From: Paraspadella gotoi
Lineage: Eukaryota > Animalia > Chaetognatha
Direction of reading: 5' to 3'
DNA: 64,000 bases
Assembly (NCBI GenBank): GCA_051294375.1
Contig: CM119265.1
Location: 11,905,818 to 11,969,817, forward strand
Shown here one piece after another: positions 1 through 64,000 of the stretch. Both the position numbers and the translations under genes were made by a program. The notes under the pieces were generated by a model. That model was not told the origin of the DNA. It saw nothing but the letters and a program-made list of their open reading frames with translations, and ran no database searches. Positions within the stretch are counted from its first letter, which is position 1. Every line of letters begins with the position of its first letter.

Positions 1-734
1 GTTAAAGCTTATACAATGTAATTGTTATGCACTTAAAACGATAAAAAATATTAACAGTAGCATTAGCCATAGCCGATAAAATTTAAATACTAATGTATAC
101 AGCGTTTAAAATAATCTATTATGACCATAGGTTATGGTATTAAAATATTTTTTTTCAAAAATGCTTTCTTCCGAGGGTATTAGCCTAATTAAAAATATTA
201 TATTAATATATAGAGCAAAACATTTTTTTTTTAATCTTAAAATTTTTTGATGGATTCTGATAGAGCATAGATAATTACAGCTTTTAAAAATTCTTACGTT
301 TTCTAAGTGAAAATATAAAAAAGTGATAAAATCATCGAAAGATGATGATGATGATGATTTTTTTACGGTTTTTCTTATTTTTGACATTATCGTAAAAATA
401 TTTAAAAAAGAATTATACATTGTGTAGACAACTTTTTATGAGCTATCTGAATCTGGTCTTAAAATTTTCTATATATAAATAAATATTAAAAAATTAATTA
501 TTAGGGTAGAGAGCCATATTAAAATTTTTTTGTCCATTGAAAGTATTCTTAAAAATGTCTAAATATTCGTTTGAGCATGTACTCGCTCTAAATTTTTGAC
601 TCACCCCATTGAGTGTGGCTACCCCTAGTAGCATCCGTTTAGAATTTCTGAGACGGCAAGCTCTGTAACTCTAGTAGAAATGATAATTTGAAAGCGAGTT
701 TTTGTCTTGTTATCCAGTACTCATACGACTACTC

Positions 735-870
735 CCCTTTTGGTAAGCCATTGCTCTACGACCACTTTTGGGACATAGCAGTTTATTGTAAAAATTTACT
801 TTAAGTGGGATTCGAATCCTGCCATTCCATTCCGCGTCAAAGTCTTAGCTTTTAACCGCTCGGCCATCTC
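735..870 (-). mobile_element. tRNA-derived SINE
   Basis: On -: GAGATGGCCGAGCGGTTAA (A box) .. GATTCGAATCC (B box), then a core ATGTCCCAAAAGTGGTCGTAGAGCAATGGCTTACC shared with 1540-1670. Confidence 0.65.
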
Positions 871-1539
871 GTTATTTAAAAAAAAATTCTTCAAAAACCC
901 TAATATAAATTTTTTTTTTTTTATGCCAACCAAAAATTTTCTCTTTTTGAAACAATTTCATTCTTTCATTCTCTCAATCATTAGCCTATTTATTAATATT
1001 GATACAATAGGTGATAATGTATAAAAACAGTTTCAGTTGTTTCACAATAAACAACAGGTTAAAAACACTTAATAAATCAGGAAACTTGGGACTCGGATGT
1101 CAAAATCTCTGCCGTCGGATGTTGAGCCGTCCTGAGTCCTGACCCTACGGCGAAGCCCACGTTGGCCACTGTGAACGCCAATACAATGATATTTCATATA
1201 ACCTATTCAGAGATAACGATTTCAAACAGACATTTTTTTTATGGCTGCATACACTGCGCTATGCTAACTTTCATCGTGTCTTACATAGAGATCGTTCATA
1301 TCAAATTTCAATAAATTTGGTCTAGTAGTTTTTTAGGAACGAGTTCTGGTAACAAAAAAAGGGTCCCTAATTTTATAATTTGAAGCCTTCTGGATTTATC
1401 TCAAGACCAGCAAGATAACCAGAAGACGATTTGACTGAACGCATGTTAACATTAATGAATTTTTGTTTCCCCAAAAAAATTAAAAGCGAACCTACAGCTT
1501 TATATAATTTAATCTGAACGAAATATTTTTAAAAATCAT

Positions 1540-1672
1540 TTGGCCGAGTGCTTAGCACGCCGGATTTCAACGTTAGGAAGAGGTTTCAGGTTCAAATCTG
1601 GCTGAAGTTTCCTTTTACCCTTAAGTTCTGATGTCCCAAAATTGGTCGTAGAGCAATGGCTTACCGAAGGTA
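1540..1672 (+). mobile_element. tRNA-derived SINE with the same core and a different head
   Basis: TGGCCGAGTGCTTAG .. GGTTCAAATC, then ATGTCCCAAAATTGGTCGTAGAGCAATGGCTTACC. Confidence 0.6.
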
Positions 1673-1961
1673 AGTAAGGAAAAATTTAGTAAAGTAAAAA
1701 AATCTTTAAATATGCAAATGAATTTATGCTTATTTTAATTTAAATTTTTGAGACTACCAGCAGATAAAGTATGCTTTGTCTATTTTATGGTTAAAAAATC
1801 AATCCAGTTCTCTTGCATATTTTAGGTATAAATGACAATTGAATTTTGTTATTAAAATGACCGAAACTTGTATATGTTGTAGAGCAACCAAAGGCCCATC
1901 TAAGACTGTGAAGAGAACAGTAATTATTGATAAGTGTTAGTGACAAAACCGTTCAATATAA

Positions 1962-2035
1962 GCAGTCCCTGAGCTTCGGATCAGGCTGTAACACCATGTT
2001 ACAGGCGGGTTAAGCGCCCCGTCCCTCTTAACTGC
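1962..2035 (-). ncRNA. Putative type-P5 twister ribozyme in family A LTR (homologous copies in the other three A LTRs)
   Basis: GCAGTT-AA-GAGG-GA-CGG-GGCGCT-TAA-CCC-GC-CTGTAAC-ATGGT-GTTACAG-CCTGA-TCCGAAGC-TCAGG-GACTGC: conserved UAA, GC, GA and L4 AAGC; P3, P4, P5 pair; T1 CCG/CGG. Predicted cut between 2012 and 2011. P1 is minimal and P2 bulged. Confidence 0.72.
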
Positions 2036-2038
2036 CAG

Positions 2039-2110
2039 ACGACCACCGGGCTAGAACCCCGGACCTTTGGGTTGGGAGGCGAGTGACTTGCCTCTGGCAC
2101 CAATGGCCGC
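2039..2110 (-). ncRNA. tRNA-derived (Gly-CCC-like) head inside family A LTR; not a functional tRNA gene
   Basis: Acceptor GCGGCCA/TGGTCGT (perfect TGGCCGC in the 45-kb copy), T arm CCGGG-GTTCTAG-CCCGG, loop CTCCCAA; D and anticodon stems decayed. Confidence 0.7.
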
Positions 2111-3200
2111 AGATGAACGGTTGGTGGGTTTTAGTCCACCATACATCCCCCCCTCCCGTAGGAAGATGTCTGTTGCGTCTCTTCAGTGAATTGTTGTTGT
2201 TGGTGGAAAGTGCGTCACCAAGTTGAGGCATGTCGCCTGATGTGTTGTGGGCGGAAAGTGCATCGCCAGGTTGAGGCATGTCGCCTGAAAGTGTTGTTGT
2301 TGCTGTTGTGTTCGGAAGTCGGGCTCACCAATGAAGAGACAGTAATTATTGATAAGTGTTAGTGACAGAACCGTTCAATATAAGCAGTCCCTGAGCTTCG
2401 GATCAGGCTGTAACACCATGTTACAGCGCGGTTAAGCGCCCCGTCCCTCTTAACTGCCAGACGACCACCGGGCTAGAACCCCGGACCTTTGGGTTGGGAG
2501 GCGAATGACTTGCCTCCGGCACCAATGGCCGCTGATGAACGGTTGGTGGGTTTTAGTCCACCATAACTGTAATATAAAAGCATAATATTCATTAATATAA
2601 TAGTTATGACTGATTAAAAAAATGACCCATCTAAACTATTTCTTTTAGTAAAACTGTTCAAATTTTATTCATATTCTAACAACATCTTACAAACCCTTTT
2701 GAGTATGTATATATAAAATTTTTAAAATGTACTACATAAAATGACAAAGTTATGCAACTTTTAAAATTTTTTTTTTTTGGGCTTATTTTTAAGTGGTTTA
2801 GAATTGTCCGATTTAAATTTTAACCATATGGGCAATAGACATACGTTGAAAATATTTTATGTTAAAATATCAGCTCATTGGACGTAAAAATAAAAGAATT
2901 ATTTCATCTCTAGAAAAAGGACACTAGTCTCTACGCTTCGGGTACTATAACAAAAATAAAAAATATTTAAAAAAATTATGATATCTGAATTCCCGAAACG
3001 TTATCCTCTTCCGTTCCCATAGGCCTCCAGAGGGCATTGATCTCCAGGAATGCCCGCTTTTCTATAAGCGCGGGATATTTTTGACAACATTTGATTTAAA
3101 TACCTTTTTTGTTTGTTTTTGGGTTAATTTTACTTTCTTTTTCTCATCACGTTAGTAAATAAATGCGGGTTTTAACCGACAGACAGGCCAAATCGGACTC

Positions 3201-3985
3201 ATGAGCTCGTCCGGTAGTTCCTCCGTGGAGCTGATGCTGAAGGATGCCGAGAAACTCGTCTCGAGGTTAAAGGAGCATGAGAAAGCGGCGGATTTGCTAG
3301 TGGGTCAGGCGGACGGGCTTCAGCGAACGATCAGAGCCAAGACCGCCTACATGAAGGTCTGAAACGCGGAGTATTGAGCTATTTGAGGAACAATTATAAT
3401 TCTGGTTGTTTTTTTTCGTGCAGGAAATCACGGCCCTCAACGAGATCGCCCGCCATCGCCCCCGTTCGGAACTCGTGCTCGAGATCCAAATGGAGAATCA
3501 GCAGATCCGGCGGCTGCAGGCGGAAAAACCGGGATCTTCGAATGCTCATCGACGAGCACCAGTCCGCCCTTGACGTCATCATGACCAAGTATCGGGAACA
3601 GACGGCGATCGTGACAGCGGCGAAGCGGACAGGCGGAAACGGGAACCGTCGAAGCGCCTTCGCCCATGCTCGGGCCCTCCAACGGAAGCGGGAAAAGGTT
3701 AACGAGTTGACGGCGGTCATGAGACGCGCGACCGAGGTGGACGATGGCGCCGACGACAAAGGCCGCGCCGTCATCGAGCGGTTGGAGCGGGAGAATCTAA
3801 GATTGCGAGAGCTCCTCATGATTTGCGACAACGTGTGCGACGACGGCGGAGGCTGCGGCACCGAGATTGTCACCGCTTCCTTCGCCGGCGACGAAATGAT
3901 GGCGTCTCGAGCGGCCAGTGTCGACGACGGAGTTTTGCCGACAAAAAACGGAGGAGACAATGAAAAAACAATGACGGACGATTAA
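3201..3985 (+). CDS. FGFR1OP2: FGFR1OP2/SIKE family coiled-coil protein; exons 3201-3356 and 3424-3985; apparent +1 frameshift in an A5 run at 3524-3528
   Basis: ATG at 3201 gives MSSSGSSSVELMLKDAEKLVSRLKEHEKAADLL. GT..AG intron 3357-3423. Exon 2 reads EITALNEIARHRPRSELVLEIQMENQQIRRLQAE, then after removing one A, NRDLRMLIDEHQSALDVIMTKYREQ, matching the family motif ENRELR..LEEHQSALELIMSKYREQ. Confidence 0.85.
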
Positions 3986-4575
3986 TATTATTTATTATCT
4001 AATGTATTCGCTTGTTTTTTTTTTCATGTACATCCGATTCCATCTCAAACTGAAATTCGCTCCCCATTTAAACTGTAGTAAAAAATATTCTTTATTTTCT
4101 GCGAGAACGCAGATCTGACCCGCTCATCGAATTTTCTTTCATCTCCGTCGCGTTGCGAGTAGTGTGGGGATTGAGGGGAGTGGAAAAAACGAGCGTGAGC
4201 GGATTGGGCGATTTAGCTTAATCCGAAATTCCCAATCTTACCTCAGAAAAGGTAGTTTATCGTTGCAATCCCCGCTNNNNNNNNNNNNNNNNNNNNNNNN
4301 NTGGAAGGCCGGTTTCGTTCGTCGTCGAGTTCACCATGTGTCAAAGTTCGTACTAATACTTACGTTTTTTTCTTTTTTTTTAGTTTATACAATACATCGT
4401 TTAAGGGTGTAATTATAAATTCCGCTGAGTTCTTTCAGCGAGTGGATAACGGCCAGGTAAACAGTATATCTCGATGGCGCTGTAACTAGTTAATGTGGTT
4501 ATTAATTACAGATTCTAATTTACAGAGCGCTGTATACATTCTTCTACGAAGACGTTATCAGAAAGGCCCTACAAG

Positions 4576-7500
4576 ATGCCGATTCAATCGCCACAGTGGA
4601 CGGACTTCTTATCGTGTCCGATATGTTTCAACGAATTCAATAATGCTGTTAGGAGACCGATTTCGTTAGGATGCGGTCATACAGCATGTAAACAATGCCT
4701 TCTGAAACTTCACCAGAAAAAATGCCCGTTCGATCAAACTCCCATTAATACGGAGCTAGACAATCTTCCCATCAATTTCGCTCTACTTCAATTGGTCGCT
4801 CCTTCAACGCCGTCTTCGAAGCACGAAGACTCCCCTCCTTCTTCGCCAAAGATTACGATGGAGCACAAACCCCTTTACCTTGCCGCAAACAGATGCATAG
4901 AAGAAATGGCGTTGTACTTAAAGCCACTTTCTGTCACCGGTAGCGGCGGGGGATCTAGTTTGTTATCCAGGCCAATGCAAAGGAAACTGGTGACTCTCAT
5001 CAACTGTCAGTTGGTCGAAGAAGAAGGAAGATCACGGGCCATGAGAGCGGCACGGTCTTTAGGGGAAAGAACGGTTACGGAATTGATTTTGCAGCATCAA
5101 AACCCTCAGCAGTTGAGCGCCAATCTGTGGGCTGCAGTGCGTGCGAGAGGATGTCAATTTCTTGGACCGGCTATGCAGGAAGAAGTATTAAAATTGATTC
5201 TCCTTGCTTTAGAGGATGGATCCGCTTTATCTAGAAAAGTTTTGGTTCTTTTTGTTGTGCAAAGGCTCGAACCTCATTATCCTCAAGCTTCTAAAACGTC
5301 TATAGGTCACGTAGTTCAACTGCTCTATCGAGCTTCTTGTTTTAAAGTTCAAAAACGTGAAGAAGATTCATCCCTAATGCAACTAAAGGAAGAATTTCGA
5401 ACGTATGATGCTTTGCGACGAGAGCATGACGCACAGATCGTTCAAATAGCAATGGAAGCTGGTCTAAGAATTGCTCCAGATCAATGGTCATCTTTACTCT
5501 ATGGCGATACGGCACACAAAAGTCACATGCAGTCAATAATTGATAAACTGCAAACGCCTCAGTCTTTTGCGCAGAGTGTAAATGAGCTTGTAATTGCTTT
5601 ACAGAGAACCGGAGATCCAGGAAATCTTTCTAGATTGCGACCACACTTTGATTTGCTTGCGAACGTTGATCCTAGCCCGGATTCTGGCACTCCCTCTTGG
5701 CGAGAAATAGAATACGCAATGGCGGCCGTTAAGACAGTTGTGGAGGGTCTTGTAGAATTTGTCCAGAGCCATAGTTCAAAAAGAGGGATGGTTGTTGGAT
5801 CATCTCCTCTTGCAACAAATACAACACAGCTTCCTTCTCCTTCTGGTTTTAGCGGATTAGGTGGGTTTACCACGTCTGGGGCGGATTACCCTACTAGGAA
5901 TATTATTCCAAATAGATATAAAACTAGCTTATGTCGGGACTGGGCGCAAAGAGGGTCGTGTCCAAGAGGCATGTGTTGTACTTTTGCTCATTCTGTTGAT
6001 GAACTTCAGAGGAATAAAAGATACAATTCGTCTCAGAATAACGCTTCAAACTTAGCGAGTTCCGCAGCGATAGGCGCCGCTGCTGCTGCAGCAGCCTCAA
6101 GAGCAGCTTATTCTGCTGCAGCAGCTGCATCAGTTGCTGCTAATTTGGAAAATCCTTCTGCTAAGAACCTAACGCATTACAATTCCAGACAAGGACCGCC
6201 TAAGCAATTTTCGTCACGAGTTCCAGGCAATCACCGTTTTCCAAATTTATCTTCAGACTTTAATTCTGCTCAACCTCCATTGCCTCGTCAAAACACGGGC
6301 TGGAATATAGACGTTTTTGGAGGCCACCTTGGTTTTCCTTCATGCCAAGGTTATACAACCAAGTATCCGACAAATCTACCAAGCTCAAGTTTTTCCAACA
6401 CTAAACAGGTTACCCCTAATTTACTTACACAAGATATTATGGGTTTAACAAACCAAGCCTCTTTGCCACCATGCACGCAAAGCAACTATCCCGCAGTCAC
6501 AGTGCAACAAGCAGCAGCTGTCGCCGCTCAACATCTGGATGCCGCGGATGCTTATTTCAGCCAAATTCAGAAAATACAGCAACAAGGCCAATTACCTCAA
6601 AAAGATCCGGTTAATGAAAAAATTAGATCTGCTGAACAGCAAACTGTTGCGGCCGCTGCGGCAGCAGCGGCCGCTGCGGCAGCAATCCAACAGACAAAAT
6701 CCGATCAAAAGATAGATTTAACCGGAGTCCCACCTTCTCCTAATCATATTCCTCAAGTTGCAGCAGCGGCCGCTGCCGCAGCAGCGGCTGGCCTTCCTCA
6801 AATTGACTATGCTCATTCTCCAATGTTTCATAATGTCATACCAGGAAAAGATCTTTCTCAAAATATACGACAAGTGAATTCAAAATCTTTAATATCAGGC
6901 TGGGAGCAGTTTGATTCGTTGCAATCTCTTCATCTTCGTAGGGATGCACTTATGGCGAAATTACAACAAATGCATCAATATCAACAGGATTATGCTATAA
7001 CACAGCAGGCTTCTGCTGCAGCAGCGGCTGCTGTAGAGCAGTTAAAACCATCTATTCATCAAAACTCTACTCAACCATATATGGTTGCCGCCAATGCGGC
7101 TTTAGCAGCCGCCGCAGCAACTGGGAATCAAACTTCTCAATTTCGTCAAAATCATGGGCAAAATGTTGAAGCAGTGGCAGCGCAAGTTGCGGAAGCCGCT
7201 AGCGCTGCCACTTTACAAGTAATGCAACAGCCAGACCCTAATCAAATCAAACAATTGCAACAGCACATCGTCGATCAGTTAGCTTCTGATCCTGGAGATT
7301 TAATTCCATTTGACTCGATCCCATCAATCTCGAAATATGGACCAATAACCAGAGCAACTAAACCTTTAGAAAGAGTCGTCCCATCTCCTTTAGCATTTGA
7401 AACGATGTCGCACCAAGGTTCGCCAGTTACCGGAGCTGCAACCGTGGCAAACGCTGCCGCTGCCGCTGCATTTGCTGCTCAATTAAGTTTATGCAAGGAT

Positions 7501-8301
7501 ACAAGCCAACTAGGATCTGGAAGAGTAAAGAGGCTTGCTGATAATCAAGAAGAAGCAAGAGTTCAAGAGATAAACAAAATCGATGAAGAAATTCACAAAC
7601 TTGACCGTCGAATCAACCGCGTTTATGAAGAGGAAATCTTGAAGCAAAAGCTAGCAGATGTAGAGGCACAAATAAAGCAGCTCGAATTAGGTCATTCCCG
7701 TAATTCATATACTCCAGTTGGCATATCCCAAAGCACTAGCGTAGATTCTTTGTCTATGCCTAATGCAACCATGAATTACGATTTGTCGAATGTTCTAAAT
7801 CAACTTGGTGACATGCCTGCTCGGCAGCCACAACCTTTACTAGGGGACATCGCAAATGAGTTTTCCATCGCGAGGCAAATGATAGAAATGCAACAAGCCA
7901 GTGGATTAAACCGACAGTTGCTTGATATGCAAAATATCGATCAGCAGATGCTTGCCACTGTTTTAAGAAGGTATCAGCAAGAAGCCGCTGAAGGATCACA
8001 ATCCCCCTATCCCTCAGTTAATTCTCAACTTGGGTCGAATTCTGAAATCGAGCAGATGGCCCGATTGCGATCCCCCTCAGCATCATCCGAATCTTGCATC
8101 ATGCCAGGAACTGGACAACAAACACGAGACAGTGGCCAAAACGAGACAAATCTCGATCATCTCTCCGAATCAGAACGTCATCAATGGCAACGTCTTCAGC
8201 GTCAGTTTAATCGACCATCTGATAGTTTAGAACGAGATGAGACCAGCAGTGACCAAGGCATAGTGAACGATTTCACTCAGCCTTATGGCTCAGACAATTA
8301 A
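4576..8301 (+). CDS. RC3H1: Roquin (RING - ROQ - CCCH zinc finger), 1241 aa, no CDS introns
   Basis: [21 protein letters not shown] start; ROQ domain ([41 protein letters not shown]); CCCH finger [26 protein letters not shown]; C-terminal IPF..SKYGPI motif and coiled coil. Likely 5' UTR introns at about 4252-4384 and 4457-4525. Confidence 0.97.
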
Positions 8302-8518
8302 TTATCACGCTTCATCAAGAATTAATTGAGCATTGGCTTTCCAAACGTTCGTTTACAATATACATTTTATAAAATGTTATTAAGTTACTAAATGTTTTAA
8401 ATATTGAAATTTTTTATCAAGGATTTGTTAGCTTTTTGATAAAATTAGTGATAATTAAAGAATAATAGTAGATGTAGGTATTACGTTGATTTCTTTTATT
8501 TCTTATACTTGTAGTTAT

Positions 8519-8752
8519 TGAAGAGACAGTAATTATTGTTATGTGTTAGTGACAGAACCGTTCAATATAAGCAGTCCCTGAGCTTCGGATCAGGCTGTAA
8601 CACCATGTTACAGGCGGGTTAAGCGCCCCGTCCCTCTTAACTGCCAGACGACCACCGGGCTAAAACCCCGGACCATTGGGTTGGGAGGCGAGTGACTTGC
8701 CTCCGGCACCAATGGCCGCTGATGAACGGTTGGTGGATTTTTGTCCACCATA
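8519..8752 (-). mobile_element. Solo LTR, family A (tRNA head + twister)
   Basis: 234-bp copy of the LTR at 2332-2565; TSD TTAT at 8515-8518 and 8753-8756. Confidence 0.92.
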
Positions 8753-8909
8753 TTATCAAGTTTTTTTCTTATAAATATTCAAGAGATATATGTACATTGT
8801 ACAACATGTTAGTTAGCATCAAATAATTTTTTTAAACAAACTTTCGTTAATTATTTATTTAAAAACAGGATAGGCCTGGGGCATATAATATATTTTGTCG
8901 ATCATATAT

Positions 8910-10822
8910 CAACAAGTTTGAGCAAACAATGTCGGATCTGCCTACGATAATTAAGTGGTAATAAGCGAACTTGATCAACTGACATAATTTGGTCAACTGA
9001 CATAATTTGGTCAACTGACATAATTTGGTCAACTGACATAATTTGGTCAACTGACATAATTTGGTCAACTGACATATAATTTGGTCACTATATGGTCACT
9101 GACATAATTTGGTCAACTGACATAATTGGTCAACTGACATAATTTGGTCAACTGACATAATTTGGTCAACTGACATAATTTGGTCAACTGACATAATTTG
9201 GTCAACTGACATAATTTGGTCAACTGACATAATTTGGTCAACTGACATAATTTGGTCAACTGACATATTGGTCAAGTGAATATTTGGTCAACTGACATAA
9301 TTTGGTCAACTGACAATTTGGTCAACTGACATAATTTGGTCAACTGACATAATTTGGTCAACTGACATAATTTGGTCAACTGACATAATTTGGTTCAACT
9401 GACATAATTTGGTCAACTGACATAATTTGGTCAACTGACATAATTTGGTCAACTGACATATTTGGTCAACTGACATAATTTGGTCAACTGACATAATTTG
9501 TCACTGACATAATTGTCAACTGACATAATTTGGTCAACTGACATAATTTGGTCAACTGACATAATTGGTCAACTGACATAATTTGGTCAACTGACATAAT
9601 TTGGTCAACTGACATAATTTGGTCAACTGACATAATTTGGTCAACTGACATAATTTGGTCAACTGACATAATTTGGTCAACTGACATAAATTTGGTCAAC
9701 TGACATAATTGGTCAACTGACATAATTTGGTCAACTGACATAATTTGGTCAACTGACATAATTTGGTCAAACTGACATAATTGGTCAACTGACATAATTT
9801 GGCATCAATTAACATAATTTGATCAATTAACATAATTTGATCAATTAACATAATTTGATCAATTAACATAATTTTTGTTGATCAATTAACATAATTTGAT
9901 CAAACCGGCATAATTTGGTCAACAGGCATAATTTGGTTACCTGGCATAATTTGGTCAATCAATCAATCAGAGAGAGACAGAGAGAGAGAGAAACTTAAAA
10001 AATTCAAATAAATGTGTCTTTTGGTTTTTTAATTTGAACTCTTTTCCACTCCTACGATTCCATCAAAAAATTTATATCCAGCTTTATCACATACTTTCCT
10101 ACCCACACACAAAATTTCATTTCAATTTATCTATCAAATTTTTAATAAACATAATAATTATGAGTAAATTTATGTAAAAATACTTCAAGTAAATATGACT
10201 TTTGTTTTTTCCATTTTAACTCATTTCCACTCGAACGATTCCATCGAAACTTTATATCCAGCTCAATCACACACTTTCCTACCATCATACAAAATTTTAA
10301 GTCAATTGCCCTATCCACTCATGAGCAATTGGCGTTCAAATAGTGAAATAGATTTTTTTGTTTTTTTTCCATTTAAACCAATTTCCACTCGAACGATTCC
10401 ATCGAAACTTTATATCCAGCTCAATCACACACTTTCCTACCATCATACAAATTTTAAGTCAATTGCCCTATCCACTCATGAGCAATTGGCGTTCAAATAG
10501 TGAAATAGATTTTTTTGTTTTTTCCATTTAAACCAATTTCCACTCGCACGATTCCATCGAAACTTCATATCCATCTCAATCACACAGTTTTCTACCCACA
10601 CACAAAATTTCTTACCAATCCATCCATCCAATCACGAGTAATTGGAGTTTTTTGCTAAGGGGGGCGGACGGACGGACATAATTTTTTTTGCATAATTTAT
10701 CATAATTCGAGGTTCTGATATGATAATAATGATTTAACGACAATATTTTGGGGTGGGACCGACGGACCGACAAAGTGAATTATAGAGTCGGAATCTGCTG
10801 ATAAGCAGATCCGACTAAAAAT
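8910..10822 (-). mobile_element. Non-autonomous Helentron / DINE-1-like element (HINE) with central tandem arrays
   Basis: 5' palindrome GTCGGATCTGC-TTATCA-GCAGATTCCGAC, GTCC microsatellite, subterminal GCAGATCCGAC and terminal CTTGTT on -; homologous to 17270-18374. Confidence 0.72.
8975..9960. repeat. 18-bp minisatellite (TTGGTCAACTGACATAAT)n, about 50 copies, inside the HINE
   Basis: Directly visible; drifts to TTGATCAATTAACATAAT at the right edge. A ~142-bp tandem repeat follows at ~10205-10640. Confidence 0.97.
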
Positions 10823-11009
10823 ATCTTGGTCACTAATATTTTTTTAAACTATTTTTTAATCCTTATTTTTCAAGTTGGAGACCAATTCAGTAATAAACTA
10901 TAGCTTTAAAAGAATCTGAGAAAAAATTTTTTTCCTCAAGTATTATTTGGTTGTATTTTCAAAATGACAATTGTTTTTGAACGAATTATTATTATTATTA
11001 TTATTATAT

Positions 11010-11277
11010 TGTGGATAAGGCGCTACGTGGACTGAAGATGACTTTCCGTAACTTCTATAACACCCTCTAGCAGCCATAGAACGGGTCCCTGGGCTTGGAA
11101 CCAGGCTTGAGGGTTTGCCATGCCCCCAAGGCGGCTTACGGCAGGGTAGGTACCGGGTTGGGATTGAACCCGGTGCCTTGTGGTCATGAGCTGATGGCTT
11201 TACTCAATGAGGCACCGGGTTACAACTGAAAGTGTCATGATTCTAGGCGGGGTGAACCTAGGCAATGCCCGACTACA
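11010..11277 (-). mobile_element. Solo LTR, family B (tRNA-Met-like head + twister with ~17-nt deletion)
   Basis: TG..CA termini; TSD ATAT; inverted copy of 20005-20287 but lacking the GCGTGAGGA (P2'/T1) segment. Confidence 0.88.
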
Positions 11278-11423
11278 ATATAACGAATATTGAGATGAAA
11301 TATTATTCATTCCTTATTTAGTTTTTCTTATTAAATTTTGAGGTTTTAAGATAGCAACAGCTTGATTGCTTTAATAAAATTGCATTATTTAGTACTTTGG
11401 AATTGCAGATTTGGTCCAGGACG

Positions 11424-11840
11424 ATGAATCCCACCGAGGAATTCTCGAAAGTCGCCCCGGAACCCAAAACTGATTTCTTGGGCTACGGATTCGCGGCCCT
11501 CGTAATCGTCGGTGGGCTCATGGGCTTCAAAAAAGGCAGCAAGGCATCTCTAGAAGCTGGGCTGCTTTCGGGTAAGTAACGATTTCGAATCAATGGCGAG
11601 GGTAAGGTCCTTCCAGAAACCACAGTTCCTTTTCAATCAGGCGCCGCCATCGGGTTCGCCGCCAACCGTATTTCCAAGGACACCTCCTACGCCTTTTTGG
11701 GAACCGGTATCTGTGGGACCTTGGCCGGAGTAATGGGCTACAGGTTCTATAAGTCGAGAGCCTTCATGCCTGCTGGGCTCGTGGCCGGGTTGAGCACGGC
11801 GATGGCCGGAAGATACTTGTACATGCAGACGAAATATTGA
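11424..11840 (+). CDS. TMEM14: TMEM14 family small membrane protein; exons 11424-11571 and 11641-11840
   Basis: DFLGYGFAALVIVGGLMGFKKGSKASLEAGLLSG | AAIGFAA..GTLAGVMGYRFYKSRAFMPAGLVAGLS; canonical GT-AG intron of 69 bp. Confidence 0.9.
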
Positions 11841-12003
11841 ACGTTAAGCTCGACTTGTTTCCCACTTCGTTGAACTCATGTGAAATGAGTAATTTTTTTT
11901 TGTCGTGATAGCTTGAAGTTGAACTCTTGTTTGAACCTTAGATAATGGATGGATAAGTTCGGTTCGGTTCTTTTTCTCTCCTCCGGATTAAAAAGGGGAA
12001 AAA

Positions 12004-15000
12004 ATGGCGACGAAAATGAAAGAAATAATGAACACGCTTCGAGATAAAAACGAATTAATAGATTTGGCCGTTCATCGCTGTCACGCGCTGGATAGTCTCA
12101 ATCTCTTCACGTCAAAAATAACAACGACGACGTCTTCAACCAAAACTGGTTCTCTCACTGGAATTCCAGTTTCCGTCAAAGACAACTTTTGCACGGTTGA
12201 CTTCCCCACTACGTGCAGCTCGGAGATGCTGCGGAACTTTCGTCCGGGTTACGACGCCACCGTGGTGGCGCGGATGTTGCGCGAAGGAGCCGTCCTCGTC
12301 GGAAAGAATAACATGGACGAGTTCGCCATGGGATCGGGAACGACGGACAGTTGCTTCGGACCTTCGAAGAATCCGTGGAGCTTTCGGGATCGACTTGTTC
12401 ATCGCGGTTCCTTAGAGGACGAAACTGCGCCCTCTTCGTGGCACGTGTGCGGCGGAAGTTCGGGCGGCAGCGCGGCGGCGGTGGCAGCTGGAGTGGTCAT
12501 GGCGGCTTTGGGGTCGGACACCGGCGGATCGACGCGGCTGCCGGCGTCACACTGTGGCGTCGTCGGACTGAAACCGACTTACGGGAGACTTTCTCGTCAC
12601 GGGCTGATTCCGTTAGTCAACTCGCTCGACTCACCGGGTATGGAGAAGGTGGAAATAGGACAGGGTGGTTTTGTTTGTCAATCTGATGGATAATTCCGTC
12701 TGAAGGATAGTCTCCTCTTTTGCTTTCACTTGTTTAAATTTGCCCTCTTAATTGATTAAATTTTATTTATGAAATTGGTACAACCAATATAAAAATTATC
12801 CATTTATTTAATAAATAAGCTATCTTGCCCCTGACTTTGGACAGGCTTTGGTGGTTTAAGGCCTCCATCACTCTTACAAGATAATGACATAGCAGGTCCC
12901 TGCAAGCTTTCAATCAAGACTCTCTCACAGTCTCGTTTATTCACTCCCAGAGTACCTGGCTTCCCTATCAATGAAGTGGTATAATATGGTATAATATTCA
13001 TATGTAATTAATTACGTATATTTCGCATTTGTCGGCTTTGTTAAGAGCGAATTCACCAGAAAATCGTTAATTTTTATTCCGTGATTCAAAACAGGGATTT
13101 TGACGCGAACTGTGGACGACGCAGCCCACATTCTCAACGTCATCGGTGGTCACGACCCTCTAGACTCGACCTCCGTCGTGCCAGATGCGCTTGAAGACAT
13201 CGTCCTGCCGGATACGCCGCAAATACACGACCTCGTCGTCGGAGTCCCGCAAGAATACTTTCACCCGGAACTCGACCCAGACGTGTTGGAATGCTGGATT
13301 AGGATCGGGAGAGAAATGGAAAAAGCGGGTGAATTTCGATGCTCTTGTTTGGTCCATAGGAAAATGACGGCTAATTTGTTTTCATCTCAGGCGCTCGTCT
13401 TGTTTCGGTTTCCCTACCTCACATGCGTTTCTCCATCATCACCTACTCTGTTCTTTGCTGCTGCGAAATTGCTTCCAACATGGCGAGATACGATGGACTC
13501 AGATACGGGCACAGGGATCCCAAAATGGATTCGACGGAAGGTGAGATTTTTTTTTGACTAACGAGGATATTAGGTTATGGGCGCGCCTTGTTTCATGATT
13601 ATCGCGATTAGTATATGAGTACCTGAGTAGATAAGAAAAAAATTTGCGATCATGTTAGAGATGTACGCTCGGTCGAGAAGCTTCGGATTCAACGACGTCG
13701 TCCGCGGACGAATCTTCGCCGGCAACCATTTTCTCTCTCGACGAAATTACGTGCGCTACTTCGCTAAAGCGCAGACAGTACGGAGACTCATCGCCGACGA
13801 ACTCTTCCGCGCATTGGCGCCGGGAGCGGCCGACGTCTTGTTGACGCCGACCACGACGACGCCAGCGTTGACGTTCGAAGGTTAGAGACAGATTCTTTAG
13901 ACTTTCAATGATTGAGATGAGATAGTTTTATATAGGGTAGTGCGGGGTAATTCGGAACAGGGGTAATATGGAACAATGACAAATAAAATGAAATAAAATA
14001 TTTATGTAGGGAACTTGAATAATTATTGCTGGTGCATTAAATATTCCACCAACTTGTCAACTTGTAGAATTCCACTGTTGCTGCAGCAGCAATTTTAAAA
14101 AAGCTTGTCAAATTTCGTCTTTGAGTAGTCGTTTTCAAGCCTCTGTCAAAGTAATATTTGTTGTAATATGATTATGAAATTTTAATAGATGATAAAGGAG
14201 ACTACTAATTTTTACTTACTATTCTAAACATTAAGTGGAGGTGGTCGAGATAAAAATGGCGAATAAAATGAGATGAATCGATTTATTGAAATCAGAAAAG
14301 CGAATGGAATCGAATTGGCTAATTGTACAAAGTGGCATTCATTTTTATACGGAGAGAGAGGAAAAATTTGGTTTACATTTGTAAAGTAAATAATTCTAAA
14401 AATACTTCCAAGTAAGGTAACGTTTTGCGACCGGCGTTTGAACAGAGGGAGCAAAGCAATTTCTTAGAGGGCATTGAAATTTTTAAAGAATTTGACCAGC
14501 GATTTTATTTTCTTTCTTACTAATAATAATAATCAGGATCTCCACTTTTCTGCGAGCCATTTACAAAACCCTATGGGCCTGTGACGTCGATGAGAAGGTC
14601 AACGAGCAACTACAAGCCCTGCTGGCCCGAGACGAAGAGGCCAGCGTCTACATCGACCCGATAAACGGCAGCCTGTGACGCGGCCTCGTGGAGATGTGCG
14701 AGAGGACGTCCATCGGCGCCGCAGAAGTCGCCGATAAAATCGTAGTCATTATTGACCCAGAGGAGCACGAACTTCTCTCCCTCGCAGACTTCGCAAAAGC
14801 AGACACCTGCGACTCCGCCCACCAGCGCATAGCGGAACAACGATTTGGCAGATTCAAGGCGACGCGACGGGAAAATAGAATGCGCGACCCAGAATGCCTC
14901 AAGGTATGGAGAGACCCGATACGCACAGGTGCTGCCCCGTCAGGGAACAAAATACGGACTATATCCACCGGGCCGCACGAGATCGTGGAACGAGATGGAA

Positions 15001-18000
15001 ATCATTTCAAGGTCGCGGTATCCGGACAAAATCTCATCTACCACAGGCAACGACTGAAAGCAGCGACGGGAGACTCGTCCGCTTTCAGAAATTAATAAGA
15101 AAATGAGAAAACAAAACTTGTAAATAAAGAAAAGATAGCAGTAGAAATAGTGGAGAACAAACAAGAGACTACAACAACAACAAACCAAATAGACAAACCA
15201 AAAGAAAATAAATCCACACCCCTCCCTCTAACCAAAAAAATCATCATCATCTTCATCATCCTTGCGAACGAACTTTTGAACTCCGGCGAAACGATCGAAG
15301 CTCGGCCGAAGAATAAAAAAAAAGGGGGAGCGGAGAAAAGGGAGATGGGTGAAGATCGAAAGACAAAGATCAACAGGGTCAAAGAAAAAAAGGGGGGGCA
15401 TTATAGCAACAGCTGGGTTGCCTGTGATGCCCATTGGGGGCTTCCGACCCTCAGTGACGACTCCAGTCACTGGCGCGGTTACCCTAGGACAGTCTCGCTT
15501 TGCCAACGCAGAGGGAATTCGTCAGGACTGGATGGAACACTGCGCCTGGGATGGTGTGTTCCCCCTCTGAGCCAATGGATTTGGCTGAAGGATGGTGGAC
15601 ATGAGGCGGTGTGAATATACTGTCACAGGATCCCTGGGCCAAGACATCACTCAGATTCCTCAAGCCTGAGAGTGTCTGACAAGACTGTTACCATAGTAGG
15701 AGAGAGAGCGTGAGTTGTGGGGCCATAGGCATTTGTCGTAGCGTACCCCAGGGGCATAGGCGTTTGCATAGCATACCCAAAGTCGGCAGGGCATAGGCGT
15801 TTTGTCGTAGCGTACCCTGAGAAGGTTTGCGTGTTTGATAGTAGGGCTCACCACTTATGGCAACAGCCGGATTGCCAGTGATGCCCATTGGGATGAGGCA
15901 TCTCACTGTTGGCTTTGTGGGCTTCCGACCCTCAGTGACGCCTCCAGTCACTGGCGCGGTTAGCCGGTTACCCTAGGACGGTCTTGCTTTGCCAACGCAG
16001 AGGGAAGTCGTCAGGACTGTGGATGGAACACTACGCCTGGGATGGTTCCCCCTCTGAGCCAAGGGATTTGGCTGAAGGATGGTGGACATGAGCCGGTGTG
16101 AATATACCGCCATAGCATCCCAAAAGGGCAAGGAGGGCCAAACGAAGAAGAAAAAAAGAAAGAAAAAGAAAGAAGCAGACATAAGAGAAGGAAGAGAAGA
16201 GGAAGTGAAAACGCATGGCCAGACTCAGCAGAAAAGAAATCAAGAACACTTTCAACAAAAAAAAAAGAGAAAATGAATCGCCGGTTATCAAAATTCACGC
16301 TCGTTGCAATAATCATCGCGCTCAACGCCCCGAACGATGCAACCACGAGAAAAAGAGGCCAAATCGGCGCCACCGACTTTCAAAAAAAGCGTCATTTTTA
16401 ATTGCAACGAGATGACCGACAACACAGCGATTGTGTTGGACGAAACCAGAGGAACGAAAGAAAGATTCGAAACTACAAACCTACTCTTCGCCCAGGAATC
16501 AAACGAACACGACGGCGTTGGCTGTGACCTCACAATAGTGGCGACTGGACGATACTGCGGAAGATGGTCGATCCCAAGGGATATCTGCCTGGACCTGCAC
16601 AGAGGAAAATCAGTGAAACTGCAATCCATTCCAATCCGGATCGCATGAGCTAAACATCATCAAGCACAGGAATGGCATGAACGACGCCACCAGAGCATGC
16701 ACGGGAAAATTGTTAAGCTTTCATGGCCACCGATATGAAAGCGAAAACGCAAAACTGGTTTCAAATCTAACTCTTTATAAAAGAAAAATTAAAGCCGGAA
16801 AAACAAACAAAATCAAAACTCGGGCGCCGCAACCTGGCAAGCCAAGAATGCAGCTACCCAGGCGGCGTCATCGCCTGGGACAACAATGAATGCCGCATCA
16901 AGCTCGCCTACAGGGGAGGCGTCTTCAGGAGCGCCGATAAAATAATCAGATCACTTACTAAGAGCTAGACACATTTTTTTCCGCAAATGGTGATAGAAAC
17001 TTCGAAAAACCACCATTCGATTTGAAATAAAATTCTCTTTCGAATGATGTGTTACATGGTGACAATTTTACAAGCGCCGGTAGAAATATGCTGTCATTTG
17101 CAAACCAGTGGTTATTTTATTGATTTTAAAAATTAGTTGAGTAGAAAATACTAAAACTATTTGTGTTAAAATTTTATATTGATCAGTTAAGATATGCCTT
17201 GACAATGAGTGGAGAAAGTTGGCTTGTAAAATCGGGTTTCATTTTCCAACTCACTTTTTTTAGATTCAATTTTTAGTCGGATCTGCTTATCAGCAGATCC
17301 CGACTCTATAATTCACTTTGTCGGTCCGTCGGTCCGCCCCCTCAATATTGTCGGGCACTAACTTATATCATGTCAGAACATCGAATTATGATAAATTAAG
17401 CAAAAAAAAATGATGTCCGTCCGTCTGTCTCTCTGTCCGTCCGTCGGTCCCACCTTAGCAAAAAACACCACAATTCTCATATATAATAGGTGATGATGAT
17501 TGATGAAATTTGTGTGTGGGTAGGGAAGTGTGGATTGAGCTGGATATAAAGTTTCGATGGAATCGTCCGAGTGGAAATAGGTTTAAATGGAAAAAACCAA
17601 AAAATATAATTCACTATTTGAACTTCAATTGCTCATGAGTGGATGGGGCGATTGACCTGGAATTTTGTATGTGAGTAGGAAAGTGTGTGATTGAACAGGA
17701 AACAAGTTTCGATGGAATCGTTTTGAGTGGAAATGAGTTTAAATGGAAAAAAACAAAAAACCTGTTTCACTAATTGATTATGATTTTTTTTCCTTTTATA
17801 TTAAATGTATATGCAGGATGTATTAATAAATCAAATAATTAATCAGTTAATTAATCAATTAGTCAATTAATCACTAATTAATTAATCAGTCAATCAATCC
17901 GTCCATCCATCCTACCTTAGCAAAAAGCCCCAATAACTCGTGATTGACTGGTTGGATCGGAATGAAATTTTGTGTATGGGTAGTAACATGTGTTATGAAG

Positions 18001-21000
18001 CTGGATATAAAGTTTCGACGGAATCGTGTGAGTGGGATATGATTTTAAATGGAAAAAACATAAGTCGCATTTACTAAAATCTTTTTACTTATTTTAACCA
18101 ATAAATCTCTAATTAATCATAATTGGATGGATAGGATTGAGTTAAAGATATTGTGTGTGGGTAGGAAAATGTGTGACGAAGCTTGATATAAAGTTTCGGT
18201 ACGAGTAGAAAAAATATAAGTCCAATTTACTTTATTTTAAGGACATCGATGATGATAAGCTGTATATAAATTATAATTAATTATTAAATATTAAAATTAA
18301 TTAATTAATTAATCAATTGATTAATTAATTAATTTTCCTAGGCAGATCCGACATTTTTTGCTCAAACTTGTTTTCTCTTACTTTCAGTAAGTTTTCTGAA
18401 GAAATTTGAAATAAAATAGTATTAATTTTATTATTCTTTTGAAAGCCCTTTCAAATCTAAAAAGAATGACGTACTTACAAATACTGTAGTATAAAATTTA
18501 ACTGGCCCAGCTTTAATTAATAAGGATACTCAAAAACGAGACATCTTTTTAAAAATCAATAGCTGGAGAATAAATTATGATATTTATCAAATTGTGATTT
18601 GGCTATCTTAAATCTTTTTTTCTCAGGCTCTTTCATGATACTTATAATAAGTTCAGTGATTTTGATCGAGGAATTCAGAAAAAAAACCACTTTTTGTAAT
18701 ATTGCTAGAATATTACCTTCAAAATAAAAAAAATTATGTCCATTTTTGTCCATTTTCACTTTTGTCTTGAGATTTGAATGCCAAGATCATTGAAGAAAAA
18801 TTTTTTACTCCGGCTTTCAGGTCCTCCTTATCTTCTTTACCTCTGAGTTGGTTCATTTTCAGTTGGTCATTTATTGTTTACCTATGAATTAATTTTTAAA
18901 TTGACTGGTCAAAAACTTACATTTTTACATTTTATTACAATTTGTTAAACAAAAATACTTCAAAATGATCACAATTCTAATAAAATATTCCTTATGAACG
19001 GTGCTTCTGGTACCTAAAAAATTAGGGCAAAATATTTAATACTTTTGCTGCAAAAAAATTTTTAAGTCAACTTTTAATTTGTGAGGATTTGTGAGGTGCG
19101 TTTTATTTGAACTAAAACTCGGTTTTTAACTCATTTTATAGTTTTAACAGATGATAAACATACTAAGGTTGACAAATTAAAAAAAACCGCCTTCTTTTAT
19201 TGAAAGGGGAAGCGTCAGCAAATTAATTTTTCTCAATCGACAGCTTTTTGCGGAAAAAATTTTCGCAAAAATCTGTCGATTTTTNNNNNNNNNNNNNNNN
19301 NNNNNNNNNNNNNNNNNNNNNNNNNNNNNNNNNNNNNNNNNNNNNNNNNNNNNNNNNNNNNNNNNNNNNNNNNNNNNNNNNNNNNNNNNNNNNNNNNNNN
19401 NNNNNNNNNNNNNNNNNNNNNNNNNNNNNNNNNNNNNNNNNNNNNNNNNNNNNNNNNNNNNNNNNNNNNNNNNNNNNNNNNNNNNNNNNNNNNNNNNNNN
19501 NNNNNNNNNNNNNNNNNNNNNNNNNNNNNNNNNNNNNNNNNNNNNNNNNNNNNNNNNNNNNNNNNNNNNNNNNNNNNNNNNNNNNNNNNNNNNNNNNNNN
19601 NNNNNNNNNNNNNNNNNNNNNNNNNNNNNNNNNNNNNNNNNNNNNNNNNNNNNNNNNNNNNNNNNNNNNNNNNNNNNNNNNNNNNNNNNNNNNNNNNNNN
19701 NNNNNNNNNNNNNNNNNNNNNNNNNNNNNNNNNNNNNNNNNNNNNNNNNNNNNNNNNNNNNNNNNNNNNNNNNNNNNNNNNNNNNNNNNNNNNNNNNNNN
19801 NNNNNNNNNNNNNNNNNNNNNNNNNNNNNNNNNNNNNNNNNNNNNNNNNNNNNNNNNNNNNNNNNNNNNNNNNNNNNNNNNNNNNNNNNNNNNNNNNNNN
19901 NNNNNNNNNNNNNNNNNNNCATAATTCCTCCTTTGAGGTCATCAGAACTGATTGGATCTTTAAAGTTGATTGCTGCCATTTTCAGGGAGTGTCTATTCTA
20001 TATTTGTAGTCGGGCATTGCCTAGGTTCACCCCGCCTAGAATCATGACACTTTCAGTTGTGACCCGGTGGCTCATTGAGTAAAGCCATCAGCTCATGACC
20101 ACTAGGTACGGGTTCAATCCCAACCCGGTACCTACCTGCGGAAGCGTGAGGACGCGCCGTAAGCCGCCTTGGGGGCATGGCAAACCCTCAAGCCTGGTTC
20201 CAAGCCCAGGACCCGTTCCATGGCTGCTAGAGGGGGTTATAGAAGTTACGGACAGTCATCTTCAGCCCATGTAGCGCCTTATCCACATGGGAGCCCATCC
20301 TGTCGAGCGTATTCCACCTTCTGATTCCAGGCCCTTGGTCTAGCTAAAGATTGCTCCCCTCCCTCCACTTGATATACTTACAAAAGCTCTAACATAAAAA
20401 GTGAGCTGCCCAGCCTTAGTTCAATTAAGAGTGTCAAAAGTGAATTATTTAAAATTTTAAATCTTTTTTCAAAATATATGACCTGTTTAAATTATTATAA
20501 CATAAAATATTATTATTTATGGCAGTGATTTTGCTTTGGGTATTTTCAATAATGAAATTGGAACTTAAATAACTTAATTCTTTTTTCCCACTGATAAATA
20601 TGAAACACTCTTATTATAAAAAAACGGTTTGGTATTAGTTATCTTTTCCTTATAACATAAAACTCACTAGGTAAATTTTTATGCTTTCAAAATACGGTAA
20701 GACATTATTTCTTTCACGTCAATCATTCCAATTACGGTATCAGCCTTAATTAAGAAGAACTAAAAACGATTTTTCATGGTAAGAACAACTTTTAAAGATA
20801 AAATTGCTCGTAAAAACTGTTGTTTTTTTTAGATATACTACTACTTAGGCAAAAAAATCGGCACACTATGTTATGAAACTTTTTTTTGTTTTCCTTTTCT
20901 TTCTTAATTTCTTTCTTTTTTCGAACTTTTGCTCTGACTCTCTCTTTTTCTCTTCTCTCTGTGTTAAGTATTTTGATGCTTCACGCTCCCATAATAAGCG

Positions 21001-24000
21001 TTAAATTTATTTTATTTCGACATAGTCAGTAACTCTGTCCTTCAGCTGTCCTCACCTTCAATACTATCCATTACTCAATTCTTTGGTGGACGCTCTCTCT
21101 CTCTTCTCTTTCTCTTCATCATAATGTTTGACAAAATTTCTTATAAAATTCACCACTGTGCTGAAGAAGACTCGAAAAAGAATCGAAACATGTCCGTTTC
21201 AAAATAAAAGTGAGAATATATTGGCATCTTGGAAAACCTGATGAATTTTTTAAAAAGATTGCATAATAATGCAAACCCACAAATTCTGGACAAGAATATA
21301 ATGGATCTACTTGCTTTGGTACAGAATACACATATGTCCCCTCTGCCTTTAAAAATCCAAACTGTCTCCACCTCAACTCAAACCTATTCACCCAAGCCAA
21401 TGCTTCAACCCAGACCACAAAAGCCAAAGCTAGTTGCAATAAATCAACTCGGACAAAAATTCCCTACTCAACCCCCTCTTCCCAAACTACACAAATCACC
21501 ATCATTTCTGATTCAGTTTCAACACAAACCAATGTTGCCAAGACTGATTCTCAAGTGCAGACCCACTTACCAACTGTCAAAGACTATGCTAAAGATGTGA
21601 AAACTCAAGCTGGAAAAATCCAAGGAGAAACTTCATTTGCAAGAATCAACTCAAACAAGTATCAACACAAAAATCAAGCCTGCTCTTATCAGTCTCCGGC
21701 CAAGAAATGGGAAACAAAATCAAGAAGTGAAAGAACTTGTGGCCACTCGAATAAGGAATAATTCAGGATTCAAAAACTCGATGAAAAGACTTTAAATCAA
21801 ACTCGAAATCTTTTGTTTTCCAAGTAATTCATTTTACTTGCTCAAGATGTCTCCTTTACAAAAGATCTTTTGTTATTTAATTCTCCACTGATTGTTTACT
21901 TTATTTGATTGTTAACTGAAGAAATTCAGTCTGGTTCTCTCTCAGATCAAGAACAAATAAATACTAATCTTGATTCTCAACTCGTTTTATTCTAATCATC
22001 TAATGTAGTAAATACATTGAAATAAAGATGAGCAAAACTTAAATGAATTCTCTTCATCAATTAAATGATAAAACAATTTGAATCCCGTCTCACTCTTTCC
22101 CTGCAACTTCGTCACTCGGGAATATTCATTCTTCGTGCCAACGTCTTAGTCACGTGACCCGTCCGTGTCACGTGCCCTTCGTCACGCTGTGGCTACTCTG
22201 GGCCCTTGCCACAAACTGGACCCTGGAAAGAATACATGATCCCTCAAACCTGCGCTGAAAAGATCTATATCCCCCCTCATCGACGTGTTCATCAAGACCA
22301 AAGAAGGCAACCAGCTTTTGGAAAATGCAAAAATACTTACCCTGGACTGACTTACGACCATGGTTGCGCCAGAAGTTTGCTGCATTTTTGGCCCAGACTT
22401 TACCATTGCCTTTTTTTTTAAGAATTGATATCAGTCATGGTGCAGTAGCATATCTTGACAATGACTGTGACATAAATTAAAAATAAACTTTTTAATCATT
22501 TAAATAGGGACCAACTCCGCAGATAATATAAAATTTCGACTATTAGCAAAGTATTTTTAGTTGTCTTGACTAAATATTTAGGCAATCATTTTCAAAAAAA
22601 ATTTACATTTTACGTCTTGATTAATACATTAAATATTACTTGTGTTTTTTACATTATAAAATTTTTTTCTGAAATCTGAAAATTTTTTTATGGATTCTGA
22701 TAGAGCACAAAAAGTTAAACAAGAAATATAATTACAGCTTTTAAAAATTCTTACGTTTTCTATGTGAAAATATACAGAAGGCTTCATATTAAAAAATGTG
22801 GTACCCCTTTTTTGTGACCAGAACACGTTCCGAGAAAACTACTGAATAGAATTTAATGAAATTTTGCATGCGGAGTACCAGTAGTGATACAAATGGAACT
22901 ACCGAGGCAAATTTTTACATACCACCCCTAAGCTGAGATAAGGGGTCTTGAGGGGGCAGCCCCTGAGGGCCATAAATGGTCAAAAAAGTTTTTAAAATTT
23001 TTTTATTATTTTTGTTTTTAACAGTTGCACAGTCGTTTACTCTTCCACAAAAACATATTTATTACCTCAAAAATATTCATTTACCTTAATTTTTAGCTTC
23101 ATGAACATCAGCAGTTAAAGTCAGATTTGGAATAATTTGGGAAAATTGGAAGTAAAACGATGAACCATGCATCTTTAACCATGCTTAATTATTTCAAATT
23201 TATCAATTTTAGTTCTAAAATGCTTTTTTCTTATGTTTAAAACGTCGATGCACCTGATGCTATTAAAAAAAATTTAAAAAAACAATTTTTAGCATTTTTT
23301 GGCCCCCCAGGGGTCCAGCCCCAGGGCCCTGTATCTCTTGTCAAGGGTTGAATATCAAAATTCGCCTCGATAGTTCCATTTATATAGTCTTTAGCACTCT
23401 AAATGTAAAATTTCATTAAATTCGATTGGGTAGTTTGGTGGGAACAGATTCTGGTCACAAAAAAGGGGTAGTACATTTTATAATATGAAGCCTTCTGTAA
23501 AAAAACTAATTTTTTACGGTTTTTGTTATTTTTGACTCATCATGAAAATATTTAAAAAAGAATTATACTTTGTGAAGACAACTTTTTATGAGCTATCTGA
23601 ATCCGGTCTTAAAATTTAAAAATTATGAAAACAATTTTTTGCCTTTCCTATTTATAAATAAATATTAAAAAATTAATTATTTGGGTATAGAGCCACATAA
23701 GAAATGTTTTGTCCATTGAAAGTATACTTCAAAATGTATAAATTTTCGTTTGAGCATGTAATCATTCTAAATTTTTGACTCACCCCATTGAGTGGGGCTA
23801 CCCCTAATTTAAATAGCGTTTGATAGAAATCCAATAGTTTTAGTTTGTGACTTCTCTCATTTTTTTAGTTCTGTGTCTTTGTTTTTTAGTCCAGAGGGAA
23901 ACATGATGATGTAATGCCACGCCATTGGGGGCCTGGATATGACATCTTGGTCAAAAAGGGGGACACAGAGGAGGATTTAGCTTGCCGTCCCATTCTCCTC

Positions 24001-24889
24001 TACTTCTTCTTTCCTCCTCCTCCTGCCCTCAGTATATTTTGTCTAGCGATACATTCTCTCATTTCTACTCTTCGCGAAATATACCATTATTTTCCCTCTA
24101 TTTCTTCACGCCTTCAATACCCCTCAAGCCTTTCTATTCTTTCCTTCCTTTCTATTCTTTCTTTCCTTTCTATTCTTTCTTTCCTTTCTATTCTTTCTTT
24201 CCTTTCTATTCTTTTTTTCCTTTCTATTCTTTCTTTGCTTTCTGTTCTTTTTTTCCTTTCTGTTCTTTCTTTCCTTTCTGTTCTTTCTTTCCTTTCTATT
24301 CTTTCTTTCCTTTCTATTCTTTCTTTCCTTTCTATTCTTTCTTTCCTTTCTATTCTTTCTTTCCTTTCTATTCTTTCTTTCCTTTCTATTCTTTCTTTCC
24401 TTTCTATTCTTTTTTTACTTTCTATTCTTTCTTTATATTTATTCTTTTCTTCCTTTATTAATATTTTTTCTTTTTTCTGAAATTTTATTTTTTTTAGTAT
24501 CAAAATTTGTCGTCAATCCAGATTTTTCTTATGCGATTGCGACGATCCTTATTTTAAATATATTTACTATGTGAAAAGTATGATTACATACAAAAGTGTT
24601 CCGTATTACTCCGCACTACCCTAGTCAAATGAATCATACGTCTTTCGTTTCTTTAACAGAATTTGCGTCTACCTCTAGCCGCGAGCGAGCGGCCGAGTCG
24701 GACGTCTTCACTCAGAACGCCAACTTGGCGGGATTGCCCGCCGTTTCGGTTCCCGTCGGTCTCTCGTCCAAGAGGATGCCGATCGGACTTCAACTCGTAG
24801 GGCGAAAGTTTGACGAATCGATGCTGCTCCGCGCCGCCAAGTGGATCGAAGAGACGGTGGACTTTCCGCATCTTCCAGGACTAGTCTAG
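12004..24889 (+). CDS. QRSL1: Glutamyl-tRNA(Gln) amidotransferase subunit A, mitochondrial; exons 12004-12637, 13095-13328, 13391-13540, 13659-13880, 24660-24889
   Basis: Amidase signature ([56 protein letters not shown]), [52 protein letters not shown]. All junctions are GT-AG and keep the frame. Confidence 0.92.
14560..15095 (+). pseudogene. Degenerate Ty3/Gypsy pol fragment (integrase C-terminus)
   Basis: [26 protein letters not shown] resembles the GPY/F module and H..RLK end of Gypsy integrases; frames are broken upstream. Confidence 0.55.
15402..16114 (-). mobile_element. TRIM / LTR retrozyme family C: 5' LTR 16114-15856, PBS 15853-15841, interior, 3' LTR 15627-15402
   Basis: Direct repeats with TATGGC..GCCATA-type termini; TSD GCAT at 15398-15401 and 16115-16118; TGGTGAGCCCTAC two bases after the 5' LTR. 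Both twisters carry indels. Confidence 0.88.
17270..18374 (+). mobile_element. HINE / DINE-1-like copy
   Basis: TTTTTAGTCGGATCTGCTTATCAGCAGATCCCGAC start, GTCC repeats, ~142-bp units, GGCAGATCCGAC..CAAACTTGTT end. Confidence 0.72.
19285..19919. other. Assembly gap (a second short gap at 4277-4301)
   Basis: Run of N. Confidence 1.
20005..20297 (+). mobile_element. Family B LTR (20005-20287) followed by PBS-like TGGGAGCCCA; rest of element not seen
   Basis: TGTAG..CCACA; tRNA-like segment ~20059-20131 (TGGCTCATTGAG, loop CTCATGA, GGTTCAATCC); no TSD; PBS-like sequence abuts the 3' end. Confidence 0.8.
20138..20216 (+). ncRNA. Putative type-P5 twister ribozyme in family B LTR
   Basis: GCGG-AA-GCGT-GA-GGA-CGCGCCG-TAA-GCC-GC-CTTGGGGG-CATGGCAAA-CCCTCAAG-CCTGG-TTCCAAGC-CCAGG-ACCCGT; T1 TCC/GGA; predicted cut between 20160 and 20161. 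Confidence 0.72.
21156..21200 (+). ncRNA. Hammerhead-like motif in a decayed Penelope-like pseudo-LTR (~20900-21220), followed by a broken ORF
   Basis: CTGAAGA-A-GACTC-GAAAAA-GAATC-GAAAC-AT-GTC; palindromic ACATGT stem III; weak stem I. Confidence 0.55.
22775..23497. mobile_element. Tc1/mariner-type MITE, ~720 bp
   Basis: TIRs CAGAAGGCTTCATATT..AATATGAAGCCTTCTG with TA on both sides; the host repeat is uninterrupted near 230-630. Confidence 0.88.
24130..24432. repeat. 18-bp pyrimidine minisatellite (CTTTCTATTCTTTCTTTC)n
   Basis: About 17 tandem copies directly visible. Confidence 0.95.
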
Positions 24890-25014
24890 ACTTTACGCTG
24901 CTGCTTTACTGTTGTTACTCTATTGCTTTTTTCAACGTTACTTTTTTTGACGCCGCCGCCACCTGTGATCTCAAGTGTTTGATGTTGCTTTTTTCTTAAG
25001 GCAATTAGAGAACA

Positions 25015-26105
25015 ATGGAAATTGTTCCTAATGGCTGTTCCTACGACACGGAGAAATTAAAAATTGAAAACAAAAAAAATGTGATAATTTCCTCTTTACC
25101 TCATTCCTTGACCTTGGAAAAAAACAGCAATAACATTAACGAACCCGTTAAATGCAAGCGGAGAAAATCACGAGCTCTCCTGGAGGAGAATCGATTCGCC
25201 CAACGAATCGAAGACATGGTCGAGGAGCATTTAAAATACAGCAGGTGAGGGGAATTATATCTGTAAAGTTATTTATACATGCATACATACATTTCGTCTT
25301 TTGCGCTATGTAGACCTAACTCGGACGACGATTGGAAGGTCGTCTCCGAGGAGGGAGACATGAAAGTCTTCATTCGCGAAGTGGAAGAAGACGGCGCGAT
25401 ATGTGATCCGGTTAAAGCGGTCACGACCGTGAAGGTAAAATTACTTGGGGTAGCAATTGAATACTAGGTGATTCATTGCCTCATCGCATGTCTCTTTTCA
25501 CTTTACAGGGTGTAAGCGCTCGTGAGATGTGTCACCTTTATTTCGACCCTTCTGTTCGCATGTTGTGGGAGACTTCGATCGAGTCTTCCGAAGTGGTGGA
25601 AGCGGTGGAACCAAGCGACACCCTCGTGTATTACCAAAGGTGCAAGCGGATCTGGCCGGCGGCGCAGCGGGACACCCTCTGTCTGACCCATATTCGGCCC
25701 ATCCCGGCTGAGACCGAACTGGTGGGTGGAGCTGACGGCGTGGTCTCCCTGTCTCATCCCGGCCTTGACTGGATGGTCGTCAACTTCTCCATCGACGACG
25801 ATGACTTTTACGTGCCGCTCGGCGGCTGCGTCCGCGCGCGCGTCCAGGTTTCCATGACGTGCCGCACGGTAGTGGCACCAGAAGCTACCGGCGCCGATTC
25901 GCCGCAAGATCCCGAGGCGGCATTGGCGGCGCTGAGTCGCGACCAAATCGCCTGCGATATCGTATATCAATCGTTCGTTGACTTTGGCGGGTGGGCGCCA
26001 GCTGCCGCCACCAGGGCGGTGGCCAAAAAGGAGTACCCAAAGTTCGTTAAAAAATTCAGTCAGTTTGTCAAAAATCAAACTAAGGATTTGCCGATCATGT
26101 TTTAA
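25015..26105 (+). CDS. START-domain lipid-transfer protein, CERT/STARD11-like, apparently lacking the PH domain; exons 25015-25244, 25314-25434, 25509-26105
   Basis: WKVVSEEGDMKVFIREVEEDGAICDPVKAVTTVKGVSAREMCHLYFD..WE, KRIWPAAQRD, W..VNFS, GGWAPAAATRAVAKKEYPKFVKKF are CERT START motifs; GT-AG introns in frame. Confidence 0.85.
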
Positions 26106-28365
26106 AATTAGATTGTTTAACTTTGAATTTAACCTGTTGCAGTATTAGTATTATTCCAAGTCAATCTAATTGGGCTTGGTTGGTTAGTTTTCTTAGAAAA
26201 CCTCCGTATGCTAACGGCTGCTGCAGCACTCATAGCAATGTTCCAAATTTAACGCAATCTACTTGCATAATAATTGAATTCAAGGGTAAATATCTCGCTC
26301 TTTATTATTACAGCACCGACCGAGATTCGGACATCCCCGGTATTGCTTTTACTTGGCTAGATGTGTTCCTACCAGGGTTGTGGAGCTGGCCATTTTTTCT
26401 CCAGCTCCAACTCCAGCTCCGGCCAAAAAAATTTTTCAGCTCCAGCTCCAACTCCGGCTCCATCCTAAATTTTTTTCCAGCTCCGACTCCAGCTCCAGCT
26501 CCACTAAAAATTTTGAGACAGCTCCAGGTCCCGCTCCGGCTCCCAGCTCCGACCCTTTAAAGTTTAATGATTAATGTTGCTTATATTTAAATTAGACCTA
26601 ATTTTATTAATTTACTTATTTATAACTTATTTATTTGCTTATATTTAAATAAATATTAATTTAATTAATTCATGTATGAAATCATTTGATAATTCATTAA
26701 TTAATTATGTATTTTTTAATATTTAACGTATGAGAACAAGATTTGTACTTAAATGTACACAAGGAGTATAAGAGAGTATAAACAATTACTCCCCACATAA
26801 TTATTAGTTTATTTACTTTATATAAAATAAAATTTTATCTAAAATTTTACTTTTACATTTTAAAATATTTTGATTATTTATCAGGATTTTACTATCTAGT
26901 TTAAGGCTCAGTATTTCATGAGTTATGCTGCATTGAATTTAAGGTGATCATGAAAAGTAGGATACTTATGCACATTAAAGGTCTTTACGTTAACCTTACC
27001 TTACCAACTGACCCACCGACCGACATAAAAGGCGGCTACAGTTAGAGGAAGGGGAAGGTCTCACTCCCGATGCCAAGGAACCAAGGACAAACTTTAGCCC
27101 GCCTTGTCTTAAGGCAAGATAGGGCAGCCAGCAGACATATCAGGTCAGATGAAGTACCCCAAGGCATTTTTCCAAGAGGATCTTTGCCCGACCCTAATAT
27201 GACGAGGTCCATAAAGTCTGGGAACTCAAGATTAAATGGCCTATGACAAGCCAATGACCCGGTCACATCGTCACTGCTTACCTTTGTCCAAAAGCGGGGC
27301 CAGCTCTTTCTTCTCTTATTTTTTACTAACTTTCTTCTCTTTAATGTAGTTTATTGTTACTTTTATTATTTAAAATGATAATGTTTGCAAACTTAAATTG
27401 TTAATATATATTAGCTTATCTCAACTATCTTTCTTTCAATATCCCTCACTTTTTTAGTACTTATTCTTAACCTGTCTTTAACCTCCCACTGTTTTTTTCT
27501 TATTTTTTTTGGAAACCTCTATCTCTCTCCCTCTTTCACGTTTCACACACGCAAACCTTATACTTATTTTCACAAATAATTTATTAATTTTTGCGCTAAT
27601 GAAGACTTACATCTAAAGTTTAAAAATTTTCCTTTTTCTCCTTTTTAAAATAAAATTGTTGCATAAACAAAACAAGATCGGTACATCCAATGTTTTGCGC
27701 CACAGTGACTTTCTTTTCATGTGTAATTTTTATGAATTTTTCTTTGCAGAACATTCAATTTAAAATGAGTCATCATTTTCTTACTTTTTTAATTTTTAGA
27801 TAATTTTTTACTTTAAAATAAATTTTATTAAAAAAATTATGTAAAAAAATATTTTGAATAGATATAAATTATTTAAATTTTAATTTGTATAAAATAAGTG
27901 CATTAATAAAAAGAAATAAACAAATATTAAAAACAATATAAAAATTTATCAAAATATGCTAATTAATTTGATATTTAAATTTTCTTATTGAAGTTGTGAG
28001 CGATTGAATCATTAAGCCAGAACAAAATGGTTGCTATTTATTCAATAAATTATTATTAAATCAATTAAAAAAGTAATATGAAACAAGATAAGTAAATAAT
28101 TTTAAAAATAATGATTATTGCATTATAAAAGCTCTGGAGCTTAAAATATAAAGTTGTTTTTTACCCTCCTGCATCTACAGAAAATATTTAAAACAATATT
28201 TAATCAATATTATAAAAATATTGATAAATAATAAAAAAATATATAATTTAAACTTTTTTTTAAAAAATCACTGGAAAAATATTTTTACAATTGCTTTATG
28301 TAATAACTACAGAAGTTTGCTTTGTTCAATTTTAAAATTTGGGTATCCTATAAAATGGTCCATAC

Positions 28366-28914
28366 TAAGCCAATGGATTTGACTGAACGATGATGGACGT
28401 GAGACGGTGTGAATATACCGCCATAGGATCCCCGGGCCAAAACATCACTCAGGTTGATCAAGCCTGAGAAGTATCTGACAAGACTGTTATTATAGAGGGA
28501 GAGAGTGATAGAGCGCGAGTTGTAGGGCATAGGAATTTGTTGGAGCATACCCCAGGGGCATAGGCGTTTGTCGTAATGTACCCAAAGTTGGCAGGGCCTA
28601 TGCGTTTGTCATAGCGTACCCTGGAAAGGTTGCGTGTTTGATAGTAGGGCCTCACCACTTTTGGCAACAGCTGGGTTGCCTGTGATACCCATTGGGATGT
28701 GGCATCTCACTGTTGGCTTTGGGGGCTTCCGACCCACAGTGACGCATCCAGTCACTGGCGCAGTTACCCTCGGACGGTCTCGCTTTGCCAACGCAGAGGG
28801 AAGTCGTTAGGACTGTGGATGGAACTCTACGCCTGGGTTGGTGTGTTCCCCCTCTGAGCCAATGGTTTTGGCTGAACGATGATGGACGTTAGGCGATGTG
28901 AATATACCGCCACA
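28366..28914 (-). mobile_element. TRIM family C, second copy: 5' LTR 28914-28660, internally deleted 3' LTR 28425-28366
   Basis: Homologous to 15402-16114; TSD ATAC at 28362-28365 and 28915-28918; PBS TGGTGAGGCCCTAC. Confidence 0.85.
28712..28792 (-). ncRNA. Putative type-P5 twister ribozyme in family C LTR
   Basis: GTTGGC-AAA-GCGA-GA-CCGT-CCGAGGG-TAA-CTGC-GC-CAGTGAC-TGGATGC-GTCACTG-TGGG-TCGGAAGC-CCC-CAAA-GCCAAC; T1 CGG/CCG; P5 of 6 bp; predicted cut between 28766 and 28765. Confidence 0.75.
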
Positions 28915-31659
28915 ATACAACATATTTTATAAAAGTTTTTTTATTTTTTTCTGTCAAATCCGAAATTTTTATAAAATCTATTTTAAATTTTTGAAATTTA
29001 TAAGGATAAAAAATACAATACAAAAAAATATTGTTAACTCGCTTAATCTTTTCATCACTCCACACTACTATACATGACTAAAAACATTAGGTTTCACTGT
29101 GACACTATAAAATAATCAGTCCTACAGTATATAAAATGACGTAATGACATTAACGATGTCCGTGACCTTATAAAAAATTCAAAGACATACAGCACAGAGA
29201 ATGACGTTATAACGATATTGACACTATAAATTAATAAAAATGTCGCAAAAAATGTTATTGCTCTGCTATACTATAATGATATATAGCACAAAAAAGACTT
29301 ATCGACTGATGTTGACCGTGATGCAACAAAATAAACCAAACCAAACATAATAAGTACTGAAAAAGACATACTAACATATAATGACATATGAATCTAAATG
29401 ATTTAAAAAATGAAGTGGAAATCCTGATTATTATTATTAGTAAGAAAGTAAATAAAATCGCCGGCCGAATTCTTTAAAAATTCCAATGCCCGCTAAGAAA
29501 TATTTTGCTCCCTCTGTTCAAACGCCGGTCGCAAAACGTTACCTTATTTGGAAGTATTTTTAGAATTGTTTACTTTACAAATGTAAACCAAATTTTCTCT
29601 CTCTCGCCGTATAAAAATGAATGCCACTTTGTACAATTAGCCAATTCGATTCCATTCGCTTTTCTGATTTTAATAAATCGATTCATCTCATTTTGTTCGC
29701 CATTTTATCTCGACCATCTCCACTATGATAAGTATGACTTTAATATAATTGACTTGGGTAAATTGACTAACGTAAAAAAGACGTAAATAACCAATCGCCA
29801 ATGATCAATAACCATGACATAAATTTGACGTAAAGTTTAGTAAACTGAAAGTGTCATGAATTTAAAGTAAACTAAAAGTGAAGCGAATATATTATAAAAT
29901 AAACTAAAAGGTGTAATAAATAGGTGGCATAAATAAGTAATATAATTTAGATAAATAACCTAAAATGATGCACTTGTCTTAAAATATGTTAATGTTAAAT
30001 GTATAGGTTAGAGTTATATGGTCTAAGGTTAGGGTTAGTGCCTAAGTTTAAGATAACGTTTAAGTTTTAATTAGTGTTAGTCATGGTAAATAATATAAAT
30101 AATAATAAATAATAATAATAAACGAAAGTAATAACAATTTTGAAAATAATGTTATGTTACACTTAAAGACTTTTCTTATTTAAGTTTACAAATTTGTTAA
30201 CTAAGTTTATATTTGTCACCAAATTTAAATCTACATTATTATTTTACGTATACTTATTTAATATAATTTGTAAATGTGTCACTATGAAGCAATTAAAGCT
30301 TAATTTTAAAGGAAAAAATATTTTACCAAGTCACGGCTTAACATTTAGATTATGCAAATTATAATTTGGATTTTATTTCATATCTATACTGAACAAACAA
30401 GAGACAACGTTTTAATAAAGCTTTTTTCCTTCTGAAAAAATTAATATTATTTTTTATTTTTATAAATTTTATTATTTCCAAAAATTTTCTTGGAGCTGGA
30501 GTTTGGACCTTTTTTTGCCCGCTCCGACTCCAGCTCCAGCTCCGGCCAAGATAAAATCTCAGCTCCAGCTCCAGCTCCCGCTCCGGTAAGAAAATAAATT
30601 CGGCTCCAGCTCCGGCCAAATATGCCAGCTCCGGCAGCTCCGACTCCAGCTCCACATCCCTGGTTCCTCCTACACTGAATCTCCGCAAGCTAGTGCTGTT
30701 TCACAGCTCACTCTACCAAGCTCGAATTTCCTTCACCATGAGATTGGTCAGAACGCTGAAGAAAATTTAAATCCTTTTGTCAAGGTCTATAATGTATTCC
30801 AACCGCAAGATTATAAAAAATATTCCCACTGAGCTTTTTTTTCTTTGGTTATAAAAAGTTGTTTAATAATTGTTTTTGTAATATACATTGCTTTTTCGAA
30901 CTCCCCTTCTCCCTGATAATTTTTTCTTTCCTCTTGCCTTAGTGAAATTCGGTAAATTTATATTATTCTCATTCCGTCTTGATGCTAATTTTAGCTGTAA
31001 TTATTTTATATTAAATTTAAAATGAAGACAATAATACCTCCTTCCGCATGGCTCATGTTTGGGCGACTGTTTTCATTCGAGATTGCCGCTGGATCAGAAT
31101 TTGACTTGACTTGATAGGCGTTCGTCCTTCGGGGGACTGCCTCACTCTCAATGCTGTCGTCGTATGTGTCGCGCTCGATTCGATCTATCGAGATCCATTT
31201 CGCAAAGATTACATCTAACTCGAACACTTTTGAAGACTCTAGCTGGATCAGAATAGCTGCGTTGTCGTCGGCGTCGTCTCACGCTTCTTTACATCAAATT
31301 TTTTTTCGCTCTCTTTTAATTATTATATGTCGCTCTCTCTCTCTCTTTTTTTCCGTCGCTGCTTCTTCTGATTCGTCTAAAAACGAGTTCAGCTCTGCAG
31401 CGGCTTTCCAGCTTCTCTCTACCTCTCAGTATGAATCATTCACGCACGTTTTATTTACGATGAATGATTCATCGCGTCAATGACTATCATCGCATCAATC
31501 ATTTGGTTATCATCGCATCAATATTTGGTTATCATCGCATCAATAAATTAAAATTACATCAGTCAATCAATTACTTTTACATCAATCAATCAATTACTAT
31601 TATATCAATCAATCACTATTAAATCAATCAGATACTATTACATCAATTTATTATTATTA

Positions 31660-31896
31660 TATGGCAATGTAGGGACATGTGTGATGCCTGGGGTGTGAGG
31701 TATCTCCCGACACCTGCAGTGACCACCCCATGTCACTGGCGTGTTTATGCCAATACCATCACACTTTAACCAGCGTGACCATGAGGGGATTGAACCCGGA
31801 ACTCACGGTTGGTGAACGAGTACTAAGCTGTCCAAGCCAATGGGACGAGCTGAGTTTCACCAAGCTATACGGGAGGCGAATTTAGGATTCGCCACA
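31660..31896 (-). mobile_element. Solo LTR, family D (tRNA-like head + partly deleted twister)
   Basis: TGTGGC..GCCATA on -; TSD ATTA; B box GGTTCAATCC; GTGT-GA-TGGT-ATTGGCA-TAA-ACAC-GC-CAGTGAC..GTCACTG gives perfect P2 and P3, but the P4 loop is missing. Confidence 0.82.
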
Positions 31897-32029
31897 ATTA
31901 TTTCAATAATTCGTTATAGCATCAATCATTCGTTTTTGTTTTTTTTTCATTAATTTTCTTTGATAGTAACGTCTGTCGAGATCACTATACTTTTAAGATT
32001 TTTATCTGACAATTTAACAAAAAGACACG

Positions 32030-33012
32030 ATGGACTTCCTCGTCTCGTTGCTCAACCGGTTTTACCCGGAAAAATGCGTAAAGACTCTTCTCGTCGACCT
32101 GGATTTCTTTAACGCGGAGTGTCTCAAGATCGTCGCGTCCAAGTCGCTAGGATACGCCATTATCGTTGCCTCGGTCTTGGTCAAGGTGGGAAAGAAAATC
32201 GCTCACCGAATGTCGAATGAAATCGCTCACCCACATTATACCCTTTCGTTAGCTTCCGCAACTTCTGAAGATGATCGGTGCTAAGTCGGGGAAAGGGATC
32301 AACTTAGCATCGGTTACTCTGGAGTTGGCCGCCGTTTCAAGCACGGTCGCCTACAGCATTGCCAAATCCTTTCCATTCACGTTAGAACCTAAAATGTTTC
32401 GAATAGCAAAAACACTCGAAACAGTTTTAATAAATTTCTTATTATTCATACTCATAGCGCTTGGGGCGAAGGCCTTTTCCTGGCGATGCAAACGGCCGGA
32501 GTTGCTTTTCTCACCCTCCTCTACGAAACTTCATTTTCTACAGCGACTGCTTACGTTTCCGCCTATTCGGCCGTAATGGTCGCGTTACTAGGTGGCTTCG
32601 CGCCGGTGCAAGTCATTATCGCGTTGCAAGCGCTCAACATTCCAATTGTTATAGCTTCGAAGGTATAATTTGTGTAAGAGTGATTGTTATATTAACTAAT
32701 ATCAGTCGATAGTTGTTTTAATCAACTAACAAATTTCCCAGTAAAGCATGGACCATTTTCCAACTTCTTACTTAGTTTCTTCAAATCCTGACGAACTTTC
32801 GCGCCTCATCCACGGGCCAACTATCAATCGTGACGGTGGGACTTTTATTCCTCGGCTGCGTCGTCCGCATCGCCACCTCTTGGGTGGAGACCGGCGACAT
32901 CCTCACCGTCGTCAACTATGTTGTCGCCGCCGTTCTCAACGGAACAATTTGCGGGCAGATCCTTTACTACGGGTCGGAGGATAAAAAGCGGGAAACGAAG
33001 AAAACTTCGTAA
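32030..33012 (+). CDS. MPDU1: Mannose-P-dolichol utilization defect 1 (PQ-loop); exons 32030-32185, 32253-32380, 32458-32662, 32776-33012
   Basis: CLKIVASKSLGYAIIVASVLVK|LPQLLKMIGAKSGKGI..FPFT|AWGEGLFLAMQT..K|FLQILTNFRASSTGQLS..G..VRIATSWVETGD; GT-AG introns in frame. Confidence 0.92.
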
Positions 33013-36000
33013 AGACTGATTTATATGATATCGGTTGTTTTTTCTGAATATGTTATGTTTGATCTAATCTTAAGTTAAAATAATGTATACCTATATATGT
33101 ATAGCTAATAGCTATACTAGTCATTATATATTTAATATTAAATAAGCTAGTAAATGTCATAACAGAAGTTGTTTCGTTTTCATAATTGAAAATTATCTCG
33201 TTCTAACTGAATAATATAGTTTTTTTTTAACCATCATTTTGAAAACTTTCACAATACTGTTATCTCTAGTATAATTTTAAGTGCTTAAAACGATTAACAA
33301 GGTGTCGTCAATCAGATTTTGCCTTAGTCCCACGCACAATTGACCGGAAGTTGGTGTGGACTACAACATGAAATTTTTTTTTAACCACAAGTGAAAAGTG
33401 AATCAGATGTTTTTTTAAAAACTATTTCCTTATCCTGCAATTACAGAGTTCGGACTTGAATCTTAACCCCTTAATTGATCCTCTCCCACGCAAGATTGTT
33501 TTACAAAATTGTTTTATTTTTTATAGCAGAAGAATCGTTAAGGATTTTTCTATCTTTTGGATTGTTTTAGTTTTGCTATGTCAAAAAACATTAGTATGGG
33601 AATCAACCGAAAACCACTGTATATAAATATTTGCACTCCTACAAAAGTTACAATGATCAACCTTGTGGGTTTCTTTATGGTGGTATTGAGAGAGTACTGT
33701 TTAATAAACAGTTTTTATGGATTTTTCAAAAAAACAAATCTAATTTCTAGCATAAGCCAAAATTGTTTAACAAGCAATATCAATCAGTTTGTACTTTAAA
33801 ATTTTATATCTTAAAAAAAAAAATTGAAGCTGCAGTATGCTGCAGTAACTTCTAATACCGTACAATTACCGGGATTAGGTCCCTGACTTATAAACCATCG
33901 ATCTATGTAATTTATACGGCATAATATATTATGTTACTAGTATAAAGTAAGATTTCCTTTAATATAATTTCTCCGAATTTTGGCCCTAGGGCATTATGCC
34001 CCATATAATACAGTATCTAAATTCATTTGGATATTGCAGTATGGGGCGAATTAAATGTATCAATCTCGGCCCATTATTGAATACACAGTGGTACCAAGAA
34101 TGTAAAGACTTTTTCATATCGTCCACTCATCTTTGGAAGGGTCCTATGGAAGGTATACTTCATAAATGAGTACCTGACATGAACTAAACATGAAGTAAAA
34201 TGACCAATAAAATAATTGTTAAAACTAAATTTTTCAGATATATCATTAAGTACAAATTATCGAGGGGATTAGTAATTTTTCCTATGGGGGTTAAGTTTTA
34301 AGTCCCAGCCCTGTAGTATAATTATTTAATAAGTCGTGCTTAAAAAAAATGTTTTCACCCATAGTGGGCGTGTCCTGAACCGGAAATAATGCTCAATAAT
34401 CAATCAAACATGTATTATTAAAAGTTTTCTGATCTTCTATGACTGCTAAAGATTTTTTATTGTTTTATCACAAGGGATTATCAAAGTTATCAATTATCGC
34501 TTCTTAAAAAGATTTGTTTTCTAATAGCTTTTAATATTTTGAAATTTCATCCCTAGTCAAAACAAAATCATTTTAGAATTCTGCAATCTGCATTGATATA
34601 TTATTAATGTATTTATTGTTATAAAGCTTAGTATAAGACAAGCAAGTTTTAAATTAGAATCGTCTCAATTTCAATTTGAAAAGACCTCAGTTTAGTACTC
34701 TGTTCTGGTGTTAGTTTTTTTTTTCAATTGAAATAAGACTGAAGTCTTTTGTTCATCTAGTTAAAAATGAGGTTGAAAGCCTTATCTATTTGCATATTAT
34801 TGAAAATGAATGAGATTGATTGTATGAAATGAAAACTCGTCAAAAAATTATAATCCCTATTAATATTTTATTTCCTCATGTTAAAAAATTTTAATCTTGA
34901 ATAAATTTTTTTTTTTAAGAAAAAACCACACTGAGGTCAAATTTTATATTTGCATATTCAACTAATTTGTAAATATTTATCACAACTCCTAAAAAATATA
35001 AAAATGATTAAATAAATACACAAAAAATATTTATAAATTTAATAATAGTACAAATTATCAGAATAACAAAAAAAAGTAATGTTTAATTTGACTATATCTC
35101 TCTTCCGACTCCTATTTTAGATATTATTTGCCAATAGTGGGCCGACCGGTCCAAAGCTACAATAATAAATAATAAAACAATTTGATATATGCCATTTAGT
35201 TATTTGGCAAAATTGCCGGATATATAGTAGGTATCGCCTACCTATCAGTATTACATTAGCTGATGCACATGTGACATTGCATGTTGTTGTAAATAATGGA
35301 ATTTATGTTTCATACGCTGCTAAGCGCGGAATAAATGGCGATAATAAAAGTTTTTAGAAGGAAAAAAATAATCAGAATTTTTCAAAAAACGAACGATCAC
35401 GCAAGAGAGAGAGACAGAGAGAGAAAGAGAAAGCTGGACAGCCGCTGGAAGGCCGCTGTACAGTCACTGCAGAACCTGAACTCGTTTTTAAACGATTCAG
35501 AAAAGGCAGCGCCTGACAAAAATAGGATATTTTTTTATTTATTTTTTAATTTTATATATTTTTATTAATAACAAAAACAGTACTGACAAAATTATAAACA
35601 GTATCAGTGTAAAAGACTAAAAAACAGTAAACAAGTAAAAACTAAACTAAATTCAACAAAGACAAAAGACATTAATGTTTAAATGGACATATGAATAAAA
35701 TGTTATGAACTAATTCATACGATACTATAAAATATAATGTTCAAGAACGTTAAAAATTCACATTTTTAAACAAAAAAAAACATCAAGTATAAAAAGGAAG
35801 CAACGTTAATAAAACGTTCAAAAATAATGCAACATTATTAAAATGTTCAAAGATTATAGGATTTTTTAAAAATTTTTTTATTAATACCAAAAACAGTATT
35901 GACAAATTCAGAAACAGTATCAGTGTAAAAAACTAGAAAACAGTAAGTAAAAACTAAACTATTAAAATTCAATAAAAACAAAAGACATTAAAGATTCTAG

Positions 36001-36903
36001 GAAAAAATTTATATATATATAATTTGAAAAATAAAGCTTGTAAAAGATTTTATTTTTATTTGTATTAAAATTAAGATATAGCTTTTCATTAAAAAGGTTT
36101 TTTTATTTCACATGTTTTTTATTGATTTAAAGATTTTTTTATGAATTTCATCTTCAATATTATTTACTGCAATATGTAAATTAGATTAAAACATTTCTAT
36201 ATAATAATTAGAATATTTTATTGAGTACTATAATCTCATTTGCATATTGCAGTAAATCATAATGAAGTATAAATTCAAACAAAAAATACTTGAATCCAAA
36301 TGTAAGAGTGATGGAGGCCTTAAACCACCAAAGCCTGTCCAAAGTCAGGGGCAAGATAGCTTATTTATTAAATGAATGGATAATTTTTATATTGGTTGTA
36401 CCAATTTCATAAAAATTTTAAAGCTATTTCATGATGAGAAGCCACTTACTATGATCGCACACTTTTATAAAACTTCATCATAATTCATAATAATTTTTAT
36501 TTATTTATTTATTTAAAAAAAACGGTCCCAGCCAAAACTATCAAAGCGTAGTAGTTTTTATACAAAAAAGCGTGACGACGACGACGTCACAAAGAAGCTC
36601 ACCCGAAACAATATCGAGCTTAAACCGGCTTCGCCGGCAGGCTCGATAAAAAGTACATTCTCTGAGAGGGAGCTCTCGAGGCATTCCGGGGTTAGTACAC
36701 TGTTACAAAATTACAATGAAAATTTAACACTAAACTTTATAGGAATCCTTGGCGTTGTCTTTGTTCTTGCGGCAAAGGGTTTGTTTGGTCTTCTTCTTCA
36801 TGTAATTGCTGACTCAGCAATGCTGAGTTCTTCTACCATTGTGGCCAATCACCTCTTTGCCGGGAATCTGTCTCCTTCTGGAAATCGTTGTCCTTCCTCC
36901 CAT

Positions 36904-38948
36904 CTGCAACAAATGGTCATAGAAACTTCAGAAAACCACCATTCGATTCGAAATAAAATTCTCTTTCGAATGATGTGCTATATGATTAACTTATTTAAAG
37001 ATTTCGCTTGACCCAGCGGCGTCAAAGTTCCACATGCGTCAGATTCATTGATTTACATATATTTTGAAACGTTGAAGGGATCTATGTGATGTTTTTAATC
37101 ATTATGGATTGAAATGAATGTAAAACTCCGATGTAGTTGTAATTTATTAAAAATTAATAAAAAAGTATTAAGCAAAATATACCGGAAGTGTAATTTTAAT
37201 ATTTTTAAACCAATTTATCTTCTCTCATGAAAGTGACGGCAAGAGGCAAACAATTCTTGCATTGTTATTGTTAACTGAATCTTTAAACTTGAAGTTCATA
37301 AGACACTGTTTGGCTTAGGTGAGATCGACGATGTTCTTCAACGCCCTGAAGCATTGCTTCGTGTTGCATTTTATTACGGGTTATTGAACCATTGTAATCA
37401 CTTGCAAATTTAACCACCCTCTCCCCAGCATCATTGAGTGGCGAAAATCCATTTACAAGCTTGCAGAATGAGTGGTAGTTGGCGTTATCATTACATTCTT
37501 CCACAGGTTTCGACAAAAAAGATGGCTCAAAGTGACAAAGCTGTGTAATAAATTATAATTATCATTGAAATAAATATATGAAATTGGTACAACCAATATA
37601 AAAATTATCCATTCATTTAATAAATAAGCTGTCTTATAATAATATATAATTAAATATAAAAATTATTGATAAAATATTGCAAATGAACCTGAAAAAACAA
37701 CCATGAATCAGACGAAACCTAATCTTCTAATTTGCTGTTTTCATATACGCATGGTATTTCCGGCTTTCCCATTTCTACTTGGACCTTTTCAGAGCTCAAG
37801 AGGGCTTCAGCCATCGACATTCTAGTTGAGTTTGTGACTTTTTTTGAAGCCAAAGCGAGAATAACCAAGCGGCCAGAAAGATATTCGGTATGTAAATCAA
37901 TCTTTCTTAGTCCAGCATGTGCCCCATCGCGATTCCTTGATCGCCACGCCATTAGATCTTCATGAAGGGAGAGAGTAAGGAATGGAGCATCCGCCATGAA
38001 TGGACAGCAGAACCAGTAATAAAATTAAATGTACAAGATGTAATTAGACATCACTAAGACATCCATTTTCTGCTGGTGACTCAAAACGAAAGAATCACCA
38101 ACGATCAGCATTTTGAGAATGTAGAGGCAGCTACCCATCCAACGAGCGTGATGTATCATGCTTAGCCTTTTTGTCACGTGAAGTTGAGCTTCTTTGCCGA
38201 AGAAAAACAGACGAGATCAACTGACTTCATATTAATTTTATTATGAGTGTGCTTTTGGCAATATAATGATAATTGATTTCTAAAATCTAAATAAATTTGC
38301 AAACTACAAAGCATTTTGTGCATAATTATTTATCTAATTTTACTCTACTCATATTCTACTAAAAATATGATATTGTAACCTTTTTCCTTAGTTCTTCCTT
38401 AGTTCTTTCAAATTGTTTTCAGGTGAAGCAAAGGGATTCGCGCGTCACCCAGTTTCCAAAGGTTAATTCTAGAGCTACGACATTAGCAGTCTCATTTTTA
38501 TCTCGTTGGTTTTTGGGCTGAGTGTAAAAAATGTCAAAGAACCGTTCCAATACTGCTGCCCCTTTTGGTGGTTCTGCCGGCGGTGGTCGAAAGTTCGCTA
38601 AGCGCTTGCAAATACCGAATTCGGGAAACAGAGGAAACTCGTCCCCTGTAGCAGAGCGAGTGTTCATGATTAATGGACTGTCTGTAAAAAAAGATTATTC
38701 TTAATAAATTAAAGAATAACTATCTATCAGTCACAGAAATTTAATAATTAACTAAATTATATCGAAAAATAATAAATATTGTAACTGAGAAAGAGTTCCA
38801 ATTTGGATGTTGTTACCTAGTTGCTTTCAACTCGCCTGGGTCAAGCGTAATATTTTTAGAAATTAATTAAATTATATACCAAACGAAAGAGAATTTTATT
38901 TCGAATCGAATGGTGGTTTTCCGAAGTTTCTATGACCATTTGTTGCGG
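36904..38948 (-). mobile_element. Decayed DNA transposon with long TIRs and transposase remnants; superfamily unassigned
   Basis: Inverted ends GCAACAAATGGTCATAGAAACTTC..ATTCTCTTTCG; ORF fragment LNDAGERVVKFASDYNGSIT..MLQGVEEHRR (37283-37516) resembles common invertebrate transposase C-termini. A lone end copy lies at ~16980-17055. Confidence 0.65.
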
Positions 38949-40213
38949 AACAAATTGTGTCTACTGAGGATCTTGGCTTTGTGGCACCCGTCGAAGAGAC
39001 TTGAGTATTACTCATTGAGTATATTTGGAATCCAATCTTCCGTAGGAAGCCATCTTTGTAATTGTAAGGCCGAGATAATCTTTGTTTTATCAATTCTCAT
39101 CAGGACCAAGAGGAATCTACAATCTTGTGAGGGAATTCTTCAGGGTTTGCTGTTAGTGGCGATAATATCCGCGAGTGGCTTATAGTGTATAAAGTTGTTT
39201 TTTTTGTTCATTAGTTTCATCAGTTTTTTTTGTTTGTTTGTTATCAGCTTGTGTCATAGCTACCATCGACGTTAACTGAACTGCCGTAATATTGAGAGGA
39301 GTAAGGAATCTTCGAAGTAACGGAAACAAGAGTTTTATTCTCAGAATCAAGTGATCACAAAATTATAGATGAAAATTCTTTGCTCTTTCTTTTGTGAGCC
39401 AGAAGAACCAAGTCACAAGCAAATTCACATCAAACCTCTATCTCTACTTTGAGTTCCCGCTCCCTGACCCCACGAGAATCCCTGCATTGTTCCCCATTGG
39501 CCCCCGACCCATGTGATCCCCTTCTACTCTTCTGTGATTGGTTCGTGGTCCAAGTGTGGTCATAGAGTTTAGGGTAAGGTCTTTGTTTGAGCTTTTGGTG
39601 AGGTCGGCTTTTCCGCCGACTGCTCTGCTGAGTCCGCTACTTCAGCTCCTGCGTATGGGTTGGGGAGGCGAGAGAGAGAAAACAGCAGCCGGCGACCGCG
39701 TGGTCAGTGAGCGTTGATGCTACTTTGTATGTACACTGTATAGGTCGGAGAGGGGACTACCGTGGCCACAGTGTTCCCCATTCCACGGTCAGCCTATATG
39801 TTTGGGGCGGGTTATTGTTTCCGCAGCTTCATGCCTCTGCTGTTCCCGGTTGTGAGGCGCAGTGACCATAGGCGTTCGTATCTCATCCGGGTGCAGCCTC
39901 TTCAGCACTCTGCGGTGGACGACTCGCTGACAGATTCCACTCTTGCCCGCCGACAGATTCCACTCTTGCCCACCATCATGTTCCTCTCTTGATCGTCATC
40001 ATGTTCCTCTCTTGATCGTCGTCATGTTCCTCTCTTGATCGTCATCATGTTCCTCCTCTGTTCACCGTCAGATTTTGCTCTTGTTCATTATCAGATTCTA
40101 TTCTTTTATTTTCTTATCAAAAATGATTTTGTCCGTCTGAAATGTTTTGAAGTTTTTGTATAAAGGTCAAATTTTTTAAAGTTTCTTCAGGTGAAATATA
40201 GATTCTCGCGTCT

Positions 40214-40333
40214 CTCTTCCGATGGCACCGCGTTGCTCTTCCGATGGCACCGCGTCGCTCTTCCGATGGCACCGCGTCGCTCTTCCGTTGGCACCGCGTT
40301 GCTCTTCCGTTGGCACCGCGTCGCTCTTCCGAT
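40214..40333. repeat. 22-bp tandem repeat (CTCTTCCGATGGCACCGCGTCG)n within a GC-richer repeat-laden segment ~39460-41290
   Basis: About 5.5 copies; 23-bp repeats at ~39974-40056 and 21-bp repeats at ~41043-41120 lie nearby. Confidence 0.9.
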
Positions 40334-42482
40334 GAATCCTTATCTTTTTGGCATATGCAGAACGCCTTGTTTGTCCGTTTTGGATGCCTCGCTCGACCGT
40401 CCAGATTGCCTCGCTTGACCGTTTTGAATGCCTAGCTTGAATGTCCCAAATGTCTCGCTTGAATGTCCCGAATGCCTCATTTGATTGTCCCAGATCTCTT
40501 GCTTGATTTTCCCGTATGTCGGGCTTGACTGTCCAGATCGATTTGCTTGACTGTCCAGAACGCTTACTTGTTTGCCGAAACGGATTTCCCGTTTGAATGA
40601 ATCCTGCTGTTTTCTTCAAGCGAAATGCTTTTTTTTTTTCTCTCAAAAATAACTTTTTCGTCTATCATTGTTATTTTTAAAATCCTTTAAAAGAAAATTC
40701 GTTCCGAATTTTTTTCTCGCGTTACATCCTCGTTGCGAGACTCAGGTTTTTTTCTCACTGCCATCTTTCCTCCGCTCGAGACTTCGATCCTTCTGGTTTT
40801 GAACTTTGGATCCGCGGCCCGTGGATTCACTGTCTTCGTTGAAAGTTGAGAACCGAATTCCCAGAGAGAGAGAGAGACTCCTCGAAATTTCGTATCTTTC
40901 GTCGTTTCGCGGCTCGTTTTTCCGTATGTTACGGCTGTCGGTTTGGCCGAATCCTTATTCCTTATTTGACGTCATCTTTGTTCGCATTTTCATCTGTCCC
41001 CATCATCATCTGCATCTATGATCGTATAACGGCAGTTCTTTCTCGCATCATCGTAGTAATGGATCGCATCATCGTAGCAATTGATCGCATCTTCGTAGTA
41101 ATTGATCGCATCATTGTAGTTTTTGTCCTCGCCGTCGCCCCTATTCAGAGATGTGGAAGCGATCGATTTTCCGCCGCTGCCAATCCGGCGCTTCCCAAGA
41201 ACCCTCCCGCTCCCGTTTTCGGGTGCAATCCTTATTTTTTTAGCCCGGATCGCTTTCGGTTTCGAGTGCACATCGCTTCCTTCCTTTAAAAATTTTACAT
41301 TTGTTATTACTTATAAAAATATTCTCTTTAGACATGTAATTCATTGGTAGAATAATTTTAAACAATCTTTTTTGTTAATAATTAACAAATAAAATTTTTA
41401 CTATGAAAAATTTTAAGATTTATAAGATTATAAGAATCGTTCGAGTGGAAATGAGTTTAAATAAAAAAAACAAAAAACCTGTTTCCCTATCTGATTTTTT
41501 CTCTTTTAATAATTGTAAATACAAGCTGCATTAATTATTCAATTAATCAATTAATTAATCAATCAATCAATTAACTAATCAATAAAAAAATTAATGCATC
41601 AATTTTTTTATCAATAAATCAATTAATCAATCAATTTATCAATCACTAATTAATAAATTTATTTATCAATAAATTATTAACAGAACCAATTAATTAAACA
41701 ATCAATTAATCAATCAATTAAACAATGTCAGTGTTATCATTGTCATCTCCAACGTCGTTGTTGCTTTTATCCTGGTCAGTGACCTGACAAAAAGACCTAA
41801 AATTTAACAGGCCTGATATGAATTTCATTTAATTGATCAATCAATCATTCAATTAATCATGACGGTATTATCCTCGTCGTCATCATCATCATGGTCGTCA
41901 TTTCTTTTGTCATAATTAAAAGACGAAAAAACAAACAAGTTTGCACTAACAATGCCAGAACTGATCAGTTACTTATTTATTCAATCAATTAAGCAAATAA
42001 TCAATCGATCAAAAAATTAAGCAATCAATTTGTCATCGTCGGTGTTATCATTGTCGTAGTTGCCATCATTAATTATTTAATTAATTAATTTAGAACAAAG
42101 TTTGAAGAGAGATTTAACATGTGAGTCGAAACATGTCCGTTTCACTATGAAATAAAAATTGTTGTTAAATCTCTCTTCAAACTTTGTTCTAAACCAAATC
42201 ACAACGAAACAGAAAGGAAAAAATCACAATGTCTAATTAATTAATTGAAATTTTTTTATAATGTTTGCCGTGACTCAAAGCAAGAATTTATAGAAAAATT
42301 TAAGGAGTGTTTTTGTGATAAAAAAACTGGTATTATCAAAACAGTAAAAAAGCAAAATGAAAAAATAATAACAACAACAACTAGTATTTATATTGGCTGA
42401 GAAAAAGTCAGCCATAACAAGGTCGGGTAAGAACAGGTCATTCTTATTGACCACTACTGTACTACGGGTCACAAAGTACAAG

Positions 42483-43197
42483 TACCCCTTTTTTGTGACC
42501 AGAAACACGTTCCGAGAAATCTACTGAATAGAATTTAATGAAATTTTGCATGCGGAGTACCAGTAGTGATACAAATGGAACTATCAAGGCGAATTTTTAC
42601 ATTCCACCCCTAAGCTGAGATAAGGGGTCCTGAGGGGGCAGCCCCTGAGGGCCACAAATGGTCAAAAAATTTTTTTTAAATTTTTTTATTATTTTTGTTT
42701 TAAACAGTTGCACAGACGTTTACTCTTCCACAAAAACGTATTTATTACCTCAAAAATATTCATTTACCTTAATTTTTAGCTTCATGAACATCAGCAGTTA
42801 AAGTCAGATTTAAATAATTTGGGAAAAATTGGAAGTAAAACGATGAACCATGCATCTTCAACCATGCTTAATTATTGCAAATTTATCAATTTTAGTTCTA
42901 AAATGTTTTTTTCTTATGTTTAAAACGTCAATGCACCTGATGCTACTAAAAAAATTTGAAAAAAATATAAAATTTAGCATTTTTTGGCCCCCCAGGGGTC
43001 CACCCCCAGGGGTCCACCCCCAGGGCCCTGTATCTCTTGTCAGGGGTTGAATATCAAAATTCGCCTCGATAGTTCCATTTATATAGTCATTAGCACTCTA
43101 AATGTAAAATTTCATTAAATTCGATTGGGTAGTTTGGTGGGAACAGATTCTGGTCACAAAAAAGGGGTACTACATTTTATAATATAAAGTCTTCTGT
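42483..43197. mobile_element. Second copy of the same MITE, outer left TIR missing
   Basis: Near-identical to 22801-23497. Confidence 0.85.
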
Positions 43198-44996
43198 ATT
43201 TATTTTATTTTAAATAAGTCGTTTAATTTTATATTCCTTTCCCTCTTCTTTTTCTTAGTAGATCAATTCGAGTTTGTTCAAAACAATACATTCCAATGTC
43301 AGGATCAAGAATGAATGAAAATTGCGGAAATTGGTATCCCTCCAAAATTTTACATAAAACAATCCCAAAATGCACGTTTTGAAATCGACTTTTCCGTGTA
43401 TAATGTAAGCGTCGTGAAACTAAGCATTTCTTTAAACAAGAAAAGGATACTTGAATTAAAGCTGAGAGGCCAAAAATTGAGTTCACATGTCCTTATAGTT
43501 GCAGGGTGGGGTCACTCCGTTACATTGTTACAGCTCTGTTTGGGCGACGAAGGTTTCGCCAACACGGGGTTGACCCTAGTTGGTCACTATGTTGTTTGGT
43601 CACGAGGGAAGCCGGTTACTGACCATCGATCTCTCTCTCCCTCTTTCTTGGTAAATGCCTCGCTCTCCCTCGATTAGTCTCTCTTAGTATCTCAACGATT
43701 GAATATGTGTCTGTCAATAACTATTGTGAAATGTATTTATGTGCCTCTACAATACCTTTTACTTATTTAATTTTTTTTTCATCAGTCATGTTTTTATTGT
43801 ATATATACTTGTATAGTATTTATTAATTGAATATCCCTCGGAAACTCGTAAAAACGAGGTTTCTCCGGGTGAAACACATTTGTGAGTTTACAATTTTAAA
43901 TCCATTTCTCTCGTTAGAGGTTAACGAGGTTAAAAGCAAAGTTAAAATAACGGCCAAAAAATGGACCGGTCGAAAATTGACTGGGAATGAGAGAAACGAA
44001 TCAAGATATCTTTCACAATTGGTTTGTTGCTTTTCATTATTTTTATAAGATAGAAACATGGCTTAAAGCTGCCTGGAAAGTAGTGTCAAAAGAATATCAT
44101 TCAAGCATTCTGATTCATTAGGAAAAAAATTTTCAAGGCTTATTACACAATCCATGAATATTAATAGCAATTATAATTATTAATTATTATTAATTAATTA
44201 TTATATTTATAATAATTTTTATGATAGAATAAGTAGCAAGTTGTTTCTTTAAATTTGAGCACTATGTTCAGTTTAAAGCATATAGTAAAATACTTCTTAT
44301 TGAATAGACTAATCGCCAGATAAATAATTTGTTTTGAAAATAATATTTACTTAATATTCAATTTATAATAAGAAAATTAACCGAGTATGGACTAAACACC
44401 AATTTCCAGTAACGTGAGACAAATGCAAAATCTGATAAGAATATAAGTTCAGATTTAAGAATTAAGATGCCTCCTATCTAAAAATTAAGTATCTCATACC
44501 ATGCTTCATTATTCATTACAATAAATAATACAGCAATGTAAAAATTATAAAATGTTCTTTGTTTTGATAAGGAATAAAAAAATAATATTAATTCTAAATT
44601 TAAACAGAAAAAAATTTAAAAAAAGATAAAAAATAAAAATCTTTTGAAACTATGATATTTATTTTAATTATATGCTATGATAGTTTTTTCATGACATTTA
44701 TGATACTGATACAACTGTCATATAACAATAAAAAACTATTAAAAACTATTAATATTGCGTATTTGCTTAATTACTGAGCGTTATTTCCGGTTTTGGACAC
44801 GCCCACTATGGGTATGAACAATTTTTTAAAAAACATTTTAATGTAAAACTTATTAAATAATGAGACTAATTGTAAGATAAAAATAATAATTACTTAAATA
44901 TTAAGTTTTAAGAAAAAGGAAAAATTCCATGTTGTAGTCAACGTCAACTTCCGGTCAATTGTGCGTGGGTCTAACGCAAAATCTGAATGATGATAC

Positions 44997-45230
44997 TGAA
45001 GAGACAGTAATTATTGTTAAGTGTTAGTGACAGAACCGTTCAATATAAGCAGTCTCTGAGCTTCGGATCAGGCTGTAACACCGTGTTACAGGCGGGTTAA
45101 GCGCCCCGTCCCTCTTAACTGCCAGGCGGCCACCGGGCTAGAACCCCGGACCTTTGGGTTGGGAGGCGAATGACTTGCCTCCGGCACCAATGGCCGCTGA
45201 TGAACGGTTGGTGGATTTTAATCCACCATA
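44997..45230 (-). mobile_element. Solo LTR, family A (tRNA head + twister)
   Basis: 234-bp copy; TSD ATAC at 44993-44996 and 45231-45234. The host repeat is uninterrupted in its inverted copy near 33290-33370, which serves as an empty site. Confidence 0.92.
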
Positions 45231-45610
45231 ATACCTTGTTAATCGTTTTAGGCACTCAAAATTATACTCGGAACTGAACAGTATTGTCAAAATTTTTGAT
45301 GAATGGTTAAAAAAAAACTGTGTACTGAATAAAATTTCAATGAACTCAAAATTCTCATTGACTTATAAATTATGTACTAGTATACGTCTAGTCGAAATAG
45401 AAGATTCATTATAAGTCTCAAGATCAAGTTGGTAAAGTGAGTAATAACTTAAAGAAAATACAGTACAAGCCACGAGAAAAAATTAAACTTGACAAACGCG
45501 TTAAAAAGCTGGATGATAGTGATACAATGAGATACAGAGATACAAAGACTTCGCTAATAATAAAGAATAAAAAAGAATAACAAACGAAAAGCACAAACAC
45601 TATAGCGTCT

Positions 45611-45819
45611 TCAACGATACTTGTAGTTGAATTTGAGTTTAACGAGGTATCTCATCCGCACTTGGTTCGAGTTGTACACGATAAATTCGTTGTACTGCAG
45701 CGAAGTATTGCTCCCTAAATCTTTACCGACTCCGCAAGGAACCACGGTTCCATCATCCATCGTGTAGTATCCCTTCTCGTCCGGCATCGTTTTTCCTTTG
45801 CCCCACGTGCTGTGCTTGC
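45611..45819 (-). CDS. Terminal exon of a PARP1/PARP2-like poly(ADP-ribose) polymerase
   Basis: After the acceptor CCTTAG: KHSTWGKGKTMPD..DGTVVPCG..TSLQYNEFIVYNSNQVRMRYLVKLKFNY*, which includes the catalytic Glu motif YNEF/YIVY. Upstream exons not found in this window. Confidence 0.85.
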
Positions 45820-45884
45820 CTAAGGTCAAGAAATTGAGTTTCAATGATACCCCGTTTCCGTTCGAGAGTGACACCAAAAAATCT

Positions 45885-46525
45885 TTACCCTCAATATTGT
45901 CGGACATTCACTTACATCATGTCAGAACATCGAATTATGATAAATTATGCAAAAAAAATTATGTCCGTCTGTCTCTCCGTCCGTCCCACCTTAGCAAAAA
46001 GGTCCAATAACTCGTGATTGGGTTGGTTGGATTGGAATGAAATTTTGTTTAAAACGCATTTACTAAAATCTTTTTACTTATTTTAACCAATAATTACTCT
46101 AATTAATCATAATTGGATGGATAGATTGAGTTGAAATTTTGTGTGTGGGTAGGAAAGTGTGGGACAAAGCTTGATATAAAGTTTCGGTGGAAACGTGCGA
46201 GTGGAAAAGAGTTTAAATGGAAAAAAACATAAGTCACATTTACTAGAATCTTTATTATTTAAGATTACTAATAAATGTTTTAAATAATTAATTGATTAAT
46301 GTGAAAAAATGATGCAAGTTGAAAAAATGATGGAAGTTTAAAAAAATGATGCAAATTGAAAAAATGATGCGAGTTGAAAAAATGATGTGAGTGGAAAAAA
46401 TTATGCGAGTTGAAAAAATTATGCAAGTTAAAAAAAATTAAAAAATATTGTGATTTATCATCTGATTAGCTGATTACCGCTTAATTATCGTAGGCAGATC
46501 CGACATTGTTTATTCAAACTTGTTT
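45885..46525 (+). mobile_element. 5'-truncated HINE copy with a different central repeat (AAAAAATGATGCAAGTTG)n
   Basis: Matches 17340 onward; ends GGCAGATCCGACATTG..CAAACTTGTT. Confidence 0.7.
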
Positions 46526-46753
46526 ATATATAAGTTTCATTTCGTGTCTAATTCATTTACTATTCTATATTTAATTTTTTATCTAACAGAGTAAAATTGG
46601 CGAAAAAAGACCATTTTAGGCATGTTCTTGGTTGAATTTTTTTAAAAATTTACATCATAAGATATATGAATTGTCATAATGTCGGTCCGCCCCCTCAATC
46701 TTGTCGGGCATTCACTTACAGGGTAGTGAATCAAAACTTAGAAAATCCGTATC

Positions 46754-47588
46754 TGTATTGAACTAAGTTCGGAGAAGTGGCGTCTTTGAATTCTAACTGA
46801 CTGGACTAATTCTGCGCATTGAAGACCAAATGAAATCGGGTATAAAATGGCGCAGAAGAGACGATGGCGCCGGTCCAGACGCCCTGGAGATGCTGACGAC
46901 AAAGTCTCAGTAGACGACGTCGGCTAAGGCCGAAATGACGACTGTCTACGAAGCCCAGGACTTGACGAAATGTCTGTAGTAAGTCTGTTGCTTGAGTCGT
47001 AGTAGAAGAAGAAGAGTCTTGAGAAGTTGATTGTCTTAAGTCTGTAGAAGATTGTAGTCTCTTGTAGTAGTAGACAAGTCTGTAGTCTTAAGAAGTTAGA
47101 AGTCCTGGGCAAGGAATAACAAAACATTTATCACAAACTCAGCAAATATATATAAATTTAAAGTGTCTTTCTTACTTGTTTCTGAAGCCAATATTAACCA
47201 AAAAGAGATGCTTCTCTCATAGAAAAGTCCACCAAACCAGCGATCACACAAAAAATAAGATTCCGAGATATCTGATAAAGAGTTTCTAATGCTCTGAAAA
47301 AGAACTAAAAACCCAGTGACAACTTTGAGATCTGAAGATGCCACGTGACCAGAATTCGATTAGAATCTTAATCGAAATCTATCGAAATCACGGGCACCAA
47401 TCAGAATCAGCTGTACACTGCCTTCGGAAATCTGTACTTAAGTATAAACAAAAGAGAGCCTAAAGATGTTGTGTCGATCGCCAGAATGGAAGCATTTTCG
47501 ATGTCAGTAATAAAGAGCAAAAGAGCAACGGGGAAAAGGTAGAGAAGCTGGATTTCCTCGTAATATTAAAGATAGTTATTTAGTAACA
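46754..47588. mobile_element. Solo LTR with 5-bp TSD (BEL/Pao- or Copia-type)
   Basis: TG..CA termini; TSD GTATC at 46749-46753 and 47589-47593. Confidence 0.88.
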
Positions 47589-48186
47589 GTATCTTTTTTT
47601 ATTGTTTGACGCATCGGATACATTTAAAGAAAATAATTCAATTGAAGATACTTAAACAAACCTTGTTCTAACTATTAAAGCAATGCAAAAAGCACTGCTG
47701 CAAAATTCACTCCTGCCACAGCACCTAAAAGAATCACAGCTGCTCTTCATAAACGCTTCTGAAAGATTGAGACACAGCACGGAGACGGTTTACCCTACGC
47801 CATTGATATTTTGGTTGAAAGTCATATGGGTCTTCCCCTTTAAAACGCTCAACTTAGCACAGTTTAGGGGAATTAGATGTGGATATTATCAGGCACGAAA
47901 ATCATTCACTCAAAAATTAAAATGTTACTGCTGCTGAAATCTTTATTTTTTTCAGCTGTATACAATAATGCCCTTTGTTACAGCCATGCATAATAGAGCG
48001 AAGTGATGAAAAGATTGAGCGATGGAACAATGTTTTTTTGCTGCCTTTGTATATGTAATATAAAATAATTAAGCCCTTTTTCAAAAAAAATTTGCATAAC
48101 AGTATCATTAATTAAATTTTTTTTATAGTAATATCCTTATAAAATCATAAAATTTCAAAATCATATTTTTTTTATTTTAAGAACAG

Positions 48187-48929
48187 TGTATTGAAACTAA
48201 GTTCGGAGAAGTGGCGTCTTTGAATTCTAACTGACTTGGCTTATCCTGCGCATTCAAGACCAGATGAAATCGGGAATAAATGGCGCAGAAGAGACGATGG
48301 CGCCGGTCATGACGCCCTGGAGATGACGACGACAGTCTCGGCAGAACGACGTCGGCTAAGGCCGAAAGGACGACGAACTGCAAAGCCCAGGACTTGACGA
48401 AATGTCGTAGTAACTTGAGAAGGTCTGTAGAGTTAGAAGTCCTGGGCGAGGAATAACAAAACATTTATCACAAACTCAGCAAATATATATAAATTTAAAG
48501 TGTCTTTCTTACTTGTTTCTGAAGCCAATAATAAACCAAAAAGAGATGCTTCTCTTCATAGAAAAGTCCACCAAACCAGCGATCACACAAAAAATAAGAT
48601 TCCGAGATATCTGAATAAGAGAGTTTCTATGCTCTAAAAAGAACTAAAAACCCAGTGACAACTTTGAGATCTGAAGATGCCACGTGACCAGAATTCGATT
48701 AGAATCTTAATCGAAATCTATCGAAATCACGGGCACCAATCAGAATCAGCTGTACACTGCCTTCGGAATTCTGTACTTAAGTATAAACAAAAGAGAGAGC
48801 CTAAAGATGTCGTGTCGATCGCTAGAATGGAAGCATTTTCGATGTCAGTAATAAAGAGCAAAAGAGCAACGGGGAAAAGGTAGAGAAGCTGGATTTCCTC
48901 GTAATATTAGAGATAGTTATTTCGTAACA
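48187..48929. mobile_element. Solo LTR of the same family, independent insertion
   Basis: TG..CA termini; TSD AACAG at 48182-48186 and 48930-48934; lacks ~90 bp present in the first copy. Confidence 0.88.
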
Positions 48930-51900
48930 AACAGTTTTAGATTCGCCGGAAAATTTTTAGGTTAAAGCTGCAAAAAATGACAAAAACGTTTCATCATATA
49001 ACAGTTTCTACTACAAAGCGTAAAAAAGTGGAGAATTTAACCTTTTTTTTCGATTTTTGACGCTAAAGACCTTGAAATTTTTAATAACATATTATATATT
49101 TTTGATCTAACTTTTTGTAAAGAATCAGAATCTTTAATAAAAATTAAAAAAAAAATATTCTGAAAATTTATGATTTTATAAGGATATTACTATAAATATA
49201 TTGTAATTAATGATACTGTTCCCCAAACAATATAAGCAAAATATTTTTTGTACTCCTTAATCATATTATCTCACGTCTAAATATCCTTGTTTGTTCACTC
49301 AAATAAAATTTATGTTCCCCAGTGCTCCACTCTAATGCATAATAACCCCAAGAGTATTGGCTCTTTAAAAATGTCAAGAAATGGAATCTCAGAATAATAT
49401 AGTAGACTGCAGCAATGGATTTTTGCCCAGTAACAAAAATATAAGGAAGTATTTATCTTTCATCTGATGCTCCAGTAGATTGCATAAATATATTTACTTG
49501 ATATTTTACACAGAGAGTCCCAACTACATCAGTTATTGATTTCATAAGCTCCCAGAGATGGCACTCAACCAGAGTGGCCACTACAGTGTGAACTTAAAAA
49601 AAAAATTTTTACAGTATCTTAAAATTGCTTTTATTAATTAAGGTTAAAATAGGTCTTGTTAAACTGCGGCAGTTAAATGGCCATAGGATAGTAAAGATAA
49701 GATGTCCTAGTAAATATTTCTAAATGGAGTTCTTCATTTGCTCTCTTTAGAATTTTTCTTTTAACATAGAAACGAGCTCCTCGCGTGCATATTATTGGTT
49801 TTAAGTTTCCGACATTTGCTACCTGCAGCATCCTTATAAATGGCCCTAATCCACTCGGGCTTGAGCGCACGGTTTCCCGAATTCAAATAGTAGTTATTCC
49901 TATTCTTAATAGCTTTCTTAATAATATAACATACTGCTAGGGAATATTGACATATTTACGTAGACACATTTGAATCCGACAAAGTTTTAATTAGATAACC
50001 AGTCTGGGTGTCATTCTGTTCGTTTTTCCAAGCTCTTTTTAACTAAAAAAGTTTTATTTATCGTCGCAATCGCTAAGCGTTTACAGGGATTTCTTAACTT
50101 CAATACAATGTCAACGCAATTAAGGTATGTAGTCATTTTACAATAAACTTCTAATTCAGAAATCCGATAGCCATATGTCTGAAGGGCTCGCAAAATTTTT
50201 CTTTTTCTTGTAATTTAGCCCATATACAATAGGGCCGTAGCGATGAAGAGTATATTGATCGAACATGTAAAATCTGTTGCGTATTGCTAGCGCCAAACTT
50301 CGTCATGGGGTGGGTCAGAAGTTTGATTTGGGAACCTTTCCAAATGAAAACTTCATACATTTCTGAGAAAACTTTCAATGGAGCAAAATTTTTCTAAAAT
50401 GGCAAGAAGCATTAGTAATTAATTTTTTAATAATTTATTTATAGATAGGAAATGTCAAAAATTTTTTTTTTGAATTTGTTATTTTTTAAAAGCAGATTCA
50501 AATGGCTTATGAAAAAGTTTATCTACACAAAGTATAATTCTTTTTTCAATATTTGATGATAAGTGGGTTTAAATTGAGAAAAACTTAAAAAAATCATCAT
50601 CATCATCATCATCCGATGGATTTTAGCAGTTTTTTTCAAATTTTTAGTAATAAAACATCAAAATTTAAAAAAGTTGTAATTATATTTTTTGTTTAACTTT
50701 TTAAGCTCTATCAGAAATCAATTAAAAAAACTTAAAATATTCCCAAAAATTTTTTGACATTATATAGGCAATAAAATAATATTATTAGCGAAATTACTCA
50801 TGGTTCGGAACATTTTTGTAAAAAAATTATTTTAACACAATAATTAATACCAATAATGGATTAGTTTAATGCTGTTCCCATTAAAATTTGAATTGGTCGG
50901 CTACCTCTAATATTGCAATAAAGAAACATTTTTATAACAAAATTTATTTAAAATATTTTGGAACAGTATCACTTTATCGATTTTTTATAATTTTATCACT
51001 TATTCACTTTTAATTGGTTCTTTTCAGTCACGTGACATTATACAGCCAATCAGCATCGGTTATTCTAGCTCAAATTTTATTAAACAAAAAAAAGAAAGTT
51101 GTCGTTCTATTTTTTTTAATTAAGTTTCAAACCATACAGATAAGATTTATTAGCGAAACAATGACGCAAAATCTTTTTTCGTCTCGACTGTAGGAAGAAG
51201 GAATCGAGACTTGATTCTCGCTCTCATAAAACCGTCTCGACGATCAAATCCGCATACTGAATGACAAGCTGCCGTCATCTCTTTAATCATTCTTTCGACG
51301 GCCTGGGTATGACAATTGAATTTAAAAACGCTCAAAGGAACTGTTAATATCTTATTAATTTCACTAAGGTTAAGTTTAGTCGTGAAAATGGGTTCAGTAA
51401 CAATTAAGTCATCCCAACTGATAACATTATTAAAACCTTTCAAAAAAACTAATGGTTGGACAGGCTTATTAGACCAATTTCGAGGTGGGAAATTTGATGG
51501 TGAGGTCGAAATTGCTCAGTTTAGTCGAAATCGCTTGACAACCGGGCCCTGAACGAGCATTTTCCAATTTTTCCCACATTTTAAAACGTTAATATCATTA
51601 TTCTATAAAATTACTTTTTTAAACTAAAGAAAAAGTAAATTACACTTTTTATTATATAAACTTAATATTTATCATAATTTGAAGTAACAGTTTTAAAAAA
51701 ACAGGGCCCAGGAGCATTTTTCCCTGTTTTTACTTTATCAATCACTTTAAAGGGAAAGTTCAATCAAGATTGTATAAAAATGTATAAAATATATATTAAT
51801 ATAAAACTATTTGCTTTCATTTAAAATAGGTTAAAACTTTTTAAATTTTAATTTATTATTTTATTAATTATTATTTTTAAGTAAATGATTACTGAAAACA

Positions 51901-52019
51901 ATCCAATCGGTTTTTTATTTTAAAAAGACAAATAAAATAATTTTGGTTTATTAACACAATGCAAAGGCCAAAACATATGTTTATTTTTAATAAAAAAATA
52001 TTAGAGGAAAAACAATATG

Positions 52020-53130
52020 TTTTTCGCGCTTTAACAACATTTATTTTTTATATAATGGACAAGTTTCGACTCTAGTTTTCGAGTCTTCATCAGTATTGAA
52101 AAGATACATTCACAAACTTTTTTATATTGGTTTAAGGGAGAGAGAGAAGGAGGAGATATTGAGGGAGAGAGAGAGAGTTTCCAACAAAGAAATTGAGTAA
52201 AGGACAGTGGTCAGATGTTAGGACAGGAGAAAGTGAGGGAAGGGAAGGAGAGTGAGTGAATTTGAGATTGGTGAAAAAGAAAGAGAGAGAGAGAGAGATC
52301 AATATATTTGGCAATATATAACATGAAATATGAAGTGAAAACGAAAGTAACATAAGTTAATAATAAATAAATGTTTGTGAGAATTTGGTTTAATAGTAAG
52401 AATGAAATATGAAATGGAAGAATAAGTTGGTGAAGGGATCTAAGGTAAGTTTAAGAGAAAAATAAGATGAGAAAGAGCTCAAAATGAGCTGGCCCCCCCT
52501 AGCAGGGCAAATGAGGGACATTACCGATGTGCTCGGTTCATTGGCCTGTAATGGGCTGAGAGGATATTGTGGTGGAGTGGGATTGGTTCGGGTCTGGCTA
52601 AGATCCGGCTGAAAAAATGCCAAGTGCCACTCGTATACTTCTGGCCTGATAGGCCTGCCGAGAGCCCTCTTCTCACCTGATGGTGAGGCGGGCAGTTGTC
52701 TGTTCTGGCCTGTTTTGAAACGGGAGATACAGATTCCTCTCCCTCCTCTTGCAGCCGTCGTTTTGGGCGGCGCTCAGCACGAGAAAAGTCGTGCCAAGTT
52801 GCTGCAGGCTCAGGAGAGGCATCAGATGTTCATTGCCTGCTAGAAAATCTCCGCCTGACCCATTGAGTGGGACAGGAATCACCGTGTGGCTGAGGTGGCG
52901 TTGGGTGCCCACCAGTTTGATTAGCGAATCATAGCTTGGAGGGAGTTCGAATTGTCCTCCATCACGGTTCAAAGAGGGTTCGAGGGCTTTGATGTTACTT
53001 TAGTTTTTCACTTCTATTCACTGTTGTACATTGCCAAATGTATTGATCTCTCTCTCTCTTTTCCACCAATCTCAAATTTACTCACTCTCCTTCCCTTCCC
53101 TTACTTTCTCCTGTCCTAACATCTGACTCA
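52020..53130 (-). mobile_element. 5'-truncated Penelope-like element: GIY-YIG C-terminus, pseudo-LTR with hammerhead, and inverted partial pseudo-LTR
   Basis: IKALEPSLNRDGGQFELPPSYDSLI at ~52990-52920; 52992-53127 is an inverted copy of ~52210-52353; hammerhead at 52054-52097. Confidence 0.78.
52054..52097 (-). ncRNA. Minimal type I hammerhead ribozyme (Penelope-associated)
   Basis: AATA-CTGATGA-A-GACTC-GAAAACTA-GAGTC-GAAAC-TT-GTC-CATT: intact core and stem II, minimal stem III, one stem I mismatch. Confidence 0.72.
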
Positions 53131-53365
53131 ATTCTGAAGCTTTGAAATTTTATTCATCAATTTTTTTACTTTAATATTATGAATTTCTTTTAATATAATT
53201 AAAAATATACTATGTGATAATAGGGTCTTGTAGTAAATTACTAGAGTTTTCATCAGTGCAAATTAAAAGTTTTGGGAGACATGGTTTGAAAAGGAAACCA
53301 TTCCATCTCTCTCACTCTCTCTCCTCTTTTTTTTCTTCTCAAACCATGTCTCCAAAAATTTTAAT

Positions 53366-53407
53366 TTATGCTGATGAAGATATGACTTCTTCAAAACGTG
53401 TCCATAA
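53366..53407 (+). ncRNA. Degenerate hammerhead motif
   Basis: TTATG-CTGATGA-AGATATGACTTCTTC-AAAAC-GT-GTC-CATAA; stem I perfect but GAAA mutated to AAAA. Confidence 0.45.
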
Positions 53408-56400
53408 TTTACTATGAAGATAAATAAAACTTTACCATTGCCAAAACAAACTAAAGACTTTTACTTATTCTGAATTAAATGTTTGCAAATTTAAAATTAG
53501 TGATTACAAAAAAATCAGAATAAAGTTTTTAGCAAAATTTTAAAAAAACCCTTTTTAGGTATTATGCTCATTTCAGGGCTAAGAAAGAAAAAATATTAAA
53601 GTACAATCATTAATTGTACTTTAAAATGGGTAAAAAAAGAATAAAAACTAATTAATTTATTGTTTATTTCAGTTGGATAATAATAAACTACAAAAATTAT
53701 GGGAAATTCTAAAAAGCTAAAATATGCTCATGTAGGCCTGGTAGTCAAGCGATATCGAGGTTTGCGACGGTTTTTGACCTTACCATTAGATTCCTTACCC
53801 CCATATTAGTATAGTTAGCCTGTCCCAACAGTAAAAATGCAAGCTTTATTATTTTTTGAAATGTTTAAATAACATTATAAATAGAATCAGCTTCAAATTG
53901 AGAGCAGGGGGTTTAAAAATTCGGGGAGAGTCATCTCCTGTTCCTCTTCCATCACGGATTTCCAGCAGTTTTTTGACAGCAAATTCTCGATGGTTTTTAT
54001 CGTCAGAAGCTGCCAACGCTAACAGTAGGTTTTCTGGATGAACAAAATAGCTTTTTACGTATGGTGAAACAATTTCCCTAATAGCGTTTGGCAGCAACTT
54101 CAAAAACTGTATTTGTGAAAAAATATGAAAAGGGGCTTTTAGGATTGATGGAGCCGCTTTGATTTTAAACCAAATTTGACAATAATTCGACATTATAAAA
54201 AGAACAATTTTGTCTAGGGAAACCAACGATCAAACAGCCCGAGCGCGAGTCTCGTGTCTCGTGAGCCACGCATTCACCTTCCTCTTCCTCCTCCTAGCAC
54301 CCAGGGCTCGAGGCTCACCGAGTTTTCGCCTTCTCGTTTCTACTCTCTCTCCTCTACTTTCTCCTCTCCGCTCCTTTCGATTTTCCCTCCATTTTTTGTA
54401 CACCTTTTTTTGCCTTTTTTTAGTAGTAGATATACGTTTTCCTACATTTCGCCTCCTTCCTTTACGACTTCGTTAGTTAGACCCAGATTACCACCATCCC
54501 AGATAGAGTGGCGCCCAATGTGTTACTCTTACTTAACCACTAAAGAAATCCCCAAACATTTCCTCTCACCCCTGAGCTGCTAACCGGGACTTAACCAAAA
54601 ATAGATCTCACCTATTTCCCTCTTTCTCTCTAACCATCACAATAACAAACCTCACCCATTTCCCTCTTTCCTCTCTGACCCGCTCTCTGACATCCTTATT
54701 TAACCTTTCTCTGACCGCTTTCTCGCCTTTGCAGTCAGATCAGTTTTTTTCATGTATAAAAACATAAGTCGAATTGCCGTTGTTAACCAACGTGCGTGGC
54801 AAATGGGGCCAGGAGTGAGACTAGTGACGCGTTCCCCGGCTCAGCAGCACTTCGACAGAGTGATGCAGCGTCGGGACTGGGCCCTGCAGCAGCTCTGCTG
54901 TCGCTGAGGCCGGGAGTCTGGTTTTTTCTTTGACTTTTGTTTTTGTTTCACACGTCTGGTCACAGCGCGGTGTCTCGCCTTTTGGAGAGACAAAAGGCTA
55001 ATGTGGGGGGGGGGTTTGATAAGAATCATAATTCCATCCAGAATTACAGATTACCGTTGATTTCTATTTTCAAGTGTTTTAGTTGTTTTCCGATCCAGTG
55101 AACCAATAGCCATTTTCCCTACACTTGCAGTTTTGTTTCGTTGGACATAGATAAAGCGATAAATGTGCGCCTGCCATGTACAATTCCCATCGCATCCCGT
55201 CTCGGAGCACAGTGATCGGGCATTTGCAGTTTAAAATGTCAAAGAGTTTGTCGAGACGATCGGCAAAGTTATGAGAGCGCGCACCAGTTGCGGACCGATG
55301 CATTTGCGTAAGTGTATTCTACTCACGTTTGATTCATACTGTGATGCTGTCCAAAGTTGCAATCGGTAGAGAGGAATTGGCTCGCTTGTAAATATTACAA
55401 ATGTCTTCGGCCACAGATTTAAAAAACGCTGTGTTCAGGACTTTCCCTTCCAGCTGAAATATAAACAAAAGGAATGTTAAGACCTTTCAGTCTATCATCC
55501 GAAAATGTTTTAAACTCATAATCAAATAACTTAAACAGCACAATACCTTTTTAAATTTAGCGTGACACATTACATTACATTTAGTGGTTTCGAACTACCA
55601 AGAACTTCATCCTCCTGACTACGAGTTAAAACCTTTTTGTATTTCGGCATTTTAAAAACTATTCTAGTTCTATAACTACTACTATTTCTAAATAAAAAAA
55701 ATGAATTCTAAAAAGCTATTCGAAAAGTTACTTAGTAACCATTAAACAATTGAGAACGAAATGTTAACCCGAAAAAAATTGAACGCTGATTGGTCAGTTA
55801 ATTACGTGAGTCGTTTGTGGTTGGATAATTTTTTTATTTTGCTGATGACGTGATTTTTTTAACTTAATGAGTTAATCGGCGAGTTCATCCGCGAAAACAA
55901 AATAATCCCACAATTTATCCCAAAAAGTGATTTTGAAGATATATTTTTGGAAAAAGAAATTTTGATTTAAGCGAAGGAAAACATTTCAATATTTTTTATT
56001 TGTTCCATCAACGAAATAAAAAAAAGAGCTTAATATGCTCCGGCCTAATCTACATATCAAACGGTCAGGTTAAAGTGTAATAGTCCAGTTATTATCGCGA
56101 AATTTTTATTTAACATAAAAATAAAGGAGGGAAGAATGAAATTTTTATTTAATAAGAAACTAAAGGAAAATATTTTTTGTCATTATACTAGAAAAACCGC
56201 TGTTCTTTTTTTTCCTGTTAAGCATGATTCAGCTGAGAAGTGCAGCTTTGGCTCGGGAGTTAATGCAGCAGCATCAGTGGCATAACTGCAGAGCAGATAA
56301 TAGCGCCATGGAAACCAAACAAATAAAACTTTGGAAGATGAGCACGAAAACCATGCCATGCAACGACAACCAAGGAGTTAAGGGAGGCCGCCTCGATCGA

Positions 56401-57847
56401 ATTTGCGACAAAATACATTGAGGTTCGACTCGCGCGTCTTGAACCAAAAAAAGAAGCTCCGCTCTCAGAAAAAAAATCCGAATGAAGCGGTTTCCAATAG
56501 GTTCCGCGTACAAACGTTGCATTTAGGAAAAAAGCGACTCTTCCAATATTGTTCAGCTGTTATTTACAATGTTGATTAACTTTGTACCACAACACAAATT
56601 AGGCAACGAAGGATTGGTTAAAAACATTTCCACCCGTTTCTAATGATAAAAGAGTAGAATTTTGGCAACTTTTTAGGAAAAAAAATTATGTCCATTTTTG
56701 TCCATTTTTACTTGCGACTTCTGATTTGAATGCCAAGGAAAGTTGAGAAAAAATTTTTACTTTGGAAATCCGTTCTTTCTTATCTTCTTTACCCTGGGTA
56801 GATTTATTAGCTTAAATTATTTATAGTTTGCCTATGAATTAATGTTAAAGTTAACAAGTCAAAAATTGCAGTTTCAGTCTTTATCATAATTTGTTAAACA
56901 AAAATTAATCAAATTGGTTGAAATTAACAGAAAATATAGCCTATTGAATAAGCTTTTCACACCTATAAAATTATCAAAAAAACTTTTTTGGTTTAGCCAC
57001 AAATAATTTTTAAAGGCGTTTTTTAATTTGTGACTTTTTGTGACTTGCATTTATTTTTGATAAAGATAATATTTTCAACTCATTTATTAGTTTTAAAGAT
57101 GGGGTACTTACTGACGTTGATAAAACAAAAGAACCGCATCCTTTTAACCCAATGGAAAGCATCAGGACTTGTTTTTTCTCAGAATCGACAGATTTTGCGG
57201 AAAAATTTTCCGCAAAATCTGTCGATTTACTCAATTTGCTAGGCAACCAAAATTGAAAGAAAAATCATGCGCTACCGTTCATTTTCTTTCTTATAATGCA
57301 TTTTAAATATTTTCTGTGATTTAGCTCAATGTAAACGTAGTGAGAGGAAAGAGGAAAGGGAAAACAAGAAAAGGAGAAGGGGAAGAATGAAAGAGAGGGT
57401 GAAAGGCAAAAAACGAAGGCAAATGGGGAAAAAATAGTAAAACAATTGTAAGGTGAGAAAAGAGGGAAAATGGAAAGAAAAAGAGGGGAAAAGAAAGGGG
57501 AAGAATGAAGATGAGAAAAAAGGTGAGGAAAGTGCATGAGTGGCAGAAAAGGTAGGGGCCGAAAAATGGTAAGTGACAGCGTGAGAAGTAAGGGAGGAAA
57601 GAGGAAGAGGAAAATATAAAGTAAGAGAAGAAAAGATGTGAAGAAAAATAATCAGGAAAAGCGTATGAAGGAAAAAAAATTGTATCAGATAATGTGGCGT
57701 CTTACCTAAAAACTTTTATGTAAGTAAAAGACGTGAAGATTCTTATGAGGAATTCGATCTTTAAAAATTATCTATACATATAAAATTTGAACATACTTAT
57801 ATCTAAAATTACGCAGTTAATGAGATTAGATAAACAATCATTGAAGA

Positions 57848-60800
57848 AATTTATGGTTCCAAATGAACCGGGATCTTCATGCTCCTCTCCACCACGTATT
57901 GCTCTTTTGTTCCAGAATGTCGTGTTGTCCACAGAAAGGACAAAAGAATAAAACGGAAAAGCAGGATCCTCCTGTCTTCCTCCTCCTGCTTCTTACCTCC
58001 TCTCAGATACTTAAGCTCAGCGAAAGCGAACGCCACGAAATCACTCAGTCCACAAGACCCATCTGAGAGAGACTCCACGCGACTCCCGACAGTAAAAACG
58101 GAAGAAAGGTCTGTGCTTTCCCAGACCAATTCCCACTGCACGTAGAATGACGTCCAGATCCACGCCCTTGGCAAAAGCTCCGATACAGCCATAGCGCGTG
58201 TCGAGGCCAGGGGGCGCGTTGATGTCCGCATCTCCAAAGATCGACTTGAGAATCGATGAAAAACGTTGGAGAGATAATGGACCATAAGGAGCGATGGAAA
58301 TAAAGAGGAAACGTGCTGAGGTCACAATGCCTGACAACACGAAGCCAAAAAACCAAAAGCAGAGACTGGGCAAACGCTTGAGCCATGCAGTCTATTCCAA
58401 ACGAAAAAGCAGGACCAAGACGACGAAAACTATCAGTCTTGACAGTTGAGAAGGCACAAAAGAACATGTCAGCAGCAAATCCATGTGACCAGGTCCAACG
58501 AAGCGAAGCCAACTCAGAAGCCTTCTTGCAGAGGCCATGGCAAGGAGGAAAATTGTACTCCTCAAAACATGAGCCGTGAGAAATTAGTAGAGCGAAGTAT
58601 CAAAAAACTCGCAGAACTGGGCGACCACTCAAGCCGGGAACATCCTGCGCCGAAGGAGGGCGTTTTTGGAGACATCCCTCAGCAAACGGCAGACAAAGGA
58701 TGTTACCACTGGAGAACCATCCACATGAAGGCAAAGTTGCGGAGATGCCGATCGGTTGCAAATTCACTGTGGCTATACAGACAGACCAGTCGTACGCATG
58801 AGATTGAGCGAGATACTCGAGAACGTCCTTCAAAGCGCCTGATGTCTCGAAGGCCCCTACGCTGAAGGAAGAGAGTCAAAACATCGCAGAACCCTGTCGT
58901 AACGGGATCCTGTAATCCCCTCCACTGTCAGAGATGAGTGAAAAAGCTGAGTTGTTGAGGTCTTGGAGACCGTCGCGCCCTCCTATAAATCCTCCAGAAC
59001 GACCAACTTGGAGGCGATCCGAGAGCTTGGAGGAGATCCGTGGCTTTGTCCAACACAATTGACGAGAACACGGGGAGACGAAAAACCTCCAACACCCGAA
59101 GAGTCAACAACAGCGGAAACCACTTTCTGGCTGGCCAAAAGGGCGCACCAGAAGAAATTCCCCCTGGCCTCCGCTCAACTTGAGGATCACCTTCGGAGAT
59201 CAATGGGAGAGGGGGAAACACGTAAAGCCCCTGTCGAAAATCCAAACTTGATTGAGGGCAATCCAGTCCGAGGAGAATCATCCTCCCATCTTCCAAGAGA
59301 AGTAGCGAGGAACTTGACGGAAGACCAGCGTCGCAAACAGATTATCTGGGCAAACCAGACCGTCGAATCGTCGAAAAACTTGGGGAGAGAGATGCCATCC
59401 TGAAACAGCTTTCCGCGTGATGCCGCATCCGCGATCAAATTCTCCTCAGAAATGTGCGTCCCCACAATTGTGATCTGCAGAGACTGAGCCAGAAGGAGAG
59501 AATACCTGACAACTTCGTGAGAATCCGAGAGCGGCTTGCAGGAGCGGCGGAGACAAACCAGAGACACTAAGCTGGTCGTCTTCCACAAAAGATTGCAGCC
59601 TCGGATCTGCTGACCGCAAGGAACGCAGGAACTTGAGCAGGACATGAAACTCCTTCACAGTTATATGGAGAATGGCATCCACAACTTCCCAATCCCCCGG
59701 TGAAGAGCCCCGCGAAACAGGAAGCCCAACCCTCCTGGGAGGCATCTGTCGTCACTTCCGCCGTGAGAATCCGGAAGAACACGGCAGATCGAGCAAAGCA
59801 ATCCTGGATTCTCGAGCTTTGACATCCAACGCAGCTCCACTCTCGCCGCCTACCGAAAGAAGGACTGTCTTCCCCAGATCCTCTCCACGTGGAGTAGACA
59901 GATTGACTCGCGTTGAATCCTGCCGTCTGCAGCGAATGAGCGGACTGCTGAAAGAGGCTGCGGTCACGAAGACCCAGCAGGCGAAAGAACCTGAGGGCGA
60001 TGGAGTGGGCTCTAAGCAGGAGAGAGGCGGCCATCTCGCGAAGTGACAAACTTCGTCCAGAGAGCGCAACTCGATGAAAGCGCCCACGCCCATTGGAGAC
60101 CCAAGAACTGAAAACTTGCGTCGGAACCAAACTTGACCTTATTGGATGAATGATGAAGCCCGCATCCTTCAAGAGTCGAAGAGCTGTGAGAGTGTTCACC
60201 AGACACCCTCTTGCGAGCGTCCCAGTATCAGAATATCGTCTACTGTAGAAAAGGCAACCTGATGCCCTTCTTCGGAGCCAGGCGACTAACGGGCGTCGTC
60301 GTCTTGGTGAACAGCCAAGGACCGGTTGCCAAAACCAAAAGGAAGGACTTTGTACTGATAAACCGCCCTCTCCAATGAACCGAACAAAAACTTGCGATGA
60401 TCCACATGAAGAGGCAAGTGAGATAGGCGTCGCGAAGATCGATAGACGACGCCCAGTCCCCCGGAGAACCTATCTTCCGACATCTTGACAACCTTCCATC
60501 GAAGTAAGGAGGGACAATGAAGGACTTGTTGAGCTTCTTCAAATTTAAGAATTGGCCTCCATCCCCGTCTTTTTTGGAACAGAAAAATCTTGGAATAAAA
60601 TCCCGAGAGGCTCCACCTCCCCACGCACCCTTTTCCAAAGCTGCCGCTATCTCTCTCGTCGATGCAAGAGTCCCTGTCCCAAAAGAAGGGTCTCGTCGAA
60701 GGGAGAGGCATTCTGGTAGGAATCCTGTTCGCTCCTGCAATGAGGATTCTTTCACGTTTTGTAGAATAGGAGAATCCTGTCCGACCAAATCCGCCAAAAG

Positions 60801-63002
60801 GGACGAAGTGTTGCAAGCGCCCTCCCAACCGGAAGTGCGGAAGACGGGCCGGAGAGACAAATCGAGTCCTGGGACAGGATCCATAGTCTTGATGTCCAAG
60901 TGGCCGGACGAGGCGACGGCCGAGGGGCGTCATAGGAAGTCACTTGGAGTCCTTCGACGCCCAGCCATCCCCCCTTTCCCGAACGCTAAAAGACGCGGAC
61001 TTGCGTAAGGCTTGTAGAACCTGGATCTTAGCAAAGAACCTCTTCCGCGGAACTGCATTGATTTTTGGGGCGATAAGCTTGAGCCTTGAAAAGGAGGAAT
61101 GGATAGCCGCCGAAAACCCGTCGTCGATCGATTCCCAATAAAAATCCACAGAAGGAGGGGATACCGCAGTTGTAGCTTTAAGCTCTTCGGGAAGAGACTG
61201 CACTACAGACGTCGAATTCAGCCAAAGCTGAATTAAAAGAGAGCGCCCGACATTGAAGCTGCATCTTGAGTGGGAGCAGCCAAAGTCTCCAAATCCACAA
61301 TCAGTTCGGGATCTCGCCCAGCTTTGAGAGACGCAATAATAAATTTCAGGCCTCTGCAAGTGTGAAGGACAGCATGAAGCTACGGCCCCAGCATCCCTAT
61401 AGTGCGAACGAGCTGCTTAAAAAGAGCATGCCGATTTGCGATCCTGGAAACGCATCAAATTGTGCGGAGACTACAAGTATCCTTCGTGGGAGGTCCAAAA
61501 ACAGCAGGAAGAAGATCCATTCAACCCAACGAGCATAAATAGATCTGGGCGTTGACCGGGCTCCCCCCTTGCGAGCGTCCCGGAAGAACCAACAGAACGG
61601 CAGCTCCTTCATTGCTGACACACCCACTCGAAGAACTGATGCAGTCTGCGTTGGGAATAAATAGTCTCAATCCCACTGGAGCATAGAAGTGAAGAGCAGT
61701 TCGCCTTCCTCGAACAGATCAAATCATCGTCCGGTGCAATTAGCATTTTGCAGAAGTTGATGAGAACGAACTAACTCCATATCCCGACTTTAGGAAAGAG
61801 CGGTTAGCATGACAAGCTTTGCGCAGAACGCGGACTTGATCACTGGAAACGAATCAGCAGCAGCAGTAGAAGGTTGATGCGGAACAAAAGTGAAATTCCA
61901 GGAGCCATGAACATCGTACATGAAAGGAAAAGAAAAAAACCGATTAAATAAGCGCACCAAAAAAAGACAAAACCCCCGAAGCCGCCCTCCACCACCGGTG
62001 GTTGCCAGGGGGACGGCGGGAGACCACGGTGGAGAGGAGCCATGAGAATCCGGTTCCATTTGAACATAAATTCTAATCATGTCGCTCCTCTCCAACCACG
62101 TAGTTCTGCCATAACAAGAGCGGCGAGGATAAAAAACAAAAAAAACAAGACAAAGTCGAATTGGTGGAGCGGAAAATATCGAAAAAATTTCACTAATTAT
62201 GCAAAAAGGCAAAAACACGAAATAAGAGCACATCAACTCACCGTTGCACGAAGCATATCGTCGCATGACGTTGAAAACTCCTCCACTGCTGCTGAAGAAG
62301 GCGAATCCCTCCTGTATGCATGGCCAAGTTGATTCGTTTCACCCGCTAAGAGCCGAGTCCTTTGTAGGCGAATGCACCACGTTCCTCTCCCCTACACCAT
62401 ACGCGATGTATAAGTCGGTGCACCGGCCTCGATGCCCACCAGGGAAGGAACCCAGCGGCGGATCCCGGACCTCGGCGGCGCCCTAGCGCATGTTCACCCC
62501 ACGGGAGAAAGCAGAGGCCGTTACGGGAGGTGGAGGAGCGGAGCAGGCCCCCTAACGTCGGGCGGCTTCCGGAGTCAAGACCCATTTCGGGCCCGCTCGC
62601 TCCGCTTTTGGACCGCTTTACGGCGGCGCTCGATTTTCGGTTTGCGAGACTCGGACATCTGACAATAGAACCGAAACGACTTCGAGATTCACCCCAAACG
62701 AATCGAAACAAATCTCGGAGGGAAAAAGAATTCCGTAGTATCAAATTATTTCCAAAAAAATAATTCAAAAAAAAATTTTAAAAATTTCAAAAATATTTCA
62801 AAAACCTGTGAACGACAAGTCTGAACAAAAAAGTGATTTCGTGGCGTTCGCTTCGCTGAGCTATATCTGAGAGGAGAAGAGCAGGAGGAGGAAGAGCAGG
62901 AGGATCCGCTTTCCGTTTTTATCTTTTGTCCTTTCTTGTGGACAACACGACATCTGGACAGCAAAGAGCAACTACGTGGTGGTGAGGAGCGACAAGATAG
63001 AA
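57848..63002 (-). mobile_element. DIRS-type tyrosine-recombinase retrotransposon, full length, heavily frameshifted
   Basis: Inverted terminal repeats ~57848-58045 and ~62832-63002; RT (SIDLRDAY, YQYKVLPFG, Y-VDDILI at ~60230-60245); RNase H (VTTDASQEGW, HISEENLIADAASR); recombinase C-terminus (R-AMAVSELL..GVDLDVIL..W..TF.RFY); internal complementary region ~62025-62110. Confidence 0.88.
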
Positions 63003-64000
63003 TCATGTTTACCGTATTTTTAACGCATAGAAATTTACCTGGGAAGTTCTAAGTGATAAGAAGGAGATAACTTGAACGACCGTTTTTTTAAATGAAGTAA
63101 AGCTTCATACTAACCAATGAGATCAAGAAAGATGGTAATTATTGAAGTTCAGGATTTCGTTGTCTAAAAGAGTCTGATTGTATGCGAAACCAATAATAAT
63201 TTTCATTTTGGTTCCTCGCAATTTTTGCACTAGTAGCGGCATAAATACATCATTCTCTTTATATTTGCAAGGGCTTTTAGAAGATAATATTATTGATATT
63301 ATTTTATTCAATATTTTTTAAAGCTTAGTGAAAGATGGAGAAAAAAATATATGAGTTTTATAATGAGAGATGGTTTTCAAATCTACACATGTGGTTTAAA
63401 CTTTGAACCCCCTACTATCTTGCTTATTTGTCATCCTATTAATTAACACTTAGGTTTATTTAAAAGCCAAAACATAGATATTTTATTCAAGCCTATGACG
63501 AGGTTTTTAGGCTATATATTATGCGGGAGGTCCAGCTCTTTTGAAATTAACTTAAGAAAATGAATAAAAATTAGTACACTTATAAAAAGTTATAAGGAAA
63601 ACAAAAAAAATAGAAAAAGTTCACATTTGGCAACCATGAGCAGTGTTCAGATAAGGCGGCATATGCTTTTGAGACTGTACCCATTATTGTCATTTTTGTT
63701 TATTATTATTTTTGCTAAACATGCCTTTCAAAATAACAAAAATAAAGATTGGCTAATGAAACTACGTTGTAGGTGGTACACTTTGTTGCCGGAACAAAGA
63801 AAATTTATTAGTATCATAATATAAATATGGAGTACATGGTGACAATTTTACAAGCGCCGGTAGAAATACGCTGTCATTTGCAAACCAGTGGTTATTTCAT
63901 TGATTTTAAAAATTAGTTGAGTAGAACATATTAAAGTCATTTATGTGTTCAAATTTTATATTGATCAGTTAAGATATGCCTTGGCAATGAGTGGAGAAAG

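Follow-up and report, generated by a model that had tools for sequence, protein, structure and literature searches.

The window, a stretch of 64,000 nucleotides from the chaetognath Paraspadella gotoi (contig CM119265.1), contains a roquin gene, an amidase (GatA-like) gene and eight repeat insertions assigned to four families, A to D (Table 1); all eight had been listed in the first-pass annotation and were found again at the same positions. Exact 4-bp TSDs flank seven out of eight insertions, B2 being the one without a TSD, and a 5-bp TSD was seen in none. As had been proposed, these are non-coding elements of the LTR type with a PBS and 4-bp TSDs, and A1, C1 and C2 have two LTRs each. The PBSs of C and B2 are of the Trp type and shorter than that of A1, and the polypurine tract (PPT) is clear in A1 and weak in C; in B2, a PBS-like stretch directly follows the LTR and the remainder of the element is not seen. 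The solo LTR A2 lies about 220 bp beyond the roquin stop, antisense to roquin, whose N-terminus shares 79–80% identity with myriapod and insect proteins, 77% with octopus and 75–76% with vertebrate ones, and B2, with an intact-looking core, lies on the sense strand of an amidase gene intron.

The families are near-unalignable, as claimed earlier: the best cross-family match, between C and D, covers 44 nt at 82% (E 4e-5), and the other matches in pairwise comparisons of families span 14–23 nt, all within the B box or the P4 loop. A fifth family, E, absent from the earlier annotation, carries the same twister variant as the LTR families; its copies share a fixed 3' end and have variable 5' ends, and neither a tRNA head nor a TSD is seen in E1.

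Table 1. Repeat insertions in the window and their parts (cuts are predicted; two numbers separated by a slash flank the cut)
Feature	Positions	Strand	Details
A1, full element	1909..2565	−	657 bp; two LTRs, 96.6% alike; 4-bp TSD
A1 5' LTR	2332..2565	−	tRNA-like head ~2461-2532: A box from 2524, B box from 2480
A1 5' LTR, twister fold including P5	2384-2457	−	predicted cut 2434/2433; minority P2/P3 variant
A1 PBS	2318..2330	−	12/13 nt complementary to tRNA-Trp 3' end (Kojima Fig. S2)
A1 polypurine tract	2146..2157	−	precedes 3' LTR
A1 3' LTR	1909..2143	−	tRNA-like head ~2039-2110; twister fold 1962-2035; predicted cut 2012/2011
A2, solo LTR	8519..8752	−	core 8578-8636; predicted cut 8621/8620
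A3, solo LTR	44997..45230	−	core 45056-45114; predicted cut 45099/45098
B1, solo LTR with TSD	11010..11277	−	lacks P2'-GA-T1'
B2	20005..20297	+	LTR 20005-20287; whole core 20144-20209; predicted cut 20160/20161; no TSD
C1, full element	15402..16114	−	713 bp; TSD; 5' LTR 15856-16114 with damaged core
C1 PBS and PPT	PBS from ~15853	−	Trp-type PBS; weak PPT
C1 3' LTR	15402-15627	−	core 15436-15498; predicted cut 15481/15480
C2, element with TSD	28366..28914	−	549 bp; 5' LTR 28660-28914; core 28721-28783; predicted cut 28766/28765
C2 3' LTR		−	60-nt remnant
D1, solo LTR with TSD	31660..31896	−	half core 31717-31764; distant relative of C
E1	12756..12890	−	core 12830-12873; 8-9 bp P5; Rfam Twister-P5 25.8 bits
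E2, 5'-shortened E copy	36301..36421	+	core 36306-36349

A tRNA-like head had been assigned to each LTR family. Families B and D have a canonical B box, and that of A has one mismatch, the head of A folding into an acceptor-like stem and a T-arm; in C, the B box is short and degenerate. ARAGORN called no tRNA genes in the window. T4 runs over the eight insertions number three in the sense and seven in the antisense direction, and since they are rare on both strands, their scarcity is a weak sign of Pol III transcription and was rejected as a proof of it.

In the LTRs of A, B and C, a predicted twister-type fold, the cutting of which is likewise a prediction, sits directly behind this head. The structural descriptor of the fold is passed by seven out of 11 LTR copies (A, 4/4; B, 1/2; C, 2/4; D, 0/1); the other four lack a whole core, and thus the earlier statement that each copy reads the full motif applies to the seven. 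Similarly, the whole fold is found in three LTR families, not in four, because family D has no complete core: D1 retains P2 (4/4 pairs), GA, UAA, GC and P3 and lacks the L4 loop, P4' and P5', so that D was rejected as a fourth whole ribozyme. B1 has no whole core because about 17 nt containing P2'-GA-T1' are absent, and in the 5' LTR of C1 one P2' base is changed and 8 nt are duplicated at the cut site. Families A, B, C and E have all the core letters (GA, UAA, U-NNN-AA-GY), correctly ordered, and the conserved L1 and L4 letters occur in the P5 order in seven out of 11 LTR copies and two out of three E copies.

Could GC-rich hairpins within the LTRs have been read as a twister by chance? The descriptor was tuned after the sequences had been seen, its first version, which required a P2 of 4 nt, matching three loci against 0.57 expected, and the Rfam scores are below threshold. 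In its strict form, the descriptor has nine matches in the window (seven LTR copies and two of family E), compared to 0.05 on average over 40 block shuffles; in a looser form, 12 compared to 2.4. None of 20,000 dinucleotide shuffles passed for each of A2, B2, the C2 5' LTR and E1 (0/80,000 overall), the T1, T2 and P4 pairing is family-specific, and independent weak Rfam Twister-P5 matches in E and B2 have the same coordinates. A chance reading is thus close to refuted.

The pairing itself follows the families. T1 pairs as CCG/CGG in A, UCC/GGA in B and CGG/CCG in C, and P3, P4 and P5 differ in sequence between families yet pair, both as originally described. When the T1 strands were swapped, three out of three Watson–Crick pairs formed in all four own-family combinations and in none of the 12 cross-family ones; T2 is altered on both sides in E (AC/GU, compared to GC/GC elsewhere). 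Both predicted pseudoknots, T1 and T2, are therefore present in the sequences and pair only within their own family. P2 covaries as well, its first pair being C-G, G-U, C.A, A-U and A-U across the five families, with the second and last pairs C-G in all five. RNAfold recovered P3, P4 with its 8-nt loop and P5 unprompted in A2 (z −1.98), while the z-scores obtained for the folds of the B2, C and E cores do not stand out (+0.23 to −1.28) and P5 of B has only about four pairs. A MAFFT alignment of eight cores left the anchors out of register and was therefore used for neither a covariance model nor a count of pairs.

Published systems are compared here through the portions of the cited sources available to us. 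The assignment to the twister consensus in its P5 permutation (Rfam RF02684; PMC5408937) holds for the order of elements, the core letters, T1, T2 and P4 with an 8-nt loop, and does not hold for the four-pair P2 or the Rfam gathering score; the optional P3 resembles the consensus of the Rfam P1 model. A, B and E form three P2 pairs and have a bulge there; C forms three out of four, with a C.A mismatch, and only the broken D forms all four. The P2 of the twister consensus has four, and it has been suggested that altering the number of pairs disturbs the active site (PMC5408937). P1 is reduced to a short linker of 6–8 nt, often palindromic, with one or two pairs as a monomer and six as a dimer; twisters can cleave without P1 (PMC5408937, PMC8501958). 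The proposed Rfam check, one of the refuting conditions set out earlier, went in part against the interpretation: it gave no gathering-level match to the twister models, nor to tRNA or hammerhead models, in the window (E ≤1) or in three LTRs (E ≤10): Twister-P5 scored 25.8 bits on E and 16.1 on B2 against a gathering score of 37.6 and did not match A, and the twister P1 model scored 13.2 on C1 against 67.2.

The departures in P2, together with the four broken LTR copies out of 11, would fit a relic: SINE-like units headed by a tRNA and ending in a twister, perhaps derived from a Penelope-like element such as E, would have been captured into TRIM LTRs, where the promoter alone is used and the short P2 cripples the ribozyme. 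The same twister variant indeed occurs outside LTRs, in E with its fixed 3' and variable 5' ends, the origin of Helenus by SINE capture has been proposed (Kojima 2024, PMC10886601), and the intact-looking B2 lies in the sense orientation within the amidase intron. On the other hand, three near-unalignable LTR families retain all core letters and both pseudoknots while their sequences differ, A, B and E share one form of P2, and wasp Helenus elements, discussed below, have by eye a different ribozyme at the same place. Moreover, an active ribozyme with a dispensable role would cut the RNA of its own element and be selected against. We consider the relic improbable.

Variation between copies was studied in family A. 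The family is abundant: it occurs in 19,793 out of 7,042,937 contigs of sequencing run X4 (the depth of a contig does not give a copy number), and its LTR ends adjoin unrelated flanks, numbering 208, 95 and 87. Nine out of 11 entries for sequencing runs contain the stretch, all of them as contigs, and the contig joints yielded nothing about circles. Of the 40 variants listed out of 98, only three fall within the 59-nt core of the A 3' LTR, and the P3 loop accounts for two of these three. At position 1977, a variant that disrupts T1 makes up 3–15% of depth in the four runs, and none of the variants listed compensates for it.

The novelty of the combination had been left to a literature search, which found no twister in an LTR; the tRNA-in-LTR half is already published as Helenus/TRIMp3, among which are animal families with 4-bp TSDs and inferred Gypsy mobilization (PMC10886601). 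The new part is thus the twister fold behind the tRNA head of a Helenus TRIM (Kojima 2024, PMC10886601). The elements resemble Helenus/TRIMp3 in being short non-coding TRIMs with A and B boxes in each LTR, a PBS and a PPT, 4-bp TSDs, solo LTRs, several families per genome and an inferred Gypsy helper, and, in the tRNA-Trp PBS, Helenus-2_SyJa; they differ in that the head, in the 5' half of the LTR, is followed by the twister fold, not by a short T-rich tail. A term search of the whole text of Kojima 2024 (PMC10886601) found "twister" nowhere and "ribozyme" once, in a reference title, and 14 matches to five L4 heptamers in the available part of its supplement, where line breaks may hide others, included none behind an LTR tRNA head. 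A pattern of a B box and a twister yielded 119 loci in 59 out of 64 parts of the metagenome contigs scanned, none of which passed the structural filter (0/119). Twisters occur in the Nasonia and zebrafish genomes; Helenus elements were rejected as their carriers there, none being visible by eye in the consensus LTRs available.

In the published consensus LTRs of Helenus-2_SyJa and Helenus-2_SyUm from Synergus wasps (PMC10886601), by contrast with the twister fold of A–C, we recognized by eye a type-III hammerhead (stem III, 6 bp; stem I, 7 bp; stem II, 4 bp; 12-nt loop–loop complement), unremarked in the portions of that paper available. The layout is the same, with the tRNA head near the 5' end of the LTR, the ribozyme directly behind it and a tRNA-Trp PBS.

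Plant LTR retrozymes, which cut, circularize and are reverse transcribed (PMC4918200, PMC7761336), share with our elements the ribozyme in both LTRs, the non-coding middle, PBS, PPT, 4-bp TSD, solo LTRs and a proposed Gypsy helper (PMC4918200, PMC7761336, PMC6765202, PMC12029980, PMC9695139). They differ in having a type-III hammerhead, a tRNA-Met primer, a length of 1–1.5 kb, circles that are very stable and were shown by Northern blotting and, in the portions available, no described tRNA-type promoter (PMC4918200, PMC7761336, PMC6765202). Retrozymes occur mainly in plants (bioRxiv 10.64898/2026.07.22.740005). Measured by the retrozyme definition, the PBS, PPT, 4-bp TSD and non-coding middle are present, the primer is of the Trp type, the hammerhead is absent, a twister-type fold taking its place, and the fold of the A1 unit is not highly stable; by analogy, the elements likely work like retrozymes, without being filed as such. 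Schistosoma Sm-alpha hammerhead SINEs similarly have a Pol III promoter followed by a ribozyme, and Perere-3 has twister variants with a reduced P1 in a retroelement, yet both are non-LTR, without PBS, PPT or an integrase-type TSD, and the Perere-3 twister is of the P1 type and lies at the 5' end (PMC6765202, PMC8501958).

Taking all this into account, we favor, with a probability of roughly 0.55, the reading that these Helenus-type miniature LTR elements act as retrozymes that are driven by Pol III, mobilized by Gypsy, cut from LTR to LTR and circularized. Pol III would initiate in the 5' LTR, at its tRNA head, and read through the sense strand, which is nearly free of T4 runs, and the twister would cut U/AA in both LTRs, releasing from A1 the 422-nt unit that lies between its two predicted cuts. 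Refolding of the unit is predicted to bring its two ends next to each other, since the 5' half of the second ribozyme would be held to the 3' half of the first by P5 and by a 9-nt U3/U5 complement. As in plant retrozymes, a host ligase would then close the unit, tRNA-Trp would prime at the PBS, and run-around reverse transcription would restore both LTRs without an R repeat; finally, a Gypsy integrase would insert the element with a 4-bp TSD. The window shows no Gypsy partner, and Pfam found no reverse transcriptase or integrase among the 28 frames scanned.

Tentatively, we propose that the two LTR ribozymes may exchange strands through the palindromic P1 linker and function as a pair; solo LTRs and the finished circle would therefore escape cutting. 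Minimal hammerheads work as dimers. Linker self-pairing amounts to −8.3 kcal/mol in A, −11.0 in C1 and −9.1 in E (matched by 12, 1.8 and 1.7% of permutations, respectively), and none of these linkers forms a hairpin alone. Against the pairing, 66% of the permutations of the B linker match its self-complementarity and the palindrome of the C2 linker is broken (−6.2). The swapped form is computed at −185.4, compared to −182.2 for two monomers, a gap of about 3 kcal/mol that is within the model error.

The unconstrained fold of the two-LTR RNA, with misfolded cores, is far below either active form (−201.5), and the circular A1 unit is not unusually stable (z −0.94 compared to 100 shuffles, 52% paired; one element). 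Both would suit an active twister whose sole function is 3'-end formation of a linear RNA within the 3' LTR, replacing the T-run of Helenus, with an inactive 5' copy, a retained R repeat (tRNA head and half ribozyme) and ordinary LTR strand transfer; the published animal Helenus LTRs available to us indeed mostly end, by eye, in a short T-rich post-tRNA tail that is absent here. In that case only the first ribozyme would have to be silent, and nothing obvious silences it, because both LTR copies are identical in design and upstream context; the adjoining ends of the cut-to-cut unit in the predicted fold also speak against this alternative, which we find unlikely. The circularizing retrozyme reading may be extended, more doubtfully than the strand-swapped pair itself, to an unrecognized animal class of self-promoting, tRNA-Trp-primed LTR retrozymes that have a Pol III head and whose ribozyme slot is interchangeable, being occupied by a twister in this animal and by a hammerhead in the Helenus of gall wasps. 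In the twister version, only full-length transcripts would be excised and circularized, because the twister would cut only upon a strand swap between the LTR copies through a palindromic P1.

To our knowledge, most eukaryotic twisters have no assigned role. If the retrozyme reading is true, the twister would gain a second defined job, in both LTRs of a young and very abundant animal family, as a ribozyme variant that the Rfam cut-offs miss. The ribozyme slot of an LTR parasite would be modular, and the promoter missing from retrozyme models would be supplied. The questions raised, namely cleavage with a three-pair P2, twister dimers and circle replication of a Pol III LTR element, are testable with RNAs of 80–600 nt. 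With their predicted self-cutting, the elements would be the animal counterpart of plant retrozymes, using a different RNA enzyme.

The eight LTR insertions claimed by the first-pass annotation were all recovered at the same coordinates, with exact 4-bp TSDs in seven of them; the exception, B2, lacks a TSD and is formed by a 5′ LTR with a PBS-like stretch behind it, adjoining an assembly gap. The sense strands follow from the positions of the primer-binding site (PBS) together with the polypurine tract (PPT). Together, the insertions hold 11 LTR copies, with identity among copies of 95–97% in family A, 89% in B, and 87–89% in C. The LTR families are indeed barely alignable, sharing only short patches, and C and D are distant kin. 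The host is a bilaterian animal, and pieces of SIKE, roquin, amidase, START, PQ-loop, and PARP genes also lie in the window. In positions 1–33000, six out of seven LTR insertions and the copy E1 of an additional repeat family E are antisense to plus-strand host genes, whose limits are roughly known, and B2, whose core is whole, lies in sense orientation within the amidase gene. At 58400–62800, GC-richer frameshifted frames resemble a decayed retroelement, DIRS-like in its motifs; Pfam gave no match for the frames tried.

Coordinates of LTR insertions, family E copies, and other features in the window
Feature	Position	Strand	Remark
A1	1909-2565	-	
A1 internal region	2144-2331	-	carries duplicated unit
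A2	8519-8752	-	
A3	44997-45230	-	
B1	11010-11277	-	broken: without P2′-GA-T1′
B2	20005-20287	+	
C1	15402-16114	-	5′ LTR broken: P2′ change and duplication
C2	28366-28914	-	3′ LTR broken: 60 nt long
D1	31660-31896	-	broken: without L4, P4′, P5′
Family E copy	12756 to about 12890	-	
Family E copy	36301-36421	+	
Family E copy	37574-37635	-	
Roquin	4519-8301	+	single uninterrupted 1260-codon frame; neighbouring genes have introns
Amidase exons	11992 to 24889		gene limits rough
Decayed frames	58400-62800		
Dispersed 295-bp family	14253-14547; 29413-29706		
Two-copy element, about 730 bp	22767-23499; 42504-43204		long terminal inverted repeats
Tandem arrays, 18-bp and 9/18-bp	8907-9836; 24039-24470		

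The element class of families A–D is already known: they are Helenus-type TRIMs. According to Kojima (2024; PMC10886601), who mentions neither twisters nor self-cleavage, Helenus are miniature LTR retrotransposons (TRIMs) whose LTR holds tRNA-derived sequence, and the animal families have 4-bp TSDs, with Gypsy enzymes inferred as the helper. The window elements likewise have two LTRs, A and B boxes, a PBS, and a PPT, and are non-coding. The B box is exact in B and D, has one mismatch in A, and is degenerate in C; the PBS of A1 matches the tRNA-Trp end printed in Fig. S2 of PMC10886601 at 12 out of 13 positions; A1 has a clear PPT and C a weak one. Near the PPT, part of the A1 internal region is also complementary to the 3′ end of the LTR, and this complementarity could bring both ends of the internal region into pairing.

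Downstream of the tRNA head, the sense-strand order is P5, an A-rich joint, P2′, GA, T1′, a linker of 6–8 nt, UAA, P2, T2, P3, P4, and P5′ (P, twister stems; T, pseudoknots), the P4 loop (L4) reading U-NNN-AA-GY. The full motif had been ascribed to each insertion; seven out of 11 LTR copies pass a structural descriptor, as do two out of three copies of family E, and four LTR copies are broken. The strict descriptor yields nine matches in the window vs. 0.05 per shuffled window (40 shuffles), and the loose one, 12 vs. 2.4, the descriptor as such having been widened to permit a 3-nt P2 once its first version had given three loci; none of 20,000 shuffles of each of four repeats passes. When strands were swapped between families, full T1 pairing was retained only within a family (four out of four own vs. 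none out of 12 foreign combinations), in line with the co-variation noted earlier; P4 also pairs best inside its own family, and T2 of E is altered on both sides. As the four sequences compared are few and possibly related, we take this to show strong agreement in structure and do not count it as a formal statistic of covariation.

The fold departs from the twister consensus. The essential twister stems are P1, P2, and P4, with four pairs in P2, and an altered number of pairs has been suggested to possibly disturb the active site, while cleavage without P1 is near wild-type (PMC5408937). Here, a bulge interrupts the three P2 pairs in A, B, and E, and P2 of C contains a mismatch. The proposed check against Rfam twister models went against formal membership, every score being below the gathering line: 25.8 bits for E, the top Twister-P5 score in the window, and 16.1 for B2 (gathering 37.6), 13.2 for C1 (P1 model, gathering 67.2), and no match for A. 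Due to these scores and the P2 departures, we refer to a twister-type variant in P5 order. Across A, B, and E the first P2 pair varies and the other two are constant; such recurrence of this P2 form in three unrelated repeats would argue for a kept variant and not decay, and we consider it unlikely that the fold, broken in some copies, is a relic. Family E has a perfect palindromic linker and shares the twister variant with the LTR families; its copies in the window have a common 3′ end and varying 5′ ends, with neither a TSD nor a tRNA head seen. These ends possibly fit a non-LTR or Penelope-like tail, and, speculatively, E could be kin to the origin of the LTR twister.

Contigs from four runs (from three studies, with two of the runs possibly the origin of this DNA) aligned to 1800–2700 gave 19,793, 16,186, 2,937, and 1,331 records per run, which are not copy numbers. 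In one sequencing run (X4), 208, 95, and 87 loose ends with unrelated sequence occur at LTR ends, and hence family A has at least hundreds of insertions. Of the 40 variant rows listed out of 98, three lie in the 3′ LTR's 59-nt core: two in the P3 loop and one in T1 (1977, at a CpG; 3–15% of depth, breaking a pair), most remaining variants falling in U3, the tRNA head, and U5; this scarcity in the core relative to the rest of the LTR is suggestive only. Rows 2422–2429 reflect the odd P2 of the A1 5′ LTR alone.

Predicted cuts at 2434|2433 and 2012|2011 delimit a 422-nt unit in A1. Due to the P5 order, it would open with one ribozyme's 3′ half and close with the 5′ half of the next; in the predicted fold, P5 and a 9-nt U3/U5 complement, clear in A only, join the halves and bring the ends together. 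The circular unit is of unremarkable stability (z −0.94). Such a cut-to-cut unit would be without R, as in plant retrozymes, which overcome this by forming circles and by run-around reverse transcription (PMC4918200, PMC7761336). A ribozyme role confined to the 3′ end seems improbable to us. The P1 linkers form no hairpin when folded alone; for linker self-pairing, 12%, 1.8%, and 1.7% of permutations are equally stable in A, C1, and E, respectively, pairing being weaker in C2 and not notable in B (66% as stable). A modelled strand-swapped pair of two A1 ribozymes lies 3 kcal/mol below two monomers, both well above the unconstrained fold. Tentatively, at somewhat under even odds, the two LTR ribozymes may work as such a dimer, in parallel to dimeric minimal hammerheads.

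The feature is real, namely, Helenus-type TRIMs whose LTRs contain a twister-type fold, and we give a probability of roughly 0.55 that they would work as retrozymes. The novelty suggested earlier holds in part: the tRNA-in-LTR half is published as Helenus in PMC10886601, and our literature search, with most subscription papers, Repbase, and Dfam outside it, found no twister in an LTR. In the literature found (including PMC8501958, PMC7761336, PMC6765202, PMC4918200, PMC5408937, PMC10085705, PMC7936874, PMC12029980), twisters in retroelements are confined to non-LTR elements and LTR retrozymes carry hammerheads only, the latter being “primarily found in plants” (bioRxiv 10.64898/2026.07.22.740005). 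The tRNA head and the twister each have precedents, and their combination appears undescribed. A pattern scan for relatives in metagenome contigs gave none out of 119 loci.

The combination is abundant and young, its self-cutting being so far predicted. By eye, the published Helenus-2_SyJa-LTR and Helenus-2_SyUm-LTR of Synergus wasps carry their tRNA head close to the 5′ end and behind it an apparent complete type-III hammerhead, which we take to be one from a visual comparison with the hammerhead consensus, together with a 12-nt loop–loop complement (kissing loops) and a tRNA-Trp PBS. In PMC10886601, this apparent hammerhead passes without remark; in its Data S1, a T-rich tail closes most animal LTRs shortly behind the tRNA, and by eye no twister was seen among them. 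The ctenophore Helenus-1_MLe-LTR from the same data has the tRNA at its 5′ end and ~200 nt behind it, in which no ribozyme was recognised by eye. If the wasp reading is right, two unrelated ribozyme classes occupy one slot in Trp-primed animal Helenus, which would be the strongest indirect hint of cleavage being put to use.

Follow-up and report, generated by a model that had tools for sequence, protein, structure and literature searches.

The window, i.e. the whole 64,000-nt stretch of Paraspadella gotoi DNA that was analysed, carries a Roquin gene, which shares 74-79% identity with the majority of 120 listed homologues (arthropods, octopus, vertebrates), and repeats of four families, A to D, with an amidase gene as a neighbour. 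The element of main interest is a complete family A repeat on the reverse strand, composed as follows.

1909-2565, reverse strand: complete family A TRIM, 657 bp, two LTRs, without protein coding
2332..2565, reverse strand: 5' LTR of family A, 234 bp, TA..CA ends
1909..2143, reverse strand: 3' LTR, 235 bp
1905..1908, forward strand: left copy of the TSD ACTG
2566..2569, forward strand: right copy of the TSD ACTG
2318..2330, reverse strand: PBS, Trp-like on by-eye comparison with the printed tRNA-Trp PBS
2144..2331, reverse strand: interior, 188 bp
2146..2157, reverse strand: PPT, 12 purines

The anatomy claimed in the original prediction, namely a 5' LTR, a PBS, a 188-bp interior, a PPT, a 3' LTR and the TSD ACTG, was recovered with every feature in its place. 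Indeed, the element displays all the traits of a TRIM (less than 1 kb, two LTRs, no coding, PBS, PPT and a short TSD). Its LTRs share 96.6% identity and its termini are TA..CA rather than TG..CA. The PBS, one nucleotide away from the 5' LTR, matches by eye 12 of the 13 nt of the tRNA-Trp PBS in Fig. S2 of PMC10886601, while the PPT stands 2 nt before the 3' LTR. Two direct repeats of ~ 48 nt, read by eye (about 2288-2193), and CAA-rich spacers make up the interior. The longest ATG ORF, across interior and LTR, is of 83 aa, the GC content of the element is 55%, and no hammerhead core was found in it. The 3.4% divergence between its LTRs may indicate an aged copy.

Each LTR contains a fold of the type-P5 twister, a ribozyme reportedly described by Roth et al. 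in 2014. The corresponding features, all on the reverse strand, are the following.

2383..2458: type-P5 twister fold of the 5' LTR, from core GA at 2445 to P4' at 2390
2434/2433: predicted cut in the 5' LTR, after U2434
2435..2440: linker GGCGCT of the 5' LTR, 6 nt, self-complementary, at the P1 position
1961..2036: type-P5 twister fold of the 3' LTR, core 2023-1968
2012/2011: predicted cut in the 3' LTR, after U2012
2018-2013: linker of the 3' LTR twister
2012..2433: predicted cut-to-cut monomer, 422 nt, from the cut geometry

The fold runs P2'-GA-T2'-(P1)-UAA-P2-T1-P3-P4/L4 with its termini in P5, and thus shares with the type-P5 twister (RF02684) the order of elements, the P5 termini, both pseudoknots and the conserved core (PMC5408937). 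P4 of family A has 4-5 bp, P2 just 2-3 bp in families A and B. The P1 hairpin of type-P5 twisters, to which the Rfam model allots about 20 nt, is absent from the present families, which have a 6-8-nt linker instead (6 nt in family A). The fold of family A exceeds chance: when the LTR was dinucleotide-shuffled 5000 times, no shuffle passed a strict twister descriptor and 7 passed a loose one. Even with E-values up to 10 allowed, Rfam gave no twister match for family A. All four LTRs of this family retain an intact cut site, and the twister of the 5' LTR has one change adjoining P2/T1 that the other three do not have. The geometry of the predicted cuts, 422 nt apart, agrees with what had been proposed, and the monomer between them would hold one LTR equivalent, PBS, interior and PPT with no terminal redundancy. 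For family C, a circle of about 480-490 nt would be expected.

Twister folds were also found in further copies of family A and in the three other repeat families of the window.

8519..8752, reverse strand: family A solo LTR, TSD TTAT, intact twister fold
44997..45230, reverse strand: family A solo LTR, TSD ATAC, intact twister fold
15402..16114, reverse strand: family C two-LTR TRIM, TSD GCAT, Trp-like PBS, P5 twister folds, T2 CGG/CCG
28365..28912, reverse strand: family C copy with LTR, interior and truncated second LTR
20005..20287, forward strand: family B LTR, TG..CA, then a PBS starting with TGG; perfect B box
20148-20210, forward strand: family B P5 twister fold, T2 TCC/GGA
11010..11277, reverse strand: family B solo LTR, TSD ATAT, GA/T2' portion of the twister deleted
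12830..12872, reverse strand: family D P5 twister fold, T1 AC/GT, T2 CCA/TGG, linker AGGCCT
36306-36350, forward strand: second copy of family D

The family C TRIM at 15402..16114 has an 8-nt self-complementary linker and no clear PPT was seen in it. The repeat that hosts the family D fold is multi-copy, with a CA end at 12768 and without A/B boxes. Over the whole window a relaxed descriptor gave nine matches, all inside the four repeat families, while 100 block shuffles of the window gave a mean of 0.89 and a maximum of 3; the descriptors were written after sight of families A and C, B being found with the first descriptor and D with Rfam. In all nine matches the core GA, UAA and U-nnn-AA (L4) are kept and every T1 and T2 pair is possible. 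The T2 triplets of the four families pair as CCG/CGG, CGG/CCG, TCC/GGA and CCA/TGG, T1 switches from GC/GC to AC/GT in family D, and the P3, P4 and P5 arms vary in sequence among families with pairing retained. This covariation comes from an anchored parse of the families and not from a covariance model or a formal pair count, MAFFT having misaligned the twisters. In the queries run, blastn found no similarity among the four families at E ≤ 1e-3. Given compensatory T1/T2 changes across families without blastn similarity, the tertiary fold appears to be under selection, and we have little doubt that the twister fold is real and selected. The twister fold predicted for each LTR is hence borne out both by the strict descriptor and by covariation across families. 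With the Rfam models, Twister-P5 matched family D at E 0.002 with 25.8 bits, under the gathering score of 37.6, and the twister matches of families B (E 0.53) and C (E 0.99) were weak; none of the four families reached the gathering score of RF02684 or RF03160, and the whole window gave 0 Rfam matches at that score.

Relatives were also sought elsewhere. An exact 19-mer search of viral contigs returned 0. A gapped twister pattern run on metagenome contigs (20 of 64 parts) returned at least 120 loci without blastn similarity to A, B or C; these were rejected as chance matches, since they are unlike A/B/C and only one has a 3-bp P4.

Among the contigs of run X1 is one of the neighbouring amidase gene, spliced and free of differences, and this run therefore contains RNA of the same organism. 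At the LTR end at 2332, 49 contigs exit the element, and 18 and 17 do so at 2565 and 2566, in each case into poorly agreeing flanks; insertions of the family are therefore numerous and sharp-ended. Run X1 covers families A to D, as well as non-coding stretches at low depth, its contigs being blind to ends, strand and level. The summed depth over the repeats is very high, with LTRs above the interior, a profile that copy number multiplied by background can yield as well. Runs X2 and X3 gave 0 and 1 contigs respectively.

Upstream of each twister fold lies a degenerate tRNA-like head, again on the reverse strand.

2462..2530: degenerate tRNA-like head of the 5' LTR, predicted Pol III type-2 promoter
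2524-2513: A-box-like motif, one mismatch
2480-2470: B-box-like motif, one mismatch
2040..2108: second copy of the tRNA-like head, 3' LTR

The head forms a closed stem with a T-arm-like hairpin. Its A and B boxes, with 2 mismatches in total, were equalled by 2 of 400 shuffles of the 5' LTR and by 6 of 400 of the 3' LTR. The GGTTC of box B is present in families A and B and absent from C, and box A of family A reads TGGTG..AGG, without the TRGCY motif. In family C the boxes are weak, 27-34 of 400 shuffles being as good, and family D has none (387 of 400). For the family A head, ARAGORN found no tRNA match and neither did Rfam at E ≤ 10, and a phage blastn search with the heads of A and B gave short chance matches only, with no tRNA. 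Of the proposed tRNA head starting Pol III transcription, the A/B-box-like motifs of family A are supported as being beyond chance, in a head that is degenerate and goes unrecognised by ARAGORN, Rfam and phage blastn. The head probably drives Pol III transcription, and a start at about LTR nt 36 from the A/B boxes would be somewhat favoured. The same prediction had drawn attention to the lack of sense TTTT between the 5' head and the second twister, and in the family C copy at 15402-16114. This absence is true for both: the element has a single sense TTTT, at sense 618-621 (about 1948-1945), and the family C copy has none. It is at chance level, however, for an element of 55% GC, as TTTT is also missing from 47% of the mononucleotide shuffles of the element and from 21.5% of the dinucleotide ones, and TTTT depletion was rejected as evidence of Pol III. 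Sense TTTT is present in the solo LTR at 8519-8752 and in the family C copy at 28365-28912, and two of the four family A LTRs (2332-2565 and 44997-45230) are without it.

At the P1 position, three of the four families have a self-complementary linker of 6-8 nt. Its self-complementarity is complete in A, C1 and D, with a duplex of -8.3 to -11.0 kcal/mol and no hairpin; that of C2 has a central mismatch, and the 7-nt linker of family B is not self-complementary. Central 4-mer palindromes occur at just 3.5-6.4% of LTR positions, and those of the three families differ in sequence, occupy the exact P1 position and are in a register that fits a shared P1. A nested model with a double twister gains 3.2 kcal/mol over one with two single twisters. 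In the primary transcript, pseudoknots not being counted, the unconstrained fold (-204.1) lies below the twister models (-190.7 and -187.5) and the probability of a linker-linker helix is 0, while that of the swapped inner P5 is 0.88. The missing P1 hairpin and the linker in its place are additions to the original prediction. Given the lack of a normal P1 hairpin and the self-complementary linker, the ribozymes of both LTRs may act jointly in cutting. If cleavage takes place, the linkers of the 5' and 3' LTRs could form one shared P1 helix with two swapped active sites, a possibility slightly below even, and the interior would serve as the P5 loop of this double ribozyme. A pairing requirement would delay cutting until both LTRs are transcribed, spare host RNAs carrying a solo LTR and protect the single-copy circle from being cut again. 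Dimeric hammerheads with a palindromic loop are described among amphibian ribozymes (PMC7229834). P1-type natural twisters tolerate P1 and P2 defects and are sensitive in their pseudoknots (PMC11662667). The pseudoknots are the part that is intact in the present folds.

Taken together, the element is a non-coding, tRNA-headed mini LTR retrotransposon, a Helenus-like TRIM with a P5 twister fold in each LTR. In our model, for which the balance is even, it would likely be transcribed by Pol III, cut by the twisters in both LTRs, closed into a 422-nt circle and likely copied in trans. The cleavage between U and AA in both LTRs is the firmest of these steps and would be expected with good confidence. 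P5, P2 and T2 may then hold the 5'-OH and cyclic-phosphate ends for an RtcB-type ligase, which we favour by a little; in vitro, RtcB circularised animal hammerhead-cut monomers (PMC7229834). Since no R repeat is present in the monomer, two LTRs would be regenerated most simply from a circular template, and the use of a circle by the reverse transcriptase to restore them is conceivable, if not quite evenly balanced; the same circle model is published for plant LTR retrozymes (PMC4918200). The enzyme, likely of Gypsy type, would be supplied in trans. No Gypsy helper was found in the window, in which six ORF fragments (14.7 kb, 53.8 kb, 58-61 kb) have no Pfam match. The folded monomer displays a P5-like helix linking both terminal regions; its folding is no better than that of shuffles (z -1.02 linear, -1.05 circular; 52% paired).

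The strongest alternative, unlikely in our view, is that the twisters do cut but that a Pol III transcript left uncut, or cut only once, is the template, by ordinary strand transfer over an R region that is long and begins at LTR nt 36. Circles would then be by-products or absent, and cleavage would form 3' ends in place of a terminator or act as a brake on copy number. It is favoured by the ribozyme-less Helenus families, which have PBS and PPT and for which the canonical route is assumed (PMC10886601), by the twisters at RTE 5' ends, which do no more than process an end (PMC8501958), and by the two family A LTRs without TTTT, which need another 3'-end signal. However, LTRs are identical at birth, so that the 5' R region is lost along with the 3' end that a ribozyme trims, and it would be costly for four families to keep the catalytic residues if cutting merely destroyed templates.

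Alternatively, the monomer would be excised and left unligated as a nicked circle clamped by P5, P2 and T2, with the reverse transcriptase jumping the nick. Both the P5-like helix between the terminal regions and the high probability of the swapped inner P5 speak for such a clamp. End-to-end jumps of reverse transcriptase are usually imprecise, and the cut site is nevertheless intact in four of four family A LTRs. Moreover, in animal retrozymes, ends of this kind are readily joined by RtcB in vitro (PMC7229834), and we hold this route to be improbable.

Equally poor prospects are given to a ribozyme that cuts as a monomer, P1 being dispensable, with the GC-rich palindrome as a genome-dimerisation signal for packaging; the remainder of the circle model may still hold in that case. 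Dimer-initiation sites act as packaging signals in retroviruses, to which the GC-rich palindrome can be likened. Twister activity survives P1 deletion (PMC5408937, PMC11662667), one pair could be enough for the 6-nt linker to bridge the site, and family B has no palindrome. Against this stands the palindrome itself, found exactly at P1 in three families with different sequences and in the shared-P1 register. Least probable of all is a relic or look-alike, e.g. SINE-captured, that is no longer catalytic, the element being then a plain TRIM of the Helenus-like kind whose RNA may come from Pol II read-through: Rfam does not match family A, P2 is weak and P1 missing, and the head is recognised by neither ARAGORN nor Rfam, but compensatory T1/T2 changes in four families without blastn similarity indicate selection on the tertiary fold.

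The model of a twister-excised circle was compared with known systems. Plant LTR retrozymes (Cervera, Urbina and de la Peña 2016, PMC4918200) are likewise non-coding, with a self-cleaving ribozyme in each LTR, PBS, PPT, 4-bp TSD, solo LTRs, an R-less cut-to-cut monomer and an inferred Gypsy-type helper. They differ by a type III hammerhead, a size of about 600-1000 nt, a Met PBS and abundant unit-length RNA, linear and circular, in vivo, whereas the present element has a type-P5 twister fold in an animal host, a predicted 422 nt, a Trp-like PBS and tRNA-like A/B boxes; its predicted monomer is not unusually structured, while the retrozyme circles described are highly paired. By analogy, the element would be an animal counterpart of the plant LTR retrozymes, the twister replacing the hammerhead and a probable Pol III head being added.

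With Helenus, or TRIMp3 (Kojima 2024, PMC10886601), the element shares a TRIM of less than 1 kb, tRNA-like A/B boxes in the LTR, a PPT, a PBS to a tRNA 3' end (Trp among those used), the TA start of some families and the 4-bp TSD seen in animals. Indeed, the three family A insertions carry different 4-bp TSDs (ACTG, TTAT and ATAC), and those of C (GCAT) and B (ATAT) are of the same length. In the published Helenus LTRs the tRNA mostly lies, by eye, near the 3' end and is followed by a T run, whereas here the tRNA-like head lies in the 5' third of the LTR and is followed by the twister fold. Most Helenus have TRGCY in box A, unlike family A, the motif not being strictly defining, and the Helenus Pol III promoter is itself predicted (PMC10886601). 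In the text of that paper 'twister' appears nowhere and 'ribozyme' in one reference title only. In the wasp families Helenus-2_SyJa and Helenus-2_SyUm, with a Trp PBS, a candidate hammerhead core, unannotated there, can be seen by eye at the same position (PMC10886601).

Metazoan non-LTR retrozymes (Cervera and de la Peña 2020, PMC7229834) are also small animal elements (170-400 nt) with a ribozyme-delimited monomer and RtcB-type circularisation, here predicted only; they are described as tandem repeats with type I hammerheads and without the LTR, PBS and PPT that the present element has. The T-variants of Perere-3 RTE (Liu et al. 2021, PMC8501958) are likewise irregular-P1 twisters in an animal retroelement, but non-LTR, P1-type and single at the 5' end, and without a circle. 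No twister in a TRIM or LTR was found reported in the largely open-access literature searched, where supplementary survey lists could hold some without context.

In its fullest form, our reading would be that animals own LTR retrozymes, Pol III TRIMs whose half-dependent P5 twisters are joined by a palindromic P1, so that a stable single-copy circle arises from two-LTR transcripts only; as a whole this is rather unlikely to hold in every part and is put forward tentatively. The four families within 64 kb and the candidate hammerheads of the two wasp Helenus suggest a recurrent design with an interchangeable ribozyme class. LTR retrozymes were described from plants and are hammerhead-based (PMC4918200); if the proposal is true, circular-RNA retrotransposition would extend to animal LTR elements, and the ribozyme class in LTR retrozymes would be exchangeable. 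The twister class would gain a further biological role, with a natural 'double twister' as the analogue of double hammerheads, and Pol III, twister and ligase would constitute a natural route to circular RNA. Furthermore, the small size of the element would make the model of a circle as reverse transcription template, proposed for plant retrozymes, testable in another kingdom.

The 657-bp TRIM at 1909-2565 is a real, multi-copy animal element, and each part that the original prediction had described was located there on the minus strand, namely two LTRs, a PBS, a 188-bp interior, a PPT and ACTG on either side as the target-site duplication. The LTRs, with TA..CA termini, are 96.6% identical, the PBS shares 12 of 13 nt with the tRNA-Trp PBS in Fig. 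S2 of PMC10886601, and 2 nt separate the end of a 12-purine tract from the 3' LTR. As proposed, 422 nt lie between the predicted cuts, which follow U2434 and U2012.

Repeats of families A, B and D in the window
1909-2565, minus strand: family A TRIM, 657 bp
2565-2332, minus strand: its 5' LTR
2143-1909, minus strand: its 3' LTR
8519-8752: family A solo LTR with its own 4-bp duplication, TTAT
44997-45230: family A solo LTR with its own 4-bp duplication, ATAC
20005-20420, plus strand, and 11010-11277, minus strand: family B, a TG..CA LTR
12768-12980, minus strand; 36301-36421, plus strand; 37574-37635: family D, multi-copy, in an amidase gene intron

In run X1, a sequencing run kept as assembled contigs, 49 contigs diverge at LTR end 2332, 18 at 2565 and 17 at 2566, and the flanks into which they exit agree poorly; hence family A has many insertions. 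The copy at 1909-2565 may be an aged one, given the 3.4% divergence of its LTRs and a change beside P2/T1 of its 5' twister that is absent from the other three family A LTRs. Its interior holds two ~48-nt direct repeat copies with CAA-rich unstructured spacers (2288-2193, minus strand), and that of the family C element at 15402-16114 (C1) about three ~28-nt copies (15700-15830); as a guess, these short repeats are possibly packaging signals.

The twister that had been proposed for both LTRs held as a fold, through a structural descriptor and covarying pseudoknots T1 and T2, but not as an Rfam match. Rfam gave no match at gathering score over the whole window, and at E ≤ 10 it returned no twister for family A. 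A P5-permutation descriptor, composed after inspecting families A and C, matched both of these and a third family, B, while LTR shuffles met it in 0/5000 cases (strict) or 7/5000 (loose). Family D, whose P5 twister fold is without P3, was located via a depth peak in run X1; it has a sharp CA end at 12768 and 32 + 25 contigs with other flanks. Rfam Twister-P5 scores it at 25.8 bits (E 0.002), below the threshold of 37.6, with weaker twister matches in families B (E 0.53) and C (E 0.99). A relaxed descriptor found nine window sites, every one in families A-D, where 100 block-shuffled windows averaged 0.89; it passes over the 5' LTR of C1, whose P4 is 2 bp, and the family B copy at 11010, from which the GA/T2' segment is missing. 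In the four families T2 is CCG/CGG, CGG/CCG (G-U in one copy), TCC/GGA or CCA/TGG, T1 is GC/GC or AC/GT, and the P3, P4 and P5 arms vary in sequence with their pairing kept. Since the Rfam twister models have no pseudoknot pairs on their structure lines, the double changes in family D are independent support for the fold. P2 is short in family A (2-3 bp); among ~2600 natural twisters assayed, all of the P1 type and none permuted, defects in P1 or P2 were tolerated, those in the pseudoknots to a lesser degree (PMC11662667). Judged from sequence, a type-P5 twister in each LTR of the element is well supported; the fold is very probably real and selected, and catalysis is likely.

The P1 position in these twisters is a linker of 6-8 nt, unable to fold alone, compared with a P1 hairpin of ~20 nt in the Rfam type-P5 model. 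It is wholly self-complementary in eight of ten copies and three of four families (four A LTRs, both C1 LTRs, both D copies); the family C copy at 28365 has a central mismatch and family B is not self-complementary. Of the positions in these LTRs, 3.5-6.4% carry a central 4-mer palindrome. A two-LTR transcript can be drawn wholly nested, as P5-P2'-linker-P2-P5, interior, P5-P2'-linker-P2-P5, with one common P1 and two swapped active sites. With pseudoknots and co-transcriptional folding left out, this paired model reaches -190.7 kcal/mol versus -187.5 for two single twisters, and the unconstrained fold reaches -204.1 with a linker helix probability of 0; the swapped P5 helices have probabilities of 0.88 and 0.69 in the unconstrained fold, again leaving pseudoknots out. 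A precedent for such pairing is an amphibian hammerhead with a palindromic tetraloop, which cleaves efficiently only as a dimer (PMC7229834). Twister P1 is also reported to be dispensable (PMC5408937), so these twisters may cleave as monomers. The bolder reading, that animals have a recurrent class of LTR retrozymes whose twisters are obligately paired, is tentative and rather unlikely.

The family A element is free of TTTT from the tRNA-like head through the second cut, as is C1, but this absence, put forward as notable, does not exceed chance: the element has 55% GC, and of 4000 shuffles of each kind TTTT is missing from 47% (mononucleotide) and 21.5% (dinucleotide). Moreover, TTTT is present in the solo LTR at 8519 and in the family C copy at 28365. 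The missing runs are compatible with Pol III read-through and are no evidence for it. When A and B boxes were sought with consensus motifs, the family A LTR showed one mismatch per box at tRNA-like spacing, a score matched by 2/400 shuffles for the 5' LTR and 6/400 for the 3' LTR. Shuffles did as well in 3/400 cases for one family B copy and 47/400 for the other, and in 27-34 of 400 for family C; this search found no boxes in family D. The family A boxes go beyond chance. ARAGORN, Rfam and phage blastn recognised no tRNA in the head, which is thus a degenerate tRNA-like promoter candidate.

Beside the anatomy, multiple insertions, covarying twister fold and linker palindromes that were demonstrated, the proposed chain would run as follows. 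Pol III would start near LTR nt 36, and ribozymes in both LTRs, probably paired, would release a monomer of 422 nt whose termini are a 5'-OH and a 2',3'-cyclic phosphate, as in twister chemistry (PMC5408937). An RtcB-type ligase would close it, a ligation seen in vitro for animal hammerhead retrozyme RNAs (PMC7229834); tRNA-Trp would then prime copying by a Gypsy-type RT, Gypsy being the helper to which animal Helenus, a TRIM group with a tRNA-like LTR, is assigned (PMC10886601). The predicted monomer is without an R repeat, and in plants a missing R repeat is an argument for a circular template (PMC4918200, Discussion). Against the circle, the predicted circular monomer is no more stably folded than its shuffles are (z -1.05), and an uncut transcript, with its long R region, would serve perfectly well as a canonical RT template. 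For the whole chain, from transcription through circle and copying, we consider the chances even. Run X1 contains spliced mRNA of the organism (four GT-AG joints, no differences from the window) and covers families A-D; its contigs carry no end, strand or level information, and none of the runs on record as RNA contains the family A element.

Family B has a perfect B box, a P5 twister fold and a PBS unlike that of family A, which we take to resemble tRNA-Pro; its solo copy is without part of the ribozyme.

Genes and other repeats in the window
4519-8301, plus strand: Roquin (RC3H) gene, a single 1260-codon open frame
11250-13880, plus strand: spliced amidase gene, GatA-like by our own reading
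3281-3985, plus strand: SIKE-family ORF
25461-26105, plus strand: START-domain ORF
8907-9836: tandem array, period 18 nt
24039-24470: tandem array, period 18 (9) nt
40185-40356: tandem array, period 22 nt
22767-23499 and 42504-43204: MITE-like pair of dispersed repeats that carry long terminal inverted repeats
14253-14547 and 29413-29706: dispersed repeat pair

The N-terminal 405 aa of Roquin are 74-79% identical to most listed animal Roquins. The stretch 57950-61700 is GC-rich with broken frames reminiscent of a DIRS-type reverse transcriptase; five fragments of it had no match in Pfam.

The family A element would work like plant LTR retrozymes, which carry a ribozyme in each LTR, but has a twister fold where these have a hammerhead. 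Size, PBS, PPT, 4-bp TSD and B box are as expected of Helenus; its box A is atypical, and its head, a candidate for tRNA origin, escapes tRNA tools. In the Helenus paper (PMC10886601) the word twister is absent and 'ribozyme' stands only within a reference title; in its supplement 'tccgaagc' and 'cccaagcc' were not found, motifs split across wrapped lines escaping such a search, and parts 1 and 5-9 held no twister by eye. In DataS1 of that paper, the wasp LTRs Helenus-2_SyJa-LTR and Helenus-2_SyUm-LTR appear to hold a hammerhead, an unannotated type III core seen by eye immediately 3' to the B box, its loops 1 and 2 being complementary over a long stretch; both elements have a Trp PBS, and T runs within their interiors. 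Metazoan retrozymes are described, in passages of PMC7761336, PMC7229834 and PMC11722881, as being without LTR, PBS and PPT, and twisters occur at RTE 5' ends (PMC8501958). A search with most subscription papers and Repbase Reports outside its scope found no publication of a twister within a TRIM or LTR. The element is a new combination, in which the LTR retrozyme logic known from plants is joined to a Helenus-like head and a twister.
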